Part shown: one piece after another, positions 1-64,000 of the stretch
How the letters are laid out: every line of letters starts with the position of its first letter
How positions within the stretch are numbered: the first letter of the stretch is position 1
Origin: an uncultured Bacteroidota bacterium
GTDB lineage: Bacteria; Bacteroidota; Rhodothermia; Rhodothermales; Salinibacteraceae
Direction: 5' to 3'
Assembly (NCBI GenBank): GCA_937127285.1
Contig: CAKZLV010000055.1
Span: 159-64,158, forward strand
DNA: 64,000 bases
Made by a program: the position numbers and the translations under genes
Notes under the pieces: model-generated
Told to the model about the DNA's origin: nothing
Database searches by the model: none
The model's input: only the letters and a program-made list of their open reading frames with translations

Positions 1-219
1 GCGGCAGACGCGCGGGCGAGGAAGGCTGACGCCCCCTCAGGCTGACGCCCTCTCCTCTCTTGTCCGAAGAGTCCGGGCCCGGAGAGAGAGTCCGGGGAGA
101 GTCCGGAGAGGGCCCGGAGACCGAAGGGCTGTCGTCCGGGAGCCTGTCGGCCGGGGCTATCGTAGGGGGCTATCATCCAGGGAAACGCCTTGCCCAGGGC
201 GAGAGCGTCAAGCGGTTGC

Positions 220-1071
220 TCAGCCGTCGTACGTCTGCACGCGACCGAAGAGATCGTGCGTCCCCCAGATGCCGCTGCGCAGGCACTCGAGCTGGACGAT
301 CTGGCTGTGGTCGACGAAGAGGTTTACATCCGGGCCGTAGTTCTGGACGTACCAGCTGAAGACGTGCGGGTCGGCCGCTTCGAACATGAGGTTCTCTTGG
401 CCGAGCTCGTCGATCATCTGCGCCGGGATCTCCGTCCGCATCTCCGGGACGTTCTCGGTGATGCCCTCACTCTCGATCATCACTTCGTGGACGCCTGCCT
501 CGAGGAAGCGCCGCGCCTGCGCGATGGCCTGGGCCGGATCCTGCTGGCCGATCTGCTCCAGCTCTTCGGTCGTCGTCGCCCCGCCGCCGGCTCCGAACTG
601 GATCCCGACCTCCGGCTTCGCCTTCAGGCCCGCCTCCTGAACGGTATCGATCAGGCGGAGCCAGTCCTCCGTCGGTAGCGTGATGAAGCCGGCCGAGATC
701 TCGACGACGTCGAACCCCAGACGGGCGCACTCGTCGACATACTGCTTCACGGCATCCTCGCCCTGTGTCAAGACGTACTCCATGAAGCCGCCGGTCGAGA
801 CCAGCACGTCGTGGTCGTGCGCGAGGTCGAGGAGCGATTGCACCGCTTCTTCCGGCATGAGACTGAACGATCCGCCGGCGAACTTCAGCCCGTCGACGTA
901 GTGGCCCATCGTCGACAGGACGTCCTCCAGGTAGTTCGGGCCCATGACGGAGTAGTACGGACCGCGGATTTCCGTCCGCCCGGTGTCGCGCGGCTTCTCG
1001 CCGCGGTCGTTCAGATCCAGAAACTGAAAGGCGCGGCGGGGGTCGCCTGTGTTGGGGGTCGGTTCGGTCAT
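220..1071 (-). CDS. comA: Phosphosulfolactate synthase (ComA family, PF02679-like)
   Basis: The ORF 220..1167 was trimmed to the ATG at 1071 (MTEPTPN...). It shows end-to-end resemblance to (2R)-phospho-3-sulfolactate synthase: LKFAGGS, GFDVVEISAG, ESEGI, and LMFEA...VNLF near the C-terminus. Confidence 0.8.
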   Translation of the reverse strand: MTEPTPNTGDPRRAFQFLDLNDRGEKPRDTGRTEIRGPYYSVMGPNYLEDVLSTMGHYVDGLKFAGGSFSLMPEEAVQSLLDLAHDHDVLVSTGGFMEYVLTQGEDAVKQYVDECARLGFDVVEISAGFITLPTEDWLRLIDTVQEAGLKAKPEVGIQFGAGGGATTTEELEQIGQQDPAQAIAQARRFLEAGVHEVMIESEGITENVPEMRTEIPAQMIDELGQENLMFEAADPHVFSWYVQNYGPDVNLFVDHSQIVQLECLRSGIWGTHDLFGRVQTYDG

Positions 1072-1170
1072 CGGGGAAGCGAGTCGTTGTTCGCAGATAA
1101 GCGAAGAGGATCGAATGCACCGGTCGCAACCGGCCGCTCGGGGAAGGTCGTGAGTGCCCTCCCGCACGGC

Positions 1171-2532
1171 CTACCGTTCGACCGCAGCAAGGAGATCGGT
1201 CAGTTCGTGAACCGGGAGCGTCTCGAGTTCATCGACCGCGTCGACCATGTCGGACCGCAGCGCCGCATCGGTGTGGGGCTCGGCGAGGCGAGAAAACTTC
1301 TCCGCCACCGTGTCCCACGCCATCGGGTTGGTGTGGAAGCCCTCGAAATCCTCGCGGTGCGTGCCGTACACGGTGTCGCCCACGTGGATGCGGACGTCGC
1401 ACGGCATCTTATCGGGAAAGGCCGCGCTGTAGTCCTCGTTCTCGCGAATCTCGACTTTCTGCAAGAGGCTCTGCACGTCGTCCGCCGCAATCCGGTCGGA
1501 GGCGTACTGTGCAGGAAGCACCTGGTCGTCCAGCAGCGCGACGGCCGTCATGTACGGCAGGCTGTGGTCGGCCTCTTCCTTCTCGCGAACGACGGTCTTG
1601 TCGCCCTCTTCCCCGCCGCCGATGATGTGATAGGCGACGTCGAAGGTATCGATCTCGATCCGGTCGATGGCGTGAGGGTCGATGCCCTCCTCCCGCTTGA
1701 TGGCGAGGGCGGCCTCGAGGGTCGACTGCGAGTGAAACTCGGCGTTGTACTTCTTGATGCTCGTACGGGTCACGCGCTCGAGGTCCTCGGCCGACCAGTC
1801 CAGGTCGAACTCACCGGCGATCGAGTGCATGTAGCCCTTGTTGCCCTCGAACACCTCGGGCGGACCCGTGATGCCGCGCCGGGCGAGAAAGGTGGAGTGC
1901 GTGGCCGTGAAGCCGGTCTCCGGATACGCCAGTCCCTTCCAGTTGGAAAGAGCACCGGTGCGCGTGACGCGCAGGGCGTTGTGCGCCGTGCCGCTAATCG
2001 CCACCGCATTGGCCGTCTGCTCCGGCGAAAGATCGAGGGCCTTGCTTGCCCCGGCCGCAGCGGCGTACTGCCCCTCCACGGTGTGGTCGAAGCCGTGATC
2101 GCGCACCGGCGCCTCGTCGCTGAGGCGGCACTGCACCTGGTACGCAACCGCCAGCGCCTCGAGGAGCGCCCGGCCATCTGCATCCGCGTATTCGGCCGTC
2201 GCCAGTACCGTCCCCAGGTTGTCGCTCGGGTGACACGTCTCTCCTTCCGCCAGGTAGCTGTCGTTGAAGTCGAGGTACCGGACGAGGAAGCTGTTGTAGA
2301 GCGCGGCCCGATCGGGAGAAGCGCCGCCGCCTCCGATCAGCGTTGCCGGGCCGTCGCCGTCGAACTCGTCGACGTGAGCGCGCACGCGGCGAACCGGCTC
2401 AGCATCCATCGCACCGATCGCGCACCCGAGCGAGTCGAGCACCCGGGCCTTGAGCTGCGCCTCGGCCTCGGCGGAGAGATCCGCGTAGGAGGCCTCGCTG
2501 ACAAATTCCGCCAGGTCGTGGACGAGAGCCAT
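1171..2532 (-). CDS. MmgE/PrpD family protein (2-methylcitrate dehydratase-like)
   Basis: This 453-aa ORF has the typical PrpD-family N-terminus (FVSEASYADLSAEA...KARVLDSLGCAIGA) and conserved blocks (HPSDN, FDHT, GTAHNALRVTR). Substrate specificity cannot be inferred. Confidence 0.85.
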   Translation of the reverse strand: MALVHDLAEFVSEASYADLSAEAEAQLKARVLDSLGCAIGAMDAEPVRRVRAHVDEFDGDGPATLIGGGGASPDRAALYNSFLVRYLDFNDSYLAEGETCHPSDNLGTVLATAEYADADGRALLEALAVAYQVQCRLSDEAPVRDHGFDHTVEGQYAAAAGASKALDLSPEQTANAVAISGTAHNALRVTRTGALSNWKGLAYPETGFTATHSTFLARRGITGPPEVFEGNKGYMHSIAGEFDLDWSAEDLERVTRTSIKKYNAEFHSQSTLEAALAIKREEGIDPHAIDRIEIDTFDVAYHIIGGGEEGDKTVVREKEEADHSLPYMTAVALLDDQVLPAQYASDRIAADDVQSLLQKVEIRENEDYSAAFPDKMPCDVRIHVGDTVYGTHREDFEGFHTNPMAWDTVAEKFSRLAEPHTDAALRSDMVDAVDELETLPVHELTDLLAAVER

Positions 2533-2555
2533 AAAACAGTCAAGCGGTTATTCGA

Positions 2556-2613
2556 AAGTCGGTTGGTGGAAGGTCGGTTGGTGAAGCGCTGGTTGGTGGA
2601 AGGTCGGTTGGTC
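2556..2613. repeat. Degenerate tandem repeat, 4 copies of a ~14-16 nt unit (AAGGTCGGTTGGTG)
   Basis: Read directly from the sequence, in the spacer upstream of the PrpD-like gene. Confidence 0.8.
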
Positions 2614-2981
2614 GGAGAGGGGTCGATCGCCGCACGTCGCTCGCGGCAGGATGCTCGCAGGAAGAGCGATCGAGAAACCGTCGCCCGGAAGAGACCCCGC
2701 AGCCGCAACCGGACCGCCTCGCCCCGCCGGCAGACCATGGGGGACGGCGGACGGTGCGGTCGCGTTCGTTGACGACGCCCCTCGTCCAATGCCACCCGAA
2801 GGTCTGCCGTCCTGCTGTTTTTCGTAACCGGCTTTTCTGCAGGTGGGTTGCCTCATTAAAGACAACGTTGCATTTTATCCGCCCAGGCGTGTCTCCGCAC
2901 CGGCGCGTGTCAAAACGGCCGGGTGCGGGGGGCGCGGCCGGGTGCGGGGGCAAGCGCGGGGCGTTGGGTCGGCGGAGCGGT

Positions 2982-3752
2982 CTACGCCGAGAGTTGACGC
3001 CGCACCTGAGGGCTGAGGCCTTCTGCCAGAAAGCGGTAGAGGCGGTTTTTCGTCTTCCGGAGTCGCCGGTATGCCTGCTTCAGATTCAGGATGAGCGTGA
3101 TGCGGCGGTGCAGGCAGTCCATTTCTCCCATCTCGTGCGTCGCCACCGGCCGGAAGCCAAGCACGCGCGTGTGGAAGTTGTAGGGGCTGTGCTCTTCCCC
3201 CTCGAACACGTCGGTGACGTAATGCGAGTAGCCGCGCTCGAGCGTATCCACCCCGGCCATGCGCATCAACCAGAAGACCACTCGGATGCGGTGCCGGTAC
3301 GCCGGCAGCACGGCAAAGCGCCCGATCTCCGCGATGTCGTTGTCACGGATGAACGCATCGACGCCAGCGCCGCCGAAGGACGGCGAGCCATCGGAATGAC
3401 CGTCTCCGGAATGACCGTCTCCGGAATGACCGTCTCCACCGAGGGATTCGAGTCCGTACTCCTGATACCGGTGCAGCGGAGGGGCGTAGTGGATGCGGAC
3501 GACGCCGGCCGGTTCGTCATCCACGGTGGCGACGATCCAGGTCACGGCGTCGTCGCTCAGGTCGCCGGCCGGAAACACGTCGCGGGCCGAGTCCACCCAC
3601 TGTTTTTCTTGCGCATAGGTTGTGGACAGGACGGTATGCGCCAGGTCTCGGTGGTGGCTGGTGGTGGCGCGAAACGCGGTCGTATCGGAACGGAGCATCG
3701 GCTCGGGAAGGAGAGGTCCGAAAGGCAGCGAGACGGGACGGCAAAGCAACAC
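2982..3752 (-). CDS. GNAT-type N-acyl amino acid synthase-like protein (OlsB/GlsB/FeeM-like)
   Basis: The 256-aa ORF has an alternative ATG at 3698 (MLRSDTT). The acyl-CoA N-acyltransferase-like core (AEIGRFAVLPAYR) resembles lyso-aminolipid synthases. It lies 15 nt downstream of a PlsC-like gene on the same strand and contains an in-frame (GDGHS)x3 insert. Confidence 0.6.
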   Translation of the reverse strand: MLLCRPVSLPFGPLLPEPMLRSDTTAFRATTSHHRDLAHTVLSTTYAQEKQWVDSARDVFPAGDLSDDAVTWIVATVDDEPAGVVRIHYAPPLHRYQEYGLESLGGDGHSGDGHSGDGHSDGSPSFGGAGVDAFIRDNDIAEIGRFAVLPAYRHRIRVVFWLMRMAGVDTLERGYSHYVTDVFEGEEHSPYNFHTRVLGFRPVATHEMGEMDCLHRRITLILNLKQAYRRLRKTKNRLYRFLAEGLSPQVRRQLSA

Positions 3753-3766
3753 GGCGGGGCGGCGCG

Positions 3767-4537
3767 CTACGAGGCAAAAGCGGGGGCGGGACGCACCCGG
3801 TCCGCCTCCCAGGTCGTACCCGAAAGGCGGGCGATGGACTGCATGAGGCAGCGGTGCAGGGTCTTCACGTCGTCGTGGGCCTGCGGTGCGATGGGCTCGC
3901 CCACGTGAACCGACAACGGCTCCCGGTCGGAGATCGGCGCACCGGGGTCGGTGTGATCCGGGAAGCGGATGCCGATGGGCAGGACGGGGGTGCGGGACTC
4001 ATGAGCGAGCCGGGCCGCCCCGCGGCGTCCGCGCAGCAGGCGGGTCGGGTCGCGGTGGGTGGTTCCCTCCACGAAGATCCCTACGGGTCTTCCGTCGTCG
4101 AGGCAGCGACGGGCGAGCGGATAGCCGTTGGGCGACGGGGCCAGCACCGTCCGTAGCGGCGTGAGGAAGCGCGGCCGCGCCGGCTTGGTGGCCACCGGAA
4201 TCACGCGAGCACAGCGGTACAAGAGGTAGACCGGCGGCAGCAGCATGAAATTCCAGTCGGCCAGAAACCGGATGATGCGACCACCGCGCAGCCAGGCGAG
4301 AAGCGCCGGAACCAGAAAAGCTTCCGTTCGCTGGCTATGGTTCAGCGCGGCGACGAACGGACCGTCAAGGCTCCGGAGTCGGTCGGCGCCCTCGACCGAG
4401 CGCACGCGGTGGCCGAGCGCCCAGACGGTTGCCCGAATAACCCATCGGGTGGACCGGCGGTCAGGTGGGTGCCGATACGAAGCCGTGAGGACGGAAGACA
4501 GATCCACGCGGGGGCGTCCAGTCGGTGACCGGGACAT
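3767..4537 (-). CDS. Lysophospholipid / 1-acyl-sn-glycerol-3-phosphate acyltransferase family protein (PlsC/OlsA-like)
   Basis: It has the acyltransferase motifs NHSQRTE (the NHxxxxD/E block), FVEGTT (the FPEGTR block) and VLPIGIRF. Confidence 0.7.
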   Translation of the reverse strand: MSRSPTGRPRVDLSSVLTASYRHPPDRRSTRWVIRATVWALGHRVRSVEGADRLRSLDGPFVAALNHSQRTEAFLVPALLAWLRGGRIIRFLADWNFMLLPPVYLLYRCARVIPVATKPARPRFLTPLRTVLAPSPNGYPLARRCLDDGRPVGIFVEGTTHRDPTRLLRGRRGAARLAHESRTPVLPIGIRFPDHTDPGAPISDREPLSVHVGEPIAPQAHDDVKTLHRCLMQSIARLSGTTWEADRVRPAPAFAS

Positions 4538-4739
4538 GCACCTCTGTAAATAGACGACACTTCTCCGGAAACCATTATCCGAACCGTTACCCCATCATTT
4601 TAAAACCGTTATCCAACCGTAAGCATGAGTTTACGTCGTCGGGCGCGCGCATTCGTACGCTGTCGGTGAACGGTTGACGGGCCGCCCCTGGCCGCGCCCT
4701 TCCGCCCCTTCCTCTTCTGCCGACGGCTCCCTCGCCTGC

Positions 4740-5378
4740 ATGGACCTTCCGACGATTCTCGACTGGGTGACGGACTACGCCGTGCTCATCGTGTTTGCAT
4801 GGCTGGCCCTCGAAAACACCTTGTTCCTCGGGTTTATCGCCCCGGGCCTGACGGTGCTGGTCGTCGTCGGTCTTCTCATTCAGACGGGGGATGTCCGGCC
4901 CGTCCCCGTTCTCCTGGCCGCGCTGGCTGGCACGTATCTGGGAGACAACGTGAACTATCTCGTCGGGAGGTGGGGGTTGCGACGATTTGGGTGGATCCGC
5001 CGGATTCTGGACGACAACGACGACGCCCGCCGCTTTATCGACCGCTACCCACGCGTTATCTACATCTTCTTTCACTTTCCCGTCTACCTGCGCACCGCGT
5101 TTCCGCTGACGCTGGGATCGATGCGCTACCCGTTTCGCACCTGGCTGTGGATCGACCTCGCAGCCGCTCCCCTCTTCGTAGCCGCCTTCACCGGCCTGGG
5201 GTACGGGCTGGCCCGGTACGTCCTGCAGGTTAACGACCTGGTGACGGCCGTCCGGGAGGTTGCCCGCACGGGCAACGGGATCATTCTCGTGTTCTCTCTT
5301 CTGTTTGCCTACGGAACGCTCAAGTTCGTCCGCCTCCTGTGGCGAAGCGCTCGCCGGGAGCCGGATTCGCGGCAGTAG
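4740..5378 (+). CDS. DedA/SNARE-associated family membrane protein
   Basis: The ORF was trimmed to MDLPTILDW. It has multiple hydrophobic helices and a DedA-like LENTLFLGFIAPG...YLGDNVNYLVGRW block. Confidence 0.8.
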   Translation: MDLPTILDWVTDYAVLIVFAWLALENTLFLGFIAPGLTVLVVVGLLIQTGDVRPVPVLLAALAGTYLGDNVNYLVGRWGLRRFGWIRRILDDNDDARRFIDRYPRVIYIFFHFPVYLRTAFPLTLGSMRYPFRTWLWIDLAAAPLFVAAFTGLGYGLARYVLQVNDLVTAVREVARTGNGIILVFSLLFAYGTLKFVRLLWRSARREPDSRQ

Positions 5379-5420
5379 CCCCACCGCCTGCCTGCCCCCC
5401 CCGGCGGCGCCCGCCCGCAC

Positions 5421-5483
5421 ACGCCCTTCCCGAGACGCCCTTCCCGAGACGCCCTTCCCGAGACGCCCTTCCCGAGACGCCCC
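5421..5483. repeat. Tandem repeat, 14-nt unit ACGCCCTTCCCGAG x4.5
   Basis: Four perfect copies lie at 5421-5476 with a partial fifth. The array is intergenic, between the DedA gene and the response regulator. Confidence 0.95.
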
Positions 5484-5704
5484 AACGGGCCGGGGGCTGT
5501 GGAGAGCGTCATTTCAACCGCTCTCCACGACGAACACAGCAAAATTTGGCCGCCGCCCCGGATCACGCTGCGGCGTTGCAGGTTACGCTGTTGTCACAAT
5601 CGAATGTACCAAGTTCGGTGTGCATCTCCTACATAGTAACGAACCTGTTTTCTAATCGTCACAGGTCGCTTCGCTCCGCTCTCACGACGCCCCCGTACCG
5701 ATAT

Positions 5705-6424
5705 ATGAATCCCTCCCGAAATCATTCGACGGAGACGCAAAACGCGCGGATCCTGATCGTAGAGGACGACCCGGAGGTCGGTGATGGACTGGAGGATTTC
5801 TTTTCGATCAAGGGATACAGCGTCTCGCGCGCTGCCGACGGCGAAACGGCCCTGCAGGAAATCACCACCTTGCCGCCGTACGACGTCGTTCTGCTCGACG
5901 TGGTGCTTCCCGAAAAGGACGGCTTCGAGATCCTGCGGGAGGCGCGAAAGGCGGGCGTCGACTCGCCTGTGATTATCCTGACCGTAAAGGGACAGGACAA
6001 GCACAAGCTGCGCGGCTTCGACCTGGGGGCCGACGACTACGTCACGAAGCCGTTCAACGCCGAGGAGCTGGCCGCTCGCGTCCGGGCGGTCCTGAAGCGC
6101 AGCCGCGACGAGGACGATGACGGCAACACATACTCCTTCGGCGACATTACCGTCGACTTTACGAGTCACACCGCCGAGAAAACCGGGGACGACGTCGAGT
6201 TCACCACCCTCGAGTTCGACATCCTGGAGTATTTTATCAACCACCGAGGCCGCACGGTAAGCCGCAAGCAACTCCTGCGAGACGTGTGGGGCATCAGCGG
6301 CGACATCACCACGCGCACGATCGACCGCCACGTCGCCAGCCTCCGCAAGAAGATCGAGACCGATCCCACCGACCCCGAATACATCGAAACCGTGTACGGG
6401 ATCGGGTACAAGTTTACGGGGTGA
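5705..6424 (+). CDS. OmpR/PhoB-family two-component response regulator
   Basis: The receiver domain shows ILIVEDD...VLLDVVLPEKDG...TVKG. The winged-helix output domain shows LTTLEFDILEYF, RTIDRHVASLRKKIE and IETVYGIGYKF. Confidence 0.9.
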   Translation: MNPSRNHSTETQNARILIVEDDPEVGDGLEDFFSIKGYSVSRAADGETALQEITTLPPYDVVLLDVVLPEKDGFEILREARKAGVDSPVIILTVKGQDKHKLRGFDLGADDYVTKPFNAEELAARVRAVLKRSRDEDDDGNTYSFGDITVDFTSHTAEKTGDDVEFTTLEFDILEYFINHRGRTVSRKQLLRDVWGISGDITTRTIDRHVASLRKKIETDPTDPEYIETVYGIGYKFTG

Positions 6425-6581
6425 GGAATGTGGGGGCTGGGGAGGCTTGGGGGCTTTGGACGCTGCGGACGCTTGGGACTCCATTTCTCAATGATCATTG
6501 AGCATTGAACATTGAGCATTGGGCGTGGATCAACGCTCCCCCAACTCTCAACCCTCAACCCTCAACCCACAACTCATCCCC

Positions 6582-8000
6582 ATGCCCACCGTCCAACGCG
6601 GCGACGTCGTCGAGCTGCAAGTTGAGAAGTTTGCCGACGAAGGGAAAAGCCTCGCCCGCGTCGACGGATACGTCGTCTTTGTCGACGGCGCCGTGCCGGG
6701 CGACCGCATCCAGGCGTACATTCACCGCACCAAGAGCAACTACGCCGAGGCCAAACTCGATACCCTCCTCGAACCGAGCGATCTCCGCACGGAACCCCGC
6801 TGCCGCTACGCCGACGAATGCGGCGGCTGCAAGTGGCAGCACGTGCGCTACGACGCGCAGCTCGACAAGAAGCAGCAGAGCGTCGCCGAGGCCTTTCGCC
6901 ACCACAGTGACTTCGAGGAGGTGGACGTGCGGCCGACGATCGGATCCGACCGGCCGCCGTTCTACTACCGCAACAAAATGGATTTCGATTTCAGCGCCGA
7001 CCGGTGGCTGACGCGCGCGGAAATCGACAGCGGGAAGGACTTCGATACCGACTTCGCGCTCGGCCTGCACGTCCCGGGCAATTTCTTCAAGGTGCTCGAC
7101 CTGCAGGAATGCCACCTGCAGTCGGAACTCTCCGCCCGGATCGTGAACGCGACGCGCGACTTCGCGAAGGAGCGCGGCTGGAAGGCGTGGGACATCCGCA
7201 ACCACCACGGCTTCCTCCGCCACCTCGTCATCCGGGAGGGCAAGAAGACCGGGGACGTGATGGTGAACCTCGTCACGAACGGCTACGATGACGCCCGCCT
7301 CGAGGCCTACGGCGCGTTTCTGAAAGCGGAATTTCCGGAGGTCACCACCTACGTCCACACCAACCACACCGGCAAGAGCCAAAACCCCGAAGGCGAGGAG
7401 ACGGTCCTCTTCGGGCCGGGCGTGATCGAGGACGAGATCGGCGACTACCGCTTCGAGATCAGCCCGAGCGCGTTCTTTCAGACGAACACCCTGCAGGCCG
7501 AACGGCTCTACGAGGTGGCCCGCGACTTCGCCGACTTCCAGCCCTCTGATCGCCTCTACGACCTCTACTGCGGCGCCGGCACGATCTCTCTCTTCATGAG
7601 CGGGTACGTGGACGAGGTCGTCGGCGTCGAAATGGTCGAACCCGCCGTCGAGAACGCCCGCGCGAACGCGAAGAAAAACGGGGTCGACAACGCGACGTTC
7701 GTGGCCGGAGACCTCAAGGACGTGTTCACCCCCGCCTTTGTGGAGGCGCACGGCGAACCGGACGTCCTGATCGTGGACCCGCCCCGCGCCGGAATGCACA
7801 AGGACGTCGTCGGACAAATCGCCGACCTGTCGCCGGAGCGCTTCGTCTATGTGAGCTGCAACCCGCAGACGCAGGTCCGCGACCTCGACCGTCTCAACAC
7901 CCTCACCAGCGGCGGCTACCGCATCGACGCCGTCCAGCCCGTCGACATGTTTCCCCACACCCCCCATGTCGAAAACGTCGTGCGCCTCACACGGGTGTAA
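6582..8000 (+). CDS. rlmD: 23S rRNA (uracil-5-)-methyltransferase, RlmD/RumA type
   Basis: It has an N-terminal TRAM domain, the Fe-S cysteines CRYADECGGCKWQH, and a SAM methyltransferase core (DLYCGAGT, VDPPRAG, YVSCNP). Confidence 0.85.
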   Translation: MPTVQRGDVVELQVEKFADEGKSLARVDGYVVFVDGAVPGDRIQAYIHRTKSNYAEAKLDTLLEPSDLRTEPRCRYADECGGCKWQHVRYDAQLDKKQQSVAEAFRHHSDFEEVDVRPTIGSDRPPFYYRNKMDFDFSADRWLTRAEIDSGKDFDTDFALGLHVPGNFFKVLDLQECHLQSELSARIVNATRDFAKERGWKAWDIRNHHGFLRHLVIREGKKTGDVMVNLVTNGYDDARLEAYGAFLKAEFPEVTTYVHTNHTGKSQNPEGEETVLFGPGVIEDEIGDYRFEISPSAFFQTNTLQAERLYEVARDFADFQPSDRLYDLYCGAGTISLFMSGYVDEVVGVEMVEPAVENARANAKKNGVDNATFVAGDLKDVFTPAFVEAHGEPDVLIVDPPRAGMHKDVVGQIADLSPERFVYVSCNPQTQVRDLDRLNTLTSGGYRIDAVQPVDMFPHTPHVENVVRLTRV

Positions 8001-8057
8001 ATCGGACGCTTATCCCGATCGTCTGCGTCGATTCGAGGACAAGACCCCCGCCCGCAC

Positions 8058-8519
8058 TCACTCCTCTTTCGGCCAGGCAGTGTCCTCGGGGAGATCCGCG
8101 CCGGGCGGTTGAAGGACAAGTTCGTCCGGGAGTTCGTTCACCTGCTCGTCCGGGTTGACGACGGCGACGATCGGCAGGGCGAGGGCGGTGAAGAACTTGC
8201 CCATCGCCGCAATCAAAAACTCCTGCTGCAGCTCCACCATGTCCTCGGTGAGCCGGTCGTCGTCGCGCACGTGCCCGTCGATGTCCAGATACAGGACCCG
8301 CGGCCACCCCGGAAAGCGCTCCTGGCTCTCCTTCAACAGATCGAAGAGGTCGTGGGCCGCCTCTTCGAACCCGTCTTCCTCTTCGACCACGTGATAGATC
8401 GACACCGTGTTGTCGAAGTTCATGTGGATGCCGGGGGCGTCCGGCTTGTTGTATTCCGGCACGAAGTCCGGCATCTCCTGACCCTGATTCTGCGGCTCGG
8501 CCATGGGGCGTCGGGGCAA
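8058..8519 (-). CDS. Hypothetical acidic protein
   Basis: This 153-aa ORF has natural-looking, strongly acidic composition with no recognisable motif. An alternative start is at MAEPQ (8504). Confidence 0.5.
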   Translation of the reverse strand: MPRRPMAEPQNQGQEMPDFVPEYNKPDAPGIHMNFDNTVSIYHVVEEEDGFEEAAHDLFDLLKESQERFPGWPRVLYLDIDGHVRDDDRLTEDMVELQQEFLIAAMGKFFTALALPIVAVVNPDEQVNELPDELVLQPPGADLPEDTAWPKEE

Positions 8520-8820
8520 TGAATGGGCGTGCGTCGACAGGTCGCGGATCGGTCGCCGATGACCTTCCTGCCGTGGATCCTGCCGTGGATCCTGTATCGA
8601 ATCCTGGTCGGAGGCCCGCGACGGACACCGGTGGCTGGAGAACGGAATCGACGACCGTCCGTCTCATCGGAGCGCTTCAATGCATCCCGTCGCCGGAGGT
8701 TCATGACCCGTCTCCCACCCTCCGGGTTTATCGGGTGCATGCGAGGACGATGGTACGGGGGGCGACGCCGCGTCTGCCATATAGACGCACGATGCATCGT
8801 GCGTCCACGTGACCCCGGTT

Positions 8821-9173
8821 CGGGCATTGGGCCCATCCATGCGTGATTCCCGGTCCGCGGGCATCGTGCACCTCGATACGATTCCATGCCCTCGTTCCGG
8901 GCATGGGGCATGCCGATGCGATTCCATAATCCCACCCCGGGCATGCCGATGCGACATTCCCATGATCCCGGTTCGGGCATGGGGCATGCCCATGTGATTC
9001 CATGACCCCATTCCGGGCATGGGGCACGCCGATGCGATTCCATGCCCCCACCCCGGGCATGGGGCACGCCGATGCAACATTCCCATGAGAGGGGCACGAC
9101 GCGTCGTGCCCCTCTCATTGTCGTGCCCCTTCCATCGCGGTGCCCCTTCCATCGCGGTGCCCCTCTCATACGC
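8821..9173. repeat. Composite repeat region: ~40-bp-period minisatellite (7 copies), a 34-nt perfect palindrome, and a 17-nt x3 tandem repeat
   Basis: CGGGCAT anchors occur at 8821, 8858, 8898, 8938, 8974, 9014 and 9054. The palindrome ATGAGAGGGGCACGACG|CGTCGTGCCCCTCTCAT spans 9085-9118. GTGCCCCTTCCATCGCG repeats at 9123, 9140 and 9157. Confidence 0.9.
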
Positions 9174-9242
9174 CGCCGACGCCCCAACGCCCGAACGCAA
9201 AACGCACAACCCAAAACCCTCAACCCAAACCCCCGCACCCCG

Positions 9243-12200
9243 TTACGCCGCCACCTCTTCGGTTTCGGCGTCTTCGTCGTCGGCCATGGCGTCGAGGTCG
9301 ACGTCCTCGTCGTCCCCGTTCTGAAAGGCGCGGGCGCGCTCCAATTCCTCACGCAGGAACCCGGACGTGTGCGTATCCATCGCCGCGATCTCCTCCGGCG
9401 TTCCGGTCGCCACGATCTCGCCGCCCGCCTGGCCGCCCTCCGGACCCAGGTCGATCAGGTGATCGGCGGTCTTGATCACGTCCATGTTGTGCTCGATCAC
9501 GATCACGGTGTTGCCCTTGTCCACCAGCGCCCGCAACACGTTGAGCAGGTGCCGAATGTCCTCAAAGTGCATCCCGGTCGTGGGCTCGTCCAGGATGTAC
9601 AGGGTATCCCCCGTGCCCGGACGCGAGAGCTCCTTCGACAGCTTCACCCGCTGGGCCTCCCCGCCGGAGAGGGTCGTGGACTGCTGCCCGAGCGTGATGT
9701 AGCCGAGGCCGACGGCGTCCAGCGTCTTGAGCTTGCGCATGATCCGCGGCTGGTTCTCGAAGAACGCCAGCGCCTCTGCCACGGTCATGTCGAGCACCTC
9801 GGCGATGTTCTTGCCCTTGTACTCGACTTCGAGGGTCTCTTCGTTGTAGCGATCCCCGCCGCACTCGTCGCAGGTCACCTCCACGTCCGGCAGGAAGTTC
9901 ATCTCCAGCTTCACGTGGCCGGTTCCCCCACACTTCTTGCAGCGCCCGCCCTTCGTGTTGAAGGAAAACCGGCTCTTGCCGTATCCGCGAATCCCCGACT
10001 CCGGCAGCTGCGCAAACAGATCCCGCAGGTAGTCCATCAACTTCGTGTAGGTTGCCGGGTTCGAGCGCGGCGTCCGCCCGATCGGCTGCTGGTCGATCTC
10101 GATGACCTTGTCGATGTTGTCGATTCCCTCGACGTCGGCATACGGCAGCGGCACCGTCTTCGCCCCGTGGTGATGCCGGTGCAGAATCGGGAAGAGGGTC
10201 TGGTTGACGAGGGTGGACTTCCCCGAGCCGCTCACGCCGGTCACGCAGATAAACGTTCCGAGCGGGATTTCGACGTCCTGCCCCTTCAGGTTGTGACCCG
10301 TCGGCCCCTGGAGGACGATCGACTCGCCCGTTCCCTCCCGGCGCTCCTCAGGCAGGGTGATGACGCGGTCGCCCTGCAGATACTCGGCCGTGAAGCTCTT
10401 GAAGTCGTAGTGGGCGCTGTCGTACCCGGCGGCGCGCTCGGCGACCTTTCCGTTCCGGGGAATCCCCTCCGGCAGGCCGTCCCCGCCGGCCGTCTCCAGC
10501 GCCCCGTCGCCGCGGCGGGCGTCAATCGCCGTCTCGGCCGGGTCGACGACGAGGTCCTCCGGCGGACCCGCGGTGATCACGTGGCCGCCGTGCGTCCCGG
10601 CCCCCGGACCGAGGTCCACCACGTAGTCGGCCGCCTCGATCATCTCGCGGTCGTGCTCCACGACGAGGACGGAGTTCCCCAGATCGCGCAGGCTCTTCAG
10701 ACTCCGAATCAGCCGGTTGTTGTCGCGCGGATGCAGGCCGATCGAGGGCTCGTCCAGCACGTAGAGGACGCCGGTGAGCTGGGTGCCGACCTGCGTGGCA
10801 AGCCGGATGCGCTGGCTCTCTCCGCCGGAAAGCGTCTTGGCCGGACGGTCGAGCGTGAGGTAGCCGACGCCCACGCCGATCAAAAAGTCGAGCCGCTCCT
10901 TCACCTCCTTCACGATCGGCTCGGCAATGCGCTGCTGGCGGCCGGAGTCGAAGCCGACCTCCTCGAAGAACGCGCGGAGGTGCTGCAGGTCCATGTTTGC
11001 GAGGTCGGCGATGGATTTCCCCGCGATTTTGTAGCTGAGGGACTGCTTCTTCAGCCGCCCGCCGCCGCAGGTGGAGCAGTCCATCTTCCGCATGAACGAC
11101 TCCGCCCACTCGCGCTGCTTCGAGGAGCTGGTGTTCTCGAGCGTGTGCCAGATGTGCTGGTAGAGTCCGCCGTAGCGGTGCTTGTAGCGGACGTTCCGGC
11201 CCTTGTAGCTGTAGTCGATGTCGAACTGCTCGTCGCCGGCCCCCTCCAAAATGACCTCCCGCTGCCGGTCGGAGAGGTCCTCCAGCGGCGTGTCGAAATC
11301 GAAGTCGTAGGCGTCGGCCACCGCGCGGAGCTGGCTGAAGATCCAGATGTCCCGCGGCTTGCCGAGCGGAACGAGCCCGCCCTCGTTGATCGACTTCGAC
11401 GGATCGGGAATTACCAGATCCGGGTCGATCTCGTTGGACACCCCGAGCCCGTCGCAGTCCGGGCACGCGCCGTAGGGCGTGTTGAACGAGAACATGTTTG
11501 GGGACGCCTCGTCGTAGCTGAGCCCCGTTTCGGGGTCGACGAGGTGGCGGCTGAAGAGGTGGTCGCCCGTCTCCACGCCCTGCGGCGATCCTTCTATCAC
11601 CTCGCCGACAAGCGTCCCGCTTCCCATCTCCAGGGCCGTCGACACGCTCTTGTTGACACGGGGCCGGATGCCGTCCTTTACGACGAGTCGGTCGATCACC
11701 ACCTCGACGTCGTGGGTCTCGTAGCGCTCCAGCTTCATCCCCTCCTCGTACTCCCGGATCTCGCCGTCGACGCGGAAGCGCTCGAAGCCCTGGCTGGCCG
11801 TCTGCTCAAACAGCTCGCGGTAGTGTCCCTTGCGGCCCTTCACGACGGGCGCGAGGATCTGCAGGCGCGTTCCCTCAGGAAAGTCGAGGATGCCGTCGAC
11901 GATCTCGTCGTCGGACTGCTTCCGCATCCGGTTGCCCGTCTCGTACGAGTAGGCCGTGGCGGCGCGGGCGTAGAGGAGGCGGAGAAAGTCGTAGACCTCC
12001 GTCACGGTCCCGACCGTCGAGCGCGGGTTGCCGGAGACGGTCTTCTGCTCGATCGAGATGACGGGCGACAGCCCGTCGATGTAGTCGATGTCCGGCCGCT
12101 CCATCATCTCCAGGAACTGCCGGGCGTAGGCCGAGAGACTCTCCATGTAGCGCCGCTGTCCCTCGGCGAAGATCGTGTCGAACGCGAGGCTCGACTTGCC

Positions 12201-12308
12201 CGACCCCGAGAGCCCCGTGATCACCACCAGCTCGTTACGGGGGACGTCGAGGTCGATGTTCTGCAGGTTGTGCTCGCGCGCACCGCGGATCGTAATGCGT
12301 TCGTGCAT
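9243..12308 (-). CDS. uvrA: Excinuclease ABC subunit A
   Basis: The ORF was trimmed to [20 protein letters not shown]. It has two ABC ATPase modules ([30 protein letters not shown]) and zinc-finger cysteines. The C-terminus carries an acidic tail. Confidence 0.95.
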
Positions 12309-12607
12309 GCGGGAGGGAGAGTCCAGTCTCAAGGAGTGAAGGGCAAGACGGCCGGGTGCACCACCGTCAACATCCACGTTACACGACCCGCCCGGATGCG
12401 CGTTTCCGGTCGGTGGGTGCTTCGATGTGAGTGGTTTGGCGTTCGGACCGGATATGACGGAAACGTTGGAAGTGCGGCGGGTGGGGACGTGTTGGGGGGA
12501 TTGGCGTGTTCGGGGGGTTGAGGGGGTACGGTGTTGGGGTGGTTGGGAATCCTGCGGGTGGGCGGGGCGTTCTCGCGTTGAACGTTGAATCGGTCTTTCC
12601 TATTTCC

Positions 12608-13105
12608 ATGTCTACGACTCTCGCGATCGTGCAGGAACGGTGGGCGGAGCTCGTTCGCGATCCGGCGCTTCAGGACCTGCCGTACAAGGTCGAGACGAAC
12701 GAGCGGGGGCAGATCCTTTTGAGCCCGCACTCGAACCGGCACTCCTTTCTCCAGGACAAGATCCAGCAGGTGCTTCGCCGACATGCTCCGGAGGGCTCGA
12801 CGCCCCCCGAGTTTGCCGTTGCGACTCCAAAGGGCGTGAAGAGTCCGGACGTCGCATGGATCAGCCCGGAGCGACGGCAGGAGATGGAGGCGACGGGCGA
12901 CCCGACGACGCTCGCCCCCGAGATCTGCGTCGACGTCCTCAGCGAGTCGAATACCGCCGAAGAGATGAACGAAAAGCGAGCCCTCTACCGCGAGGCCGGT
13001 GCCCGAGAAATCTGGCTCGTCGAATTGGACGGGCGCATTCGCTTCCTCAGCAACGACGAACAGGAACAGTCGCAGCTGGCCCCGGACATGCCCGATCACC
13101 TCTGA
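12608..13105 (+). CDS. Uma2 family (DUF820) putative endonuclease
   Basis: The ORF was trimmed to MSTTLAIV. It has the PD-(D/E)xK-like core typical of Uma2 (PDVAWIS..., PEICVDVLSESN..., Y..AGAREIWLV). Confidence 0.7.
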   Translation: MSTTLAIVQERWAELVRDPALQDLPYKVETNERGQILLSPHSNRHSFLQDKIQQVLRRHAPEGSTPPEFAVATPKGVKSPDVAWISPERRQEMEATGDPTTLAPEICVDVLSESNTAEEMNEKRALYREAGAREIWLVELDGRIRFLSNDEQEQSQLAPDMPDHL

Positions 13106-13112
13106 TTCCACC

Positions 13113-13176
13113 CACACGCTCAAACGCCCACACGCCCAAACGCCCAGACGCCCACACGCCCAGGCGCCCACACGCC
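13113..13176. repeat. Octamer array CA[C/A/G][A/G]CGCC x8
   Basis: Eight contiguous 8-nt units fill the whole 72-bp spacer between the convergent Uma2 and DsbA-like genes. Confidence 0.95.
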
Positions 13177-13177
13177 C

Positions 13178-14092
13178 TCACTCCTCCAGGGCCGCCTCGA
13201 TCCGGGACGCGAGGGCGGAGGGGGTGCGGGCGCCGCGGTACATGTCGCCGTTGACGAAAAACGTCGGCGTGCCGCGAACCTGTACCTGCTCGCCGGTCTG
13301 CATCGCCGTATCCACGAGGGAGGCGGCCGACTGGTGGGCGTCGCTGCTTTCATCGGTCGCGCAGGTGCGCCACCGCTCCCTGTCGATCGACGACCCGTCG
13401 AGGTAAGAAGCCGCCCGGTCGATCACGTTGTCCGGCGTCAGCCCGGCCTGGTTGTCGAAGAACGCGTCGTGGAGGGTCCAGAACGCGTCCTCGTCCTGCC
13501 GCGCCGCGCACTGTGCCGCAATCGAGGCCGGACGCGCCCACTTGTGCATCGGCAGCGGAAAGTGGGCGAAGACGTAGCGGACCGACTCCGGGTACTGCTC
13601 GCGGACGGACTCAATGAGCGGGAGGCTCTTCGCGCAGTAGGGGCACTGGAAGTCGGAGAACACCGTCAGCGTCACCGTCGCGTCGTCCGGCCCCCGCGCC
13701 GGAAGCCGGCTCACGACGTCGCCGAGCGCCTCCTGCTGGGCCTTTCCCTCTTCGGCAAGCGCCGCCTCTGCCTCGTCGAGCGACCGGCTCACGTCAACGG
13801 GCTCGCCCGCCAGAACGAGCAGCTGCTCGCCGTCGTCGCGGACGAGCACCGGAACGCGGTTGGAGCCGTTCACCGTCAGCGTAGACCGCTGAAAGCCGGG
13901 CACCGAACTGGACGACAGAGCGCCCAGCTCGACGGCCTGGGCCTGGCGCAACTGCGGGATCTGCAGCTTTAGGTTCTGAACGATGCGCTCCGTGGAAAGG
14001 GTGTCGGTCGCCGGAGCCGGCTGGGACTCCGACGCCTGGCAGCCGGTGAGCAGAATGGCAGCCGTCAGAAGAGCCAGCAAGCGAGGAACCAT
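13178..14092 (-). CDS. DsbA-family thiol:disulfide oxidoreductase lipoprotein
   Basis: It has a lipobox (LLTGC) after a signal peptide (start MVPRLLALL at 14092) and the thioredoxin-fold active site FSDFQCPYC. Confidence 0.8.
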   Translation of the reverse strand: MVPRLLALLTAAILLTGCQASESQPAPATDTLSTERIVQNLKLQIPQLRQAQAVELGALSSSSVPGFQRSTLTVNGSNRVPVLVRDDGEQLLVLAGEPVDVSRSLDEAEAALAEEGKAQQEALGDVVSRLPARGPDDATVTLTVFSDFQCPYCAKSLPLIESVREQYPESVRYVFAHFPLPMHKWARPASIAAQCAARQDEDAFWTLHDAFFDNQAGLTPDNVIDRAASYLDGSSIDRERWRTCATDESSDAHQSAASLVDTAMQTGEQVQVRGTPTFFVNGDMYRGARTPSALASRIEAALEE

Positions 14093-14420
14093 GAGAATCC
14101 AGGGAGAAAGACCAAGAGAAAGACGAGGGATCGACACGACGCCAGAAGCGGTGCCCCGGTCCGAACCGGATCAATCCGAGTCCGCGTATGCTGTGCGCCG
14201 ACCACGGTTTCCGGCTTCGGCCCCGCATGCGGGAAGCGCCGGCGAAAACGGCTTCTCCTACCCGGCCCCTTCCGCCCACCCTCTCTCTTCGACCGCCCCC
14301 TCCGGGATCGACCCGGGATAGGATCGATCCGCAGGTGGACCGACCCGGAATGAGATCACCGCGACAGAGAAAATGGGGAAAACGAAACGGGGAAACCGGT
14401 CGGCCCGCACGGACGCGACG

Positions 14421-14504
14421 GGCACCCCGCTGCAGGCACCCCGCTGCAGGCATCCTGCTACAGGCATCCTGCTACAGGCATCCTGCTACAGGCGACCTGC
14501 TCGT
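14421..14504. repeat. Tandem repeat, 14-nt unit (GGCACCCCGCTGCA x2, GGCATCCTGCTACA x3, one degenerate copy)
   Basis: Read directly from the sequence; intergenic. Confidence 0.95.
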
Positions 14505-14529
14505 TTGCACGCGGCGCGGCAGAGCCGGC

Positions 14530-15219
14530 TCAGGGATTGTCGTCTGAGAACGACTGCATCACCTGCGTGGCGAGCTTCGTCGTCTTGCCGACGTCCTCCA
14601 CGCGGCGAAGGCGGTCCACATCCGGGATCCCGCGATGCCCGAACAACAGCGGGTTGACGTCGTCCGTTCGGCGCCGCAGGCGACGGAGGTGGTTCTTGAG
14701 CCCGGTGCGGACGCTGGGGGGAACCGTGACCGACCGGTCGGGGTCGGTTTCATCTTTACCGATTTCGACTTCGGAGTTTCGGATGTCGACGTCGCTGGCC
14801 CGCAGTTGAATGGCCTGCGTGATCGGAACGCCGCATCGGAGGAGAAGCTGTGCGAACAGGCTCCGCGTCGACTCCGGGCAGCGGCCCTCGAGGCGTTCGG
14901 CGTCGGCCTCGTCCTGGATGTGGCGCACATCCGTCAGGTAAAACATGATGCCGTCCAGCGCCCGGTCGCGCTCCACCGGGGAGACGTCCGCGCGTTCCTC
15001 CAGATAGGTCATAAAATCGGACACGCTGTCCATCCACAACCAGGGGATCTCGTGACTCTCACAGTAGCGGCGGTAGCAGACGGTCCAGATCCCGTACGTC
15101 TGCGCCCGCTTGGCATCGATCCCGACGTCCTGCGCGACGTCTCGAATGGCGATCATGATCTCGATCTCGTCGCTCTCAACGGCAATCGTCGGCTTGCCGG
15201 ACCCGGACGTGGGAATCAT
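14530..15219 (-). CDS. Tyrosine-recombinase-like protein, truncated and probably non-catalytic
   Basis: It has an N-terminal SAM-like core-binding region followed by LLLRCGVPITQAIQLRASDVDIRNSEVEI (compare TGLRxSEL..L.W.DVD). The first catalytic Arg position reads Pro, and the C-terminal HxxR/Y segment is absent. Confidence 0.5.
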   Translation of the reverse strand: MIPTSGSGKPTIAVESDEIEIMIAIRDVAQDVGIDAKRAQTYGIWTVCYRRYCESHEIPWLWMDSVSDFMTYLEERADVSPVERDRALDGIMFYLTDVRHIQDEADAERLEGRCPESTRSLFAQLLLRCGVPITQAIQLRASDVDIRNSEVEIGKDETDPDRSVTVPPSVRTGLKNHLRRLRRRTDDVNPLLFGHRGIPDVDRLRRVEDVGKTTKLATQVMQSFSDDNP

Positions 15220-15871
15220 GGTCGTGCGTGCAGCAGTCAAAAGGCACGAGGCGCATACCGGACGCGCAGCGCTGGAGGAGAGCACGCGTTTCGGGCATGC
15301 CGGGGCACTGGTTGTGGACCCGATCCATCATTACGCAGGTTGCGCCGCGCAGGTTCGCTCCGAAGATCGCTCCCAAAACCGGACGGCGCGCCAGGAAACC
15401 GGACGGCGCGCCCCTCTCGCAGACGCACACCCGCAACACGAACGCTTCAGAGCATACACGCTTCAGAGCATACAATCGAGAAAGACGCCCGCTCGACCGC
15501 CCGCTTTCGGACCGGCGGCACACTCCAGACCGTGGCGGGTACACCAACCGTTGCGGATACGCAAAGAGCGGTGCCGGCAGCCTCTCCCACCGCCCTCTAG
15601 ACCGGAACAGCATCTTGTACGGAACGAAACACACGGGTCTGACGCGCGATCGAAGCGTTCGGCTCGCGCATGGTCTGCCTTCGAATGGACAGGGGGTGCC
15701 GAAACCCGTCGTTCCGTTCCCCCCGGGACCGGCGGCTCCTTTCCGGCCTTTCCGCTTTTTCCAGACCGCTCACCGGGGCCGACGAATTCAGGCTCCCCGT
15801 TTCAGCGCGAAACGCATGCCGCCGATGCCGCCTGTCCATTCTCCGACTGCCACTCTGAGGGGCTCTCTGCC

Positions 15872-16369
15872 ATGATCGACATTGAGAAGCACGTCATCAC
15901 CGACGAGTCCGGCTCTCCGGTCGCGGTCCAGATCCGGTACGAAGACTGGCTGCGTCTGGAAGGGTACCTAGCGGCTCTCTCTTCTGAATCCCGTTCGAGC
16001 GATCCTGCTCCGGGAGCCGAATCGGAGACGAAGACGCCCCCGGCCGACCGGTCCGCTCACGGCTCGGCGGACCCGACCGCTCCGGAACCGTCCGCTCCCC
16101 CAACCGCACCATCGGCCGCACCATCGGCCGGCTCCTCCGCTAAAGCAGGCTTCGACCCTCCACCGTCGGTGTCGGAGGAGGACTCCTTCCAGCAGCGCCT
16201 GCTTGAGGAGTGGGAGTCGCTCGATGCGACCTCCTCGGACGACCCGCGCCCGTCGGCGCCGGATCTGGAAGAGGCCCTCGAAGCAGCTCGCGGAGCCTGG
16301 TCTCGCCCCGAAGACGGCGAGACGTACCTTCGCGAACTACGCGCGCAGTGGGACCGTCTCTCGTCGTAA
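15872..16369 (+). CDS. Putative antitoxin with a long Pro/Ser/Ala-rich linker
   Basis: The ATG at 15872 (MIDIEKHVITDESGSPVAVQIRYEDWLRLEGYL) begins a Phd/prevent-host-death-like N-terminus. The gene ends 35 nt upstream of a PIN-domain gene. Confidence 0.5.
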   Translation: MIDIEKHVITDESGSPVAVQIRYEDWLRLEGYLAALSSESRSSDPAPGAESETKTPPADRSAHGSADPTAPEPSAPPTAPSAAPSAGSSAKAGFDPPPSVSEEDSFQQRLLEEWESLDATSSDDPRPSAPDLEEALEAARGAWSRPEDGETYLRELRAQWDRLSS

Positions 16370-16404
16370 CCCTCGTCTCTCGGACCCTTGCCTCCCCGCC
16401 CTCC

Positions 16405-16806
16405 ATGCGGTCTTACCTTCTCGACGCAATCATTCTCATAGACGTGCTCCAGGACGTTCCCGCGGCCGTGTCCTACGTCCGAACCCACGGAGACGAGGTC
16501 GTGGTTTCAGCGGCATCGCGCGCCAGCGTGCTGTCGGGGCTCGACGCCTCCACGGATCACGAGCGCGCCCGGGCCCTGTTCAACGCGATCCCGTGCCTTC
16601 CCATTACGCAGGCCGTTGCCGATCGGGCCGCGGATCTCCGGCGGCAGTACGGGTTTTCTCTGCCCGCCGCCCTCGAGGCGGCTGTTGCCCTCGAAAACAG
16701 CCTCACGCTGGTCACGCGCAACACGGACGACTTCGATCCGAACGAACATTCGTTTCTCACCGTCCCCTATCCCACCCCGGCGCGTCGCCGCGAGAGACGT
16801 TCGTAG
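16405..16806 (+). CDS. vapC: PIN-domain toxin (VapC-like)
   Basis: The N-terminus MRSYLLDAIILID carries an acidic residue, and TRNTDDF lies near the C-terminus. The length is 133 aa and the gene follows the putative antitoxin. Confidence 0.7.
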   Translation: MRSYLLDAIILIDVLQDVPAAVSYVRTHGDEVVVSAASRASVLSGLDASTDHERARALFNAIPCLPITQAVADRAADLRRQYGFSLPAALEAAVALENSLTLVTRNTDDFDPNEHSFLTVPYPTPARRRERRS

Positions 16807-16881
16807 CGCGATCTGCCGCGAGGCCCCGCGCGATCCGGCGCTCCTCGCGCTCACCGCCTCCCACTGATTTCTTTCCCCCTG

Positions 16882-17859
16882 ATGTCTCGACTGCCCGTCA
16901 CGATTCTTCACGAAAACGAGGAGTGGCTCGCTCCCCTTCTCGACGCCCTTACGGCTGCGGACGTCCCGTTCAGAGAGCGGTTCATCGCCGACGGGTCGTT
17001 CGACGTGCTGGACGCCCCGCAGGAAGGAATCTACTTGAACCGGATGAGTGCGTCGTCTCACACCCGCGGGCACACGGCCAGCGTTGATCACACCCGCCAG
17101 CTTCTGGCCCGGCTCAAGCGCCACGGTCGCCGCGTCGTCAACGGCCTGGATGCGTTCGAACTGGAGATGAGCAAGGTGCGGCAGTACCAGGCGCTGGAAG
17201 CCGCCGGCCTCCGCGTCCCACCCACGACGGCCGTCGCCGGCGGGCCGGATGCTCTCGTCGAGGCAGCCCGCACCGTGCCGACACCGTTCGTCACCAAGCA
17301 CAACCGGGGCGGAAAGGGGCTCGGCGTGCAGCTCTTCGAAACCCACGACGCGTTCGAGCAGCACGTCCGCTCCGATGCCTTCACGCCGTCGCCCGACCAC
17401 ATCACGCTGCTGCAGCAGTACATCCCGTCGAGCGACCAGACGATCACCCGGTGCGAGTTCGTGGGGGGACGATTCGTGTACGCCGTCCGCGTCGACGCGA
17501 GCGACGGCTTCGAACTCTGCCCGGCCGAGGCCTGCCGCACCGACGCCAGCGAGAACGGCGCCGCGGCCGCAGCGGACGGGGAGCGGTGTATGGTCGACGA
17601 CGAGGACGCCCTCTTCTCCCTCCGAACGGACGTGCCCGAGGACCTCATCGCTCGCTACGTGCAGTTTCTCGCGGTCGAGCGCATCGACATCGCCGGGATC
17701 GAGTTCATCGAGGACGACGAGGGGCGGCGGTGGACCTACGACGTCAACGGAACGACGAACTACAACCCCGACATCGAAGCGGCCGCCGACCGCAGCGCCT
17801 GGTCGGCCGTTGCCTCCTATCTGCAACACGAACGCGAAGCCCTCGCCTCCGTCGTCTGA
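16882..17859 (+). CDS. ATP-grasp domain protein (RimK/glutathione-synthetase-like ligase)
   Basis: Its organisation is typical of stand-alone ATP-grasp ligases: FVTKHNRGGKGLGV, LLQQYI, and IAGIEFIEDDEGRRWTYDVN. Confidence 0.8.
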   Translation: MSRLPVTILHENEEWLAPLLDALTAADVPFRERFIADGSFDVLDAPQEGIYLNRMSASSHTRGHTASVDHTRQLLARLKRHGRRVVNGLDAFELEMSKVRQYQALEAAGLRVPPTTAVAGGPDALVEAARTVPTPFVTKHNRGGKGLGVQLFETHDAFEQHVRSDAFTPSPDHITLLQQYIPSSDQTITRCEFVGGRFVYAVRVDASDGFELCPAEACRTDASENGAAAAADGERCMVDDEDALFSLRTDVPEDLIARYVQFLAVERIDIAGIEFIEDDEGRRWTYDVNGTTNYNPDIEAAADRSAWSAVASYLQHEREALASVV

Positions 17860-17892
17860 CGACGGATTGGAGGATGGGGTGATCGGCGGAAT

Positions 17893-17928
17893 GGGGGATT
17901 GGGGAGACGGGGAGACGGGGAACCGGGG
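17893..17928 (+). repeat. G-tract array, (GGGGAGAC)-type, five G4+ runs
   Basis: G-runs lie at 17893, 17901, 17909, 17917 and 17925, with loops of 4 nt or less. Confidence 0.9.
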
Positions 17929-17985
17929 AGATGACGACGATGCACGCTCACCACTTGACACCTGGCATTCGACCTCGATACTGGA

Positions 17986-19032
17986 ATGATCGACGTAGGC
18001 ATTTGGCTTCCCATCTTCGGCGGCTGGCTGCGAAACGTGGCCGACGAGAAGATGGCCCCGACCTTCGACTACAACCGGACGGTCGCGCAGGCCGCCGATG
18101 AGGCGGGCTTTTCGACGATTCTCATCCCCGAGTTGAACCTGAACGACATCGAGGGCCCCCGCGCGCCCAGCCTCGAATGCTGGACGACGACCTCGGCCCT
18201 GGCGGCAGTCACGGACGACATCCGCCTCATGGCCGCCCTCCGCCCCGGTTTCCGCGAACCCGCCGTCTCGGCGAAGATGGCCGCCAACATCGACCACATC
18301 TCCGGCGGCCGATTCGAAATCAATCTCGTCTCCGCCTGGTGGGAGGAGGAAATGAAGATGTACGTGGGCGACTGGCTCGACCACGACGCACGCTACCGCC
18401 GCTCCCGGGAGTTCATCGACATCATGAAGCGGATGTGGACGGAGGCAGAGGTTACGTTCGACGGCGACTTCTACTCCGTCCAGAACACGATCATGGAGCC
18501 GAAACCCGTGCAGGACTCCATCCCCGTCTACGCCGGCGGCGGATCGGAGGAGGGCCGCACCATGATCGCGAATCACTGCGATCACTACCTGATGCACGGC
18601 GGGACGCCCGACAAAATCGCCGGCGACATCGAGGACATGCGCCGCCGCCGCGCCGAGGCCGGCTTCGACCCGGACGCGATGCGCTTCGGCATGGCCGCGT
18701 ACGTGATCTGCCGCGACACCGAGGACGAAGCCCAGGCCGAACTGGATCGGATCACGACGATCGACTACGAGGCCGAGGGCTACGACAGCTACGACGACTT
18801 CGTGGACAACTCCGAACTCGATTCCGAGGTTGACCTGAAGGACTACTCCGTCTCCAACCGAGGCCTTCGCCCCGACCTCGTCGGGACGCCCGACCAGATC
18901 ACCGAACGGCTGCAGGAGTACGCCGACGTCGGCCTCGATCTCGTCCTCCTTCAATGCAGCCCGATGCTGGAGGAGGTCCGCCGGATCGGGCGGGACGTGC
19001 TGCCGCGACTCGAAGGCGTCGATGTCGCGTAG
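17986..19032 (+). CDS. LLM-class flavin-dependent oxidoreductase (SfnG/SsuD-like luciferase-family monooxygenase)
   Basis: It has the TIM-barrel LLM signature blocks: WLPIFGGW, DYNRTVAQAADEAGFSTILIPE, ISGGRFEINLVSAWW, and PVYAGGGSEEG. Confidence 0.85.
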   Translation: MIDVGIWLPIFGGWLRNVADEKMAPTFDYNRTVAQAADEAGFSTILIPELNLNDIEGPRAPSLECWTTTSALAAVTDDIRLMAALRPGFREPAVSAKMAANIDHISGGRFEINLVSAWWEEEMKMYVGDWLDHDARYRRSREFIDIMKRMWTEAEVTFDGDFYSVQNTIMEPKPVQDSIPVYAGGGSEEGRTMIANHCDHYLMHGGTPDKIAGDIEDMRRRRAEAGFDPDAMRFGMAAYVICRDTEDEAQAELDRITTIDYEAEGYDSYDDFVDNSELDSEVDLKDYSVSNRGLRPDLVGTPDQITERLQEYADVGLDLVLLQCSPMLEEVRRIGRDVLPRLEGVDVA

Positions 19033-19042
19033 GCGCACTCAC

Positions 19043-19168
19043 GGGGAATCGGGGAGACGGGGAGGCGGGGAGACGGGGAAGCGGCGAACTCCCCAACACA
19101 CAACCCACAACACACAACCCGCAACACACAACCAACAACTCCCAACCCTCAACCCGAAACCCAACCCC
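19043..19168 (+). repeat. G-tract array (five GGGG runs, 19043-19078) followed by a C/A-rich degenerate repeat tract (19091-19168)
   Basis: Read directly from the sequence. It fills the spacer between the convergent LLM and TonB-receptor genes. Confidence 0.9.
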
Positions 19169-22105
19169 TCAGTACCCGATGCGGAGGGAGACGACCGGGT
19201 AGCGGCCGGGGAGGGTGCGGGCGAAGCGTTCGAACCGGCCGTCCGGGCGGGAGCGGTAGCGCCATTCGACGACGTTGTCCCGGTCGAGAAGATTGAGAAG
19301 GTCCACCCGGGCCTGCAGGTGCACGCTGCCCCAGGTCCGCCCGTAGGACAGGCCGGCGTCGACGCGAACGAGCGGGGGAAGCACGTCGTCGCCCGGGTCG
19401 GCAAACGTCTCGGCGGGCACCTCGTCGAGCACGGACGACGACAGGCTGGCGGTTGCGAAGCGGGTGGGCGCACAGGCGGAGCCCTCCGTGCAGCGGGCCG
19501 GGGCGAGATAGTCGTAGTACGCCTTCCGGTAGCCCCACGGGCGTCCCCAGATCCCGTCGGCGCGGACCCGTGCGGAGAGGCCGCCGGCAATCGGAAGGGT
19601 GGCGGAGAGCGTGGCGCGGTGGGGCTCGTTCCACGGCGCCGGGATGCGCTCGTCGCCGAAGCGCTGCGGGACGGTGCGGCGGGCGATGCTGTAGGTGTAG
19701 GACGCACGCAGGTCGAGGGCGTCGGCCTCGTAGCGGAGTTGCGCCCCGAGCCCGGTCGCCCGGCCGTCGCTCTCGGCGATGAAATCCGCCTGGTCCAGCG
19801 GCTCCTCGGAGGCGAGACCGGTCGTCTCCACCTCCTGCAACGCCGGGTAGTCGATCGCGAGAAGGCGCGGCTGCCACTTGACGTACCCTTCCAGGCGCAG
19901 ACTCCAGGGATCGGACGGCATCCAGAGCGCCTCTCCGGCGAGGTGCATCGCCCGTTGCGGAGCAAGCGACGCGTCGACCGGCAGCCACATGTGGGTCGTT
20001 GGGACGACGGCCGTGGCACCGTCCCGGCTCAGGTCGAATTCGTTCGTGTACTGGCGATAGAGCCCGCCCGCGAGGCGAACCGCCAGGTCGCCGAGGCCGG
20101 AGACGCTGCGGTCGTAGCGAAGCGCCGCCCGCGGTTCGGCGTAGACGGTCCGGCGGCCCGGAACGTAGGTCAGGCGCGTGCCGGCCTCGACGGTCGTGTG
20201 CAGCCCGAGGGTGGTGGTCGCCCGTGCGGCGAAGCTGCCCCGGGCACCCCACACCTCGTGGTCGAGCGACGGGACGAAGGCGTTCCCGATCCGGAACCGG
20301 CTCGTGAGGTAGCGGGCGTCCGCTGCCAGGCTCAGGCGCGTCGACGCCGAGAGGCTGACGTCCGCCCGGGCCTCGACCCCGGCCTCCGTCACGCGATTCG
20401 TTTCTCGGGGGACGGCGTCGAGGGCCGCTTCACGCGACGGATCGCCCCCTTCCGGCACCTGCAAAAGGCCGGTTTCGTAGCGGGACTCCGATGCATACCG
20501 GCTGAGGAACCCCTGGATCGATAGCGCGGTGCGGGCGCCGACGAGCTGGTCGTAGCGGACCTGCGCGGCCGTGTTGCTCCAGGCGAGCCGGTCGTAGGTC
20601 GGCACCGGCGTGCCGGAGTCCTCCGGCGGCTCCGGGCTCCCCTGCAGCCCTTGGTCGGGCGTCGCGGCGGAAGCGAGCGTCAGGTCGGCCCCCAGGGCGC
20701 TGTATCCCCGGTAGGCCGAAACGGTCAGAGACCGGTAGGCGCTCAGGTCGAATCGAACGGCGCCGTGCAGATCGTAGAGGCGCGTGGTGGGCCGCGCCCG
20801 GCTCTCCGGAAGCGTGGCGCCGGGGGCCAGTCCGCCCTCGTCGCGCCAGGCAGCGGCCAGGATCGGATCGAGGGTCGACCAGCGCTCGATGAGCCCTTGG
20901 AGGGTCGGGTCGCGGTAGACGCCCCACATCCCGACGCGGCCCGCCGCCATGGCGGTGACGTCCTCTCCGCCAACCGATGCCGACGGCGGCGTCTGCAGGC
21001 GGGCGTTCAGGCTGATCGGGTCGGCCTGCACGGTGGCGTACGCGGGCTGGCGGCGCCGCAGGTCGTGCTCGATGTCGACGACGCCCGACAGGTGGCTGCC
21101 CTCCATCACGCCGAAGCCGGCCTTGTGCGTCGTCAGGCGGCCGAGGGCGAGCGGGCTGAAGGCGCTGAGCAGGCGGCCGACGCTGACGGGGTTGCGCACC
21201 GGCACGCCGTCGAGCTCGACCTGGTGCTCCCCGCTCCCGCTCCCCTGGATGTAGAGGTCGGCCAACGGCCCGCCCGTCGTCAGTCCGACCCTCCGCCCCA
21301 TCGACCGCGCGATGTCGGGCGTCCCCCCCGTTCCGGTCGCCTGGAGGTCCGCCCCCGACAGCGCCGCCTCTCCGAGTCCGCCGGACGGTAGGCGACGCCG
21401 GATTCCGTCGACGACGACCGGCTCCGCCGGGATCGTCTTCATCTTCAGGGCAATCCGCCGCCGCTCCCGCTCGCCTGGTGCAACCGTCACGGTGTCGACC
21501 TGCGTCTCGTAGCCGACGTGCGTCACCACAATCCGATGGGTGCCCGGAACGAGCGAGGAAAAGTGAAAGAGCCCGCCTGCACTCGTCGCCGCGCCGGTCG
21601 ACGCGTCGGCGAGGAGCACGTTCGCATTCGCGAGGGGCTCCCCCGTGGAGGCATCCACGACGCGGCCGGCGACGGTCGCCGCGGCGGGCTCCTGCCGTGC
21701 CGATTCGACGAGGATGTACGTGCCGGTCGACGTGATGATAAAGTCGATCGGCACGTCGCGCAGCACGCAGCGGAGGAGATCGGTCGCCGAGGCGTCGGTG
21801 GCCGAGCAGAACACGCGGTGCCCGCGGACGAGGTCGCTGTCGTAGACGAGGCTGCTGCGGGTGGCGGAGGCGATCCGTTCGAGGGCGCGGGCGAGCCGGA
21901 CGTCCCGAAACGTCATCGAGACCGCCGCGGGCGCGTGGGTGGACGCCTCTCGCCCGGTATCCTGTGCGCGAGCGGTCCTGCCGCCCCCCATGGCCGCGAG
22001 AGAGAGCGCGAAGGCGAGGACCCAGACGGCCGCCGTCCCGGGACGCTGCCGGCACGGAGACGCGTTCGACGATTCAGACAGGGACGGGTCCGTCGGCCGA
22101 TGCAT
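19169..22105 (-). CDS. TonB-dependent receptor with an N-terminal STN signalling domain and a carboxypeptidase-regulatory-like domain
   Basis: The start was chosen at MHRPTD (22105); the track ORF extends to 22258. It has a signal peptide, an STN-like block (MTFRDVRLARALERIA), a CarbopepD_reg-like block (GRVVDASTGEPLANANV), a plug, and a beta-barrel ending in ...VSLRIGY. Confidence 0.8.
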   Translation of the reverse strand: MHRPTDPSLSESSNASPCRQRPGTAAVWVLAFALSLAAMGGGRTARAQDTGREASTHAPAAVSMTFRDVRLARALERIASATRSSLVYDSDLVRGHRVFCSATDASATDLLRCVLRDVPIDFIITSTGTYILVESARQEPAAATVAGRVVDASTGEPLANANVLLADASTGAATSAGGLFHFSSLVPGTHRIVVTHVGYETQVDTVTVAPGERERRRIALKMKTIPAEPVVVDGIRRRLPSGGLGEAALSGADLQATGTGGTPDIARSMGRRVGLTTGGPLADLYIQGSGSGEHQVELDGVPVRNPVSVGRLLSAFSPLALGRLTTHKAGFGVMEGSHLSGVVDIEHDLRRRQPAYATVQADPISLNARLQTPPSASVGGEDVTAMAAGRVGMWGVYRDPTLQGLIERWSTLDPILAAAWRDEGGLAPGATLPESRARPTTRLYDLHGAVRFDLSAYRSLTVSAYRGYSALGADLTLASAATPDQGLQGSPEPPEDSGTPVPTYDRLAWSNTAAQVRYDQLVGARTALSIQGFLSRYASESRYETGLLQVPEGGDPSREAALDAVPRETNRVTEAGVEARADVSLSASTRLSLAADARYLTSRFRIGNAFVPSLDHEVWGARGSFAARATTTLGLHTTVEAGTRLTYVPGRRTVYAEPRAALRYDRSVSGLGDLAVRLAGGLYRQYTNEFDLSRDGATAVVPTTHMWLPVDASLAPQRAMHLAGEALWMPSDPWSLRLEGYVKWQPRLLAIDYPALQEVETTGLASEEPLDQADFIAESDGRATGLGAQLRYEADALDLRASYTYSIARRTVPQRFGDERIPAPWNEPHRATLSATLPIAGGLSARVRADGIWGRPWGYRKAYYDYLAPARCTEGSACAPTRFATASLSSSVLDEVPAETFADPGDDVLPPLVRVDAGLSYGRTWGSVHLQARVDLLNLLDRDNVVEWRYRSRPDGRFERFARTLPGRYPVVSLRIGY

Positions 22106-22373
22106 AGGCGGCAGCGAGGACGGCGAAAGAGAGCGGAAGGGCGCAGGCGCCGGGGAGACGGGCCGGGTTCGGGCCGGGTTCGGGCGTCCGTGCGTCGCGA
22201 GAAGCAAGACGAACCGCAGGACCGTCGAGACGCCCGGCCGCGCGCGGTCGTTCCGCATCCGTACCCTGCGGGAGACCGGCCCGTTCCGGCAAAGCCGGTC
22301 GAGAACGGCGGGTCGAGTCTGATGCGGATGGGCGAGTCGTGCGCGGCGAGCTGGGCCGTACGCGACGCAGCCA

Positions 22374-23450
22374 TCACGGATCGTAGATTAAGAGACCGCG
22401 GCTCGTGGGCCGGTAGTTCAGCCCACGGGCGGTGCAGAGATCGCTGACGATCGTTTCCACGCCGGTCGCCGTCGGATAGTAGAGCGAGAGCGGCGCGGAG
22501 GGGTTCTGCACGGAGGCGTCGATGCGGATCTGCACTCCGTACCGGCGCTCCAGTTCGCGGACGATGTCGGTAAGCGGCCGGTCGGTGACCGCGAAGCCAC
22601 CGTCGCGCCACACGAGGGCTCGCTCCAGGTCGACCGGTTCGGGCCGACTCGGGCGGGCGGAGGCGTTCGCCACGGTACTCGACTGGCCCGGCGCATCGAG
22701 CACGACGGCGGCGCCGGCGTTCCGGACGGACGACACGCGAACCCGGCCGCTCGAGACGGTCACGCGCGTTCCCGTCTGCGCCCCCCGGTCGGCGCGCACG
22801 TTAAACTGCGTTCCCAGCACCCGGACGTGCGCATCCGCCGTCTCGACGACGAAGGGCTGCTCCCCGTCCCGAACGTCGAAGAAGGCCTCCCCGTCGAGGT
22901 GGACGGTGCGCGTCTCCGCGTCCCCAAACGGCCACGCCCGGAAGCTGCGGGCATAGGAGAGTGAGGATTCGCTGTTGAGCTGAACGGTCGATCCGTCCGG
23001 CAGCGTGGCCGTCTGGCGCTCCCCCGGCGGGGCGGTGACGGTGACCGGCAGGCTCCAGGCCCACATTCCTCCCAGCACGAGAACCAGAAGCACGGCGGCG
23101 ACCGTCCACGGCCCCGCCCATCGATGCGACGAGCGGGCGGCGCCCTCGCCCCTGCCTGCGGGCTGCGGCGCGCGATCGGCCGGTGCCCGATCGGCCTGGT
23201 GGTTGGTCGGGCCCGTCGGGGCGGGGCGGGACGACGGGTCCGAACGGTCGGCCGATTGGTCGGCCGGATGGTCGGCCAGGCGCTCCTGCAGAGCCTGCCA
23301 CGCAGCGCCCGTCTCCGGGACCTCGTCGTCCCGGCGCAGGGAGCCGAGCCGCTCCCAGAGCGCCTCCAGATCGGCCCGTTCCGGTACAGGTTCCTCGCGC
23401 AGCCGCTCGCGCAGATCCGGCGGCAGGGAGGACGGTTCGTGAGCACTCAT
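22374..23450 (-). CDS. FecR-family anti-sigma factor / transmembrane sensor
   Basis: It has a single TM helix (WTVAAVLLVLVLGG) and a FecR domain (TLPDGSTVQLNSESSL...GEAFFDV...V.VLGTQFNV). Its start overlaps the sigma-factor stop as ATGA. Confidence 0.85.
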   Translation of the reverse strand: MSAHEPSSLPPDLRERLREEPVPERADLEALWERLGSLRRDDEVPETGAAWQALQERLADHPADQSADRSDPSSRPAPTGPTNHQADRAPADRAPQPAGRGEGAARSSHRWAGPWTVAAVLLVLVLGGMWAWSLPVTVTAPPGERQTATLPDGSTVQLNSESSLSYARSFRAWPFGDAETRTVHLDGEAFFDVRDGEQPFVVETADAHVRVLGTQFNVRADRGAQTGTRVTVSSGRVRVSSVRNAGAAVVLDAPGQSSTVANASARPSRPEPVDLERALVWRDGGFAVTDRPLTDIVRELERRYGVQIRIDASVQNPSAPLSLYYPTATGVETIVSDLCTARGLNYRPTSRGLLIYDP

Positions 23451-24022
23451 GAGTCTAACAGTCCGGGTTCATAGGCGTGAACGTTCTGGCGGAGGGACTT
23501 CAGAGCCCGCACGATGTGGTTGTTGACGGTCCGCGGCGAGATATCCATGATCTCGGCGATGGCCTCGTGGCTGAGGCCCTCGAATCGGCTGAGAGAGAGG
23601 GCCTCGCGCTGCCGGCCGGGCAGGTCGTCGATCCACCGCCGGAGCCGCTTGTCGAGCATGCGGGCGTCGACGACCTCGTCCGGGGCGGTATGGGGCGCCG
23701 GCTGGGCCGGCGAGTCGGCGCGCACGTCGTCTTCTTTGTCGGTGCGGGTGCGCCGGTTGCGCTCGTGATTGTAGGCGCGGTTGCGGGCGGTGCGGTAGAG
23801 GTAGGCCTTCAGGGACTGATCCGGGTCGAGCGACCGGCGGCTCTCCCACAGCTTCACAAACACGTCCTGCGTGATGTCCCGGGCCGCGGAGGCGTCGTTC
23901 GTGATCGACCGCACGTACCGAAAAAGGGGGGGGTGCATGGCGTCGAAGACGGCGGCATACGCCTCCCGGTCCGATTGTCGGAGGCGTCGGCACCAGTCCT
24001 CGAACGAAGAATCGGAAGCCAT
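23447..24022 (-). CDS. ECF-type RNA polymerase sigma-70 factor
   Basis: Region 2 shows DITQDVFVKLW. Region 4 shows LPGRQREALSLSRFEGLSHEAIAEIMDISPRTVNNHI. Confidence 0.9.
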   Translation of the reverse strand: MASDSSFEDWCRRLRQSDREAYAAVFDAMHPPLFRYVRSITNDASAARDITQDVFVKLWESRRSLDPDQSLKAYLYRTARNRAYNHERNRRTRTDKEDDVRADSPAQPAPHTAPDEVVDARMLDKRLRRWIDDLPGRQREALSLSRFEGLSHEAIAEIMDISPRTVNNHIVRALKSLRQNVHAYEPGLLDS

Positions 24023-24332
24023 GACGGGGAAACACGAAGATCGAAACGTCCGGCACCGCCGCGCCGGACAAACTGGAACCGGACGGAACGCAGGGGCGGG
24101 ACGTCAGGGGATGCAGGAAGGGGTCCGAAGGGAGAACGCCGGGACGGCCGGTGCGCAGTCGGGCTGCACCCGCACCGCGGGGGTTTCCGCGGCGTCGTTC
24201 ATACAACACATCGGCTGCCGGCGATGACCAGTCCCTCGAGACGGACGCGGACGGACGCGGGCAGACGGTCGGCGACGGGCGGTGCGCAGGAGCCCGGCGA
24301 CTCGCCGAACAGGACGGCCAGCTTCGCGGACG

Positions 24333-26411
24333 TTACGTTTCGTCCCGCGTCATCTGCAGGCAGCGCAGGGCATCGACGCGAACGTGCCATCCGGGCGGCA
24401 CGGTCACCGTCGTGTCGTACTGATGAACGATCGCCGGCCCCTCGAACGCGTGTCCGTGATGGAGATCCTCGCGGGCGTAGGCGGTCGTCTCGACCGGTCC
24501 GTCCGCGTCGAACCAGACCGGGCGGCGTTCCAGGACGGCCTTCTCCAGCGGCGCGTCGGTCTCCGGCTCGGTCGGGAGGTCCGGCGGGGCGGTCGGGATG
24601 CGCCCCCGCACCCGCAGCGCGACGATCTCGACCGGTTCGTCCGTGTCGGCGTGGCCGTACCGCGATCGGTGCCGCTCGTGGAACTCCTCCGTGGCGTCGC
24701 GGACCGCGCGGGGCAGGAGCGAAGACTCCGAGGCGGGCCCCACCTCCTCCACCGGAAGCGGAACGCTCAACTCGTAGCTTTGCCCTTTGTAGCGGGCGTC
24801 CACCTCGGCCTCGATCTGCAGGGCCTCCCGCTCCAGAACGGATTGGACTTCCTTCCACCCGTCCACGAGCGCCCCTTCGAGCGGGCGGGGATCGTTCATG
24901 AGGTCGGCCGCCGGACGCAAGAGCGCGCGGGCGGTGTCGTACGTAACGTCGGCCACCAGGAGGCCGAGGGCGCTGAGGGCGCCGGGGGTGGGCGGCACGA
25001 AGACCCGGTCGGTTCCGAGTGCTTCCGCCAGCGACGCGGCGTGGAGGGGCCCCGCCCCGCCGAACGGCGTCAGCGCATAACCGCGCGGGTCGTGGCCTCG
25101 CTCCACCGATACGCGGCGCAGCGCCCGCTCCATGGTGGCGTCCGCGATTCGGAGGATGCCGAGGGCCGCTTCTTCAACGGAGAGATCGAGGCGATCGGCG
25201 AGCCGTCCGACGGCCTCTTCGGCGGCGTCTGCATCAACCGAGAGCGTGTCGTCTCCTCCCAGGATGTAGTCGGGGTGGAGGCGGCCGAGGACGAGGTGGG
25301 CGTCCGTCACCGTCGGCTTCGTGCCGCCGCGCCCGTAGCAGACGGGACCGGGCTCCGCCCCGGCGCTCTCCGGCCCGACCCGCAGGCTGCCGCCCGTGTC
25401 GACCCGGGCGATGCTCCCGCCGCCGGCCCCGACGGTCTGGATGTCCACGGACGGCAGGCGGAGCGGCTGCCCGGCAATCTCGTGCTCGGTGGTTCGCGGC
25501 ACGGCTCCCTCGCAGAGCGCCACATCCGTGCTCGTGCCCCCCATGTCGAGCGTGAGGAGCGAGGGATGCTCGGTTTCGAGGGCGGGGCGGGCCACGCCGA
25601 GCGCCCCCACGACGCCCGCCGCCGGACCGCTGAGCGCCAGCCGGGCGGCCTGCTCGGCGGCCGTCGAGAGATCGATCGTGCCGCCGTTCGACTGCATGAT
25701 TCGAATCGGTCGCTCCCCGAGGGCAACGGAGAGCTTGTTCAGATAGCGCTCGACGGCCGGGCGCACGGAGGCGTTGACGATCGTCGTCGCCATCCGCTCG
25801 TACTCCCGGTACTCCGGAAGAATCTCGTGGCTTACGGTGACCGGCACCTCCGGCAGGCGGTCGCGGAGGATTTCGGCGATGCGGGCTTCGTGCGTCGCGT
25901 TCCGGTACGAGAAGAGCGTCACGACGGCGATGCTCTCCACGCCCTGCCCGCGCAGCGTATCGACGAGATAGTGGGTCGTGATCTCGTCGAGCGGAACGAT
26001 CACCTCGCCGTCCGCCCCGATGCGCTCGGTGATCTCGTGGCGCAGGTCTTGGGGGACGAGCGGCTCGGGGCGGGAGGGCTGCAGGTCGTAGAGGTCGGGC
26101 CGGTTCTGCCGTCCGATGACCGCCACGTCCCGGAAGCCTTCGGTCGTGATCAGGGCCGTTCGCGCCCCGCGTCGCTCCAGCAGCGCGTTCGTCGCGATGG
26201 TCGTCCCGTGAACGACGGTCGCATCGGAGGGAACGTCGAGCGCCCCGACGCCGGCCACCACGGCGTCGTGCTGCGGGTCGGAGGTGGGGATCTTACGGAC
26301 CTGCACCCGGTCGTCGTCGATCGTGAGAACGTCGGTGAACGTCCCGCCGACGTCGACGCCGACGCGGGTCGCCGACAAAGGGGCCGATGAATCAGACGAA
26401 TCGTCGTCCAT
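24333..26411 (-). CDS. Hydantoinase/oxoprolinase family protein (HyuA-type, A subunit)
   Basis: The ORF was trimmed to MDDDSSD. It shows VGVDVGGTFTD at the N-terminus, LTLDMGGTSTD in the middle, and the hydantoinase_A core. Confidence 0.85.
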   Translation of the reverse strand: MDDDSSDSSAPLSATRVGVDVGGTFTDVLTIDDDRVQVRKIPTSDPQHDAVVAGVGALDVPSDATVVHGTTIATNALLERRGARTALITTEGFRDVAVIGRQNRPDLYDLQPSRPEPLVPQDLRHEITERIGADGEVIVPLDEITTHYLVDTLRGQGVESIAVVTLFSYRNATHEARIAEILRDRLPEVPVTVSHEILPEYREYERMATTIVNASVRPAVERYLNKLSVALGERPIRIMQSNGGTIDLSTAAEQAARLALSGPAAGVVGALGVARPALETEHPSLLTLDMGGTSTDVALCEGAVPRTTEHEIAGQPLRLPSVDIQTVGAGGGSIARVDTGGSLRVGPESAGAEPGPVCYGRGGTKPTVTDAHLVLGRLHPDYILGGDDTLSVDADAAEEAVGRLADRLDLSVEEAALGILRIADATMERALRRVSVERGHDPRGYALTPFGGAGPLHAASLAEALGTDRVFVPPTPGALSALGLLVADVTYDTARALLRPAADLMNDPRPLEGALVDGWKEVQSVLEREALQIEAEVDARYKGQSYELSVPLPVEEVGPASESSLLPRAVRDATEEFHERHRSRYGHADTDEPVEIVALRVRGRIPTAPPDLPTEPETDAPLEKAVLERRPVWFDADGPVETTAYAREDLHHGHAFEGPAIVHQYDTTVTVPPGWHVRVDALRCLQMTRDET

Positions 26412-26611
26412 GACGATACCAGTCGAGAAGGAGAGCCAGTGCAACGACGTCCATCATCCCAAACGCCCCGCTTGAAAGCAAGCGTCCGGGTCGCGCCTGG
26501 GGCGGTGCGCAGTGAGCGTTGGACGTTTGGGCGTTGGACGTTTGGACGTTGGAATGTTCGAGGTTTGGGCGTCGGGATTGCGCGGGAGGGTGAACCGGAC
26601 GGTTGCAGCCG

Positions 26612-27382
26612 TCACGTTCCGTGGCGGCCCTCCCCTTCGGTGAAGCGGCGGGCGCCCTCGGCCGTTTCGCCGCTGTCGAGCACCTCGCGCCCGAGACGCG
26701 CCTCCAGAGAGAGTCCCTCTTCCTCCGTGGCGTCCAGTCCCCGGTAAACGGCCGCCCGGTCGCTCCGCAGGCAGGTCTGGGGGAAGGCGGCGAGGGTGCG
26801 GGCGAGGGTCTCCGCTTCTTCCCACGCGGTTCCGGGATCGACGACCCGGGTGGCAAGCCCGATGCGCTCAGCCTCGTCCGCCTCGACGGGCCGGCCGGTG
26901 AGGATCAGGTCGAGGGCGCGTCCGAGGCCGATGATCTGGGGGAGGCGCTGCGTGCCGCCGTCGACGAGCGGAACGCCGAAGCGCCGGCAGAACACGCCGA
27001 AGACGGCGTCGGATTCGACGACGCGCAGATCGGCCCAGCAGGCGAGTTCGAGTCCCCCGGCCACCGCATACCCCGAAACCGCGGCGATGACCGGTTTGGA
27101 CAGGCGAAGTCGCGTCGGGCCGAGGGGGCCGTCGGCGGACGGGTCGGGGTCGACGGCATGGACGTCCCCTTCCGCGACGGCTTTCAGGTCGGCCCCCGCG
27201 CAGAAGTGCCCGCCGGCGCCGGCGAGGACCGCAACGGCCGCGTCGTCGTCCGCCTCGAATGCCCGAAACGCATCCGCGAGCGTCTCTGCCATCGCCGGAT
27301 CGATCGCATTCCGCCGCTCGGGACGATTCAGCACGATCGTCGTCACCGCACCGCTTCGCTCGACGCGGATGGGAGGAGGCAT
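26612..27382 (-). CDS. Enoyl-CoA hydratase/isomerase (crotonase) family protein
   Basis: The ORF was trimmed to MPPPIRVE. It shows LNRPERRNA, FCAGADL, and AAVSGYAVAGGLELACWADLRV. Confidence 0.85.
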   Translation of the reverse strand: MPPPIRVERSGAVTTIVLNRPERRNAIDPAMAETLADAFRAFEADDDAAVAVLAGAGGHFCAGADLKAVAEGDVHAVDPDPSADGPLGPTRLRLSKPVIAAVSGYAVAGGLELACWADLRVVESDAVFGVFCRRFGVPLVDGGTQRLPQIIGLGRALDLILTGRPVEADEAERIGLATRVVDPGTAWEEAETLARTLAAFPQTCLRSDRAAVYRGLDATEEEGLSLEARLGREVLDSGETAEGARRFTEGEGRHGT

Positions 27383-27509
27383 GGGGGCACGGGAATCGTG
27401 AGTCGTCAATCGTGAGTCGTTCGTCGTGAGAGACGACGTTATGATGGATGGGTTAAGTGGGTCTTCTGAGGGAACGCCCACTTATTCACAATCACCATGA
27501 ACGATTGTC

Positions 27510-27893
27510 GTGGCATACGCAAAGACATTCCGTGATCTCACGGTTTACCAACATACTCGGAAAGAGGCAAAGCGGCTGTTCCTGCTCACCGCCCGGTTCC
27601 CAAAAGCAGAAATGTTTGCGCTAACCGATCAGATCCGGCGCTCGTCAAGAGGGGTTGGCGCACTGATCGCAGAGGCGTGGACACGCCGGCGGTATGAAGC
27701 AGACTTCGTCAACAAGATAAACCAGGCACTGGCGGAAGCGAACGAAACGCAGTCCTGGCTCGATTTTGCTCTCGATTGCGGGTATATCGAGGAAGACGAG
27801 TACCGCGAGATCGATGAGTCATGGCAACACATCGGCGCCATGCTCCGACGCATGATCCAGCGTTCGAACTCTTTCTGCCACTCTCCCGCCTGA
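27510..27893 (+). CDS. Four-helix-bundle protein (23S rRNA intervening-sequence protein family, TIGR02436-like)
   Basis: It has a GTG start and the family-typical blocks FRDLTVYQ...FP..E.F.LTDQIRRSS.SV.A.IAE and E..EA.ETQSWL. The gene is visibly lower in GC than its neighbours. Confidence 0.8.
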   Translation: MAYAKTFRDLTVYQHTRKEAKRLFLLTARFPKAEMFALTDQIRRSSRGVGALIAEAWTRRRYEADFVNKINQALAEANETQSWLDFALDCGYIEEDEYREIDESWQHIGAMLRRMIQRSNSFCHSPA

Positions 27894-28260
27894 CCGCTCA
27901 CCGTGCTGTGCTCTTGCAAAATACGTCAACATCAGTCTGAGGAAAATCTCAGTCGCAGGTAGAATTTTCTCCCCGTCCACTTGCTTCTTCAGAAGAGGAA
28001 CGACGCCTCCCGGCGCAGCTTTCCCCTGTCGGAGTGCCGGAGGTCGGGGCGCTGTGCCGAACACACCGTCGGCTGTCGTGGCCAATGCGATTGGCCATAG
28101 CGAAGACACAGCGGGCGTCTTCGGGAAAGCCGATGCACGCGGCAACACCTCCGACGCATGTTTCACGAGCTACCATTCACGACCCACGACTCACGATTCC
28201 CATCCATCACACACAACGCACAATACACAATACACAACCCACAACCCTCAACCCGGCTCC

Positions 28261-30819
28261 TTACCCCTTCTTCGACTTCGCCGTCGGGGTGGCGGAGAGG
28301 GGGTCGTCGGGCCAGTAGTGCTTCGGGTAGCGGCCGCGCATGTCTCTGCGGACGTCGTAGTAGGTGTCGTCCCAGAAGTTGGCCAGGTCCTGCGTGATCT
28401 GAACCGGGCGCTGGGCGGGAGAGAGCAGGTGGAGCGTGAGCGGGACGCGTCCGCCGGCGATGCGCGGGGTGTCCGTCTTCCCGAACATCTCCTGCAGGCG
28501 CACAGCGAGGACCGGACGCTCCGGGTCGGAGTAGTCGATCGGGCGGCGGTTGCCGCTGGGGACGGTGACGTGCGTGGGGGCGAGGTCGTCGAGGCGATCG
28601 CGCTGCTCCCACGACAGCATGTCCTGCAGGAGCTGCGTCGCGTGGAGCTGCTTCAGGTCGTCGGCGCGCTTCATGCCGTAGACGTGCGGGGTCAGCCACT
28701 CGTCCAGCATCTCCAGCAGCGTCTCGCGGCGGACGTCCGGCCAGTCGTCCTCGCCGAGGTGATGATGCAGGAAGACGATTCGGTTCTGAAGCTGGCGCGC
28801 CTTCTTCGTCCACTTCAACAGATCGAGGCCCTCCTGGCGGACGCCCTCGACCATCGCCTCGGCCACTTCGGTGGGATCCGGGTCGGGAAGCGGAGCATCC
28901 TGCAGGATGACGGCGCCGAGGCGCTCCCGGCGACGGGCGCGGACGAGCTGCGCGTCGGCGTCCCACCCCACGTCCGTTTCCACCTCGATCTGATCGCCGA
29001 AGTAGTCGGTCAGGTCGTCTTCCGCAATCGGGGCCGCCAGCAAAATCCGGTTCTCCCCGCGCCGGCGGTCGACGTGGGCGGCGACGAGGTAGTCGGCATC
29101 CGAGAGGAGTTGGGGCTTCGGGAGCTCCGCGCTGCGGCCGTTGAAGAGCCGAAAGCGCCCGGCGTGTCCGGCCGAGGCGCCGGTCCGGCGCTGGGCGATG
29201 CGGTCCGGATACGCAAATGCGGTAAGCAGGCCGCACGCCTCCACGTCGCCGGTTTTGTTGCGGGAGACGTTCATTTTCTGCCGCCAGTGGTCGGCCACCT
29301 TGCGGACGCGACCGACGGCGCCGTAGGGCACCATATAGTCACGGGCGTGATTCGGCGTCGGGCGGTCTCCGCGGCGCAGGCGGTGCAGCGATTCGAGGCG
29401 CAGGCGCAGGTCGACGTCCGGGGCCTCGCCCTGCCCCTTAAAGATGTCGCGCTCGCTCAGGAGCGCCGCCAGATCGCACGCCACGGCACCGTGTTCCAGC
29501 ATCTCGCCGTTCAGCAGCATGTGGGCGAGGCGCGGATGCAGGCCGATCTCGGCCATGCGGCGCCCGTGCTCGGTGATGTCGCCGGACGCGTCGAGCGCAC
29601 CGAGGCGACGCAGAAGATCCCGGGCCTGGTCGTAGGCTCCTTCGGGAGGGGGGTCGAGCCAGCGGAGTTCGGCGGGATCGTGCGTCCCCCACGAGGCCAA
29701 CTCCAGAGCGAGGGGCGCGAGATCTGCGTTGGCGATCTCCGGCGGCGTGTGCGCCTTCAGGTGCTGGTGCGTGTGGCGCGTCCACAGCCGGTGGCACACG
29801 CCCGGACTCGTCCGGCCCGCCCGTCCCTTCCGTTGATCGGCGGAGGCCTTCGAGACTTTCACCGTCGCCAGACGCGTCATCCCGCTCTGCGGATCGAAGC
29901 GCGGCGTGCGCACGAGTCCGCTGTCAACGACGACGCGAATGCCCTCGATCGTAAGGCTCGTCTCGGCGATGTCGGTTGACAGGACGACCTTGCGCGTGCC
30001 TTCAGGCGCCGGCTCGATGGCCGCGTCCTGCTCTTTCGCCGGCATGTTGCCGAAGAGCGGGTGCAGCTCGACGTCGTCCGGCAGCGCGGCCTCTTCCAGG
30101 CGGGATTCCGTGCGCTTGATCTCTCCCGCCCCGGGAAGAAACACCAGCACGCTCCCGTCTTCCTCGCGGAGGACATCCTGCACCTTTGCGGCGACGGCGT
30201 CTTCGATGCGCCGGCGTCCGCGGGTCGGATTGTCGTCGGCGTAGTGGACGTCGACCGGGTAGGAGCGGCCTTCGCTCTCGATGAGGGGAGCCGACCCGTC
30301 CTCCGGCCCCAGGACGTCGGCGATGGGCCCGGTGTCCAGCGTGGCGCTCATCACCAGGATGCGCAGGTCCGGGCGTACCACCTGCTGGGCCTGCAGGGCG
30401 AGCGCGAGCCCCAGGTCGGCCTGCAGGTTGCGCTCGTGGAACTCGTCGAAGATGACGCACCCGGTTTCGTCGAGCGCGGGGTCGTCCTGGAGCATTCGGG
30501 TGAGGACCCCTTCGGTGACGACCTCGATGCGCGTCCGGTTGCTGACGCGGGTATCCATCCGGACGCGATAGCCGACCGTCTCCCCAGCCTGCTCGCCGAT
30601 CGTCGACGCCATGCGCCGCGCAGCGGCCCGCGCGGCCAGGCGACGCGGCTCGAGCACGATGATCTTGTGCCCGTCCAGCCAGTCCTCCCTCAGAAGCGCG
30701 AGCGGAACCCGCGTCGTCTTCCCCGCCCCCGTCGGGGCCTGCAGCACCGCCTCCGAGCGGTCGCCCAGCACGTCTTTGAGGTCCGGAAGGACTTCTTCAA
30801 TCGGAAGATCTACGGACAT
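28261..30819 (-). CDS. hrpB: ATP-dependent RNA helicase HrpB
   Basis: It has DEAH-box helicase motifs (APTGAGKTT, DEFHER, SATL, TDIAETSLTI, QRKGRAGR) and an HrpB-type C-terminal domain. Confidence 0.9.
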   Translation of the reverse strand: MSVDLPIEEVLPDLKDVLGDRSEAVLQAPTGAGKTTRVPLALLREDWLDGHKIIVLEPRRLAARAAARRMASTIGEQAGETVGYRVRMDTRVSNRTRIEVVTEGVLTRMLQDDPALDETGCVIFDEFHERNLQADLGLALALQAQQVVRPDLRILVMSATLDTGPIADVLGPEDGSAPLIESEGRSYPVDVHYADDNPTRGRRRIEDAVAAKVQDVLREEDGSVLVFLPGAGEIKRTESRLEEAALPDDVELHPLFGNMPAKEQDAAIEPAPEGTRKVVLSTDIAETSLTIEGIRVVVDSGLVRTPRFDPQSGMTRLATVKVSKASADQRKGRAGRTSPGVCHRLWTRHTHQHLKAHTPPEIANADLAPLALELASWGTHDPAELRWLDPPPEGAYDQARDLLRRLGALDASGDITEHGRRMAEIGLHPRLAHMLLNGEMLEHGAVACDLAALLSERDIFKGQGEAPDVDLRLRLESLHRLRRGDRPTPNHARDYMVPYGAVGRVRKVADHWRQKMNVSRNKTGDVEACGLLTAFAYPDRIAQRRTGASAGHAGRFRLFNGRSAELPKPQLLSDADYLVAAHVDRRRGENRILLAAPIAEDDLTDYFGDQIEVETDVGWDADAQLVRARRRERLGAVILQDAPLPDPDPTEVAEAMVEGVRQEGLDLLKWTKKARQLQNRIVFLHHHLGEDDWPDVRRETLLEMLDEWLTPHVYGMKRADDLKQLHATQLLQDMLSWEQRDRLDDLAPTHVTVPSGNRRPIDYSDPERPVLAVRLQEMFGKTDTPRIAGGRVPLTLHLLSPAQRPVQITQDLANFWDDTYYDVRRDMRGRYPKHYWPDDPLSATPTAKSKKG

Positions 30820-30963
30820 CAGCGAAGCGAATCAACCGGCAGAGAATGCGTACCTCTCCCCGTGCACCGCGAAGAAACCGGGCTCAAGGCGGACCGACTA
30901 TGCACGGGGGGACGCAGAGAAGGGTTTCGGTCGTTCGCTCCGTGCCCTCCGAATCGGGGGCCG

Positions 30964-31056
30964 CTACGCCACCTGTCCCAGAATCGCAAAGATCGTAAAG
31001 ATGCCGACCAAGATGCCGGCCGCAATCAGTATTTGTCGTTTCACGCGTCGGTTCAT
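30964..31056 (-). CDS. Possible 30-aa single-pass membrane micro-protein
   Basis: My own translation gives MNRRVKRQILIAAGILVGIFTIFAILGQVA*. A GGAGGG Shine-Dalgarno-like motif lies 7 nt upstream. The ORF is below the track's length cut-off and has no homology support. Confidence 0.3.
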   Translation of the reverse strand: MNRRVKRQILIAAGILVGIFTIFAILGQVA

Positions 31057-31711
31057 GACTGTACCCTCCCCGCTCAGGGGCGGCTTGTGCGGGTTGTGAG
31101 TTCTCGATTCCTGGAAGTCAACGGACAATTTCCGTCTCGTCTGACGGCCGTTACCAGCCGTTGCAGTACGGTATGGTAAGATCGAGCACCCCCCACAACA
31201 GTTTCAAGCGGAAACGGCCGAATGCCCTCGGCACGAGGCCCAGCCCCCGTCCTCCTTCGGATCGGTCCCTGTTCGCCAGGGTGACCTCTTTTTTCCGGGT
31301 TTTCTGCGGGCGCTCTCCACCGGCGTGCTCGGGGGAAGCAAAACCGGGAGGAGCCCGGCGGGAGAAAGGGCCGAGCGAAGCGTCTGGGCGTGCGTTTGCC
31401 GCACGTTGCGGAACGCGCTGCGGCGGGAGGGCGGAACCACCTTCGGGTCGACGCCTACGGTGGACAGTGGACCGGCGGGCAGTGGACTCGGGATCTGCCG
31501 GGGCAACAACATCGTTGCGTTTTTTCGTCAACGGGGCGAGGCAGCGGTCATACACAGCATGTGCGGTTGCGAACAGCCGCCTGCCCGGCGTCCGTCGGGC
31601 GGCTCAGCAGCCCTGCCGGCCCCCTGCGCATGGCTTCGCGAAGGCAGACGCTGTGCCCGCCCCGCCCGGTCTGGTTTACGCGGACTCTTCCCTCACCCAT
31701 TCCTTCAGTCC

Positions 31712-32143
31712 ATGCACGACACGCTTGAGTCGCCGGATCAGAACATTTGCGGCATCAAACTGAGCAACACGCTGACCGAGGACGACCTCGACGGGTTGGC
31801 GTCGCACGTTCGAGAGCCGCTTGAAAAGTACACGACGGTGCGATTCCTCTTTCAGGTTGACGGAGTCGACGGATGGGAACCGGAGGAAGGGTGGGAGGAT
31901 CTCGCCTTTGATCTCCGCCACGTGCAGAACGTCGACAAGGTGGCCGTCCTCGGCGACGACGTGTGGGATCCTCTCGCCGAAAAGATTCGCTTTCTCTTCC
32001 CGGAGAGCAGCGTCGAATCGTTCGACGAGGACGACGAAGAAGAGGCCTGGGACTGGGTTCGCGGCGACATGGCCGTTCCGGGCATCGGTCCGGGAAGCGT
32101 GCCCGAACCGGACGCCAGCGCGCAAGACGAAGACGACGAGTAG
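31712..32143 (+). CDS. STAS/SEC14-like (SpoIIAA-like, DUF3478) domain protein
   Basis: The ORF was trimmed to MHDTLES. The pattern VRFLFQVDGVDGWEPEEGWEDLAFDLRH..NVDKVAVLGDDVW...EEEAWDWV is typical of this family. Confidence 0.7.
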   Translation: MHDTLESPDQNICGIKLSNTLTEDDLDGLASHVREPLEKYTTVRFLFQVDGVDGWEPEEGWEDLAFDLRHVQNVDKVAVLGDDVWDPLAEKIRFLFPESSVESFDEDDEEEAWDWVRGDMAVPGIGPGSVPEPDASAQDEDDE

Positions 32144-32212
32144 TCGGCGCCACCCCTTCCGGCACTTGCTTCGCCCGTTGCGCCGATCCTGCCGCGCCGA
32201 CCCTGCCGTGCC

Positions 32213-32446
32213 ATGGCTCGAACCGATCTTTCCGACGTCGAAACGGACATTCTGAACACGCTGTCCGAAGAGGGCAGCGCCGACCTGTACGCTCTGGCTC
32301 GGTCTGTCGGTATGGGGCCGCGGTCCATCCAGGCCGCGCTGCAGCGTCTTGCCCGCGACGGCCTGGTGGACGTGGCCGACCGCGGGGCCTCGTTTCGGTG
32401 TACGCGAGACGGACAGCGCGCCGTGAGCGGGAAGCACGCGCCCTGA
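32213..32446 (+). CDS. Small winged-helix DNA-binding protein (MarR/ArsR-like fold)
   Basis: This 77-aa ORF shows ILNTLSEEGSADLYALARSVGMGPRSIQAALQRLARDGLV. There is no further support. Confidence 0.5.
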   Translation: MARTDLSDVETDILNTLSEEGSADLYALARSVGMGPRSIQAALQRLARDGLVDVADRGASFRCTRDGQRAVSGKHAP

Positions 32447-32596
32447 CATGCGAAAGGGCAGTTCCGGAGGAGCCGGTCCGAAGAAGCCGTGCGAGGAGCC
32501 TCTACAAACGGCGAATGTCGGTGCCGCCTGGCGTTTTGCCCCCCGCCGCACCGGCGCCGCGCTACGCCAACTCCGCGCCACAACCGTTTCGCGCAC

Positions 32597-32630
32597 AAAA
32601 AACCCCGCCTCGTCGCAGAACGAGGCGGGG
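32597..32630 (-). terminator. Rho-independent terminator downstream of tRNA-Thr
   Basis: A 10-bp GC stem (CCCCGCCTCG / CGAGGCGGGG) with an 8-nt loop is followed on the minus strand by TTTTTT. Confidence 0.75.
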
Positions 32631-32635
32631 TGCGG

Positions 32636-32708
32636 AGCCAACGACCGGACTCGAACCGGTGACCTGTCCCTTACGAGGGGACTGCTCTACCAACTGAGCT
32701 ACGTTGGC
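32636..32708 (-). tRNA. tRNA-Thr (anticodon CGT)
   Basis: I folded the cloverleaf by hand. The acceptor stem is GCCAACG/CGTTGGC, the D stem GCTC/GAGC, the anticodon stem GTCCC/GGGAC with loop CTCGTAA, and the T stem ACCGG/CCGGT with loop TTCGAGT. It is 73 nt and the CCA tail is not encoded. Confidence 0.95.
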
Positions 32709-32920
32709 TTTGTCTACCTGTACTTTCTGCCTGTGCGTACCGGCGCGCTGTGCGAGACGGCCTGCGCAGCAGGAATCGTCTTCGAAAGCAATACGGTCAG
32801 ACGAGCGCACCGCCGTCTTGATCCTGCTCCCGTCTCGTTTCCTGTCCGGTTTCACGCCGGATTAACCGGGCCTCTGCGTTCGCCCTCCCGCCTCATCCTC
32901 CCTGCCGTCCGCTTCCTCCC

Positions 32921-33664
32921 ATGATCACTCTGACCGGCGTTTCGAAGCACTACGGCGACACCGTTGCCGTAGACGACGTGGACCTCACCGTCGAAGCCGG
33001 GCAAACGACCGTTCTCATCGGACCGTCCGGCAGCGGAAAGTCGACCCTCCTCCGCCTAATGAACGGCCTCATCACGCCGACCGCCGGCGCGGTGACGTTC
33101 GACGGCACCCCCGTCGAGCAGGCGTCGACGCACGCTCTGCGGCATCGAATGGGATATGTCATTCAGGAAGGCGGGCTCTTCCCCCACCTCACCGGACGCA
33201 GCAATGCAGCGCTTCTCGCCCGCCACCTGGGATGGCCCGACGACCGGGTCGATGCCCGGATCGCGGAGCTGACCGACCTCGTCCAACTCCCTCCCAACCG
33301 CCTCGAACAGTACCCGAGCGAACTGTCCGGTGGGCAGCGGCAACGCGTCAGCCTCATGCGTGCCCTCATGCTGGACCCGGACGTGCTTTTGCTGGACGAA
33401 CCCCTGGGCGCTCTCGACCCGATGATCCGCGCAGACCTGCAGGACGATTTGCGGTCGATCTTCCGCGATCTCGGCAAGACGGTCGTCCTCGTCACGCACG
33501 ACATCGGAGAGGCCGGGTACTTCGGGGACGCCGTCGCCCTGCTGCGTCGGGGCCGAATCGTGCAGCGCGGCTCTATGCACGCCCTCGTTCACGCCCCGTC
33601 GTCGCCGTTCGTGGAGGACTTCATCCAGGCCCAGCGCGCTCCACTCGAACATCTCGAAGAATGA
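32921..33664 (+). CDS. ABC transporter ATP-binding protein (osmoprotectant/glycine-betaine-type importer)
   Basis: It has Walker A (GPSGSGKST), the ABC signature (LSGGQRQR) and Walker B (LLLDEP). It is followed by a fused binding-protein/permease gene. Confidence 0.9.
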   Translation: MITLTGVSKHYGDTVAVDDVDLTVEAGQTTVLIGPSGSGKSTLLRLMNGLITPTAGAVTFDGTPVEQASTHALRHRMGYVIQEGGLFPHLTGRSNAALLARHLGWPDDRVDARIAELTDLVQLPPNRLEQYPSELSGGQRQRVSLMRALMLDPDVLLLDEPLGALDPMIRADLQDDLRSIFRDLGKTVVLVTHDIGEAGYFGDAVALLRRGRIVQRGSMHALVHAPSSPFVEDFIQAQRAPLEHLEE

Positions 33665-33788
33665 TCGAAGGATGAGCGCCATACATCGACGGAGGGGACG
33701 CGGAAGGACGGAGAACCCCCTTCCGTCCCCCTGCGCGCCGCTTCCGGCATCCCCCGCAGTTCTTCGTCTCCGTTCTCTGCACGCCCGC

Positions 33789-35300
33789 ATGACGCTCGCT
33801 TTTTCGCTCCCCTTCTCGCGCCTCCTGTCGGGAATCGCCCTGGTGCTGGGGCTCTCTCTGGCCGCCCGGCCGGCGGCGCAGGCCCAGCCGGCGGACTCCA
33901 GCCTGACGGTCGGGTCGAAAAAGTTCACCGAGAACGTCATTCTCGGCTGGATGGCGGTCGACGTGATGCAGGCGCGTGGGTTCGAGGTTGCGCACCGCTC
34001 TCAACTGGGCGGGTCTCGGTTCTTGTGGGACGCCCTCGTGCGCGGAGATATCGACGTGTACCCGGAGTACACCGGGACGCTCATTCAGGAGATTCTCGCC
34101 GAGTCGGGGGGGACGCGCTCGACGCTGGCCGACACCCTGGCCCGGTACGGCGTCGCCATGACCGAGCCGCTCGGGTTCAACAACACGTACGCGATCGGCG
34201 TCCGCGCCGACCTTGCCGACTCGCTCGACCTCCGCACGATCGGCGATCTGCGCCGGCATCCGGAGCTGCAGCTAGGCTTCTCGAACGAGTTTATGGACCG
34301 GAGCGACGGATGGCCGGGGCTGCAGGACGCGTACAACCTGCCGCAGGACGCCCGCGGCGTCGACCACGATCTCGGCTACCGGGGCCTCGTCAACGGCTCG
34401 CTCGACGCGATCGACCTGTACTCGACCGACGCCGAGATCGAACAGTACGACATCCGCGTGCTGGAGGACAACCGGGACTACTTCGGGACCTACGAGGCCA
34501 TCCTGCTGTACCGGACGGATCTTCCGGCCGCCGCCGAGGCCGGACTGCAGCAGCTGGAGGGCCGTTTCTCGGAGCAGACCATGCAGGGCCTCAACGCCCG
34601 CGCCAAGATTGACCAGGTGGACGAACCGGTCGTCGCGGCCAACTACCTGAACGAGGCGCTCAACCTGGAGGCAACCGCCGAGACGCCGAGCCGGATGGAA
34701 CGAGTCGGCGTCCGGACGGAGGAACACCTCGTTCTCGTGGGGCTGTCGCTGGGGCTCGCCATTCTGCTGGGGATCCCGCTCGGCATCCTGGCGGCCAAGT
34801 CGCGCATCGTCGGCCCGGGCGTTCTTCTCGTGGTCGGCATCATCTACACGATTCCCTCCCTCGCCCTCCTCGCCGTGATGGTGCCGCCGCTGGGGGTGGG
34901 GCAGCTCCCGGCCGTGCTGGCCCTTTTCCTGTACAGCCTCCTTCCCATCGTCTGGAACACCTACACCGGGCTGAACGACCTGTCGCGCCCCCTGGTTGAG
35001 TCGGCCGAAGCCCTCGGGCTCTCCGCGGCGTCGAAGCTCGTTCGCGTGGAAATCCCGCTGGCGGCGCGCTCGATCCTGGCCGGCGTGAAGATCGCCGCCG
35101 TAATCAACATCGGGACGGCCACGCTGGGCGCTCTCATCGGCGCCGGCGGCTACGGCCAGCCGATCCTGACGGGCATCCGGCGGGCGAACCTGGGACTGAT
35201 CCTGGAGGGAACCGTCCCGGCCGCCGTGCTCACGATCCTCGTACTTGCCCTCCTGGAAATTCTGGAGCGCACGCTGCTCCCCCGATCGATGCGAACCTGA
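33789..35300 (+). CDS. Osmoprotectant ABC transporter, fused substrate-binding domain and permease
   Basis: The ORF was trimmed to MTLAFSL (signal peptide). The OpuBC/OsmF-like binding domain shows GSKKFTENVILG, DVYPEYTGT and LEDNRDYFG. The C-terminal BPD-type permease shows EALGLS..KLVRVEIPLA. Confidence 0.85.
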   Translation: MTLAFSLPFSRLLSGIALVLGLSLAARPAAQAQPADSSLTVGSKKFTENVILGWMAVDVMQARGFEVAHRSQLGGSRFLWDALVRGDIDVYPEYTGTLIQEILAESGGTRSTLADTLARYGVAMTEPLGFNNTYAIGVRADLADSLDLRTIGDLRRHPELQLGFSNEFMDRSDGWPGLQDAYNLPQDARGVDHDLGYRGLVNGSLDAIDLYSTDAEIEQYDIRVLEDNRDYFGTYEAILLYRTDLPAAAEAGLQQLEGRFSEQTMQGLNARAKIDQVDEPVVAANYLNEALNLEATAETPSRMERVGVRTEEHLVLVGLSLGLAILLGIPLGILAAKSRIVGPGVLLVVGIIYTIPSLALLAVMVPPLGVGQLPAVLALFLYSLLPIVWNTYTGLNDLSRPLVESAEALGLSAASKLVRVEIPLAARSILAGVKIAAVINIGTATLGALIGAGGYGQPILTGIRRANLGLILEGTVPAAVLTILVLALLEILERTLLPRSMRT

Positions 35301-35355
35301 TCTCGCTCTCTCACCGCTCTCTCTTCCCTCGAACACCGAACCGCACCGACGATCC

Positions 35356-36933
35356 ATGTCTCCCTCCGCCTCCGACGTCCCCTCCCCGCCCGCAACCGAA
35401 CCGATCCCGGCCGAGGTCGAGGCGCTCCGCGAGCATCTCGCACCGATTCAGGACCTTCGCACCGCCGCGCAGGTTCTGTCGTGGGACCAGGAGACCTACA
35501 TGCCGTCCGGCGGCGCCGAGGCGCGGGCGCACCAGCTCTCTACCCTGCAGCGCCTTGCGCACGAGCGCTTCGTCGCCGACGAAACCGGCCGGCTCCTCTC
35601 CGATGCGGAAGCGGCCGCCGACGGCCTCGACCCGGAAAGCGATGCCGCGAGCCTCGTCCGGGTCACGCGCCGAGACTTCGACCGGGAGCGGACGGTGCCG
35701 TCCGATCTCGTGGCGCGGATGTCGCAGGCGGTCTCCCGCGCGAAAGAAGCCTGGAAGTCGGCCCGCGCCGACGATGACTTCGACGCGTTCGCGCCCCACC
35801 TGGAGACGATCGTGGAACTGAACGTCGAGAAGGCCGAGGCGATCGGCTACAAGGAGGAGGCGTACGACGCCCTGCTCGACGAGTACGAGCCCGGCATGAC
35901 CACGGCCGAGGTGGCCGACACCTTCGACCGGCTTCGCAAGGACCTCGTCCCCCTCGTCGACGCCATCGCCGACGCGCCGCAGATCGACGATTCGGTGCTT
36001 CAGGGCTCGTTTCCGGTCGAGGCCCAAAAGGCGTTCGGAGAGGACATCATCCGGGAGATCGGGTACGACTTCGACCGGGGGCGCCAGGACGTATCCGCCC
36101 ACCCCTTTACCACCTCGTTCGGCGTCGGGGACGTGCGCCTCACGACGCGCTTCGACGAAAATCACTTCGGGTCGTCGCTCTACTCGACACTCCACGAGGC
36201 GGGCCACGGGATGTACGAGCAGGGCATCGACCCCGACCTGGAGCGCACGCCCCTCGCCGAAGGTGCCTCGCTCGGTATCCACGAATCCCAGTCCCGCTTC
36301 GTCGAAAACCAGATCGGGCGGAGCCGGGCGTTCTGGGAGCGGTACGCCCCGATGGCGCGCGAGGCGTTTCCGGATGCGCTCGCCGATGCCGGGGCCGACG
36401 ACCTGTACCGGGCCGTCAACCGCGTCGAGCCGTCCCTCATCCGGGTGGAGGCCGACGAGGTGACCTACAACCTTCACGTCATGCTCCGCTTCGAACTGGA
36501 GCGCGGCCTCGTGCGCGGAGACGTGGACGTACGCGAGCTGCCGGATCTCTGGCGAGACAAGATGGACACCTACCTCGGCGTCGTTCCCGACACCGACGCC
36601 AACGGCGTGCTGCAGGACGTGCACTGGTCGCTCGGCGCAATCGGCTACTTCCCGACGTACGCCCTGGGCACGCTGATGTCCGCCCAGATCGCCGAAGCGA
36701 TGGAGGCCGACCTCGGAGATCTCGATGCCCGGGTGTCCCGGGGCGAGTTCCAGCCGATTCTCGACTGGCTGCGAACGCACATCCACCGGCACGGCCGCAA
36801 GTACACCGCTCCGGAACTCCTAAAGCGGGCCACCGGAGAGGCGTTTTCCGCCGACGCCTGGCTGCAGTCCATTCGCGAGAAGTACGGCGCCCTGTACGAC
36901 GCCTCCCTCCCCCAACCCGGAGACGCGACCTGA
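35356..36933 (+). CDS. Carboxypeptidase Taq-like M32 metallopeptidase
   Basis: The M32 motifs are present: HPFT, DVRLTTR, HEAGHGMY, GIHESQSR, IRVEADE and LQDVHWS. Confidence 0.9.
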   Translation: MSPSASDVPSPPATEPIPAEVEALREHLAPIQDLRTAAQVLSWDQETYMPSGGAEARAHQLSTLQRLAHERFVADETGRLLSDAEAAADGLDPESDAASLVRVTRRDFDRERTVPSDLVARMSQAVSRAKEAWKSARADDDFDAFAPHLETIVELNVEKAEAIGYKEEAYDALLDEYEPGMTTAEVADTFDRLRKDLVPLVDAIADAPQIDDSVLQGSFPVEAQKAFGEDIIREIGYDFDRGRQDVSAHPFTTSFGVGDVRLTTRFDENHFGSSLYSTLHEAGHGMYEQGIDPDLERTPLAEGASLGIHESQSRFVENQIGRSRAFWERYAPMAREAFPDALADAGADDLYRAVNRVEPSLIRVEADEVTYNLHVMLRFELERGLVRGDVDVRELPDLWRDKMDTYLGVVPDTDANGVLQDVHWSLGAIGYFPTYALGTLMSAQIAEAMEADLGDLDARVSRGEFQPILDWLRTHIHRHGRKYTAPELLKRATGEAFSADAWLQSIREKYGALYDASLPQPGDAT

Positions 36934-36969
36934 GGGCGCGTCGGTGCCGGCGGCGCCGGTGCCGACCTC

Positions 36970-37431
36970 TCACGATTCGAGCGCGTCGGTGGATGCATCG
37001 CAGCCGGAGGACGCCTCGTCGGGCTTGGTGAGGTGAGATCCGGCCTGCGAGAGCTGCTCGCTTCGTAGCAGGCGAATGAAGACCTCGCGGGCTGCCTCGC
37101 CCTCCAACCCGGCCCGGTTCGCCCGGGCGAAGAAGTCCCGGATCGTCAGCCGCTCCGGAAGCGAGCGGTAGAGGTCGTGGACGGCCTGGGCGCGGCTCTC
37201 CTCCTTGTCGTTCGCTTCGGCCGTGGAGGCGAGGTCGTCATACAGACGCACGATGGTCGCCTCCTGCCGAAGCTGCCGGTTTTCTTTTTGAAGACGGGCC
37301 ACCCGGTCCCGCAGCCGTTGCACCTCCGCGCGAAGATTCTGCACCTCCTCGCGGTCGTCGTTGGGCGGATCCGACGACCGGGGGCCGTCCCGTCCGGCAT
37401 CCGGCGGTGAGGACGCATCACGAGAGGGCAT
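36970..37431 (-). CDS. Hypothetical coiled-coil protein
   Basis: The ORF was trimmed to MPSRDASS. It has a heptad-rich segment EVQNLRAEVQRLRDRVARLQKENRQLRQE and no recognisable family. Confidence 0.45.
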   Translation of the reverse strand: MPSRDASSPPDAGRDGPRSSDPPNDDREEVQNLRAEVQRLRDRVARLQKENRQLRQEATIVRLYDDLASTAEANDKEESRAQAVHDLYRSLPERLTIRDFFARANRAGLEGEAAREVFIRLLRSEQLSQAGSHLTKPDEASSGCDASTDALES

Positions 37432-38022
37432 GACAGAGGGGAATTCACGAAGGGAATGACGGCATCGGCCTCCGGGTCGGCGGGCCTCCGGGCCGCGGGG
37501 CGCCGGGTGAACGGGCCGCCGGGTGGGCGAGGCTTTCGCAGCCTCCGTCCGGCACCGGCCGTCTTTCGGGACGCGGAGGGGCAAACCGCCCCTTCCTCCG
37601 CTTGTTGGCCGTTCGCGGCGGATTACAGGAGAGCCCTCGGTTTGGAGGATGTCTTGACACGAGAAAAAGAGTAGAAACACACCTCTTTTTCCGAAACCCA
37701 GGCACGATCCGGATCGGCTCCGGGTCCTTTCTCCCCGCTTTTGTAACAAAGATGAAGCCAGGCGTCGCCGCGGAGGGCGACCCGAGACGAGACGCGTCGC
37801 ACTGCGTCCGAGACCACGCATGTTCCGGGGCGCAACGTGCGAAACGGGCGCAACATGCGATCCGGGCGTGACGCCGGGGGCAAGCATGCGCTGCCTCCAC
37901 TGGCCCTTTATCGGCGCGATTGCTTATGTTGCCGATGTGTACGGTGCAGGCCTCCGCTGAAGCGTTCCGCGCCTGCGGCGTCGACCCTTCTCGTTCCTCC
38001 CTGCTGGCGCTCTCTTCCCCCG

Positions 38023-40362
38023 ATGACGCTCTTTCGGATCCCCGCTCCCGACAGCGACCGGTGCGATGCCGGACGCGCCCCCCTCTCCTCTTCCCGTGCG
38101 ACCAGGGTCGTGGCCCCCGACACGCTCGCGACCGGGGGGTGGGCCGTCCTGTTGCTCGCGATGGCGCTTCTGGCTTCTCCGGCGACAGCGCAACCGCTGG
38201 ACTACCCGACCACCCGGTCCGTCGACAGCGTCGACGTCTATCACGGAACCCGCGTACACGATCCCTACCAGTGGTTGGAAGACCTCGACAGCGAGGCCAC
38301 GGCCGACTGGGTGCAGCGCCAGAACGACCTCACGTTCGACTATCTGGACGGGATTCCCGAGCGAAACCCGCTTCGCCAGCGCCTGACCGAGCTCTGGAAC
38401 TATCCGAAGATGAGCGTCCCGCAGCGGCGGGGCGACCGCGTCTTCTTCAACCGGAATGACGGTCTGCAAAACCAAAGCACCGTGTACGTCCGCCCGGCCG
38501 GCGACGGAGAGGCCCGCGTTCTCCTGAACCCGAACACCTGGAGCGAGGACGGAACAGTGGCGCTCTCCGCCTTCAGCCCGAGCCCCGACGGCCGGTACGT
38601 CGCCTACGGAAAGAGCGAAAGCGGGTCGGACTGGAAAACCCTCTACGTGATGGACGTCTCCAGCGGAGAAGCGATGCGCGATACGATCCGCTGGGTCAAG
38701 TTCAGCAACCCGACCTGGACGGAAGACGGCGAGGGCTTCTTCTACGGCCGTTACCCGGAACCGCAGGAAGGAGAAGCGTACGAGGCGAAAACAACCGGGC
38801 AGTCGATCTACTACCACGAACTCGGAACGAAGCAGTCCGAAGACCGCCTCGTCTACGAGCGGCCCGACAATCCGAAGCTCGGCTTCTCCGTCGACGTCAC
38901 CCACGACGGTCGGTATCTCGTCGTGGAGGCGAGCGAGGGAACGTCCCCGAAGAGCGAAGTCTACCTGAAGGATCTGACGGCGGACTCGACCGAAGCCACG
39001 ACGCCGGAGGGCTTCTTCCCGCTCATCGAGGGCTTCGACGCCCAGTACAACGTGCGGGGCTCGGACGGCTCGACGTTCTTCGTCGAAACCAATCTCGACG
39101 CCCCGACCGGGCGGATCGTTGCCGTCGATGCCGAGAACCCGGCGCGCGAGACCTGGACGACGATCGTGCCCGAGCGGGAAGACGCGGTCGTAAAAGATGC
39201 TGACGTCATCGGTGGAAAACTCGTGGTGCGGTCGCTGTCCGACGTGAAGGCTCGTCTCGACATCTACACGCTGGACGGGACGGCCACCGCGACGGTCGAT
39301 CTTCCCACAATCGGAAGCGTGGGCGGCGTGAACGGCAGCCCGGATCGGTCGGAGTTCTACTACGCGTTTACCTCATTCACCTACCCGACGACGATTTACC
39401 GATACGACCTGGAGACGGGATCATCGGAAACCGTCTTTCAGCCGGAGGTCGACGTCGATGCCGACCGGTACACCGTTCGCCAGGTCTTCTACGAGAGCCT
39501 CGACGGCACCGAGATCCCCCTGTTCGTCGTTCACCGCAAGGGCCTCGAGAGGGACGGCTCGAACCCCACCTACCTGTACGGCTATGGGGGCTTCAATATC
39601 ACCGTGACGCCGTCCTTCTCCCCCCGCACGCTGGCCTGGCTGGAGATGGGCGGCGTGTACGCCGTGCCGAACCTACGGGGCGGCGGTGCCTACGGCGAAG
39701 CATGGCACGAGGCCGGGATGCTCGACAAAAAGCAGAATGTTTTCGACGATTTTGCGGCAGCCGCCCAGTTTTTGATCGACGAGGGCTACACGTCCCCCTC
39801 GAAGCTGGCGATCGGCGGCGGGTCGAACGGCGGCCTGCTCACCGGAGCCTCGCTTACACAGCGGCCCGATCTCTTCGGCGCCGTCATCGTCCGCGTCGGC
39901 GTGCTCGACATGCTGCGCTATCACGAGTTTACCATCGGCTGGGCCTGGGTACCCGAATACGGGTCGTCCGACGATCCCGAACAGTTTGAGTACCTGATCG
40001 ACTACTCCCCGCTGCACAACCTCGTCCCCGGCGTTTCCTACCCGTCAACGCTCATCACCACCGCCGATACGGACGACCGGGTCGTGCCCGCGCACTCCTA
40101 CAAGTTTGCTGCGGCGCTGCAGAAAGCCCAGGGCGGGGCGGATCCGGTTCTATTGCGGGTGGAGACGAAAGCCGGACACGGCGGGGGCAAGCCGACGTCG
40201 AAAGAAATCGAAGCCGCGGCCGACATCTGGGCGTTTCTCGTCAAGGAACTGGACATGAAAGCGCCGGGCTTGTCTTCGGCGCCCGGGCGCACCGGAAGGG
40301 ATCAGCCCGCCGACGACCCGTCGGAGGCCGGAGCCGAAAGCAAAGCCGGTCGGGACGAGTAA
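38023..40362 (+). CDS. Prolyl oligopeptidase (S9A family), secreted
   Basis: The start is at MTLFRI with a signal-like segment. It has the POP N-terminal block DPYQWLED and the catalytic triad context GGSNGGLL, DDRV and AGHGGG. Confidence 0.9.
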   Translation: MTLFRIPAPDSDRCDAGRAPLSSSRATRVVAPDTLATGGWAVLLLAMALLASPATAQPLDYPTTRSVDSVDVYHGTRVHDPYQWLEDLDSEATADWVQRQNDLTFDYLDGIPERNPLRQRLTELWNYPKMSVPQRRGDRVFFNRNDGLQNQSTVYVRPAGDGEARVLLNPNTWSEDGTVALSAFSPSPDGRYVAYGKSESGSDWKTLYVMDVSSGEAMRDTIRWVKFSNPTWTEDGEGFFYGRYPEPQEGEAYEAKTTGQSIYYHELGTKQSEDRLVYERPDNPKLGFSVDVTHDGRYLVVEASEGTSPKSEVYLKDLTADSTEATTPEGFFPLIEGFDAQYNVRGSDGSTFFVETNLDAPTGRIVAVDAENPARETWTTIVPEREDAVVKDADVIGGKLVVRSLSDVKARLDIYTLDGTATATVDLPTIGSVGGVNGSPDRSEFYYAFTSFTYPTTIYRYDLETGSSETVFQPEVDVDADRYTVRQVFYESLDGTEIPLFVVHRKGLERDGSNPTYLYGYGGFNITVTPSFSPRTLAWLEMGGVYAVPNLRGGGAYGEAWHEAGMLDKKQNVFDDFAAAAQFLIDEGYTSPSKLAIGGGSNGGLLTGASLTQRPDLFGAVIVRVGVLDMLRYHEFTIGWAWVPEYGSSDDPEQFEYLIDYSPLHNLVPGVSYPSTLITTADTDDRVVPAHSYKFAAALQKAQGGADPVLLRVETKAGHGGGKPTSKEIEAAADIWAFLVKELDMKAPGLSSAPGRTGRDQPADDPSEAGAESKAGRDE

Positions 40363-40474
40363 GGCCTGCGTGGGAGGGAGGCCTGCGTGGGAGAATGAGC
40401 GGAGGGGAACGAGCGATGACGGGTCGTTTCCCTCCTTCCTTTCAGCGTCTGCGGGACCAGAAAGAGACGATAGG

Positions 40475-41908
40475 ATGAAAGAGACCGAACCGCTATCGGG
40501 GGTCGATGCCGCATGGCTGCGCATGGACGACCCCACGAACCTGATGGTCATCACGTCGGTCCTCGTTCTGGAGGATCCGGTCGAGGTCGCCGCCATCCGA
40601 GACCTCGTGCGCGAGCGGTTGCTGGGGTTTACCCGGTTTCGGCAGCGGGTGCGCGAGGTGGGTGGGTCTCCGCACTGGGAGATCGACCCTCACTTCGACC
40701 TCCGCCACCACGTGCGGCGCGCCGCGCTGCCGGGCGAGAAAGACCGGGTCGAGCTGCAGGAGCGGGTCAGCGAGCTGATGGCCACCCCGCTCGACCCGGC
40801 CAAGCCGCTCTGGGACTTTGAGGTCGTTGAGAACTACCGCAGCGGCAGCGCCATCATCATCCGCATTCACCACTGCATTGCCGACGGCATCGCCCTGGTG
40901 CACGTTCTGCTGTCGCTGACGGACGAGCACTTCGATGCCAGCCGGTTCCCGAACACGGAAGAGGACGACTCCCGGCTCCCGCACTTGCTTCGCGCGCCCG
41001 TCCGCGCCGTCCGCAACACCGTTCATGCCGGAGAGCGGCTGCTGACCGAAAGCATCGCCTCGGTGTTGCGCCCGCGCCATGCGCTTCACCGTGCCAAGCA
41101 GGGGATGAGCTTGGGGGCGGCACTGTCGAAGTTTGCCCTCCTCCCCGAAGACTCGGCCCCCCTCCTCCAAGGCGACCTGCGGGTGCGAAAGCAAGCGGCC
41201 TGGTCCAACCCGATCGGCCTGCCGGCCGTCAAGCGCGTCGGCCGGCCGGTCGACGCCAAAGTGAACGACGTGCTGCTCGGAGCCGTTGCCGGGGCGCTCC
41301 GGCACTACTTTCAAACGCACGACGTCGACACCGAGGGCGTATCGGTACGGGCTCTCATCCCGGTCAACTTGCGGTCGCAGGAACAGGCCTTCGAACTCGG
41401 CAACCGGTTTGGGCTCGTCTACCTTGATCTGCCCATCCATCAGCGCCGCCGCCTCGAGCGCGTCCTGACGGTTAAGCGGCAAATGGACGAGATCAAGGGC
41501 TCGTCCGAAGCCGTGGCCGCCCTCGGTATTCTGGAAGCGCTCGGCTACGCCCCGCTTCCGCTGGAAGACCGGGCGGTCCGCCTCTTCAGCAGCAAGGCCA
41601 GCGCGGTGATGACGAACGTTCCCGGCCCGCGGCGAAAGCTCCACATCGACGGCCACCGCATCGAGTACATCATGCCGTGGGTGCCCCGGGCGGGCAACAT
41701 CGGCCTGGGCGTCAGCATCTTCAGCTATGCCGGCACCGTGCGCGTGGGCATTGCCAGCGACGCCGGCCTCGTGCCCGATCCGGAGACGATCCTCCACGGC
41801 TTTCGGAATGAGTTCGACGGCCTCGTCGACGACCTCTCCGACGACGCCTCGTCCTCGCCTCCCTCCATGGAGGGGGCCGATGGCGCGCGCGGGAGCGCCC
41901 CCCCGTGA
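40475..41908 (+). CDS. Wax ester synthase/acyl-CoA:diacylglycerol acyltransferase (WS/DGAT) family
   Basis: The ORF was trimmed to MKETEPL. It has the catalytic HHCIADG motif, NDVLLGAVAGALR, and the C-terminal SNVPGP-like block TNVPGP. Confidence 0.85.
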   Translation: MKETEPLSGVDAAWLRMDDPTNLMVITSVLVLEDPVEVAAIRDLVRERLLGFTRFRQRVREVGGSPHWEIDPHFDLRHHVRRAALPGEKDRVELQERVSELMATPLDPAKPLWDFEVVENYRSGSAIIIRIHHCIADGIALVHVLLSLTDEHFDASRFPNTEEDDSRLPHLLRAPVRAVRNTVHAGERLLTESIASVLRPRHALHRAKQGMSLGAALSKFALLPEDSAPLLQGDLRVRKQAAWSNPIGLPAVKRVGRPVDAKVNDVLLGAVAGALRHYFQTHDVDTEGVSVRALIPVNLRSQEQAFELGNRFGLVYLDLPIHQRRRLERVLTVKRQMDEIKGSSEAVAALGILEALGYAPLPLEDRAVRLFSSKASAVMTNVPGPRRKLHIDGHRIEYIMPWVPRAGNIGLGVSIFSYAGTVRVGIASDAGLVPDPETILHGFRNEFDGLVDDLSDDASSSPPSMEGADGARGSAPP

Positions 41909-41920
41909 CGGACGGCCCCG

Positions 41921-42427
41921 CTACTCGCGCCAGTGCCCCTCGTCGCGCTCGTCGCGGAGCATCTCGGCAAGGCGGTCCACCTTATCACCGAGGTCGTCAA
42001 CCTGCCCGCGGAGGTCGTCGAGATCGTCGCGGCTGGGCACGCGGAGACGGTCGAGCGTCTGGTCGATCTCGTCACGAACCCGTTCTTCCACGGCTTCAGC
42101 GGTCTGCGCTCCCTCGCTGGCAATGCGGCGAAGCTGTTTCGAAGCCGCCTGGGTTCGCTCTCGGCGGGCCTGCTCCCAGGACTTACCTTCTTCCACCAGC
42201 ATGTTGAAAGCGTTCGTGCCGGCCTCCTCGGCCATCGAAAGGGCGCCGAGGCCAGCGAGCCAGACGCGCCGGGTCGTCTCTGCGAGCGACTGCGCAACGT
42301 CCATCGCGCTCGGTAGGGACGACGACGCAGGTTGGTCTTGCGACGACGCGTCGGCCGCTCCGTTCTTTTTGCTCTTTTTGCGTCGGGATCCACGCGTGAC
42401 GTTGATCGTCGGCTTGCTGTCGCTCAT
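41921..42427 (-). CDS. Phasin-like PHA-granule-associated protein (TIGR01837-like)
   Basis: The ORF was trimmed to MSDSKPT. It has the RVWLAGLGALSMAEEAGTNAFNMLVEEGKSWE block typical of PhaF/PhaI-type phasins, and a coiled-coil C-terminus. Confidence 0.65.
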   Translation of the reverse strand: MSDSKPTINVTRGSRRKKSKKNGAADASSQDQPASSSLPSAMDVAQSLAETTRRVWLAGLGALSMAEEAGTNAFNMLVEEGKSWEQARRERTQAASKQLRRIASEGAQTAEAVEERVRDEIDQTLDRLRVPSRDDLDDLRGQVDDLGDKVDRLAEMLRDERDEGHWRE

Positions 42428-43028
42428 CGGAATCACCTCGGAATGGGATTTGTGATCGGGATCGCTGAGAACCTGTTTGGCGGAGTGTCTGCGGCCACCC
42501 CAAGGGCACTTCTTCGCTTCGCTCAGGGCGCTGCGACTTCGTGGATCTCGCTCCACGAAGCTACGGCACTCGCCCGGTAGCTCACCAGAGGCATGACTTC
42601 GCTTCGCTCAGCCCCCACTACAGGGCTCGTTTGAGCGCTCCGTGGAGGCTTCGCCCACTGTGTCTCGGCGTCGCATCCATCCACCAAACAGGTTCTGAAA
42701 GGGATGCAGGCACCGGACGGGGCAGTTCGTGCCCCGCTGCGGCCGGACCGGCAATCCGCCCGTCTCTCTGCCGGGGCGGAACCGACGGGCAGGGTCTCTT
42801 CATCGGTACACCCACCCCCGTCCTTCGTTCGATCGACCGGTCAACCGGCGGTTCGGTTCCGGTCGGCGACGCCTGCTTCCGGCAATGCGGGGAGGCTGAC
42901 CGGGGCTCCGTCCGGCACGCAGCACCTGCGTCCGGTATGCAGAGACTGCGTAGCGGTGCGCCTGCGTGTGCTGCGTGCGCTGCGTTGGGGGTCGCGCGTG
43001 CGGCGCTTACTCGTAGCGCTTACTCGTC

Positions 43029-43472
43029 TTACTCGTAGCGCTTCTCGACCTCGGCCGCCACTTCGTTCAGGCCGCGAAAGATGCCCATGTTGGACATGAT
43101 CCGCATCATCGACCCCTCGATCGTGTAGTCGGGCGAGGTCACCGCCTGCATCACGCCCATCTCGCCGGTGTCGACCCGGACCCAGGTTTCGTATGTGGCG
43201 GTGGCGCGCGCCATGGCCTCGCTTCGGTCGAAGGGTTCGTTGCGCAACTCCTCCGACGGTGCTTCGTCGATCCACAGGTCGACGTCATCGACGCGACCGT
43301 CCTCGAAGTGGTAGGCGGCGGAGACGTCTTCGCCGGCGGGGGTCCCGAAGCAGCGAAGAACGATCGTCTCCGAAAAGCCGCGAGCCGTGTTCAAAAACTG
43401 CTCGTCGCTATCAAGACGATCCACGAAGGCCTGGATGAAGGCGGGAGACCAGTACAGCGGCGATTCACTCAT
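43029..43472 (-). CDS. Hypothetical protein, possibly an SCP2-like lipid-binding fold
   Basis: The ORF was trimmed to MSESPLYW. It has natural acidic composition and a weak resemblance to SCP-2 sterol-transfer family proteins. The functional call is tentative. Confidence 0.45.
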   Translation of the reverse strand: MSESPLYWSPAFIQAFVDRLDSDEQFLNTARGFSETIVLRCFGTPAGEDVSAAYHFEDGRVDDVDLWIDEAPSEELRNEPFDRSEAMARATATYETWVRVDTGEMGVMQAVTSPDYTIEGSMMRIMSNMGIFRGLNEVAAEVEKRYE

Positions 43473-43629
43473 GGCAGCAAAGGAGAAAGTCGCGGAATGA
43501 CCAGGGGAGACGACCGGTCGAGAGCAGGGGAGCGTTGCGGCCCAGTGTTTCTGCATCCATTGTTTCGGGCACGTGACTTCGTACCCATCGTCCCGCCCGA
43601 GCCGGTCTCGTGAGAACGCACACGGTCTT

Positions 43630-44781
43630 TTACGCGGGCACCCCCCGGCGGTCGGCCGCCTCCTCCAGCAGCGCGTCGTACGCCTCGACGTGCCGGGACC
43701 AGTCGAGACGCTGCGGGATTTTCCGGAGCGTTTCCGGGGGCAGGGGCCGGTCCTCGTGCTCGAGAACGCGGCTCAGAATATCAAAGAGATGCTGCTCGTC
43801 GTCGTAGAGCACGGGCGCATGCAGCAGCGGGGTGTGGTGCGTTTCGGGAATCAGTTCCGGGTAGCTCAGCCCGTTCGGCAGGAGGGGGTGGCAGCCGCAG
43901 TAGATGGCTTCCATCACGGCGACGCCGAAAAACTCGTGGACGGCCGTGGACACGACGACGTCGGCCCGGTGGAGCAAGCGACTGTACTCGGCGAAGTCTT
44001 CCGCGTACCCGTAGTGCAGGATGCGCTCGGCGTAGCGCTCGAAGGCCTCCTCAAACTCGTCCGGTTGTTCGTGAAAGTGTTTGCCGGCGAGGAGGAGCCG
44101 AAACGAATGCCCGGCGTCGTCGAGCCGGTTCATTATGCGGAAGAAGCCTTTCGGGTTCTTGTCGTACTCCCACCGCTGGTTCCACAGCACCACGGGTGCC
44201 TCCGTCGGCCGCGAGCGGCGGAGGCGCCGCTCCGAACGGTAGGCGTCGTGGGCTGCAAGGTCGATGCCCAGGTGCAGAACTGTTGATTTGTCGCGGATGT
44301 CGCGAACCGTACCGAGATTGGTAAAGTCGGGGAAGTCGCGGAGGAGGAGCGGCAGTGCTTCGATGAACTCCTCGAAGTGAAAGTGGGAGTTGAACACCAC
44401 GCGGTCGGCCGCCAGCGCCGACAGGTAGTTGGTGATTCCGTACGCCCGCTCGCGCTCGCGGTCCGGGGGCAGCGGGTAGGTGAGCTGGTTTTCGTGGAAG
44501 TACATCACCACCGGCACGTCGCCGATCGACGAGCGCGTGAGCGAGAGCACCGCGGGCAGATTCACCATGTCGGACGCGAAGACAACGTCCGGCGTGAACC
44601 CGTCGTCGACGGCCTCGCGCACCTTGCGAGCAAGCGTGACGCCGCCCCCCTCCATGCGCCAGCGCCAGAAGCGTCCCGGCATCGTAACCGTCCGGAACGT
44701 GTGCCGGGAGTGCTCGACGAGGCCGTCCAGAAAGTTTTTGTGCGACCCTCCGTACCAGGGTTCCAGTGCCAGTACATTCAT
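43630..44781 (-). CDS. DUF3524-containing GT4 glycosyltransferase (GTDC1/QTMAN-like)
   Basis: The N-terminus MNVLALEPWYGGSHKNF is characteristic of DUF3524. The C-terminal GT-B domain shows WNQRWEYDKNP and HEFFGVAVMEA. Confidence 0.8.
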   Translation of the reverse strand: MNVLALEPWYGGSHKNFLDGLVEHSRHTFRTVTMPGRFWRWRMEGGGVTLARKVREAVDDGFTPDVVFASDMVNLPAVLSLTRSSIGDVPVVMYFHENQLTYPLPPDRERERAYGITNYLSALAADRVVFNSHFHFEEFIEALPLLLRDFPDFTNLGTVRDIRDKSTVLHLGIDLAAHDAYRSERRLRRSRPTEAPVVLWNQRWEYDKNPKGFFRIMNRLDDAGHSFRLLLAGKHFHEQPDEFEEAFERYAERILHYGYAEDFAEYSRLLHRADVVVSTAVHEFFGVAVMEAIYCGCHPLLPNGLSYPELIPETHHTPLLHAPVLYDDEQHLFDILSRVLEHEDRPLPPETLRKIPQRLDWSRHVEAYDALLEEAADRRGVPA

Positions 44782-44910
44782 GGCCCGTGCGATTTCACCC
44801 GTGTGAGGTGGACGAAGAGGCAGGCGACAACGCGGCGCCTCCGGCCGGACGCTGCAGCCCGCAGCCCGACGCCGCCGGAGGTGCGGGGGCCGAACGCAGC
44901 GCAGCCCAGA

Positions 44911-45153
44911 TTACTCTTCGCGAGACGTGAGTCGTTCCTGCAGGGCCTCGTCCTCGGCCGCCGTGGCGGGACGGACGATCGAGATCGTCCGCTGCTGGAG
45001 GGCTTCCCGCAGCGTCGGGTCGCGCACCTCTTCCGGGGTGATAAACGCCTCCTCGGCCCCGTCCAGGGTGATCATGCGGGACGCCAGGGATACGCTCACC
45101 GGCTCCGTCCCGGTGTTCTTGATCAGCATTCCGCGACGCTCACGATCCGCCAT
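44911..45153 (-). CDS. Hypothetical small protein (80 aa)
   Basis: Its composition is natural and non-repetitive, unlike the Arg/Pro-rich antisense ORFs. There is no homology support. Confidence 0.4.
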   Translation of the reverse strand: MADRERRGMLIKNTGTEPVSVSLASRMITLDGAEEAFITPEEVRDPTLREALQQRTISIVRPATAAEDEALQERLTSREE

Positions 45154-45439
45154 GGGTCCGGGTAGTCTGGTGAGGGAGGACGTCGTGGCTGCAGCCCGGA
45201 TGCACCTGCACCTCGCCGGCCGGGCGTCGCCCGAGCCGGCAGCCGGCGGGCGAGCAGGTGCAACCGGGTATCTGTCGGTTCAGTATACAATAACAGCCTC
45301 GGTGATAAAGAAGTGGGGTGCAAATTATCGTGAAAGTCGGGGGCGCGCGCCGGGCCGTCGGGCCGGCACGGGGTTCCTTCCCACGAAGAAATCCGCCCCG
45401 CAGACGCCGGTCGCCCCCATGCCTGGCGCTTCGAGGCGC

Positions 45440-45506
45440 GGTGCTTTCATGTTTGGTGCTTTCATGTTTCGTGCTTCCACGCGTGGTGCTTTCACGCGTG
45501 GTGCGT
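45440..45506. repeat. Tandem repeat, 15-nt unit GGTGCTTTCATGTTT x~4.4 (later copies degenerate)
   Basis: Read directly from the sequence. It ends 35 nt upstream of the comF ATG. Confidence 0.95.
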
Positions 45507-45540
45507 AGCCTTCCGTCCCCTCTCCTGTCCGTTGCCCGCC

Positions 45541-46236
45541 ATGCAGCTACCGTCCTGGATGAGCGATCTCGGACGCGGGGTGCTCGACGTGATCTATCCG
45601 CCCCGCTGCCTCGGCTGCGGGGCGCGCGCCCACCGGCCCGACCTGCCGCTGTGCGCCGGCTGCCTGCAGTCGATGGAGCGAGCGCCCGACATGGGCGTGG
45701 CCGCTCGCCTCGACCGCCTGCCCGTCGCCCCCACGGCTCTCGACGACGCGCGTGCGCTCTGGATCTTCGACAAGGGGGGCGCGCTGCAGGCGGTGCAGCA
45801 CGCTCTAAAGTACGGGGATCGGCCGGCATACGGGGCGGCCCTGGGGCGGATCATGGGTCGGGCCGATTGGGAATCGCTTCCGCGTCTCTCCGGCGTCGTT
45901 CCCATTCCCCTTCACCGCACGCGCCTCCTGGAGCGCGGCTACAACCAGGCGGCGGCGCTGGGCACAGGCATGGCCGAAGCGCTGGCGGTGCCGCTGCGGG
46001 ACGACCTTCTGCATCGCCCCCGGCCGACGCTCTCCCAAACCGACCTCTCGCGTACCGAGCGCTGGTCGAACGTGAGCCGAGCCTTTCGGGCAGAGCCGGA
46101 GGCGGCCGGCGGCACCTGGCTCCTCGTGGACGACATCATGACGACGGGATCGACGGCCGTTGCCGCCGCGCAAACCCTGCGCGAGGCCGGCGCCGCCTCC
46201 GTCACCCTCGCCGTCCTGGCTCTGGCCCGAACGTGA
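45541..46236 (+). CDS. comF: ComF-family phosphoribosyltransferase-domain protein
   Basis: It has an N-terminal zinc-ribbon (CLGCG...CAGC), RGYNQAA, and the PRTase motif LLVDDIMTTGST. The ATG at 45541 is preferred over the track's TTG at 45532. Confidence 0.85.
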   Translation: MQLPSWMSDLGRGVLDVIYPPRCLGCGARAHRPDLPLCAGCLQSMERAPDMGVAARLDRLPVAPTALDDARALWIFDKGGALQAVQHALKYGDRPAYGAALGRIMGRADWESLPRLSGVVPIPLHRTRLLERGYNQAAALGTGMAEALAVPLRDDLLHRPRPTLSQTDLSRTERWSNVSRAFRAEPEAAGGTWLLVDDIMTTGSTAVAAAQTLREAGAASVTLAVLALART

Positions 46237-46283
46237 CGGCAGGGGCCGAAACGCAGCCGGTCGTCCTTCGGCGTCTCCCGCCC

Positions 46284-46808
46284 TCAACCTATCTTGTCGG
46301 CGTGCTTCTCGCGGAGCTTCTTCACCTTCGGAGAAATCACGGCCTGGCAGTAGGGAAGCTGCGTGTTGCTCCGGTAGTAGTTCTGATGATCCGCCTCGGC
46401 CTCGTAGAAGGTATCCAGCGGCTCCACTTCGGTGACGATGCCGCTGTACACACCGCCGGCTTCCAGCTCTCCGATGACCGCCTCGGCCGTTTGCTTCTGG
46501 TCGTCGTCGTGGTACAGAATGATCGACCGGTACTGCGGCCCGACGTCGGCGCCCTGCCGGTCTTTCGTCGTCGGATCGTGAATCGTGAAGAAGATCTCCA
46601 GGAGGTCGCGATACGAGACGACCTGGTCGTCGAATCGAACCTCGACCACCTCGGCGTGGCCGGTGTCGCCGCTGCACACCTGACGGTAGGACGGGTTGGG
46701 CACGTGCCCGCCCGCATAGCCGCTCACGACTGCTTCGACGCCGTCGACTTCTTGATAGACTGCTTCCAGGCACCAGAAGCAGCCTCCACCGAGTGTTGCT
46801 GTTGCCAT
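46284..46808 (-). CDS. msrA: Peptide-methionine (S)-S-oxide reductase
   Basis: It has the GGGCFWC active site, GHAEVV, and GPQYRS. Confidence 0.95.
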   Translation of the reverse strand: MATATLGGGCFWCLEAVYQEVDGVEAVVSGYAGGHVPNPSYRQVCSGDTGHAEVVEVRFDDQVVSYRDLLEIFFTIHDPTTKDRQGADVGPQYRSIILYHDDDQKQTAEAVIGELEAGGVYSGIVTEVEPLDTFYEAEADHQNYYRSNTQLPYCQAVISPKVKKLREKHADKIG

Positions 46809-47017
46809 CTCTTCTCCGGGTACAGTGAGGGGTTCGTCGAGCGACCCGAGCCTCGGGGCTCAGGGATGAGGTGCAACGCCTGCCGGAGCGACCTGTTGCC
46901 CGAACGGCACGGGCCGGCATGCAACGATGTCGGTGGCCGGATCGACGGTCGGGTCGATGGGGGGTCGATCGGGGTCTGCACCCGGTCCGCCTCGGCGGGC
47001 CGGCGGTCCTTCCGCTC

Positions 47018-47785
47018 TTACCTCGCGGCATCCGTCGGGGGCGGCGAGAACGAAACGGGGGCAGCGTCCAGCACGCGATGGAGGGCCGGGCGCCGGACGT
47101 CGGTGCCCGAGAGGTCGACGGTGAGGCGTGTGCGCCGCTCTCCGTGCGCGACGGACGGGATCACCGGCGGAGAAGGAGCGAGGCCCGGGACCGCGTCGGG
47201 CCGGACGATCAGGTTCAGCCGGCCGGAGGCGGCTTCCACCGACACCCGGTCGACGTGCAGCCACGCCAGGCGAAGCACCAGGCGCCGCTCGGCCCATACC
47301 CGCACGTCCTCGGTCGACAGCCGGACGGCGTAGTCCGGCGGCGCGTCGGGGGCGAGGCGCAGCAGGAAGACCGAAAGCCCTCCCACCCCGAGGGAGACGC
47401 CGAGAACGGCCGTCCACAGCACCCGGGGATCGTCCATTCGCCACAAATCAACGGCCTCAACGACGAAGAAAGCGGCAACCGCCAGCAATCCGACCCCGAC
47501 GCGGGGCAGATAGTAGGACACGCAGCCGGTTTCGCCCACGCTTGCTGCCGTTACCGGGGGCGCGGAGGCGGTCTGGTTTCGTCGCTGGTCGTAGTGGTGG
47601 CGTCGTTCGGGCGTGCCGAGGACGTCGTAGGCCTCTTTCACCCGCCGGAAGCGAGCCTCCGCCGCCTCGTCGTTGGGGTTGCGATCCGGGTGCGTCTTCT
47701 GGGCCAGCCGCCGGTAGGCACGGCGGATTTCCTCCTGAGACGCCGATGCGCGGATCCCGAGCCGCTCGTAGTAGTCGGGGAGCAT
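47018..47785 (-). CDS. J-domain (DnaJ-like) membrane protein
   Basis: The N-terminal J domain carries HPD (DYYERLGI...THPDRN...AYDVLG). It is followed by two or three hydrophobic helices and an uncharacterised C-terminal domain. Confidence 0.8.
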   Translation of the reverse strand: MLPDYYERLGIRASASQEEIRRAYRRLAQKTHPDRNPNDEAAEARFRRVKEAYDVLGTPERRHHYDQRRNQTASAPPVTAASVGETGCVSYYLPRVGVGLLAVAAFFVVEAVDLWRMDDPRVLWTAVLGVSLGVGGLSVFLLRLAPDAPPDYAVRLSTEDVRVWAERRLVLRLAWLHVDRVSVEAASGRLNLIVRPDAVPGLAPSPPVIPSVAHGERRTRLTVDLSGTDVRRPALHRVLDAAPVSFSPPPTDAAR

Positions 47786-47883
47786 AATCGGAGAGGTGGC
47801 TCGTGCAGCCGCGTCGACCGCCGGCCCGGCAGGGAGCCGGCGGCCGGGGCGGGCCGGGGCAGTCGTCCCGTTCGGGACCCCGG

Positions 47884-48561
47884 TCAGCGACCGGTGTCGG
47901 TCTGCGGATGTTCTTTCAGGTGCTGCGACGGATCGAACGACCGCTCGTCGGCCAACCAGGCTGCCAGGGCCGCACTCGTCACGTGGGGATCGATCGACGA
48001 CGGGCGCAGGGGGGCATCGGCCGTGTCCGGCGCCGCGGCCGCCTCCTCCACGTCGGCAAAGTACTCCACCATTCGCTGCAGCCCGCGTGCGAGGCGCGAG
48101 ACGTTTTCGGTGGCGTGCTGCTCAAACTCGACGTGCCCGTTGCGGTAGGCGTCGGCGATGACCTCGAGGGCATCGTCGAGAGCAACGAAAACGCCGGCGT
48201 CGTCCGGTGCGCCCGAGGACGCCTCCGACGAGTCGGCAAGGGTTGCGCGGGTGGGGTCGAGGCCCCGGTCCTGCAGCGCCTCAACCACCGCCTCGCCGTA
48301 GTCGTCGCGCCGGTTGGCGATGATGGAGGTCCGGCCGATGTACGGGCTCCCGGCCACCAGGCTCTGGATCTGGTCGGCCAGATCGGCCGGGTCGGGCGCC
48401 TCATCTTCGTGGCGGATGCTGTCGACGCGGTACGTGGGCGGATGGTCGCCCTCCTGCTCCTTCTCCAGAAGGGTCAGCGTGACGGCGTCCGGCGGTTGCG
48501 GGGACGGGCCGTCGGACACCGCGGCTCGGGTGTCGATGCCGAGGAAGAATGCGTGAGCCAT
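47884..48561 (-). CDS. Hypothetical acidic protein
   Basis: This 225-aa ORF (MAHAFFLGIDT...) lies immediately upstream of, and on the same strand as, the J-domain gene. Its composition looks natural and no family is recognised. Confidence 0.5.
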   Translation of the reverse strand: MAHAFFLGIDTRAAVSDGPSPQPPDAVTLTLLEKEQEGDHPPTYRVDSIRHEDEAPDPADLADQIQSLVAGSPYIGRTSIIANRRDDYGEAVVEALQDRGLDPTRATLADSSEASSGAPDDAGVFVALDDALEVIADAYRNGHVEFEQHATENVSRLARGLQRMVEYFADVEEAAAAPDTADAPLRPSSIDPHVTSAALAAWLADERSFDPSQHLKEHPQTDTGR

Positions 48562-48938
48562 ACCGGATGGACAAGATCTGATGAGACGAAGCGGCGAAAA
48601 CAGCGTTCCGATTCAACGTGCGGAGCTCGCTCCCGGGCCGTTTTTCCAGCGTCCAGACCGATCCCTTCCCCTTCCCGCTCGTCACCCCGAACTCGATGCA
48701 GGATCTCCCCGAGAGGGTGGGGCTTCGGGCGAGGGAATGTGTTGCACGCACGAACGGTCGATGTCGAAACGGTCCGGGAGCCAGCGTGCCGGTTGGAACG
48801 TCCAGGTTGGAACGTGCTGGTTATGTCTCATGCACCGCCCTGCCGCGGCGTTCCGCCGGATGCTGCACGCCCGGTTGCTGCACGCCCGGTTGCTCAAAGC
48901 AGCGAGCCGGTGCAGACGCCGGCGGCGCCGGGGCCGGC

Positions 48939-49994
48939 TCAAGAGCGCACCGTGCAGTACTGGATGCTGAACCGGTCGTCGGCATCCGTCCACACCGTGT
49001 CGACCTCCAGTCCGGCGCGACCGGCCAGCTGCGCGAATGCGTCGAGGGTGTACTTGAACGAGTACTCGGTGTGAATGGCCTCCCCGGCTTCGAAGGAGAC
49101 CTCGACGCCGTCGACCTGCACCTGCTGGTCGTCCCGGCTCACCAGCTGCATGTCGATGCAGCTGCGGTCGGGGTCCCATTCGGCGGTGTAGTCGAACCGG
49201 TCGAGGTCGAACGTCGCCCCGATCTCCCGGTTGATGCGGTCGAGCACGTTGTAGTTGAACTCGGCCGTGATGCCCTCCGAGTCGTCGTAGGCGGGAACGA
49301 GGACGTCGGGCGACTTGCGCAGGTCGACGCCGATGATCAGGCCGCCGCCCGGACCTGCAATCTGGGCGACGTGGGCGAGAAACTGGTGCGCCTGCTCGGG
49401 CCGGAAGTTGCCAATTGTAGAGCCGGGGTAGTACACGACCGTTCGCGCCGCTGAGGGCGGAGGGTCGGGCAGGGCGAAGTCGGTCGTGTAATCGGCACAG
49501 ACGGGCTGGACGGGGATCGACGGGTGGTCGGTCGCCAGGTCGCGGGATGCCTCCAGCAGGTGGTCGCGGGAAATGTCGATCGGGACGTAGGTGGCTACGT
49601 CGGTCAGCGCGTCGAGAAGGATGCGCGTCTTCCAGCTGCTGCCGCTGCCGTACTCGACGAGGCGGGCGCCGGAGCCGACGGCGGCGGCCATTTCCTCGAC
49701 GTGGTCGCGCATGATTTGCATTTCCGTTCGCGTCAGGTAGTACTCCTCGAGCTTGCAGATGTCATCGAAGAGCTTCGACCCGCGCTCGTCGTAGAGGTAC
49801 TTCGACGGGATGCTCTTCGGGGTGCGCTGAAGGCCCGCAACGACTTCCTCGCGAAAGGAGTTTGTGTCGGGGTATTGGTCGATGAGGGGAAGAAGAGGTC
49901 CGTTCGACGCATCCGCATCGGCGGTGCCGGCGGACGAGGCGCTGGCGTCGGCGCTGGCGTCAGCGCTGGCGTTTGAGGAAGGCATGGAACGCAA
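48939..49994 (-). CDS. egtD: L-histidine N(alpha)-methyltransferase (EgtD family)
   Basis: It shows KYLYDERGSKLFDDICKLEEYYLTRTE, LVEYGSGSS, and YYPGSTIGNF. The N-terminal ~30 aa are a low-complexity Ala/Asp/Ser extension, so the start is uncertain. Confidence 0.8.
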   Translation of the reverse strand: MRSMPSSNASADASADASASSAGTADADASNGPLLPLIDQYPDTNSFREEVVAGLQRTPKSIPSKYLYDERGSKLFDDICKLEEYYLTRTEMQIMRDHVEEMAAAVGSGARLVEYGSGSSWKTRILLDALTDVATYVPIDISRDHLLEASRDLATDHPSIPVQPVCADYTTDFALPDPPPSAARTVVYYPGSTIGNFRPEQAHQFLAHVAQIAGPGGGLIIGVDLRKSPDVLVPAYDDSEGITAEFNYNVLDRINREIGATFDLDRFDYTAEWDPDRSCIDMQLVSRDDQQVQVDGVEVSFEAGEAIHTEYSFKYTLDAFAQLAGRAGLEVDTVWTDADDRFSIQYCTVRS

Positions 49995-50122
49995 GGGGTC
50001 GGGGAGAGAAAAGGCGAGGCGGCGCGATCGTCGGGCCGCCGGGGCGTAGGAAGGCTGGATTGAGCGTGAGGGGCTCGGGGTGAGGAGTTATAGGCGGGAG
50101 GAGCGGGGAAGTAGGGACGGAG

Positions 50123-50986
50123 TCAGGCGGGAGACAGGTCGGCGAGGGGGTCGGGGTGTTGAAACGGGTAGTCGAGCGTGCGGCGGAGCCGCTCGCTGGA
50201 GACGATCTTGCCGGGGGACGTCTCGTCGGCCTCTGCGAAGGTGGGCGGCTCCAGGTCGAGGGCCCAGGCGGCGCGCGTGTACAGGTCGCGCCGCGTCGGG
50301 TGGGTGGGGGCGCAGGCGTTGAAGATCTCCCCGCGCACGTCCTGCTCGACAACGGCCTGTACGATGCCGACGCAGTCGTCTCGATGGATCAGATTCGTCG
50401 GGGCGTCGGGCCGGCGGATGCCGGACCGTCCGGCCAGGAACCGTCCCGGGTGGCGATCTCCCCCGTACAGCCCGGCAAACCGAAGAATCGTCACGTCCAG
50501 ATCGTCCCGTTCGGTCAGACGGCCCTCAATGTCGATCAGCACCTCTCCGGTCGAGCGGCGCGGGCCGGAAAGCGCCTGCGGATCTCCCGGAGGCTGATCG
50601 CTCTCCACCACCCGTCCGGCCGTTCGAGGGTACACGCCCGTCGACCCGGCGAAGAGAACCCAGTCGATGGGGCTGGCCGCCACGTGCTCCAGGACCGCCT
50701 CGATCTGGCGCCGGTGGTAGTCGGCGAGGTCGTCCGCCGGGACGTCGCGCACCGGAGGCGGCACGTTGAGGAACAGCGCCTGCGTGTCGAAGAATCGGTC
50801 GGGATCGGTTCCGTCCAGGTTCGGGGACAGGTCGATCCGGAACGGTGCGATGCCGTCCCGGCGCAGCCGGTCGAGTTTGCCGGGCGTGGTCGTAGACCCG
50901 TGCACCCGAAGGCCGGCGTCGGCCAAACGGGCGCCGATCGGCTGGCCCATCCAGCCGCAACCGAGAATGCTGATCGAGTGGACCAT
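50123..50986 (-). CDS. NAD(P)-binding Rossmann-fold protein (SDR / NAD-dependent epimerase-like)
   Basis: The ORF was trimmed to MVHSISILGCGWMG, which carries the GxGxxG dinucleotide fold. Its length and layout resemble atypical SDRs. Confidence 0.7.
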   Translation of the reverse strand: MVHSISILGCGWMGQPIGARLADAGLRVHGSTTTPGKLDRLRRDGIAPFRIDLSPNLDGTDPDRFFDTQALFLNVPPPVRDVPADDLADYHRRQIEAVLEHVAASPIDWVLFAGSTGVYPRTAGRVVESDQPPGDPQALSGPRRSTGEVLIDIEGRLTERDDLDVTILRFAGLYGGDRHPGRFLAGRSGIRRPDAPTNLIHRDDCVGIVQAVVEQDVRGEIFNACAPTHPTRRDLYTRAAWALDLEPPTFAEADETSPGKIVSSERLRRTLDYPFQHPDPLADLSPA

Positions 50987-51253
50987 AAGACGCAGGGGGA
51001 CGCAGGGAAAGCGGCGAGAAGGAGAATCGGCACGGGCGGAGGCCGACCGGTGCACGCAGGAGTCGGCCGGCAGATCCGAACACGAACTCCGAGAAGGAGA
51101 TCCGGGCTCCGGCGACGGCGTGCGGTGCAGGCAGCGACCGGGCGGGGACGTGCATCACGAGGAGGCCGATCGGAGGGAGCCAGGTCGGAGGGAGCCGAGC
51201 CGAAAGGCGGGGGGTGAGCCGGGGTTGTGGTCCGCGGGTCGTGGTCCGCGGCG

Positions 51254-54200
51254 TCAGAGCGGCAGGGTCACCTCGAAGGTCGTCCCGTCCCCGTCACGGC
51301 TGTCGACATCGATGGATCCGTCGTAGACCTCCACGGCTCGCTTCACGATTGTCATGCCGAGGCCGGAGCCGTCGGCCCCGCCGACGTTGCCGGCGCGGAA
51401 GAAGGCACGGAAGAGATGCTCCTGGTCGCTCTCCGGAATGCCGATCCCCTCGTCGGCCACGCGAAGCTTCAGGGTGTGGTTTTCCATCTTCCACCGGACG
51501 CGGACGGGGGTGTCGTCGGGAGAGTACTTCAGGGCATTGGACAGCAGGTTGGACAGGATGTGGTGGAGGAGATCGGGGTCGACAGCGATCTCGTCCGGCA
51601 GCCCGATCGTGTCGACCTCGACGGTTCGGTCTACCCCCAGGTGGGCGCAGACCTCGTCGGTAACCTCTCGCTGAAAGCGGTGAGGGTCGACGGGGGCGGG
51701 GGTCGGGGTGTCGTGCTCGGCGTCGAGCTTGCTCGTGGTGATCACGTCGCCGAGCAGGCGCGACATGCGATCGATCTGGCGGTGGATGCGGTCGACGTAC
51801 TTCTTTCGTTTCTCGGGCGACCACTGCTCGAAAAACTCTCCCATCATTTCGGCCGAGGACCGGATCGTGGAGAGCGGCGTCCGGAACTCGTGCGACACCA
51901 TGCTGACGACGCTCGACTTCAGCCGGTTCAGTTCGCGCTCGCGCCGCAGCGCTTCCCGCGTCTGCTGCTCCATGCGCTTGCGCTCGGTGATGTCGTGAAG
52001 CGTCCCCACGATTCCGGACGTGTGCCCGTCGGCCGGTCCGTCCTCCTCGTGCCCCTCCTGGAGCGTCTGGGCAAAGAGCGCCATCCACCGCACCGACCCA
52101 TCTCGCGTTCGCAGCTTCACCTCGCTCCGGCACGAGGACTGCTCTCCACGAAAGACGCCGCACATCTCTTCCAGCTCCGGCCCTTCAAAGTACGCCAGGC
52201 TCGGGTTGCCCGTCGTCTCTTCCACCGGATATCCCGTGAGCGCTTCCCATGCCGGGTTGAGAAAGCTCCAGTGGCCGTCCGCATCGATCTGAAAGACCAC
52301 GTCGCGTACGTTCTCGACGACGGACCGGTACTGCGCCTCGCGCTCGCGAAGGGTTTGCTCGGCCTCCTTGCGGATTAGGGCGTTGGCAAACGTGTCGCCC
52401 AGGACGCGGAGCAGCATGATCGTTTCCGACTCCCAGGTGCGGGGCGTCTCGACGGCGTCGAACCCGGCGAAGCCGATCAGCCGGCGCCCGTTCGACATCG
52501 GGACGAGCACGAGCGACTGGACGCTCTGCGCGTGCAGGACGGCCCGAAGCGCCTCCGCCTCCGGCGGAAGGTCGTCCACGTCGGGCACGTGCACGGCGCT
52601 CTCGGTCCGGAGCCGGTCCATCAACCAGGCGAATCGCTCCTGCGGGACGTTTTGGATCTGGTCGCGGTGCGACGTGATGCCGGGGCCGCACCACTCATGC
52701 GTGTTGCTGAGCGTCTCGGCGTCGTTGTCGAACAGGAACACGTAGCTGCGGTCTGCACCGACGAACGGGCCGATCCGGCCGAGGGCTTCTTCGATGCGCC
52801 GATCGGTAATCCCGGCGTCCATGTCGATGAAGCGCGTCGACAGGTCGACGATCAGGTTCTCGAGCAGGACGCGGTACTCGAGTTTGTCCTGCGCCGCCCG
52901 CCAGTCGGTAATGTTGCGCAAGACCGTCTGCGCGGCGCGTTCGCCGTCGTACCGAATGGGAACGGACTGCGACTCGACGATGCGGGTCTCTCCATCCAGG
53001 CGTCGGACCCGGTACTCGAACGGCTCGGTGGCCCGCCCCGCCTCCAGGTCGGCGAGCCGTTCGTCGACCCGGTCTTCGTATCCGTCGGCCACGAAGTCTC
53101 GCACGGATCGGCCGACCAGGTCGCCCGGCGAGTCGGCCCCCAGCAGGTCGGCCCCACTCGGGTTGATGTAGCGAATCCGTCCGCCGACCGAAATCAAGAT
53201 CGGTTCCATGTGCGTTTCCACGAGCCGGCGCCAGCGCTCCTCGCTCTGCCGCAGCGCCTCCTCCTGCGCCTTCTGGGCGGTCACGTCCACGGCGTACCCG
53301 GCATACCGGTCCGGGCCGGTACCCGTCTCCACATGCCCCGCCACCGAGTGCACCCAGCGGATGGATCCGTCCGGCTGCACGACGCGGTACTCCAGCGTGA
53401 GTTCTCCGTCGCTCCACCCGTTGCGCATGGCCTGCACCACGCGGGGGCGGTCTTCGGGATGGATGGAGGACAAGTAGGCCTCCGGATGCTCGTAGAGCTC
53501 TTCGACGGGCCGCCCCCAGATGCGCTCATAGGCCGGGCTGATGTACAGGTACTGTTCTTTCGTGCGCAGCCAGAAGACGCCCTGCACGTTCTCTGTGACT
53601 TGCCGAAGACGCTTCTCGCTTTCTTGAAGGGCCTTTTCCGCCAGCACGCGATCGGTCACATTGCGGGTCGACACAACCAGCGCGCCTCCGTTGCCTGCAG
53701 CTCCCGCCCCTTCGACCGGCGCCGGCAGGTCGGGCCGATCCGCCCCCGCCCACTTCCGGGAGGTCATTTCGACCCAGACGTAGTGCCCGTTCTTGTGCTG
53801 CAGCCGTGCCCGGCGCTTGACGATTTCTCCGTCGAGCGCCCGGTCGATGTTCGTCCAGGTAGGCGGCCGGTCATCCGGGTGCATCAGTTCGATGCAGGGC
53901 CGGCCGACGATCTCCTCCGGCGGGTAGCCGAGCAGCGCCTGAACGGACGGGGTGGCAAACGTGCAGGTTGTGTCGGCCGTGTGGCGGGTGATGACGTCCG
54001 CTACGTTGTTGACGACGTAGCGGCATTCGTTCTCGTTCACGTCTCGCCCGGAGCGATTGGACGCCGGGTCGGCAGCCGCGGCCTCGGCTCCATCTCCTCG
54101 CGAGGGAGCCGGCACGCCGGTGAGCATCAGCAGCCCGTCCGTTCCCTCGATGCGCTCCGCCCGCCAGTATGAGGGAGCGTCGGGGCGGTCTCCCTCGACG

Positions 54201-54547
54201 GGAGGCAGGTGAGCCTCCGCCGCCCCTTTTCTGCAAACCGTTTGCAGAAGATCGTGTACGCGCCCCCGGCGCACCGGGCCGTACACGTCGGTCAGCGTTC
54301 TCGGCTGCGGTTCGTTGCCGGAGGAGCAGTTGTCCCGGTCGTCTGCCTCCCGAGACGGGGTGTGCGGGACCGGGGACGGGGCAGGAGGCGCGGTACGAGA
54401 CGTCGTTCCGATCACCTGCTCCGCAAAGGCGTCGTTCCACCGGTGCAGCGTTCCGTCCAGGTCTGCGATCGCCGCCGGTTTGGCTACCGCGTCGAGGAGC
54501 GCGGTGCTCACTTTTTGCTCCTGGTCGAGGCGTTCGTGAAGGGACAT
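51254..54547 (-). CDS. Multi-PAS/GAF sensor histidine kinase (no receiver domain)
   Basis: The ORF was trimmed to MSLHERLD. It has at least four PAS/PAC modules, one GAF-like module (GADRSYVFLFD), an H-box (SHEFRTPLSTI) and an HATPase_c domain (LSNALKYSP, DEGIGIP, GSGLGM). Confidence 0.9.
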   Translation of the reverse strand: MSLHERLDQEQKVSTALLDAVAKPAAIADLDGTLHRWNDAFAEQVIGTTSRTAPPAPSPVPHTPSREADDRDNCSSGNEPQPRTLTDVYGPVRRGRVHDLLQTVCRKGAAEAHLPPVEGDRPDAPSYWRAERIEGTDGLLMLTGVPAPSRGDGAEAAAADPASNRSGRDVNENECRYVVNNVADVITRHTADTTCTFATPSVQALLGYPPEEIVGRPCIELMHPDDRPPTWTNIDRALDGEIVKRRARLQHKNGHYVWVEMTSRKWAGADRPDLPAPVEGAGAAGNGGALVVSTRNVTDRVLAEKALQESEKRLRQVTENVQGVFWLRTKEQYLYISPAYERIWGRPVEELYEHPEAYLSSIHPEDRPRVVQAMRNGWSDGELTLEYRVVQPDGSIRWVHSVAGHVETGTGPDRYAGYAVDVTAQKAQEEALRQSEERWRRLVETHMEPILISVGGRIRYINPSGADLLGADSPGDLVGRSVRDFVADGYEDRVDERLADLEAGRATEPFEYRVRRLDGETRIVESQSVPIRYDGERAAQTVLRNITDWRAAQDKLEYRVLLENLIVDLSTRFIDMDAGITDRRIEEALGRIGPFVGADRSYVFLFDNDAETLSNTHEWCGPGITSHRDQIQNVPQERFAWLMDRLRTESAVHVPDVDDLPPEAEALRAVLHAQSVQSLVLVPMSNGRRLIGFAGFDAVETPRTWESETIMLLRVLGDTFANALIRKEAEQTLREREAQYRSVVENVRDVVFQIDADGHWSFLNPAWEALTGYPVEETTGNPSLAYFEGPELEEMCGVFRGEQSSCRSEVKLRTRDGSVRWMALFAQTLQEGHEEDGPADGHTSGIVGTLHDITERKRMEQQTREALRRERELNRLKSSVVSMVSHEFRTPLSTIRSSAEMMGEFFEQWSPEKRKKYVDRIHRQIDRMSRLLGDVITTSKLDAEHDTPTPAPVDPHRFQREVTDEVCAHLGVDRTVEVDTIGLPDEIAVDPDLLHHILSNLLSNALKYSPDDTPVRVRWKMENHTLKLRVADEGIGIPESDQEHLFRAFFRAGNVGGADGSGLGMTIVKRAVEVYDGSIDVDSRDGDGTTFEVTLPL

Positions 54548-55098
54548 GGCCGCCGATCGACTGTTCGGGCAGAATCGGGTTCGAGCAGCACCGGGCCTGC
54601 GAGTGGCTGCGGCAGGGATGCCTTTCATCGGGGTGTGCGGTTAGGAAGTCAAAACTCAAGGAACCGGTCGATGCCGTCAGAAGCAATCGAACCGGCCTCC
54701 TGACGCGGCGGCGCGGCGATCTTCCCACCGTTGTAACGTGTGCGGAATTCGAGGTCGCCCCGAGGAACGCGGCTTCTTCCTCGTCTTTCAGATGGATGTT
54801 CTCGAAGAGTGCCGTCGGCGGCATCGGTCTTCGTCGAACGACATCCGACCGATACCATCTCGACCGACCCTTCTCCCCTTCCGGAGGCGTTGCCGGTGTC
54901 CACCGCAGACGCGTTCCGGCAGGCACCCGCAGTTCCGGCAGGCACCCGCGATCCGGGCATGCGCCCACACTGCGTGCGCCACCGCGTGCGCACCTGATCC
55001 GGGTATCCGCTTGATCCGGGTGTCCGCTCGGGCGCAGGCACTCGCGCGCACCGATCCCTCGAAGCCAGCGTTCTGCAGGAACTTCCCGGCCTGTCCCC

Positions 55099-56778
55099 AT
55101 GCCCGACCCTGATTCTTCGTCTGGCCGCCGCGATGCCGACCTGGACTGGTACCGGCGGCAGTGGGAGGAGCTTCAAGACATTTTGTCCGTCGACCGGGCC
55201 GAGGCCGTCACCGGCCGGGTGCGAGAGCTTCGGCTGGACGCGCTGCAGGACCGAGCCGAGGTATGGGCGGAACAGGCCGAGGGCGGCGACGAGGCGGCGC
55301 GCCGCGTGCTCTCCGAGATCCGCGACCACCTGCGCGCGCTCCGCGACCGGTCCGACGCGCTCGATGCCCTCTGCGATGCCCTCGACGCGCCGGATGCCCG
55401 GACGGCGGCACAACGGGTGCAGGCGCTGAAAGAGGAGCGCGACGACCTGCGCGCTGCCCAGCAGTCGTTTCGGCAGGCCGGCTTCGACGACCCCGAGGAT
55501 GCCCTCGAGATGATCCGCACCATGGAGGCGCAGCTCGACCAGCTCTACGGGGAGAAGGAATCGACCCTGAAGTCGGAACGGCGCGCCGAGGAGATCGCCG
55601 AAAAAGGCGGAACGTTTGAACAGCTGGAGGCGCTGCTCGCCCGCGAGGAGAAGCTCCAGCGCGAACTGGGCATCTCGTCTTCCGACGAGATCATTGCCAT
55701 GGTGAACGGCCTCGTCGACCAACTCGAGGACCTGTACGACCGGCAGGGAGCCGCTCGGCCGGAGTCGGTAAACGGAACGAGCGTGGACGCGCCGTTCGAC
55801 CGGCTGGAGGAACTGCTGGACCGGGAGCAGACGCTCCAGGACGAACTCGGTGTGTCGAGCCCGGACGAGGTCGTTGCGATGGTCCGCGGCCTCACCCGGC
55901 AGCTGGAGGATCTGTACACGGCCCGCGAGCGCCTCGCCCGCGTCAACCTCGACGACGCAGATAGCGTCATCGAGATGGTAAACAGCATGAAAGCGCAGCT
56001 GGAGGTGCTGTACGAGGACCAGGAGCGGCTGTCGAACCAGGGAATCGACGGCGTCGACCACGCCCTGTCGATGATCGAAAGCATGGAGGCGCAGCTGACC
56101 GACCTCTACGAGAAACAGCAAACCCACGGGGCGTCCGACGAGAAGCTTCAGCGCCTGCACGAGCAGTTGGAGTCGCTGCGACGGGAAAAAGAAGACCTGC
56201 TCGAGCGGCGCGAAGCGCTCGAGGCGGAAAATGCGTCGTACGCCCAGACGGTCTCCGCCCTGGAAGACACCCTGGGAACCTCCGACCCGGAAACCATCTC
56301 CAGTCTGGTGGACAGCATGGAGAAGCAGCTCGCCGACGTCTACCAGTCGCAGGAGTCGCCGGCCGACCCGGACGCGACGCCGCCTCCGCCGCTCATCGAC
56401 CGGTCGGACCTGGAGGAGATCGATTCTCGCTCGGCCGAAGAGCTGCACGCCCTGCCGGTCGGCGCCTTCTGCCTGGCGGACGACGGAACGGTGCGCCGGG
56501 CGAACCGTGCCGCCCTACAATGGCCGAGTGCAGAGGCCGCCTCCCCCGACGCGCTGACCGGCCGCGACTTTTTCTTCGATCTGGCGCCGGCAACCAACAA
56601 CCCGCCGTTCCGCGGCCGGTTCTCACGGGGGGTGCGCGAGGAAAATCTGGATACTCGCTTCTCGTACACCTACGTTGCACGAGACGTCCCCCTCACCGGC
56701 TTCGTGGTTCAGATGTATCGCACCGGCGACGACGCCAACTGGATTCTGTTCCAGCCGGTGACGGACCGCTCGCCCTGA
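55099..56778 (+). CDS. Repeat-rich coiled-coil protein with a C-terminal PYP-like PAS domain lacking the chromophore cysteine
   Basis: This 559-aa acidic ORF has six copies of a ~24-aa motif ending Q-L-[ED]-x-L-Y. Its C-terminal ~120 aa are clearly paralogous to the adjacent PYP (FRGRF, FSYTY, NWI), but it reads LAPATNN where PYP reads VAPCTNN. Confidence 0.75.
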   Translation: MPDPDSSSGRRDADLDWYRRQWEELQDILSVDRAEAVTGRVRELRLDALQDRAEVWAEQAEGGDEAARRVLSEIRDHLRALRDRSDALDALCDALDAPDARTAAQRVQALKEERDDLRAAQQSFRQAGFDDPEDALEMIRTMEAQLDQLYGEKESTLKSERRAEEIAEKGGTFEQLEALLAREEKLQRELGISSSDEIIAMVNGLVDQLEDLYDRQGAARPESVNGTSVDAPFDRLEELLDREQTLQDELGVSSPDEVVAMVRGLTRQLEDLYTARERLARVNLDDADSVIEMVNSMKAQLEVLYEDQERLSNQGIDGVDHALSMIESMEAQLTDLYEKQQTHGASDEKLQRLHEQLESLRREKEDLLERREALEAENASYAQTVSALEDTLGTSDPETISSLVDSMEKQLADVYQSQESPADPDATPPPPLIDRSDLEEIDSRSAEELHALPVGAFCLADDGTVRRANRAALQWPSAEAASPDALTGRDFFFDLAPATNNPPFRGRFSRGVREENLDTRFSYTYVARDVPLTGFVVQMYRTGDDANWILFQPVTDRSP

Positions 56779-56891
56779 GCCGCTCGCCCTGAGCCGGTGC
56801 CGCCTCGACGCCGGGGCCGTCCGCGGGCCCGCCTCCGGGCCGGCCGACGGCGTCGTGAACCCATCCGCTTTGAAACCGACCCCACACACCG

Positions 56892-57377
56892 ATGCCTGAA
56901 TCGGAAGAAAAGTACCCGTTTCTCGACAACCCATCGGACGAAGGAACAACGTCCGCCAACGGCCACCGCTCGTCCGGCGAACCGGCAGACCCCGCGCCGT
57001 CTGTCGACGAACTGCACTACGACGACGAGAGCGTCGGCGAAAAGCTTCGGCACGCGACGGACGAGCAGCTCAACGGCGCCAACTTCGGGATTATCCAGAT
57101 TGACGACGACGGCGTCGTTCAGTTCTTCAACGCCTACGAGTCGGAGCTCAGCGGTGTCGACCCGGACGATGCAGAGGGGAACAACTTCTTCACCCAGGTG
57201 GCTCCGTGCACCAACAACCGCCTCTTTCGGGGGCGCTTCAAGAAGGGGGTGCGCCGCGGCGAGCTGGACGAGACGTTTTCCTACACCTACACGTACAAAA
57301 TGCGCCCGACGCTGGTCGACGTCCGGCTCTACCGAGACGAGGCCGGCCACAACTGGATCATGGTCCAAAAGTACTGA
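56892..57377 (+). CDS. pyp: Photoactive yellow protein (with a ~37-aa N-terminal extension)
   Basis: It aligns by eye to Halorhodospira halophila PYP. VAPCTNN contains the chromophore Cys (TGC 57207-57209), the Glu46 equivalent is present (AYESEL), and the C-terminus is NWIMVQKY. Confidence 0.9.
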   Translation: MPESEEKYPFLDNPSDEGTTSANGHRSSGEPADPAPSVDELHYDDESVGEKLRHATDEQLNGANFGIIQIDDDGVVQFFNAYESELSGVDPDDAEGNNFFTQVAPCTNNRLFRGRFKKGVRRGELDETFSYTYTYKMRPTLVDVRLYRDEAGHNWIMVQKY

Positions 57378-58027
57378 CCCCGGCACCGCCGGCTCCCGAA
57401 GGGCCGAATTCGGACGCCGAGTGGGGAGGACCGAGTTCGGGGGCTCATCCGTCCGGCAATTTCGGGACGCACCGCCGGGCGACATCGCTTCGTCCGGACC
57501 GTTGTCCCGCAGCGGGGGTCCCCTCTCCCCCTTCGGATTGCCCCGGCGCGCTGAACCGGCGCGTTAAAGCCGGCGCGCTGACACCGACGAATGGGGGCGA
57601 ATGGGGACGAGTTGATCCGACGCGTCTCCCCGCGGGTCGTGCGTCCCGAGCGAGGCCCGGGAGCTCCTCGTGGGCGGTCGCCTTGCTGTCCGCCGCGCAA
57701 CCGGGGCCCCGGCAGGTGACACGTTGCTGTAACGGATGGATGTCTCCTCCGGTACGCCCGGTACTTGCGAGGCAGTCAACCGTTGTGGGTATCACGAGGG
57801 GGAGAAACGCGCCCGCCTCGGCACCAGCCTGTGCAGACTCGACAGCGGCACGGATCGTCGAGAAACCACCGTAGAGAAACCCACGAGAAACCCACGGGTC
57901 GGGTGCGGGCGAAGCCGCCCACGGGACGGCGCTCGGCACGACGCACGGCGGCGCTCTGGCTGCCGCCGTCCACGTCCTGCTGCTCCTTTTCGTACGCATC
58001 CCTGATGATTTCCTCCGGAGTTCGAGT

Positions 58028-59587
58028 ATGATGAGAAGGAACGGGACGACAGGAGCTCCGGACCCTTCCGGGTCTCCGCGCACCACCGCAAGCCCCGAGG
58101 CCGTGGAGGCCCTGGAGGAGGCGCTGGACCGGTGCGGTTCTCCCGGGGAGCCGCCCTCCGAGAATCCATGGAAATCACTTCTCTTCGACCGGCTGTGCGA
58201 CCGCGCCCTTCCCGCTACGATCTGGAAGGGAAACATCACGCCGGCTGCCTCGCTCTGGACGGGGTCGCGGCTCTGGACGCAGGCCTTCCGCAGCGGGGGC
58301 TTGGAGGCAGGGGACCGGCTCGTCATCGCCCTGCCGTCCAACACGACGTTCGTCCAGGTGCTCCTCGCCGCCATCTGGCAGGGCTGCACCGTGTGCCTCG
58401 TGCCGCCCTCCGAGGACGTAGACGCCGCCTGCGAGGAATTGGACGCCCGCGCCGCCGTGGCTGAGGAGCCGGGCCCTCACGTCTGGACGCCTGAAGGCTA
58501 CGCCGGCCCGCGCACCACGCCGGACGCGCTTCGCTCCGTCTCGGCCGGCCGCACCCCGTCCGTGCGCTTTCTGATGCGCACCTCGGGCACCACCGGCCTG
58601 GCGCGGTGGGTCGCCCTCTCCGACCGGAACGTCCTCTCCGTCCTGCGGAGCCACCTCCCCCACTTCCGCCTGAACGACGGCCGGGTGCTGTCGGTGCTGC
58701 CCTGGACGCACGCGTTCGGGCTCATCCTCGACTTCTTTCCCGCCCTGCTCGCCGGCGCCGAAATCATCCGTGCCCCCGAAGGCGGTCGCTCGCCCCGCAA
58801 GCTGCTGAAGCTGAGCGAGGCCTGGGGGTCGACGCACCTCTCCACCGTCCCCCTCGTCATCGAACGGCTGCTCGCCTGTGACGGCGGCGAAGCCCTTCTG
58901 AGGAACCTGCAGGGCGGCATCGTCGGGGGAGCCCCCGTCTCGGGGCCGATGGCCGAGAAGCTCAGCGAGACGCGCCTGCGGGCCGGATACGGCCAGACCG
59001 AAGCGTCTCCCGGCATCGCTCTCGGAGAACCGGGGCACTGGGAGGCCAACTACCTCGGCCGTCCCGTCGGCTGCAGCGTGGACGTCGCCCCCGACGGCGA
59101 ACTGCTCTTCAGCGGAGACAACGCCTGCGTCGGCTTCTGGGAAGACAGGGGCCTGCACCGGGCCGACCCCCAGCGAACGGTGCGCACCGGCGACCTCGTC
59201 CGGCGCGACGGCGACCATCTCTTTTTTCGCGGGCGCAAGGACGACGCCTTCAAGCTGTCCAACGGCCGCCTCGTTCAGGCCAGCGCCTGCGAGGCCGAGA
59301 TCAAGAACAGCTTTCCGACGCTCCACGACGCCCTGCTCTTTACCCACAACGGCCGCGACCTGACGCTGGCCGTGTGCCCGTCGCAGGACGCGCCGGACGC
59401 GGACCGCCCCTCCGACGAGGCGCTTCTTTCTGCCCTCGGGTCGCTGGCGGCGCGCACCGACCGGGTGGTTTCGGTCTCCCCGGACGAGTGGGTCTCCACT
59501 CCGAAGGGGGCCGTCGACCGGTCGGCCATGATCGAAACCCTCACCGCCGACCTGCCGGCCGCCTCCCGAGCAGCCCGCTGGTCGTGA
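58028..59587 (+). CDS. pcl: AMP-dependent synthetase/ligase, probable p-coumarate-CoA ligase
   Basis: It has the adenylation motifs MRTSGTTGLAR, GYGQTE, and TGDLVRRDGDHLFFRGRKDD. Its position between pyp and the ammonia-lyase matches known PYP chromophore clusters. The start is uncertain. Confidence 0.8.
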   Translation: MMRRNGTTGAPDPSGSPRTTASPEAVEALEEALDRCGSPGEPPSENPWKSLLFDRLCDRALPATIWKGNITPAASLWTGSRLWTQAFRSGGLEAGDRLVIALPSNTTFVQVLLAAIWQGCTVCLVPPSEDVDAACEELDARAAVAEEPGPHVWTPEGYAGPRTTPDALRSVSAGRTPSVRFLMRTSGTTGLARWVALSDRNVLSVLRSHLPHFRLNDGRVLSVLPWTHAFGLILDFFPALLAGAEIIRAPEGGRSPRKLLKLSEAWGSTHLSTVPLVIERLLACDGGEALLRNLQGGIVGGAPVSGPMAEKLSETRLRAGYGQTEASPGIALGEPGHWEANYLGRPVGCSVDVAPDGELLFSGDNACVGFWEDRGLHRADPQRTVRTGDLVRRDGDHLFFRGRKDDAFKLSNGRLVQASACEAEIKNSFPTLHDALLFTHNGRDLTLAVCPSQDAPDADRPSDEALLSALGSLAARTDRVVSVSPDEWVSTPKGAVDRSAMIETLTADLPAASRAARWS

Positions 59588-59735
59588 TCGCACCGCCGCG
59601 CGACGGGTCGGGCGGCCGCAGGATTCGTCCACCGGCCCGCGCTCCGTGCCGTCGCTGCCCCCCGGCCGCCGATGCCGGATTCCTCCTTGGTCCCGGTCCC
59701 CCCTTTGGTTTCCCCTCACCGCCCCCTCTGCCCTC

Positions 59736-61229
59736 ATGTCGACGCCCGTGTTCCTCGGTCCCGACGTCTGCTTGACTGCAGAGGACGTGGAGACGGTGGC
59801 CCGCAGCGCGTCGTGCTGCGTGGAGCGAACGGAGGCTGCCGCCGCCGGCATGCAGCGGGCCCGGGAGGCCCTGGGCGAGGTGGAGCGGAGCGGGGCGCCC
59901 ATCTACGGCGTCACCACCGGGTTCGGAGCGCTCGTCGATCATGCCTCGGAGGGCTCGTCAGCCGACCACGCAACCGGCCTTCTGCATCACCTCACGACCG
60001 GCTCCGGCCCCCCGGCCGATCGATCCGTCGTGCGAGCGATGATGCTGGCCCGGCTTCAGGCCCTCGCCCAGGGACGATCCGGCGTCCGCCTCTCCGTCTT
60101 CGACGCCCTGGCATCGCTGATCAACGCATCGATCACGCCGGACGTCCCGGAGATCGGCTCCCTCGGGGCGAGCGGAGACCTCACCCCCCTCGCGCACGTC
60201 GCGCAAGTGGTTGCCGGTGACGGATCGGTGCGCGCGCCGGACGGCAGCCCTGCCCCCGCCAGCGACGCACTTGCCGAAGCCGGCCTGGAGCCGGTGTCGC
60301 TGGACGGACGCGACGCCCTCGCCCTGGTAAACGGAACCGCGTTCATGACGGGGCTGGCCAGCCTGGCCCTCGTGCGGGCCGAGCGCTTGATGCGGCGGGC
60401 CGAAGCGCTCACCGGCTGGGCCTACCGTCTGCTCGGCTGCTCGCTGGAGCCGCTCGATGCCGTCCTGCACGACGCTCGCGGGCATGCCGGGCAGGCCGCC
60501 AGCGCCGCAGCCATCCGCGACGAGGCGCTCCGCGACGGATCCATCCCCGAGGCCGACCGGCCGCTGCAGGAAGCATACTCGCTGCGGTGCGCCCCGCAGA
60601 TCCTCGGCGCGGTGCGCGAGCAGCTGCAGTACGTGCGGTCCCTCACCGAAACCGAACTGAACGGCACGAACGACAACCCCGTCATCGATCCCGACGGCCC
60701 CCGCGTCATCCACGGCGGCAACTTTCAAGGCCAGCAGGTGGCCTTCGCCGCCGACGCACTCAACGCCGCCATCACGCAGGTCGGCGTCCTGGCAGAGCGG
60801 CAACTGGACCTCTTGCTCACGCCGCAGCGCAACGGCGGCGCACCGCCCCTGCTCGCCTGGCGTCCGGGGCCGACGAGCGGCCTGGCCGGCGCGCAATTGA
60901 CAGCCACCTCCCTCGTCGCCGAACTGCGGCACGACGCCCAGATGAGCGCCACCTTCTCCATTCCCACCAACGGCGACAACCAGGACGTCGTGTCGATGGG
61001 AGCGATGGCGGCCCGCCGCGCCTACGAGCAGACCGACCACCTCGCCCCCATCCTGGCCATTCTGAGTCTGGCCCTGACCCAACTGACCCACCTGCGCCGG
61101 GCAGGACGCGCCGACGGGCCCGCTCCCGCCCCTCCCCCCTGGATGCCGGACGTCGAGCCCGTCGTAGACGACCGGCCGCTCCGCTCCGACATTGCCGACC
61201 TCGCCGAGCGGTGGCTCCACCCCGACTAA
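59736..61229 (+). CDS. tal: Aromatic amino acid ammonia-lyase, probable tyrosine ammonia-lyase
   Basis: The ORF was trimmed to MSTPVFLG. It has the MIO-forming GASGDLTPLAH (Ala-Ser-Gly) and NGTNDNPV. LLHHLTTGSG puts His-Leu at the substrate-selectivity position. Confidence 0.85.
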   Translation: MSTPVFLGPDVCLTAEDVETVARSASCCVERTEAAAAGMQRAREALGEVERSGAPIYGVTTGFGALVDHASEGSSADHATGLLHHLTTGSGPPADRSVVRAMMLARLQALAQGRSGVRLSVFDALASLINASITPDVPEIGSLGASGDLTPLAHVAQVVAGDGSVRAPDGSPAPASDALAEAGLEPVSLDGRDALALVNGTAFMTGLASLALVRAERLMRRAEALTGWAYRLLGCSLEPLDAVLHDARGHAGQAASAAAIRDEALRDGSIPEADRPLQEAYSLRCAPQILGAVREQLQYVRSLTETELNGTNDNPVIDPDGPRVIHGGNFQGQQVAFAADALNAAITQVGVLAERQLDLLLTPQRNGGAPPLLAWRPGPTSGLAGAQLTATSLVAELRHDAQMSATFSIPTNGDNQDVVSMGAMAARRAYEQTDHLAPILAILSLALTQLTHLRRAGRADGPAPAPPPWMPDVEPVVDDRPLRSDIADLAERWLHPD

Positions 61230-61377
61230 GCGCACACCCCGTCACGCACGCCGTGCAGCGGCCAACCCAGCGCCGGCCCGCCTCTCCCGAACTCTGCGCT
61301 CTCCGGTCCTGTGCCCTCCCCGCATCCGGCTTTTCGTTTCTTCCTCCGCCGCTTTCCCACACTCCCCCCTGCCTCCT

Positions 61378-61869
61378 ATGCCCGAACGCATCGACCCCGA
61401 ACCCGGCCAAGAATCGGTCTGGGATTACCCGCGCCCTCCCGCCCTCGAGCGGGTGACCGACCGGATTCAGGTGGTCTTCAACGACGAACTCATCGCCGAC
61501 ACGACCGGTGCCTACCGCGTGCTGGAAACGAGTCACCCGCCCGTATACTACCTGCCTCCGGAAGATATCAACATGGAGCGGCTGGAGAAGACCGGTCACC
61601 GAACCCTGTGCGAATTCAAGGGGCAGGCCGTCTACTACACCGTCCGCGTGGGCGACCGAACGGCCGAACGCGCCGCGTGGGGATATCCGAACCCGACGGA
61701 GCGCTTTCAGGAGATGCAGAACTACCTGGCGTTCTACGCAAGTAAAATGGACACCTGCCGCATCGGAGACGAAGAGGCCTACGCCCAGGAAGGGGACTTC
61801 TACGGCGGATGGATCACCGACGACATCGTCGGGCCGTTCAAGGGCGGGCCGGGGACGGTCGGTTGGTGA
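61378..61869 (+). CDS. DUF427 domain protein
   Basis: The ORF was trimmed to MPERIDPE. The WDYPRPP...YYLP...C.FKG.A.YY...AWGY pattern is characteristic of DUF427. Confidence 0.8.
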   Translation: MPERIDPEPGQESVWDYPRPPALERVTDRIQVVFNDELIADTTGAYRVLETSHPPVYYLPPEDINMERLEKTGHRTLCEFKGQAVYYTVRVGDRTAERAAWGYPNPTERFQEMQNYLAFYASKMDTCRIGDEEAYAQEGDFYGGWITDDIVGPFKGGPGTVGW

Positions 61870-62042
61870 GCCCCCCGCCGGCCGGAGAGCGCCGGGAGGA
61901 ACCGGCCGGGCGAGCCGCAGGCAAATGAGGGGCGGGCCGAAGACGACCGGCCCGTCTACACCGGGAATCTCCCCGCCCGGGTGCGCGTTGGAGGGTCCGG
62001 CGGTTCAAGGAGCCCTCACCTCATTCCTTCTCTCCGAGAACC

Positions 62043-64000
62043 ATGTCCCTCCCTTCCCCCGGCGACGTCGTGGACGGCTACCGGCTCGATGCCGTCATCG
62101 GGCGCGGCGGAATGGGAACCGTCTACCGGGGCACCGACCTGGCGCTCGACAAAACCGTAGCCGTGAAGGTGGTGGCGGCCGACCTGGCAAGCGATCCCAA
62201 ATTCGTCGACCGCTTTCGGGTGGAGGCGCAGGCACTCGCCCGGCTGGACCATCCCGGCATCGTGCGCGTCCTCGCCTTCCGCGAGGTGCAGGGCGTCCTC
62301 GCCCTCGTGATGGAGCACGTCTCCGGCCCCTCCCTCGCCGCCTTCATCGCCCGGCACGCCCCGCTCGCGCCCGCCCGCGCCCTCCCGCTCTTTCGCCGCG
62401 TCGCCGCGGCGGTTCGGCACGCCCACGACGAGGGGGTTCTGCACCGAGATCTGAAGCCGAGCAACATTCTCCTCACGCCCGACGGGCAGCCCAAAATCAC
62501 CGACTTCGGCCTGGCGCGCATCCTCGCCCTCGACGACCGGCTGACGTCAACCCACGAGCGGGCCGGGACCACCGCCTACATGGCTCCGGAGCAAATCCGG
62601 GGACTGCGCAACACCGGGCCGCCCACCGATCTGTTCGCCCTCGGACTTCTCTTCTACGAGGTCCTCACCGGCCGCCTGCCGTACTCGTTGTCGGGCGGAT
62701 CGTTTGAGATCCAGCGGCGGATCTTAGAATCCGACTTTCCTCCTCCGTCGGCTTTCGCCGCCGACCTGCCGCCGGCGCTGGACGAACTCGTGGAGGACCT
62801 GCTGATCAAGGATCCGGAGCACCGCCTCGACGATCCCGATGCCCTGGTCCGACGGCTCGAGGGCGTGCAGACGTCCGGTACCTCGCCGCTCCCCCTGTTT
62901 CCCGCCGACCGTCGAGAGGGGCTGTTCCCGTCCGGGCCCCGCCGCTGGAGCTGGATTGTGGGCGGCACGATGGGGGTGGCCCTGGTGCTCCTGGCCGGCC
63001 TCTTCGTCTTCCTGCCCAACAGCCCACCGCCGGATACCGTTCTGGACGTGGACACCGAGCCGCCGGGGGCGCGCGTGAGCGTCAACGGCGTCTCGATCGG
63101 CGAAACGCCGATCCGTCAAGCCCATTCGGGGGACGACACGCTGCGCGTCGTTGTGGAAAAGGAGCCGTATGCGCGTCTTGACACCCAGCTCGTCGGGCCC
63201 GGTTCACTTCGCCTCTCCGCCCGGCTCGTTGCCGCGGAGGCCTCGCCCCCGGATACGTCCGCCCGCCTCTCCGCCCGCCCGCCGGCGTCGGATCCGGATC
63301 CCGCATCCCGCAGCCCCGCTCGTTCCTCGCCGGCCGTCTCCGCACCCCCCGAGCGCGCTGCCTCCTCGCGCCTCGCCCCGCCTGCATCGACGCCCCCCTC
63401 CGATCGCCGCGCGACGAACCGCGGACGCCTGATCGTTGACACCACCCCGCCCGGTGCCGCGGTAACCGTCGACGGAGAAGCGGTCGGGCAGACCCCCGTC
63501 TCGATCCTGCGGACCGCCCGCGAACACTCCGTCCACATCCAGCATCCCGGCTATCAGCCAATCCGCACCACCGTGCGCGTCCGGCCGGGGGACACAACCG
63601 TGCTGCGGCGCGCGCTCTCCCCCCGTCGCGGCACGCTGCAGCTACGCATCACCCCGGCAGCGGATGTGTACCTAAACGGTTCGTTGGTTGCGCAAAATAC
63701 CCGCACCGTCACGGCCGACACCCTCTCTCCGGGCCCGTCCCGCGTGACGGTGGTTTCGCCCCAGGGGCGGTGGGAAGAGCGCCTCACGATCCGACCCGGG
63801 GACGAAACGCAACGCATTGTCGACTTCCGCCGGCAGGTCGACGTCACCGTCGTGACGCAGACCCCCACCGGAACGCCGATTCCCCACGCCACGCTCCGGG
63901 TCGATGGAATCCGGCGTGGATACACGCCGCAACGGCTCTCCGTCGGCATCGGGCAGCGCGTCTTCCGCGTCGAGCAGGAGGGCTACACGCCGGCGGAACG
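62043..64000 (+). CDS. Hanks-type Ser/Thr protein kinase with a TM segment and C-terminal PEGA domains (partial, runs off the window)
   Basis: This is my own translation; the ORF is absent from the track because it has no stop in the window. It shows GRGGMGTVY, VAVKV, HRDLKPSNILL, DFGLAR and YMAPE, then a TM helix (WIVGGTMGVALVLLAGLFVF). PEGA-like repeats follow (VDTEPPGARVSVNG, VDTTPPGAAVTVDG). Confidence 0.85.
   Translation, partial: MSLPSPGDVVDGYRLDAVIGRGGMGTVYRGTDLALDKTVAVKVVAADLASDPKFVDRFRVEAQALARLDHPGIVRVLAFREVQGVLALVMEHVSGPSLAAFIARHAPLAPARALPLFRRVAAAVRHAHDEGVLHRDLKPSNILLTPDGQPKITDFGLARILALDDRLTSTHERAGTTAYMAPEQIRGLRNTGPPTDLFALGLLFYEVLTGRLPYSLSGGSFEIQRRILESDFPPPSAFAADLPPALDELVEDLLIKDPEHRLDDPDALVRRLEGVQTSGTSPLPLFPADRREGLFPSGPRRWSWIVGGTMGVALVLLAGLFVFLPNSPPPDTVLDVDTEPPGARVSVNGVSIGETPIRQAHSGDDTLRVVVEKEPYARLDTQLVGPGSLRLSARLVAAEASPPDTSARLSARPPASDPDPASRSPARSSPAVSAPPERAASSRLAPPASTPPSDRRATNRGRLIVDTTPPGAAVTVDGEAVGQTPVSILRTAREHSVHIQHPGYQPIRTTVRVRPGDTTVLRRALSPRRGTLQLRITPAADVYLNGSLVAQNTRTVTADTLSPGPSRVTVVSPQGRWEERLTIRPGDETQRIVDFRRQVDVTVVTQTPTGTPIPHATLRVDGIRRGYTPQRLSVGIGQRVFRVEQEGYTPAE

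Follow-up and report, generated by a model that had tools for sequence, protein, structure and literature searches.

The window analysed here, a stretch of 64,000 nucleotides from the MAG of an uncultured, salt-loving relative of Salinibacter (Salinibacteraceae), carries many short tandem repeats between its genes, and the question it raises is whether these are a peculiarity of one region or a trait of the whole genome, and which process gives rise to them. In the first-pass annotation, 17 repeat sites were listed, their density was considered abnormal, their units were described as preferred in size but mutually unrelated, and local duplication or slippage, or selection for spacer structure, was suggested as the cause. 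As a whole this interpretation stands in part: density, preferred unit and duplication or slippage are upheld by the present results, but the units are not unrelated.

Repeat density in the window, the genome and its relatives

The source genome comprises 3.85 Mb in 370 contigs assembled from short reads and is 88% complete. Tandem repeats were accepted at a TRF score >=50, and genes were called with a crude self-trained caller. All 17 listed sites are genuine, 15 being recovered by TRF within +/-5 nt and with the periods originally given, and 2 by sequence reading (Table 1). At 8567-8614, annotated as four copies of 12 nt, the period holds but only 2.4 copies are clean (8566-8594). According to our own gene calls and those of same-species contigs, every site lies between genes except 56766-56796, which spans a stop codon.

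Table 1. Tandem repeats and related units in the window
Positions	Strand	Feature	Evidence
23-54		16-nt x2 tandem duplication, intergenic	TRF score 57
2554-2612		15-nt x3.9 array, intergenic	TRF score 81
3392-3437		15-nt x3.1 perfect repeat, intragenic, in-frame; copy number varies between strains (15-nt indel)	TRF score 92
5400-5482 (TRF 5421-5482)		14-nt x4.4 perfect array, period 28 as a second reading; polymorphic by 28 nt (2 units)	TRF score 124; indel block ~5414
6431-6479	+	G-rich 8/9-mer family array, GCTTGGGAC type, directly 3' of stop codon of + strand gene	TRF, sequence, polarity statistics
6492-6521		central CATTGAN/CAATGAT heptamer array (TRF 14 x2.1), among the 62 genomic core clusters	TRF, core list
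6538-6573	+	C-rich heptamer array CCCTCAA x5, directly 5' of start codon; polymorphic by 7 nt	TRF, indel 6546
8566-8594		12-nt x2.4 perfect repeat; polymorphic by 12 nt	TRF, indel 8566
8874-9075		40-nt x5.2 array in long spacer downstream of uvrA	TRF score 213, sequence
9105-9233	+	three abutting arrays (17-nt x4.1, 8-nt x3.5, 7/14-nt x5.7), C-rich on + strand and therefore G-rich in the sense of - strand uvrA (ends 9243); 17-mer array polymorphic by 34 nt	TRF; indels at 9122 and 9223 in block
13111-13181	+	CCCACACG octamer x8.9, dispersed-family member; polymorphic by 8 nt	TRF score 93, family list, indel 13124
14421-14501		14-nt x5.8 array GGCATCCTGCTACA; polymorphic by 14 nt	TRF score 106, indel 14447
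15376-15412		17-nt direct repeat, 20-nt period, 3 variable bases between	read from sequence
15442-15474		16-nt x2.1 perfect duplication	TRF score 66
19041-19088	+	G-rich octamer array ACGGGGAA/GCGGGGAG, right 3' of stop of + strand gene 17986-19032	TRF, sequence
19094-19163	+	CAACCCA/CAACACA heptamer x10, G-rich in the sense of - strand gene ending 19169; polymorphic by 7 nt	TRF, indel 19098
26516-26572		GTTGGAC/GTTTGGAC 7/8-mer array	TRF 26516-26553 as 15-nt x2.5, score 69
27394-27430		14-nt x1.9 repeat (TRF 27394-27420), equal to 7-nt x5	TRF
28212-28254	+	CACAACC heptamer x6, just downstream of - strand hrpB-like gene	TRF
44783-44796		single 14-nt unit CCCGTGCGATTTCA, adjoins start codon; three other assemblies have it as a perfect tandem pair, 6-nt microhomology arm	alignment
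45436-45504		15-nt x4.6 array	TRF score 75
48856-48894		15-nt x2.6 repeat	TRF score 71
50065-50078		single 14-nt unit GTGAGGGGCTCGGG; tandem duplicate in every other assembly compared, 6-nt microhomology arm	alignments
51170-51196		12-nt direct repeat, 15-nt period, 3 variable bases between	read from sequence
51222-51251		14-nt x2.1 repeat	TRF
54910-55028		19-nt x2.6 (54910-54956), 12-nt x2 and 17-nt x2.0 (54995-55028) repeats in divergent spacer between kinase and PYP-like genes; 17-mer site polymorphic by 16 nt	TRF; indels at 54983 and 55030 in spacer
56766-56796		14-nt x2.2 perfect duplication, includes stop codon of gene 55099-56778	TRF score 62
57543-57610		13-nt x2.8 and 10-nt x2.5 repeats, both polymorphic by exactly one unit	TRF, indels 57557, 57597

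The pattern of the window extends across the whole genome, which holds 2,136 tandem repeats, or 555/Mb. Their density reaches 2,019/Mb in intergenic as opposed to 131/Mb in coding DNA, with 12.3% and 1.1% of bases, respectively, inside repeats. Dinucleotide shuffling of all intergenic segments yielded 14-19 repeats (~16), compared with 1,652 in the real sequence at the same score. About 40% of all spacers in the MAG carry repeats, and the arrays are short (median 46 nt). These counts are lower bounds, because the MAG is incomplete and 21% of the arrays with dispersed units (family arrays, see below), as compared to 5% of singletons, lie at contig ends.

Thirteen members of the same family or order, each sampled over only 32-80 kb, contain 25-133 repeats/Mb, against 555/Mb in the MAG; per intergenic Mb, with one gene caller, the values are 355 and 2,019, a lineage excess of about 6 times. 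Most of 75 outgroup Bacteroidota loci show 0-130/Mb. For units of 14-16 nt the MAG has 173/Mb, its family relatives ~17/Mb and the outgroup Bacteroidota 9/Mb, and the excess over relatives is about 10-20 times. The abnormal density noticed in the window is thus confirmed against shuffled sequence, coding DNA, relatives and outgroup loci. An association with gene orientation, a subject already raised in the first-pass annotation, is also present: convergent spacers hold 2.99 arrays/kb, tandem spacers 2.09 and divergent spacers 1.44.

Two overlapping populations of arrays

Roughly 54% of intergenic arrays, here called class B, are duplications of unique sequence, flanked by microhomology and with a size mode of 14-16 nt. 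Only 17% of perfect two-copy duplications lack an extra matching base, compared to 50% of simulated random duplications; a microhomology arm of >=1 nt is present in 83%, and one of >=4 nt in 53% (4% in simulation). These proportions match those reported for microhomology-mediated tandem duplications (MTDs) across bacteria in bioRxiv 10.64898/2026.02.28.708716, and class B arrays are typical representatives of such duplications.

The preference for units of 14-16 nt is genuine and no product of the TRF threshold, as is evident from a threshold-free scan in which perfect duplications were counted at every period. Intergenic counts amount to 285, 155 and 139 at periods of 14, 15 and 16 nt, to 63 each at 13 and 17 nt, to 28-49 at 9-12 nt and to at most 16 at 19 nt or more; a second mode lies at 7-8 nt. 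Singleton arrays have a unimodal distribution of periods with the mode at 15. Coding DNA contains multiples of three only, and 15 nt (65) prevails over 12 nt (26) or 18 nt (11), the expected output of one mutational spectrum after a frame filter.

Copy number differs between strains by exact whole units, a comparison that the first-pass annotation had likewise put forward. About 55 kb of the window was aligned with contigs of the same species, up to 10 of them, recovered from other samples, and 14 of the 22 indel blocks are whole-unit gains or losses (7, 7, 8, 10, 12, 12, 13, 14, 14, 14, 15, 16/17, 28 as 2x14, and 34 nt as 2x17). Two of these 14 events are changes between one and two copies of a 14-nt unit.

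Class A, the remaining ~46% of intergenic arrays, consists of a few dispersed families with G/C-skewed units of 7-9 nt, often read as 14/16-nt dimers. Among 1,647 intergenic arrays, 752 have 12-mers in common with other arrays, although the net excess of sharing is smaller than this number because shuffled units give 290. The sharing arrays belong mostly to three superfamilies (402, 112 and 54 arrays) whose sub-units are 7-9 nt long, and diverged dimers of 7- or 8-mers account for 37% of 14-mers and 47% of 16-mers. It is here that the notion of mutually unrelated units fails.

Family arrays obey a strict polarity: their G-rich strand runs 5' to 3' away from the nearest gene; downstream of a stop codon it is the sense strand, upstream of a start codon the antisense strand. 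Of the family arrays located no more than 10 nt past a stop codon, 92% are G-rich in sense; of those at most 10 nt ahead of a start codon, 98% are C-rich in sense; and the rule is identical across the four gene-orientation classes. Where a spacer holds two family arrays, their order is G...C in 98 cases and C...G in 6. Such polarity is not predicted by pure local slippage.

Origin of the arrays

Any explanation has to accommodate the existence and density of the arrays, their size spectrum, microhomology arms, whole-unit polymorphism, families and polarity, and their excess relative to related genomes, all of them observed directly. We propose, as the probable reading, that two overlapping repeat populations are made and kept changing by slippage or MTD formation and then filtered by selection, class A being an STRR-like G-rich class. 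Local duplication or slippage, already favoured in the first-pass annotation, is the best supported process, in view of whole-unit indels, microhomology arms and frame-keeping units within genes, and would be the generating mechanism. A class B duplication would arise in place, between short direct repeats serving as microhomology arms, and the resulting array would afterwards gain and lose whole units. Such arrays would build up where constraint is lowest (convergent, then tandem, then divergent spacers, and far less in coding DNA, where only frame-keeping units, mainly of 15 nt, would persist), a distribution that suggests purifying selection. Slippage alone does not explain the sharp onset at 13-14 nt with few units of 9-12 nt, nor the occurrence of identical units at dozens of loci together with the polarity rule.

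Class A arrays, and perhaps others, could instead be selected elements of transcription-unit boundaries with slippage only the source of variation, which we consider rather unlikely. A polymerase leaving a gene, either beyond its stop codon in sense or beyond its start codon in antisense, would make G-rich RNA on a C-rich template; R-loops or G-quadruplexes would then form more readily, with pausing or termination of transcription, or protection of mRNA 3' ends, as the outcome. The strict polarity relative to the nearest gene end in any gene orientation speaks for this possibility, as do the 126 family arrays lying within 10 nt of a stop codon and the failure to find hairpin-plus-T-run terminators in spacers of window positions 1-20000. 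Potential G-quadruplex (G4) motifs are enriched in spacers (917/Mb, genes 103/Mb; genome-wide 275/Mb in the MAG, 88/Mb in relatives) and ahead of start codons hardly ever lie on the sense strand (17, versus 233 on the antisense strand), and the molar K+ of Salinibacter cytoplasm would stabilise G4 structures. For G-rich heptamers of other bacteria, K+-dependent G4 formation has been shown, and most are transcribed (Rehm et al. 2015, PLoS One, PMC4692102). However, no more than 25% of the family arrays, and 4% of singletons, contain a canonical G4 motif, divergent spacers hold arrays too, copy number and unit sequence are free to vary from strain to strain and from locus to locus, and relatives manage with 6 times fewer arrays. 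Loss or weakness of a repair or replication function (e.g. loss of MutS1, weak flap endonuclease or single-strand exonucleases) would raise the rate of slipped-strand events, but we give this explanation of the excess little credence. With E. coli MutS as tblastn query, the MAG yielded only a MutS2/Smr-type protein (C202, 12203-14692) and no MutS1, an absence that counts for little in a MAG of 88% completeness; C324 carries a MutL-like gene. Dependence of yeast MTD formation on flap endonuclease Rad27 (PMC13167724) also fits. On the other hand, strain SNPs have a Ts/Tv of ~2 (125:62), whereas loss of mismatch repair should leave a strong bias towards transitions, single-base indels number just 2 among the 22, PolA is full-length with all eight acidic 5'-nuclease site residues conserved, and candidate RecJ, ExoVII, RecQ, UvrD, RecG, RecF and RecN are present. 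E. coli MutS is not known to act on loops of 14-16 nt.

More doubtful still is a mobile palindromic element of MITE- or REP/BIME-like type, dispersed among the spacers, in which family arrays would form the G-rich and the C-rich arm on either side of a CATTGATCAATG core. A palindromic CAATG/CATTG heptamer core does form 62 clusters, all intergenic, 59% of them flanked G-rich on the left and C-rich on the right and none of the 62 the opposite way; identical units reappear at dozens of loci, and where a spacer contains two family arrays its folding is somewhat better than that of shuffled sequence (mean z = -1.5; z < -2 in 43%, versus 15% of repeat-free spacers). Yet arms within one spacer are no more complementary than arms across spacers (score 13.9 versus 15.1, p = 0.66), arrays with the same unit have neither conserved flanks nor target duplication, 532 skewed arrays, the majority, have no core nearby, both arms occur in only 98 spacers, and the strains compared never differed by presence or absence of an entire element. 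The slightly better folding and the lack of raised complementarity are also the two observations that bear, weakly, on the suggested selection for spacer structure. Finally, the short-read, fragmented assembly and the crowding of family arrays at contig ends could point to artefacts of metagenome assembly or binning, but such an origin is hardly credible: the arrays fit within a single read, more than 20 different samples assembled independently with MEGAHIT and SPAdes show the same arrays in the same places with whole-unit differences only, and reading frames and gene boundaries are respected.

Relation to known repeat systems

The G-rich heptamers GGGAATC of Xanthomonas and GGGGA(C/T)T of Nostoc have their G-rich strand as the coding strand up to 50 bp past a stop, or as the non-coding strand up to 50 bp ahead of a start; they are under-represented between divergent ORFs, and their length varies between close relatives (PMC4692102). 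Class A arrays reproduce this polarity rule and are likewise skewed tandem units of ~7 nt, over-represented between genes, less frequent between divergent ORFs and variable in copy number; according to the preferred reading they would belong to the same repeat class as these heptamers and cyanobacterial STRR. Instead of one consensus, the MAG possesses many units, such as the pairs AGCCCCCA-CGCTCCCA, GCGTCCAC-AGCCCCCAC, CCACACGC-CCAACCGC and CCGAGTA-CCCAATA, as well as CAACCCA; octamers and 14/16-nt dimers are as frequent as heptamers, the canonical four-tract G4 motif is confined to a quarter of family arrays, and the lineage (Rhodothermota/Bacteroidota) and hypersaline habitat are different. 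STRR are short tandemly repeated repetitive heptamers (cited via Vioque 1997, PMC146911), and direct repeats of the heptamer TAACTGA occur in Beggiatoaceae, cyanobacteria and some Bacteroidetes (MacGregor 2015, PMC4679880). With both, class A shares dispersed intergenic arrays of a recurring heptamer in two to tens of copies near gene ends. TAACTGA repeats are AT-rich, lie mostly just upstream of start codons and differ in unit sequence, and in the MAG several G/C-skewed families occur side by side with unique 14-16-nt duplications, which are the more numerous population.

Bacterial VNTR/MLVA loci also vary between strains by whole units, but they are a handful of loci, while in the MAG ~40% of spacers are affected, with short units (7-19 nt) and similarly short arrays. 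In the MTD survey, the most highly variable TD loci are those of Burkholderia pseudomallei (bioRxiv 10.64898/2026.02.28.708716). Class B resembles MTDs, as these are described in Dan et al. (2021, PNAS, PMC8639346), PNAS 2026 (PMC13167724) and the same preprint, in microhomology-flanked unique duplications, coding depletion, reversible polymorphism between one and two copies within a population and growth to multi-copy repeats. It differs in its 14-16-nt density, exceeding that of relatives as given above, and in its sharp peak at this size, which has no counterpart in the searched passages of the three papers. Both repeat types of this genome are therefore already known, and it is their density and the sharp 14-16-nt unit size that are out of the ordinary.

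Repeat density and unit length in the genome

The window is bases 159-64158 of contig C55. The metagenome-assembled genome (MAG) that holds it (3.85 Mb in 370 contigs, 66% G+C, 87.7% complete, without a 16S gene) comes from an uncultured organism related to Salinibacter at genus level. UvrA identity is 80-86% with Salinibacteraceae relatives ('Salinivenus sp.' and others) and 66-68% with other Rhodothermales. Genes were called with a codon log-odds caller, self-trained on 812 long ORFs. The 2,924 genes obtained cover 78.8% of the genome, and their stop positions match the gene calls carried by same-species public contigs.

The first-pass annotation had listed 17 intergenic sites with tandem repeats of 8-19 nt period, held their density to be abnormal and their unit length to be preferred, and called for comparison with shuffled and coding sequence, between strains and among gene orientations. 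Tandem Repeats Finder (TRF) returns 120 rows for the window and recovers 15 of the 17 sites with the places and periods as listed. The remaining two, 15376-15412 and 51170-51196, are direct repeats of 17 and 12 nt with three variable bases between the copies. The four copies claimed at 8566-8594 are too many, 2.4 being clean. Gene calls confirm that the listed repeats are intergenic, with the exception of 56766-56796, which duplicates a stop codon. A longer array lies in the 738-nt spacer downstream of uvrA: at 8874-9118 a 40-nt unit is repeated 5.2 times (TRF score 213), inverted motifs of the form GGGCATG...CATGCC occur in every unit, and a 34-nt perfect palindrome (9085-9118) follows. Automatic gene callers place spurious ORFs in this region in some assemblies and none in others. 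Features of the window and recurrent repeat units are collected in the table.

Features of the window (positions in the window) and recurrent repeat units
Position	Feature	Context or occurrence
6425-6581	spacer: stop codon, (GCTTGGGAC)n, (CATTGAN)n, (CCCTCAA)n, start codon	sequence read
19033-19168	spacer between two converging genes: (ACGGGGAAGCGGGGAG)n, then (CAACCCA)n	sequence read
55099-61229	photoactive-yellow-protein (PYP) gene cluster	
55099-56778	559-aa protein, weak C-terminal PAS match	PYP cluster
56766-56796	tandem duplication taking in a stop codon	gene calls
56892-57377	161-aa PAS protein, PYP-like in appearance	PYP cluster
~58034-59587	AMP-binding ligase	PYP cluster
59736-61229	aromatic amino-acid ammonia-lyase	PYP cluster
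	representative units (GGGAGCGTGGGGGCTT)n, (TGGGTTG)n, (ACGGGGAAGCGGGGAG)n	this genome
	family unit AGCCCCCA-CGCTCCCA	15-35 loci
	family unit GCGTCCAC-AGCCCCCAC	15-35 loci
	family unit CCACACGC-CCAACCGC	15-35 loci
	family unit CCGAGTA-CCCAATA	15-35 loci
	family unit CCGGTTCC-CCGTCTC	15-35 loci
	arrays GTTCACG-GTTCATA x5; AACGCCCC-AACGAACC x6.4; TGAACCT x8	relatives G005/G014

The ammonia-lyase and the ligase of the PYP cluster would make and activate the p-coumarate chromophore.

The repeat excess is real, strong, genome-wide and amplified in this lineage. At a TRF score of at least 50 the genome contains 2,136 non-overlapping repeats (555/Mb), with 1,647 in intergenic DNA (2,019/Mb) and 398 in coding DNA (131/Mb); with the cut-off lowered to 40, 12.3% of intergenic bases and 1.1% of coding bases lie in repeats. 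When every spacer is dinucleotide-shuffled, 14-19 repeats are found compared with 1,652 real ones, and codon-shuffled genes yield 73 compared with 400. In samples of 32-80 kb from each of thirteen relatives in the same family or order, repeats number 25-133/Mb, and most of 75 loci of other Bacteroidota have 0-130/Mb. With one gene caller used throughout, the relatives are 83.9% coding and carry 355 repeats per intergenic and 43 per coding Mb, beside 78.8%, 2,019 and 131 here. The claim of abnormal density thus stands against shuffles, coding DNA and relatives alike. The gap to the relatives is one of degree, about sixfold per intergenic base, not of kind; a recent survey found prokaryotic intergenic space to be enriched in tandem repeats in general (PMC12418385).

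Since the TRF cut-off could mimic a lower bound near 13 nt, perfect tandem duplications were also counted for all periods (p, in nt) without any score threshold. Intergenic DNA contains 420 of them at p=7 (66 in shuffles), 169 at p=8 (18 in shuffles), 28-49 at each of p=9-12, 63 at p=13, 285 at p=14, 155 at p=15, 139 at p=16, 63 at p=17, 39 at p=18, 10 at p=19 and at most 16 at p of 20 or more. The spectrum is truly bimodal, with modes at 7-8 and 14-16 nt; the preferred length noticed at first pass is therefore no product of the threshold. Inside genes, frame-breaking periods are nearly absent (one case at p=14, two at p=16), and among frame-keeping ones p=15 (65) exceeds p=12 (26) and p=18 (11), as expected if the same mutational spectrum is filtered by selection against frameshifts. 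Duplications with p=14-16 number 173/Mb in this genome, compared with about 17/Mb in relatives of the family and 9/Mb in the outgroup Bacteroidota. In the outgroup (loci L006-L080, 1.3 Mb), where perfect duplications are rare, the peak is again at 14 nt, with 7 of the 19 events at p=10-19. Both comparison sets have a small maximum there, a hint that the preference for this size may be widespread and that this genome only amplifies it.

Two classes of arrays

Clustering of units that share 12-mers, with rotation and both strands allowed, places 752 of the 1,647 intergenic arrays in families (class A). With shuffled units the count is 290, which reduces the net excess, but the initial impression that the units are unrelated to each other does not hold. 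Three superfamilies of 402, 112 and 54 arrays dominate. Family units are composed of sub-units of 7-9 nt, with periods of 7, 8, 14, 16, 21, 24, 28 nt and so on, and 532 of the 752 arrays show strong strand skew (|GC skew| of at least 0.4). Contig ends are no more than 100 nt away from 21% of family arrays, compared with 5% of the others, so class A evidently breaks the assembly and is under-counted. G005 and G014, genomes of the nearest sampled genus (loci L093-L095 and L105-L108), carry a few arrays of 7- and 8-mers in the same style; class A is therefore older than this genus.

Class A follows a polarity rule: read 5' to 3', the G-rich strand points away from whichever gene is nearest. Of 126 family arrays lying no more than 10 nt beyond a stop codon, 92% are G-rich in the sense strand; of 44 lying equally close ahead of a start codon, 98% are C-rich in it. 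The forward strand is G-rich at the left of spacers and C-rich at the right in all four gene-orientation classes, and paired arrays stand in the order G...C in 98 spacers and C...G in only 6. Singleton arrays have little strand bias. A palindromic heptamer core, CAATG/CATTG, forms 62 clusters, all intergenic; 59% of them are flanked by G-rich sequence on the left and C-rich sequence on the right, none the other way round, and divergent spacers hold 5 of the 36 clusters assignable to a spacer class.

The other 895 arrays (class B) are singletons, duplications of unique sequence without half-unit structure. Their periods are unimodal: 85 arrays at 13 nt, 168 at 14, 212 at 15, 115 at 16 and 72 at 17. 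Diverged dimers make up 37% of 14-mers and 47% of 16-mers but only about 5% of 15-mers; these fractions and the singleton peak at 15 exclude that all 14-16-mers are dimers of 7-8-mers. We compared 561 perfect two-copy duplications of 13-18 nt with random duplications made in silico. No further matching base follows the two copies in 17% of real cases (50% simulated), at least four follow in 53% (4% simulated), and the mean microhomology arm measures 4.76 nt, compared with 1.05 nt in the simulation. Such an excess fits slippage between short direct repeats one unit apart, and the arm proportions equal those published for duplications in bacteria, fungi and archaea (bioRxiv 10.64898/2026.02.28.708716).

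Strain variation and the generating process

Contigs of the same species were found by exact-protein look-ups in a saltern-like ENA time series (ERZ2479xxxx); more than 20 samples are represented, assembled with MEGAHIT or SPAdes. Their alignment to the window, over about 55 kb, reveals 22 indel blocks. Fourteen are exact gains or losses of whole units in tandem repeats, with sizes of 7, 7, 8, 10, 12, 12, 13, 14, 14, 14, 15, 16/17, 28 (2x14) and 34 (2x17) nt, and three more fall inside repeats. Both classes are polymorphic, and so are in-frame coding repeats at 3392 and 41830. At 44783 and 50065 a 14-nt unit is single in the window and present as two perfect copies in other assemblies, followed each time by a 6-nt partial copy. 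Independent assemblies from different samples agree on the arrays, which rules out an assembly artefact.

Length variation is also seen in proteins. The PAS/GAF histidine kinase gene at 51254-54547 (reverse strand) has a 48-nt in-frame indel near the N-terminus, at 54337, and is called as 1,097 or 1,113 aa depending on the sample. Past the window end, a hypothetical protein (contig C55 ~65209-65462; 18160-19296 in locus L149) has a different length in each of six same-species assemblies: 323, 338, 350, 360, 361 and 378 aa. The variation has the look of a coding tandem repeat, and C55 ends inside it.

Class B shares with microhomology-mediated tandem duplication its microhomology arms, a reversible change between one and two copies, and depletion in coding DNA (p=15 at 21/Mb, compared with 190/Mb in intergenic DNA, genes holding in effect only multiples of three). 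Together with the whole-unit strain changes, the arms bear out the earlier proposal of local duplication or slippage, and there is good support for slippage and microhomology-mediated duplication as the generating process, with selection acting afterwards. Gene orientation also matters: arrays number 2.99/kb in convergent, 2.09/kb in tandem and 1.44/kb in divergent spacers, and at least one array is present in 36-45% of the spacers of every type. This ranking and the coding depletion follow expected constraint, which speaks for most arrays being tolerated by-products and against their being promoter elements.

Repair genes offer one weak lead to the cause of the excess, the loss of mismatch repair. 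In the MAG, which is 12% incomplete, tblastn did not find MutS1, possibly owing to an assembly gap; the sole MutS homologue recovered is of MutS2/Smr type (C202 12203-14692), and a MutL-like gene lies on C324 (3865-5856). Transitions and transversions among strain SNPs number 125:62, a ratio of about 2, which carries no signature of mismatch-repair loss. A defective flap endonuclease is unlikely judging from the predicted PolA, which is full-length with all eight acidic residues of the 5'-nuclease site conserved. Candidates for RecJ, ExoVII, RecQ, UvrD, RecG, RecF and RecN are present as well.

Known repeat systems and possible function

The class A arrays belong to a known class of polar G-rich repeat arrays. 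Rehm et al. 2015 (PMC4692102) described intergenic repeats of GGGAATC in Xanthomonas and GGGGA(C/T)T in Nostoc. These lie nearest the 5'-neighbouring ORF regardless of its orientation. Their G-rich strand is the coding strand where they follow a stop codon and the non-coding strand where they precede a start codon; they are scarcer than expected between divergent ORFs, and their length differs among close relatives. No function was established for them. Our polarity rule is the same rule, arrived at independently: class A has units of about 7 nt with strong G/C strand skew, conforms to it at 92% and 98% of gene-end arrays, and is likewise commoner in non-coding DNA and rarer between divergent ORFs. 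It differs in that its units do not follow the GGGNATC consensus, form many families, include octamers besides heptamers and contain few canonical G-quadruplex motifs. The heptameric STRRs of cyanobacteria (Vioque 1997, PMC146911) and the TAACTGA repeats of Beggiatoaceae, cyanobacteria and some Bacteroidetes (MacGregor 2015, PMC4679880) are related phenomena. Our literature search for tandem repeats in Salinibacter turned up no paper. Neither class is new in kind, as both ingredients are already known; new, as far as we searched, are their density, the sharp 14-16-nt mode and the occurrence of both classes together in a salt-in halophile.

Several other explanations of the arrays can be weighed. 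The G...C order of paired arrays is real and would suit a spacer-specific hairpin or terminal inverted repeats, and two-array spacers do fold better than mononucleotide shuffles (mean z = -1.5). This folding is explained by generic pairing of a G-rich with a C-rich arm: complementarity is 13.9 for arms of the same spacer and 15.1 for arms of different spacers (p = 0.66), which rules out such an architecture. With arms not mutually complementary and flanks unconserved, the arrays are not palindromic mobile elements of the MITE or REP-BIME kind either, nor copies of a single dispersed element with conserved flanks, the flanks of same-unit arrays being unrelated. Judged by the canonical motif (G3+N1-7 x4), G-quadruplexes are not a general property of the arrays: 25% of the family arrays contain it, and no more than 4% of the singletons. 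CRISPR arrays have identical repeats of 24-48 nt with unique spacers of similar length between them, whereas the units here stand head to tail without such spacers, with periods mostly of 7-19 nt. The simple repeats of phase variation occur only at the promoters or 5' coding ends of a few surface or restriction genes, whose expression they switch on and off, whereas here 36-45% of spacers are affected, the promoterless convergent ones most densely, and frame-breaking units are nearly absent from genes.

It is also conceivable, though we think it improbable, that transcription units in this organism are bounded by the polar G-rich arrays. A polymerase leaving a gene, in sense or antisense direction, would make G-rich RNA off a C-rich template; in a cytoplasm of molar K+ this could produce R-loops or G-quadruplexes and halt transcription. 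The arrays would replace hairpin-plus-U-tract terminators, which this GC-rich genome seems to lack: hairpins with a T-run were not found in the spacers of window positions 1-20000, all 25 consensus matches lying inside genes. The 7-8-nt families and the 14-16-nt mode would then represent one and two steps of a single replisome slippage size, and selection would keep recruiting new boundary arrays from this supply. In an Rfam 15 search of the whole window, one tRNA alone reaches the gathering score, and no family relevant to the repeats does.

The combination is unusual: about 12% of intergenic DNA lies in repeats, about 40% of spacers are affected at some six times the intergenic density of relatives, unit sizes are sharply bimodal, and whole-unit changes account for 14 of 22 indels among co-occurring strains. 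The arrays fragment short-read assemblies of the lineage and can be used directly as strain markers. The species recurs in dense saltern metagenome time series (contig labels 1T000-1T093 and 2T000-2T025), a natural system for measuring rates of birth, growth and death of short tandem repeats and for asking whether the size preference comes from formation or retention. The role of the conserved polarity of G-rich arrays, a question dating from Rehm et al. 2015 and the cyanobacterial STRRs, is approachable here as well. The arrays are no new kind of element, yet they make this lineage unusually well suited, as a natural system, to work on how tandem repeats arise and disappear and on the polarity rule.

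Follow-up and report, generated by a model that had tools for sequence, protein, structure and literature searches.

A putative split aminolipid synthase and a PrpD-like/HSA32-type gene pair lie side by side in an uncultured Salinibacteraceae bacterium

OlsF, the bifunctional ornithine/lysine lipid synthase of Serratia proteamaculans and Flavobacterium johnsoniae, combines an N-terminal LPLAT/PlsC-type O-acyltransferase with a C-terminal GNAT N-acyltransferase (PMC12971839), whereas the GlsA/GlsB glycine-lipid pair of Bacteroides represents a split form. The N-acyl amino acid synthase FeeM of soil eDNA (PDB 2G0B) has an acyl carrier protein partner and yields free N-acyl tyrosine. The phosphosulfolactate synthases ComA, YitD, and XcbB (EC 4.4.1.19; 1QWG and 1U83) are TIM-barrel enzymes, and in bacterial CoM synthesis XcbC removes phosphate by beta-elimination after the ComA step (PMC9457059). 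Plant HSA32, a relative of these synthases, is a heat-memory factor that stabilizes HSP101 and has no known enzymatic role. The 2-methylcitrate dehydratase PrpD and the cis-aconitate decarboxylase IRG1/CAD are two-domain enzymes of the MmgE/PrpD family. Halocapnines, a type of sulfonolipid, have been reported from Salinibacter ruber and Salisaeta longa (PMC5167729).

We compared with these systems four genes in a window of 64,000 nucleotides (the whole stretch analyzed, from contig CAKZLV010000055.1), for which a common sulfonated or amino-lipid pathway had been predicted. They are described here as module 1 (PlsC-like and GNAT genes, with a divergent DedA gene) and module 2 (PrpD-like and ComA-family genes, the latter termed ComA1).

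Gene layout and distribution of the two pairs

All four ORFs at positions 220 to 4537 are open and lie on the minus strand (Table 1), and they belong to the ComA, MmgE/PrpD, FeeM-like GNAT, and PlsC-like families, in agreement with the original prediction. Taking the position where homologues begin, the true starts are likely ATG 1074 for ComA1 and ATG 3698 for the GNAT. The tight linkage previously proposed for the acyltransferase genes was confirmed and holds for PrpD and ComA as well, and a 449-nt spacer parts the two pairs. Near-identical variants of PrpD, GNAT, and PlsC occur in other assemblies on longest contigs of the same sizes (63,539, 187,341, and 11,689 nt), which indirectly indicates that the four-gene juxtaposition is probably not an assembly artifact.

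Table 1. Features of the locus, in window coordinates
Feature	Position	Strand	Remarks
HSA32-type ComA-family gene (ComA1)	220..1074	-	284 aa from ATG 1074; frame open to GTG 1167
MmgE/PrpD-family gene	1171..2532	-	453 aa; ComA1 partner, upstream side
Spacer, 449 nt	2533..2981	.	Synteny breakpoint inside; tandem repeats 2554-2612 and 2919-2960
FeeM-type long-chain N-acyl amino acid synthase-like GNAT	2982..3698	-	238 aa from ATG 3698; frame open to 3752
15-nt x3 in-frame repeat, (GDGHS)3, in disordered GNAT loop	3392..3437	-	
PlsC/LPLAT-family acyltransferase	3767..4537	-	256 aa; Pfam PF01553
DedA/VTT-family membrane protein gene	4674..5378	+	Pfam VTT_dom, 43 bits

In blastn comparisons, similarity to ComA/PrpD loci (at least 17 in Salinibacteraceae) stopped at 2523-2534, and similarity to acyltransferase loci started at 3028. 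The spacer gave no Rfam match and showed no clear terminator; since the four genes are co-oriented across it, all of them may be cotranscribed by read-through in this species.

GNAT, PlsC, and DedA were absent around all 22 PrpD-ComA loci found in five phyla (17 in Salinibacteraceae, L011 in Phycisphaerae, L029 and L030 in Bryobacterales, and L036 and L038 in Gemmatimonadota), where the flank searched was 2 to 8 kb upstream of PrpD, as far as the sequence extends. Likewise, ComA and PrpD were absent from all eight acyltransferase-pair loci outside this species. Whole-genome checks revealed the GNAT and no ComA1 orthologue in Salisaeta and one Verrucomicrobiae genome, and ComA1 and no GNAT in Rhodothermus, Bryobacterales, and Salinibacter altiplanensis. 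Hence co-occurrence across genomes, the absence of which had been named as fatal to the original prediction, was not observed: none of five other whole genomes checked for both markers had both modules, and within Salinibacteraceae the GNAT turned up in just 5 of 58 genomes, with 1 of 33 for the largest genus. The comparison of synteny gave the same picture, with no arrangement common to both pairs outside this species.

The PlsC-like/GNAT pair and its DedA neighbor

The GNAT scored 22.5 bits against Pfam FeeM PF21926, below the gathering score of 27. Among its homologues (562, of about 219 aa), FeeM was matched by 49 of 50 and OlsB-type Acetyltransf_5 by 31 of 50. With an AlphaFold model of the GNAT (pLDDT, 86.6), the best Foldseek match was FeeM 2g0b (E, 9.8e-9; TM [target], 0.73-0.77; rmsd, 3.1-3.4 Å), although the sequence identity is only 14-16%; acyl-homoserine-lactone synthases were also among the fold matches. 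Residues 90-101, with pLDDT below 50, lie within and just past the (GDGHS)3 insert (TRF, 3.1 copies with 100% match), the copy number of which differs by strain variant, being two in P0001 and P0551 and three in P0550. The PlsC-like protein matched Pfam Acyltransferase with 45.5 bits; its catalytic motif has the variant form HX4E (H67 and E72) and is accompanied by EG(T) (E157 and G158), these four residues being invariant in an alignment of 13 homologues including fusions. No NCBIfam model naming either acyltransferase was found.

PlsC is directly upstream of GNAT in each of the eight full-length acyltransferase loci outside this species, and the order is found in nine contexts, in three of which the genes overlap by 7-14 nt. 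Besides, six natural fusions (436-515 aa) contain both Pfam domains, and the four that were aligned have PlsC at the N terminus and FeeM at the C terminus, as in OlsF. The divergent DedA gene also accompanies the pair in Salisaeta L002, L004, L040, and L041, and an LPG_synthase_TM (MprF-type) gene occupies its position in a Xanthomonadales locus. The predicted resemblance to OlsB/OlsA and GlsB/GlsA is supported by the conserved order, the fusions, and the top fold match.

Module 1 most likely makes an acyloxyacyl aminolipid, and we infer its substrates and product, as well as the role of DedA, according to the following scheme. It is probably a split OlsF-type aminolipid synthase in which the PlsC-like enzyme, through its HX4E dyad, would esterify a second fatty acid to give the acyloxyacyl aminolipid, and DedA may aid lipid transfer across the membrane. 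In contrast to OlsF and GlsA/GlsB, the GNAT of module 1 scores best with FeeM and not with Acetyltransf_5 alone, the PlsC-like motif is the unusual HX4E and not HX4D, and the proteins are short (256 and 238 aa). FeeM differs in turn by its carrier protein partner, its gene cluster, and its product, which is not a di-acylated lipid.

The PrpD-like and HSA32-type pair

ComA1 matched Pfam ComA PF02679 with 275.5 bits, whereas it reached only 93.9 against TIGR03849 (cut-off, 280), 59 bits against M. jannaschii ComA 1qwg, and 44 bits against YitD 1u83. It shares the Pfam family, the TIM-barrel fold, and the acidic core motifs EIS, EVG, FEA, and NL with ComA/YitD/XcbB at about 25-28% identity, whereas identity to date-palm HSA32 (P0379) was 46% (227 bits). 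In the tree, ComA1 was placed beside HSA32 and outside the canonical ComA clade (support, 100/100). The alignment shows that ComA1 has lost four cationic residues (Lys, Arg, Lys, and Arg) and a six-residue loop, all of them invariant among the four canonical synthases compared (M. jannaschii ComA, YitD, and the second ComA found in this genome and in Salisaeta): EVGxK is replaced by EVGIQ, ExRE(S/T)G by ESE with a 6-aa deletion, APxK by AADP, and GLR(G/S) by GIWG. In addition, KFGWGT is changed to KFAGGS, and an insert of 12-13 residues has been gained. Because the lost cationic residues are ones that the canonical synthases, to judge from conservation, would require for phosphate and sulfonate groups, ComA1 is probably not a synthase of phosphosulfolactate from PEP and sulfite. 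The assumption that this ComA makes phosphosulfolactate is thus doubtful, the more so as a canonical paralogue (C347) lies on another contig of the same genome.

Judged by sequence, ComA1 is the bacterial counterpart of plant HSA32. The loop deletion specific to the clade is common to both, as are most residue changes. However, date-palm HSA32 has lost the Arg, the APxK Lys, and the GLR Arg but kept the Lys of EVGxK, where ComA1 has Gln; its beta5-alpha5 loop is longer; and ComA1 is paired with a PrpD-family enzyme.

The partner matched MmgE_PrpD_N and MmgE_PrpD_C with 239.6 and 145.3 bits, respectively, showed 27% identity to Escherichia coli PrpD over 379 residues (tblastn), and scored 62-93 bits against solved PrpD and CAD structures. 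It has their two-domain architecture and the family active-site positions (Asp, Ser/Thr, His, His, Lys, and Lys), with the motifs AEFHSQ, resembling PrpD, and CHPSDN. Unlike PrpD and IRG1/CAD, it has no prpBC context, and its constant partner is an HSA32-type protein. The pair was found at the 22 loci mentioned above, with translational coupling in some, whereas the ComA1 genes of Rhodothermus (L010) and Ardenticatenaceae (L037) stand without an adjoining PrpD. The E1alpha, E1beta, and E2 genes of a 2-oxoacid dehydrogenase directly adjoin the pair in Gemmatimonadota. Our literature search found no paper tying the MmgE/PrpD family to HSA32.

Module 2 is widespread and probably a soluble two-enzyme unit. 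The PrpD-like enzyme, retaining the family catalytic residues, would be a hydro-lyase with a hydroxy-polycarboxylate as its substrate. The ComA-fold enzyme, whose retained acidic barrel residues would, to judge from conservation patterns, stabilize an enolate, might then either cleave the resulting unsaturated or enol compound or attach a nucleophile to it.

Alternative explanations

That all four genes serve one pathway, in which a sulfonated precursor of the head group (sulfolactate and then cysteate) comes from ComA and PrpD and is acylated by the acyltransferases to a sulfono-aminolipid or to the O-acylated Salinibacter sulfonolipid, is scarcely credible. The co-orientation, the missing obvious spacer terminator, and the recurrence of the juxtaposition in several assemblies of this species are in its favor, and sulfur-containing aminolipids that involve a PlsC-like O-acyltransferase are reported from roseobacters (PMC8319176). 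Nevertheless, the distribution described above largely refutes it: outside this species the pairs share neither synteny nor co-occurrence, and the genes are not common to halocapnine producers, Salisaeta lacking ComA1 and the GNAT being so rare in the largest genus. The HSA32-type sequence of ComA1, with its lost cationic residues, also speaks against it. An SPT-like condensing enzyme (C54) is present in this genome, as is the canonical ComA, but both are sited on other contigs, and no ComB, ComC, or XcbC-type partner adjoins ComA1. A link of either module to the other or to halocapnine synthesis is therefore not supported.

Sulfonate chemistry confined to module 2 is unlikely, though less so. 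ComA1 would add sulfite to PEP or a related enol or unsaturated acid, and the PrpD-like enzyme would replace ComB/XcbC, for instance by eliminating phosphate or water, to give a small sulfonated acid. The strong ComA fold and Pfam match, the precedent of XcbC, a non-phosphatase that can follow ComA (PMC9457059), and a TauE-family (sulfite/sulfonate exporter) gene two genes upstream at a Gemmatimonadota locus would fit. However, the lost cationic residues and loop, the canonical ComA already in the genome, and the lack of a known enzymatic role for HSA32 of the same clade argue otherwise, and no sulfite-generating gene is conserved beside the pair, TauE being near that one locus only. That the PrpD-like gene encodes a conventional 2-methylcitrate dehydratase for propionate breakdown, with the ComA-like gene beside it by chance, is very unlikely: the motifs, active-site positions, and best PDB matches are those of such enzymes, but every NCBIfam PrpD equivalog cut-off was missed by far (144.7/950, 135.1/575, and 109.5/458), pairing with ComA1 is conserved in five phyla, and no prp operon was found in this genome (87.7% complete), which has only one citrate-synthase-family match and only a weak PrpB-like match (27% identity). 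For module 1, a secreted N-acyl amino acid (signal or biosurfactant) or lysophospholipid acylation by the PlsC-like enzyme, in place of a membrane aminolipid, is rather improbable. FeeM itself yields free N-acyl tyrosine (title of 2g0b) and acyl-homoserine-lactone synthases were matched by the GNAT model as well, whereas the obligate pairing with an LPLAT acyltransferase, seen also as fusions that follow the OlsF order, and the lipid-translocation-type proteins (DedA or MprF type) at the divergent position favor a membrane lipid.

Taking the full account together, we consider it likely that this locus comprises two independent operon-like modules, an aminolipid synthase and a PrpD-like/HSA32-type pair, which have become neighbors only in this species of Salinibacteraceae.

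Arrangement and distribution of the two gene pairs

The region from 220 to 4537 is a species-specific juxtaposition of two modules: a putative aminolipid synthase of the OlsF/GlsBA kind and another copy of a widely conserved, uncharacterized enzyme pair. The original prediction tentatively joined the four minus-strand genes into one sulfonolipid or aminolipid pathway, and we confirmed that all four open reading frames are open at the coordinates it gave, with no equivalog-level NCBIfam name for any of them. Homologue boundaries indicated that the real starts are ATG 1074 for the ComA-family gene (ComA1) and ATG 3698 for the GNAT gene. The PlsC-like/GNAT pair and the PrpD-like/ComA1 pair are separated by a spacer of 449 nt (2533 to 2981) containing two short tandem repeats. 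No Rfam family matched anywhere in positions 1 to 6500, so that the spacer yielded no riboswitch or leader element, and a promoter/terminator scan, uninformative at 65% GC, gave no minus-strand terminator there and one promoter-like site in the PlsC-DedA interval. The window starts 158 nt from the contig end, placing the downstream side of ComA1 beyond view in this genome, the assembly of which has 370 contigs and is 87.7% complete.

Features of the two modules and of related genes elsewhere (C, contigs of the same genome; L, locus of a relative)
Feature	Location	Strand or orientation	Annotation
ComA1	220-1167	-	Pfam ComA, 275.5 bits
PrpD-like gene	1171-2532	-	Pfam MmgE_PrpD_N and MmgE_PrpD_C
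GNAT	2982-3752	-	Weak Pfam FeeM, 22.5 bits (gathering score 27)
PlsC-like acyltransferase	3767-4537	-	Pfam PF01553, 45.5 bits
DedA/VTT gene	4674-5378	Divergent from acyltransferase pair	
AOS-family gene	C113		Kbl orthologue
AOS-family PLP enzyme, SPT-like	C54:31296-32690		Best NCBIfam match NF047600 (serine palmitoyltransferase, CFB type), 499.5 bits (cut-off 640)
Canonical ComA2	C347:17081-17788		Pfam 303 bits
ComA2 orthologue, Salisaeta	L033:9456-10400		Pfam 299 bits

A search for related ComA/PrpD loci returned 19, of which 17 belonged to Salinibacteraceae (Salinivenus and Salinibacter), and PrpD was directly upstream of ComA in each locus with sufficient flank. The GNAT, PlsC-like, and DedA genes were absent from these loci over the 2 to 8 kb upstream of PrpD that the sequences reach. 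The PrpD-ComA pair was also present in other phyla (Phycisphaerae, two Bryobacterales MAGs, Gemmatimonadota, and a contig encoding Por_Secre_tail proteins), and ComA1 occurred unpaired in Rhodothermus profundi and one Ardenticatenaceae genome. Loci with the PlsC-GNAT pair were identified in Salisaeta longa, three more Salinibacteraceae-type contigs, two Verrucomicrobiota, a Xanthomonadales MAG, and one 8.8-Mb genome, and ComA/PrpD genes were never found near them. By blastn, the part of the window resembling the ComA/PrpD loci stopped at 2523 to 2534 and the part resembling the acyltransferase loci started at 3028, which places a synteny breakpoint inside the spacer.

Whole-genome checks detected GNAT without a ComA1 orthologue in Salisaeta and a Verrucomicrobiae genome, and ComA1 without GNAT in Rhodothermus, Bryobacterales, and Salinibacter altiplanensis. 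Of 58 Salinibacteraceae genomes surveyed, GNAT was detected in 5; the largest genus, with 33 genomes, contributed one of these. The joint pathway of the original prediction therefore finds no shared context among relatives: the modules adjoin only in this species and were not together in any of the five whole genomes checked. Variants of PrpD, GNAT, and PlsC with at least 90% identity had longest contigs of matching length in other assemblies (63,539, 187,341, and 11,689 nt), so that the juxtaposition in this species seems to be real and not an artefact.

A putative split synthase of an acyloxyacyl aminolipid

The PlsC-like/GNAT module is best read as a synthase of the OlsF type, split into two genes, that would make an acyloxyacyl aminolipid. 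We detected 562 members of the GNAT family, with lengths of about 219 aa; among 50 homologues scanned, 49 matched Pfam FeeM and 31 the OlsB-type Acetyltransf_5, and the window's protein itself fell below the FeeM gathering score. Its AlphaFold model (pLDDT 86.6, pTM 0.84) has the GNAT fold of long-chain N-acyl amino acid synthases, with the best PDB match being the N-acyl amino acid synthase FeeM (2G0B; Foldseek, E 9.8e-9, target TM 0.73 to 0.77, rmsd 3.1 to 3.4 Å). Genetic coupling of the O- and N-acyltransferases was observed as the PlsC-to-GNAT order in nine contexts and as six natural fusions of 436 to 515 aa (representative proteins P0244 to P0246, P0253, P0255, and P0257), retrieved with the two proteins joined as a query. 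P0244 showed 43% identity across 94% of the joined query, and alignment of four fusions put the PlsC-like domain at the N-terminus and the GNAT at the C-terminus. The same order is described for OlsF, with its O-acyltransferase N-terminal and its N-acyltransferase C-terminal, and GlsA and GlsB are homologues of the two OlsF domains (2026 review, PMC12971839). In the acyltransferase subfamily, H67 and E72 were invariant, motif I thus being HX4E and not HX4D, and E157-G158 was also invariant with EG(T) kept. There was no named NCBIfam match for the GNAT, and P0244 matched nothing beyond AGP_acyltrn. The aminolipid half of the original prediction is supported by this pairing, by the fusions in OlsF order, and by the FeeM fold match, whereas its sulfonate link is not.

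DedA was divergent at five Salinibacteraceae-type loci. At the Xanthomonadales MAG locus (L042:3165-5657), an MprF-type LPG_synthase_TM gene lies divergently upstream of the PlsC-GNAT pair, in the place of DedA. Lipid translocation is a role associated with either family, and LPG_synthase_TM in this position may be a non-homologous replacement of a lipid-translocation partner. In two Verrucomicrobiota loci (L006 and L044), the pair is convergent to trpF-dapB-dapA, with dapF also present in L006; these dap neighbors make a lysine or diaminopimelate head group possible, but they may reflect plain synteny between relatives. Unidentified aminolipids are listed in the descriptions of Salinivenus (PMC5167729), which is compatible with our reading of the module and is not evidence for it.

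The GNAT gene contains an in-frame repeat (GDGHS; 3392 to 3437), the copy number of which differs among nearly identical strains: GNAT sequences have three units in the window and in P0550 and two units in P0001 and P0551. Homologues at greater distance are without it. Model residues 90 to 101, with pLDDT below 50, fall within and just past this insert. In public gene calls for the species, the PlsC-like protein often appears as 159 aa starting from Met98 (P0553, on 41 contigs, and P0555), without the catalytic H67 and E72. Because the 256-aa reading frame is open here and conserved across phyla, these shorter forms seem to result from wrongly annotated start codons.

ComA1 and its PrpD-like partner

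Judged by its sequence, ComA1 is an HSA32-type protein of the ComA fold, with plant HSA32 and not canonical ComA as its nearer relative. Its score against TIGR03849 (arch_ComA) was 93.9, not reaching the equivalog level (cut-off 280), and its similarity amounted to 59 bits with ComA of M. jannaschii and to 44 bits with YitD of B. subtilis. In an IQ-TREE phylogeny, the canonical proteins (ComA of M. jannaschii, YitD, and ComA2, the second ComA of this genome) formed a clade of their own with 100/100 support and ComA1 fell in the other clade, where HSA32 and the ComA1 group were neighboring clades (89/78). P0379 of Phoenix dactylifera, annotated as HEAT-STRESS-ASSOCIATED 32, matched ComA1 with 46% identity and 227 bits. 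We also aligned four canonical sequences with eight of the ComA1 type, which represent eight phyla or orders: canonical VLD, KFGWGT, EVGxK, ExRE(S/T)G, APxK, and GLR(G/S) correspond in ComA1 to IRG, KFAGGS, EVGIQ, ESE with a 6-residue deletion, AADP, and GIWG, respectively. The EVGxK lysine, the ExRE(S/T)G loop, APxK, GLR(G/S), and GWGT, all invariant in the canonical proteins, were replaced or deleted in all eight ComA1 sequences, which carry an extra insert of 12 to 13 residues. We infer from conservation that some of these canonical residues bind the substrate, and the loss of four conserved cationic side chains in ComA1 argues against a tri-anionic ligand of the phosphosulfolactate type. 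Plant HSA32 shares the RE(S/T)G loop deletion with ComA1, whereas the EVGxK lysine is kept in HSA32 and lost in ComA1. According to a preprint (bioRxiv 10.1101/2024.10.15.618377), HSA32 has no known molecular function. Among Pfam-annotated neighbors in seven ComA1 loci, there was no ComB phosphatase, ComC dehydrogenase, or XcbC lyase.

In the tree, ComA1 lies beside a Gemmatimonadota sequence (99/97) and not with Rhodothermus of its own order, and it occurred in only 7 of 151 genomes of the phylum sample, which together suggest horizontal spread of the pair. No ComA-PrpD fusion was detected among 1.84 billion representatives; the matches were mostly fragments, plus a metagenomic protein of 862 aa (P0398), residues 1 to 183 of which match ComA1 with 54% identity while the other approximately 680 have no NCBIfam match. 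P0398 is either a fusion or a mis-assembly.

The PrpD-like protein keeps, in an alignment, the positions equivalent to the IRG1 active-site residues D93, T97 (as Ser), H103, H159, K207, and K272, and carries a PrpD-like AEFHSQ motif, implying that it is probably an active hydro-lyase. Its scores against the NCBIfam PrpD equivalogs were 144.7, 135.1, and 109.5 (cut-offs 950, 575, and 458, respectively). In tblastn searches of this genome with E. coli queries, PrpB and PrpC among them, we detected one citrate-synthase-family gene and one weak PrpB-like match, neither near the PrpD-like gene, and no second PrpD. The PrpD-like gene is outside any methylcitrate operon, and its identification as the 2-methylcitrate dehydratase PrpD is unlikely, given the scores far under the equivalog cut-offs and the missing prpB/prpC context. 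Replacement of aconitase was likewise rejected as a role for the PrpD-like/ComA1 pair, since a good orthologue of AcnA (57.5% identity) is encoded in the genome and makes a replacement unnecessary; the pair may be a stress back-up to aconitase.

With modest confidence, we propose that the PrpD-like protein would act as a hydro-lyase and ComA1 as an enolate-stabilizing lyase or adder, both on a non-phosphorylated carboxylate; the main rival is a sulfite-adding variant of the same module. That the pair constitutes an undescribed two-enzyme pathway with chemistry other than PEP plus sulfite is a tentative suggestion, possible rather than probable. A citrate-like acid could, for instance, undergo Fe-S-independent dehydration with re-addition, or be cleaved, and so feed a 2-oxoacid dehydrogenase. 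In a weaker version confined to this species, the juxtaposition may allow the PrpD-like/ComA1 pair to provide the aminolipid synthase with a head group. In a Gemmatimonadota MAG (L036:4583-10293), the PrpD-like and ComA1-type genes overlap by 4 nt, 2-oxoacid dehydrogenase genes (E1alpha, E1beta, and E2) follow gap-free, and a gene of the TauE family lies upstream; this is the sole context seen to hint at the product, namely, a 2-oxo acid. Our literature search found no paper on a PrpD/HSA32-type pairing, no link between MmgE and HSA32, and none between phosphosulfolactate synthase and PrpD save an unrelated SAR11 mention.

Halocapnine biosynthesis and significance of the region

Salinibacter ruber and Salisaeta longa are the species to which the literature attributes halocapnines here (PMC5167729). 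Neither module has a distribution that fits these producers: Salisaeta is without ComA1, and GNAT was detected in only 5 of the 58 family genomes. The AOS-family genes expected for sulfonolipid synthesis are on contigs C113 and C54 and not on that of the window. The C54 gene, the neighborhood of which is obscured by spurious high-GC reading frames, may, by its family match, encode the condensing enzyme for sphingoids or halocapnines, and it is unlinked to the cluster. Given the distribution, the type of ComA1, and the unlinked AOS genes, the proposed connection of the cluster to sulfonates or sulfonolipids is not supported. A canonical ComA gene is common to this genome, Salisaeta longa, and Salinibacter altiplanensis, and the Salisaeta orthologue gave 208 and 161 bits against the two solved canonical structures. 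No sulfonolipid gene lies beside the latter, its neighbors (a MacB/FtsX permease, LysM, and a deacetylase) offering no pathway clue. Of the two ComA types, the canonical one is the better candidate for a true phosphosulfolactate synthase in producers of halocapnines.

Thus, a tempting guilt-by-association annotation is corrected, and work on Salinibacter sulfonolipid (halocapnine) biosynthesis should not take this cluster for its lead. Better starting points are the AOS-family genes on C113 and C54 with the canonical ComA on C347. The region holds a compact putative aminolipid synthase pair of patchy distribution in extreme halophiles, an HX4E acyltransferase and a FeeM-type GNAT, with DedA. 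Furthermore, it adds one more case of the conserved PrpD/HSA32-type pair, here cleanly separate from its neighbors. This pair could offer an enzymatic handle on plant HSA32, and, if it is an undescribed pathway of its own, solving its bacterial chemistry would reveal the long-unknown biochemical activity of HSA32.

Follow-up and report, generated by a model that had tools for sequence, protein, structure and literature searches.

The segment analysed here lies between two protein-coding genes in a window of 64,000 nucleotides (the whole stretch of DNA that was analysed) from the draft genome of an uncultured Salinibacteraceae bacterium, hereafter the source genome. On one side is a crotonase/enoyl-CoA hydratase (ECH) gene, whose start codon is 9 bp from the left arm of an inverted repeat, and on the other is hrpB, whose stop codon is 60 bp from the end of the right arm; a hydantoinase-A (HyuA-like) gene is a further neighbour. 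The arms enclose a gene for a four-helix-bundle (4HB) protein and a copy of a dispersed repeat, giving the following order of features:

26612-27382, minus strand: crotonase/enoyl-CoA hydratase (ECH) gene (PF00378; NF006108, 388 bits against a cut-off of 273)
27391-27429, plus strand: left arm, a G/T-rich array of GTGAATC/GTGAGTC-type heptamers (repeat search, TRF)
27442-27452, plus strand: TGATGGATGGG, remnant of a GATGG-type second arm, pairing with 28199-28209 (arm comparison)
27510-27893, plus strand: 4HB gene of the S23p / 23S rRNA intervening sequence (IVS) protein family, 127 aa, GTG start (PF05635, TIGR02436)
27961-28148, plus strand: copy of a dispersed intergenic repeat of ~190 nt with the core palindrome GTGGCCAATGCGATTGGCCAC (blastn, nhmmer)
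28163-28201, plus strand: right arm, C/A-rich, complementary to the left arm (repeat search, folding)
28199-28209, plus strand: CCCATCCATCA, partner of the GATGG-type remnant at 27442-27452 (arm comparison)
28219-28254, plus strand: extra C-rich heptamer arrays (CACAATA, CACAACC) in the gap from the right arm to the hrpB stop (TRF)
28261-30819, minus strand: hrpB, ATP-dependent helicase (TIGR01970, 1063 bits; synteny)

An earlier note on this DNA had described a perfect 16-bp inverted repeat with a tandem 13-nt duplication, bounding a segment of lower GC content than its flanks with a TIGR02436-like 4HB gene inside, and our data bore out this description in each part. The 16-mers GGGAATCGTGAGTCGT (27391-27406) and ACGACTCACGATTCCC (28186-28201) are perfect reverse complements (16/16), and the inner 13 nt of the left one, AATCGTGAGTCGT, recur at 27408-27420; the coordinates and sequences given in the note were exact. 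In a repeat search, the pairing continued imperfectly over 39 nt with 79% identity (27391-27429 / 28163-28201). The left arm starts with GGGAATC and holds two copies of the 14-mer AATCGTGAGTCGTC. Joined by a short linker, the arms gave predicted folding energies of -48 kcal/mol on the plus strand and -57 kcal/mol on the minus strand, with z of about -8. The GATGG-type remnant and its partner, 11 nt each, form a second pair that is crossed with the GTGAGTC-type pair rather than nested in it, and one hairpin therefore cannot hold both. Searches of 27300-28300 returned no rRNA or other RNA match in Rfam and no sigma-70-like promoter in a promoter scan.

The 4HB protein matched PF05635 with 102.9 bits (cut-off, 33.8) over HMM positions 1-105 of 106 and TIGR02436 with 97.2 bits (cut-off, 24), as well as the pentameric PDB crystal entries 2RLD (E=8.6e-13) and 2GSC, each of which was deposited with five chains. 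Its gene is intact and antisense to both neighbours, ECH and hrpB. The GC content is 0.53-0.58 within the cassette versus 0.70-0.72 in the flanks, and the GC3 of the 4HB gene is 0.65 versus ~0.88 for typical genes of the genome. Low GC is also kept by the syntenic orthologues in other genera, and it is therefore no sign of recent import. No transposase was found in the cassette, a PADLOC search for defence systems gave noise only, and blastn of the DNA of the 4HB gene part revealed no second copy in the genome.

The source genome contains seven PF05635 genes (GC, 0.56-0.62, with one at 0.67), whose products share 21-46% protein identity. Inverted heptamer-type arms enclose all seven, and the unit is different at each locus (GCGTTGG, GTGAGTC, GTGTGGGCG, GTTGTTG, GGGGAAAC, GGGTACT, and GAAAATT). 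Under a strict test with a fixed arm score of at least 14 within 400 bp, five of the seven 4HB genes were positive versus 4 of 308 control intergenic gaps (Fisher p=1e-7), and four of the five inverted array pairs spaced 400-1000 bp in the genome were 4HB loci. The pairing score of arms from one locus was 17.9 versus 9.9 for arms combined across loci (1/5000 permutations). In this class of cassette, inverted arrays that share one 7-nt unit lie within ~150 nt of a PF05635 gene; the hrpB-site interval has locus-specific inverted arrays of the same unit, a G-rich 5' arm, and a position between neighbouring genes, and its 3' arm lies 270 nt from the 4HB stop codon because the ~190-nt repeat is inserted there. 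Relative to their neighbours, three cassettes of the source genome are co-oriented and three are antisense, and no recombinase was found beside any cassette examined.

The arm unit itself is widespread. With up to two mismatches, the left-arm 16-mer had 75 matches in the 3.85-Mb genome, mostly in tandem (GTGAATC/GTGAGTC)n, versus none for the reversed control. TRF detected ~550 period-7 and ~545 period-14 arrays of many unit families, equivalent to ~44 arrays per 100 kb, a density 2-4 times that of four relatives sampled. These are tandem 7-nt repeats at many intergenic loci, as in heptameric intergenic simple sequence repeats of the STRR / GGGNATC type, and their G-rich strands tend to face away from the closest gene (189:43 at 5' ends; 320:229 at 3' ends). 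Among the units of the genome, TTGGTCA/CTGGTCA and ACTGGGT presumably resemble STRR2 and STRR1, two heptamers of cyanobacteria. By itself, the "terminal inverted repeat" could thus be two adjacent arrays of one common family; the arms are not private terminal repeats, since their unit belongs to a genome-wide heptamer family. Genome-wide, direct pairs of arrays are no less frequent than inverted pairs (49 versus 29), and larger inverted pairs bracket ordinary genes such as radA, metK, and nuoH; given these ordinary inverted pairs and the frequency of direct ones, the enrichment described above is specific to 4HB genes.

Array density was also set against 4HB copy number in five genomes, with 10 arrays per 100 kb in G003 (no 4HB copy), 14.5 in G005 (seven copies), 15.5 in G009 (five copies), 19.5 in G010 (three copies), and 44 in the source genome (seven copies). 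Across these genomes, 4HB copy number is at best a weak driver of array density.

Among 41 Salinibacteraceae genomes, 38 carry PF05635 genes in 1-10 copies. Arms were present at 36 of 53 loci (the seven of the source genome and 46 from relatives); about two-thirds of the relatives' 46 loci were armed, and about one-third of the relatives' 4HB genes had no detectable arms. The arm typically lies 35-180 nt upstream of the Pfam match, and the 5'-side arm is the G-rich one at 33 of the 36 armed loci, a polarity independent of gene orientation because an inverted repeat reads alike from both strands. The association of arms and gene also holds in array-poor genomes (e.g., G009 and G005). A homologue search with the single protein returned mostly Salinibacteraceae, and outside the family Haloferula rosea (Verrucomicrobiota) has GGGGTCA-type arms with a score of 25. 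A tblastn search of 72,556 plasmids matched 41 records, almost all cyanobacterial, and eight loci were inspected (seven cyanobacterial and one from Azospirillum). Clear inverted arms, consisting of purine-rich and pyrimidine-rich short tandem arrays close to the ORF, were found at five of the eight (Nostoc edaphicum, N. punctiforme, Leptolyngbya, Geminocystis, and Azospirillum lipoferum). At the Pseudanabaena locus the arrays are mostly direct and an inverted partner lies farther upstream, the Oscillatoria locus has direct arrays on both sides, and the Nostoc PCC 7120 locus has a 3' array only, with an insertion sequence upstream. The A. lipoferum locus is a true helix-45 IVS of the 23S rRNA with GACAGAG/GACGGAG heptamer arms, and its arrays appear de novo within the rRNA. 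Collectively, our data showed that arms and 4HB genes associate not only in the source genome but also across its family and in further phyla.

The 3' end of hrpB is a conserved anchor of the cassette site. The closest homologues of the 4HB protein (63-68% identity) sit directly after the hrpB stop codon, and the same hrpB-proximal site is filled in at least three other genomes, namely L067 (Salinibacter DAL-Ass_25_91C1R), L077 (MAG SW_9_63_38), and G006. In L077 and G006, hrpB is followed by the G-rich arm and then by a 4HB gene in the sense orientation, and in L067 and the source genome (G000) the 4HB gene after hrpB is antisense. In each of the four genomes, a G-rich arm of the GATGG type adjoins hrpB, as a remnant in the source genome. 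HrpB similarity is 78% for G006 (sense), 74% for L067 (antisense), and 70% for L077 (sense); 4HB orientation does not track this similarity, and the interior has therefore flipped or been re-inserted at least twice. The orientation of the cassette interior thus varies at a fixed arm polarity. The far flank differs between genomes (ECH in the source genome; an orthologue of a gene on contig 63 in L067 and L077), which makes the hrpB site a rearrangement point as well. In at least 12 genomes, a second conserved site carries sister paralogues from the subfamily to which the hrpB-site gene belongs.

A comparison with empty sites, proposed in the earlier note, covered relatives at the level of the family: the 1.4 kb around hrpB is free of 4HB genes in 19 of the others, and at least three others have the site filled. 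One genus has convergent hrpB and ECH genes, 50-100 bp apart and with no arrays in between, and the empty hrpB flanks of the two genera designated g6 and g10 contain no arrays. Insertion into a pre-existing array hairpin was rejected in view of these array-free flanks and of the de novo arrays within 23S rRNA. Across the family, presence and absence at hrpB show gain or loss on a long time scale only. The cassette has long resided in the 3' flank of hrpB and is not a fresh insertion.

The cassettes in general are long-standing residents, with loci that form syntenic groups across genera. In the der-site group, where cassettes lie between a gene ending in ...LDWKERR and der/engA, an alignment showed that the arms change together between genomes (GGGGAAG/CTTCCCC, GTGAGTGGCGA/TCGCCACTCAC, and GGGGCGAGGGG/CCCCTCGCCCC). 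When arms of the same genome were compared with cross-genome combinations at orthologous sites, 58/5000 and 96/5000 permutations reached the observed sum in two groups, figures that overstate the case and are indicative only because kin are not independent. The two arms of a cassette were thereby shown to evolve in concert. The 4HB protein is under purifying selection, with dN/dS of 0.08-0.31 overall and 0.09-0.14 among close orthologues. Two genomes with 97-98% identity in the flanks share only 77% identity in the cassette (dS, 1.29), a pattern that points to allelic replacement or to very fast turnover. Arm mismatches explicable by G-U pairing numbered 35 on the sense and 37 on the antisense strand, with 70 others, and there was no excess on either strand. 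Strand-specific RNA selection on the arms was rejected on these unbiased counts; nothing points specifically to RNA-level selection, and a DNA-level cause of the complementarity is equally possible.

The IVS-like layout proposed in the earlier note held up: an S23p-family ORF sits in the loop of a stem of complementary arms as in rRNA intervening sequences, and this arrangement recurs in the genome, the family, and other phyla. The IVS of Coxiella burnetii (helix 45) contains an S23p ORF and an inverted-repeat stem that is cut by RNase III (Warrier et al. 2016, PMC4990558). Its start-codon-side arm contains tandem GACAGAT heptamers whose copy number varies between strains, and its ORF has been reported as decaying and untranslated (PMC4990558). 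The Azospirillum and Coxiella IVSs both have heptamer arms, and the analogy with rRNA intervening sequences is well founded and general. ORF-bearing 23S rRNA IVSs (Leptospira, Coxiella, and the Brucella/Xanthomonas type) share with the hrpB-site cassette an S23p/PF05635 protein in the loop, the complementary arms of a long stem, heptamers, and the lack of a transposase or known mobility enzyme. Unlike them, the hrpB-site cassette lies between two protein genes (ECH and hrpB) rather than in helix 25 or 45, its ORF is antisense to the surrounding transcription, and an extra dispersed repeat is present inside. The Salinibacteraceae 4HB protein is under purifying selection, in contrast to the decaying Coxiella ORF. 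Cleavage by RNase III has been shown for the Coxiella IVS and is a prediction for the hrpB-site cassette. RNase III gave no match by tblastn (E. coli rnc, an approximate query) or by signature motif in the source genome, a draft that is 88% complete and provides no valid test of absence.

Two further systems share parts of this design. The G-rich heptameric repeats GGGAATC of Xanthomonas and GGGGAYT of Nostoc are described as intergenic and variable in copy number, and their G-rich strand faces away from the neighbouring gene (Rehm et al. 2015, PMC4692102). In that study, 70-75 convergent (inverted) heptamer pairs are given per Xanthomonas genome with no gene family named inside, the G-rich heptamers form G-quadruplexes (G4) in vitro, and the repeats are interpreted as quadruplex formers (PMC4692102). 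The heptamers of the source genome resemble these repeats in their 7-nt unit, intergenic location, and G-rich strand pointing away from the gene; its inverted pairs, however, enclose PF05635 genes specifically. The accessory protein bAvd of diversity-generating retroelements (DGRs) belongs to a homologous four-helix-bundle fold family (PMC10053308). The 4HB locus differs from a DGR in that its protein falls below the Avd cut-off (NF033474, 35.3 bits against an equivalog cut-off of 80; PF22296 was also weak) and its neighbours are ECH, hydantoinase-A, and HrpB, and no reverse transcriptase or template/variable repeat pair was found within several kb of the 4HB gene. Our literature search found no description of cassettes of a 4HB gene plus arms outside rRNA, so the novelty lies in an IVS-type cassette outside rRNA, rRNA IVSs and heptamer repeats being already known.

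We consider it probable that the interval is a heptamer-armed 4HB cassette of the S23p-IVS design between hrpB and ECH, for which stem pairing with looping-out, arm-mediated inversion, and rare gain or loss are proposed. Judging from the sequences of the arms, whichever strand is transcribed, a G-rich arm on the 5' side would pair with a C-rich arm on the 3' side into a stem of ~30 bp and loop out the 4HB ORF. By analogy with the Coxiella IVS, this stem would probably be cut by a double-strand-specific RNase, and the host transcript would thereby be shielded from the insert. The inverted repeat could also let the interior flip through recombination between the arms, and gain and loss of the whole cassette would be rare.

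The feature is real and its IVS-like layout is supported, but recent mobility of a non-autonomous cassette with its own terminal repeats is not; a non-autonomous mobile cassette was one suggestion of the earlier note. A MITE-like element that had recently entered the space between ECH and hrpB, with 16-bp terminal repeats used by a transposase from another locus, would fit the perfect inverted repeat around a low-GC, transposase-free segment, the empty hrpB site in 19 relatives, and the presence of closely related 4HB genes at two or more different sites in the family, and MITE/REP-type elements are likewise small, intergenic, bounded by inverted repeats, and devoid of a transposase inside. 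Against it, the supposed terminal repeats belong to a genome-wide tandem heptamer family, and the arms differ in all seven cassettes and pair poorly across loci (9.9 versus 17.9). The bases outside the arms (...GGGGGCAC and ATCCATCA..., that is, GGCAC / ATCCA) contain no target-site duplication, for which the earlier note had suggested looking. The genome search for the 16-mer and the gene retrieved the recurring unit and seven 4HB genes, but no near-identical copy; unlike the copies of a MITE, these are ancient paralogues (21-46% identical) that encode a selected protein. The same site is moreover filled in at least three other genomes by genes whose proteins are 63-68% identical, and low GC is kept by syntenic orthologues across genera. 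The recent-insertion reading is thus largely refuted, and we regard it as very improbable. A chance arrangement, in which two arrays of one family happen to flank the gene in opposite orientation, is even harder to credit. It draws on the array-rich background (~44 per 100 kb, a 2-4-fold excess over the four sampled relatives), on the inverted pairs around radA, metK, and nuoH, on direct pairs being no rarer than inverted ones (49 versus 29), and on the general tendency of G-rich strands to face away from the closest gene, as also described for Xanthomonas and Nostoc (PMC4692102). It does not account for arms at five of seven 4HB genes versus 4/308 control gaps, for the same association in array-poor genomes (G009 and G005), in other phyla, and within 23S rRNA, which has no pre-existing array, or for the co-variation of arms at orthologous sites.

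Two other readings assign the arms a different role. If they were recombination sites of an invertible segment, flipping could switch the 4HB gene or its neighbours on and off, and the two orientations of the hrpB-site orthologues at unchanged arms, with at least two flips or re-insertions, as well as the three co-oriented and three antisense cassettes of the source genome, would be explained. This is improbable given the absence of a recombinase beside any cassette examined, the short and imperfect arms, and the fact that flips occur only between genera, which fits rare homologous recombination and not a regulated switch. Alternatively, the arms may be candidate binding-site arrays for the putatively pentameric 4HB protein, serving autoregulation or packaging, or may form G-quadruplexes or i-motifs, with their complementarity a by-product. 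In line with such a role, the arm unit is cassette-specific and co-varies with the locus, the 4HB relative bAvd is established to bind both nucleic acid and reverse transcriptase (PMC10053308), in vitro G4 formation is described for G-rich heptamers (PMC4692102), and the arms have no strand-specific G-U signal. Direct repeats would serve equally well, yet the arms are inverted with a G-rich 5' arm at 33 of 36 loci, and many units (GTGAGTC, GTTGTTG) lack the G-runs needed for G4, which leaves this explanation rather unlikely.

Compared with the armed IVS-type cassette preferred above, a wider model is speculative and, in our view, doubtful. In it, the cassettes would form an ancient self-maintaining class of inserts, in which a pentameric 4HB protein recognises its own arm unit and promotes arm renewal and occasional insertion, inversion, or replacement. 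The rRNA IVSs would then be the subset residing in rRNA helices, and solitary STRR/GGGAATC arrays might in part be leftover arms.

Where ORF-bearing rRNA intervening sequences come from and what they are for has been an open question since 1993, and the function of the widespread "four helix bundle protein" (S23p/Avd-like) genes is likewise a long-standing question. An arm-ORF-arm unit in ordinary intergenic spacers makes the rRNA IVS one case of a general cassette, and it ties a named gene family to some of the heptameric repeats whose excess in bacterial genomes lacks an explanation. Cultured, tractable systems for stem processing, arm binding, and inversion are available in Nostoc, Xanthomonas, and Salinibacter ruber, the last of which carries armed cassettes at the der site and at the site designated group A.

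The dispersed repeat inside the hrpB-site cassette is a separate matter. The earlier note had described ~290 bp without a convincing ORF; the four ORFs in this stretch, which lies 3' of the 4HB gene, indeed had no Pfam match, but most of it is a copy of the ~190-nt repeat. The repeat has at least 23 copies in the genome (blastn, nhmmer), with the invariant core GTGGCCAATGCGATTGGCCACATCGACGACAGGGCGG. It was rejected as a known RNA, with no match in Rfam and no strong consensus fold in alifold beyond the hairpin of the core palindrome. Only one of 22 scorable copies reached an inverted-arm score of at least 14, and the repeat is unrelated to the cassette and not part of its usual design. Its copies usually lie just past the 3' end of a gene and are convergent to that gene. 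The other cassettes are 520-820 bp long, mostly 520-634 bp, and the one at hrpB owes its 811 bp to the repeat copy that it contains.

The intergenic spacers of G000, the genome that carries the window, are packed with tandem arrays of 7- or 14-nt (heptamer) units, at about 44 arrays per 100 kb, a density two to four times that of relatives (four sampled). Examples in the window are the following:

26519-26579: heptamer array
28219-28254: heptamer array

The G-rich strand of the G000 arrays is mostly directed away from the closest gene. The GGGAATC-like units are reminiscent of the Xanthomonas heptamers, and the units TTGGTCA/CTGGTCA and ACTGGGT presumably resemble the cyanobacterial heptamer tandem repeats (STRR). 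Arrays also form the ends of many G000 contigs, which probably accounts for the fragmented state of this assembly.

The 3′ flank of hrpB is a rearrangement hot spot, with breakpoints matching array positions. The enoyl-CoA hydratase (ECH) gene and hrpB have the same direction in the window (26612-28261), whereas in two loci from another genus, L019 (G014) and L023 (G005), they adjoin each other convergently, 50-100 bp apart. At two further loci from relatives, L067 (Salinibacter sp. DAL-Ass_25_91C1R) and L077, the far flank of the hrpB-site cassette, that is, the four-helix-bundle (4HB) gene between its inverted heptamer-repeat arms, is a gene other than ECH. Two further features were noted:

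L067, 1913-2760: insert of ~770 bp with a minus-strand ORF
G000 C63:3290-4100: tandem unit of ~250-300 bp, at least three copies

The insert is placed between hrpB and the cassette and is bordered on both sides by directly repeated copies of ~70 bp from the 3′ end of hrpB. Within each C63 unit there are paired segments, for example CCCTTCTCCNNAGGGAGAAGGACAGGAAGAGGGGA and GTTGTCCCTCCCTCTTGTTCTCCCTCCTCTGAGGGAGAGAC. The gene downstream of which these repeats lie is the one that, in L067 and L077, adjoins the hrpB-site cassette.

At least 23 copies of an intergenic element of ~190 nt, with the invariant core GTGGCCAATGCGATTGGCCACATCGACGACAGGGCGG, are dispersed through G000, among them:

27961-28148: window copy
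C98:111-303, C276:7165-7356 and C183:661-851: further copies
C146:5727-6140: tandem pair

Nearly every copy immediately follows a gene, beyond its 3′ end, in convergent orientation to that gene. An Rfam search with the element returned no match, and folding of its consensus yielded nothing strong except a 9-bp palindrome; the element may bind protein or be REP-like. A partial copy also lies between the arms of the sole short inverted heptamer pair in G000 that has no 4HB gene:

C190:89-593: inverted pair GGGGATTGG / CCAATCC

An intact ORF with normal codon bias was not seen in its interior, and this pair may be a cassette whose gene was lost.

Between relatives' loci L041 (G042) and L048 (G040), the flanks are 97-98% identical, but the 4HB cassettes (locus ~1320-2040) are just 77% identical, with a dS of 1.29, a dN/dS of 0.12 and arms that could not be aligned. 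This divergence looks like allelic replacement or hypervariability limited to the cassette.

One 4HB gene was located within a CRISPR-cas operon, with cas6 on one side and cas4 on the other, and was flanked by long GCTAAAA/GCCAAAA arrays:

NZ_CP112875.1 45571-47228: 4HB gene locus L089, Pseudanabaena galeata plasmid pPg_01
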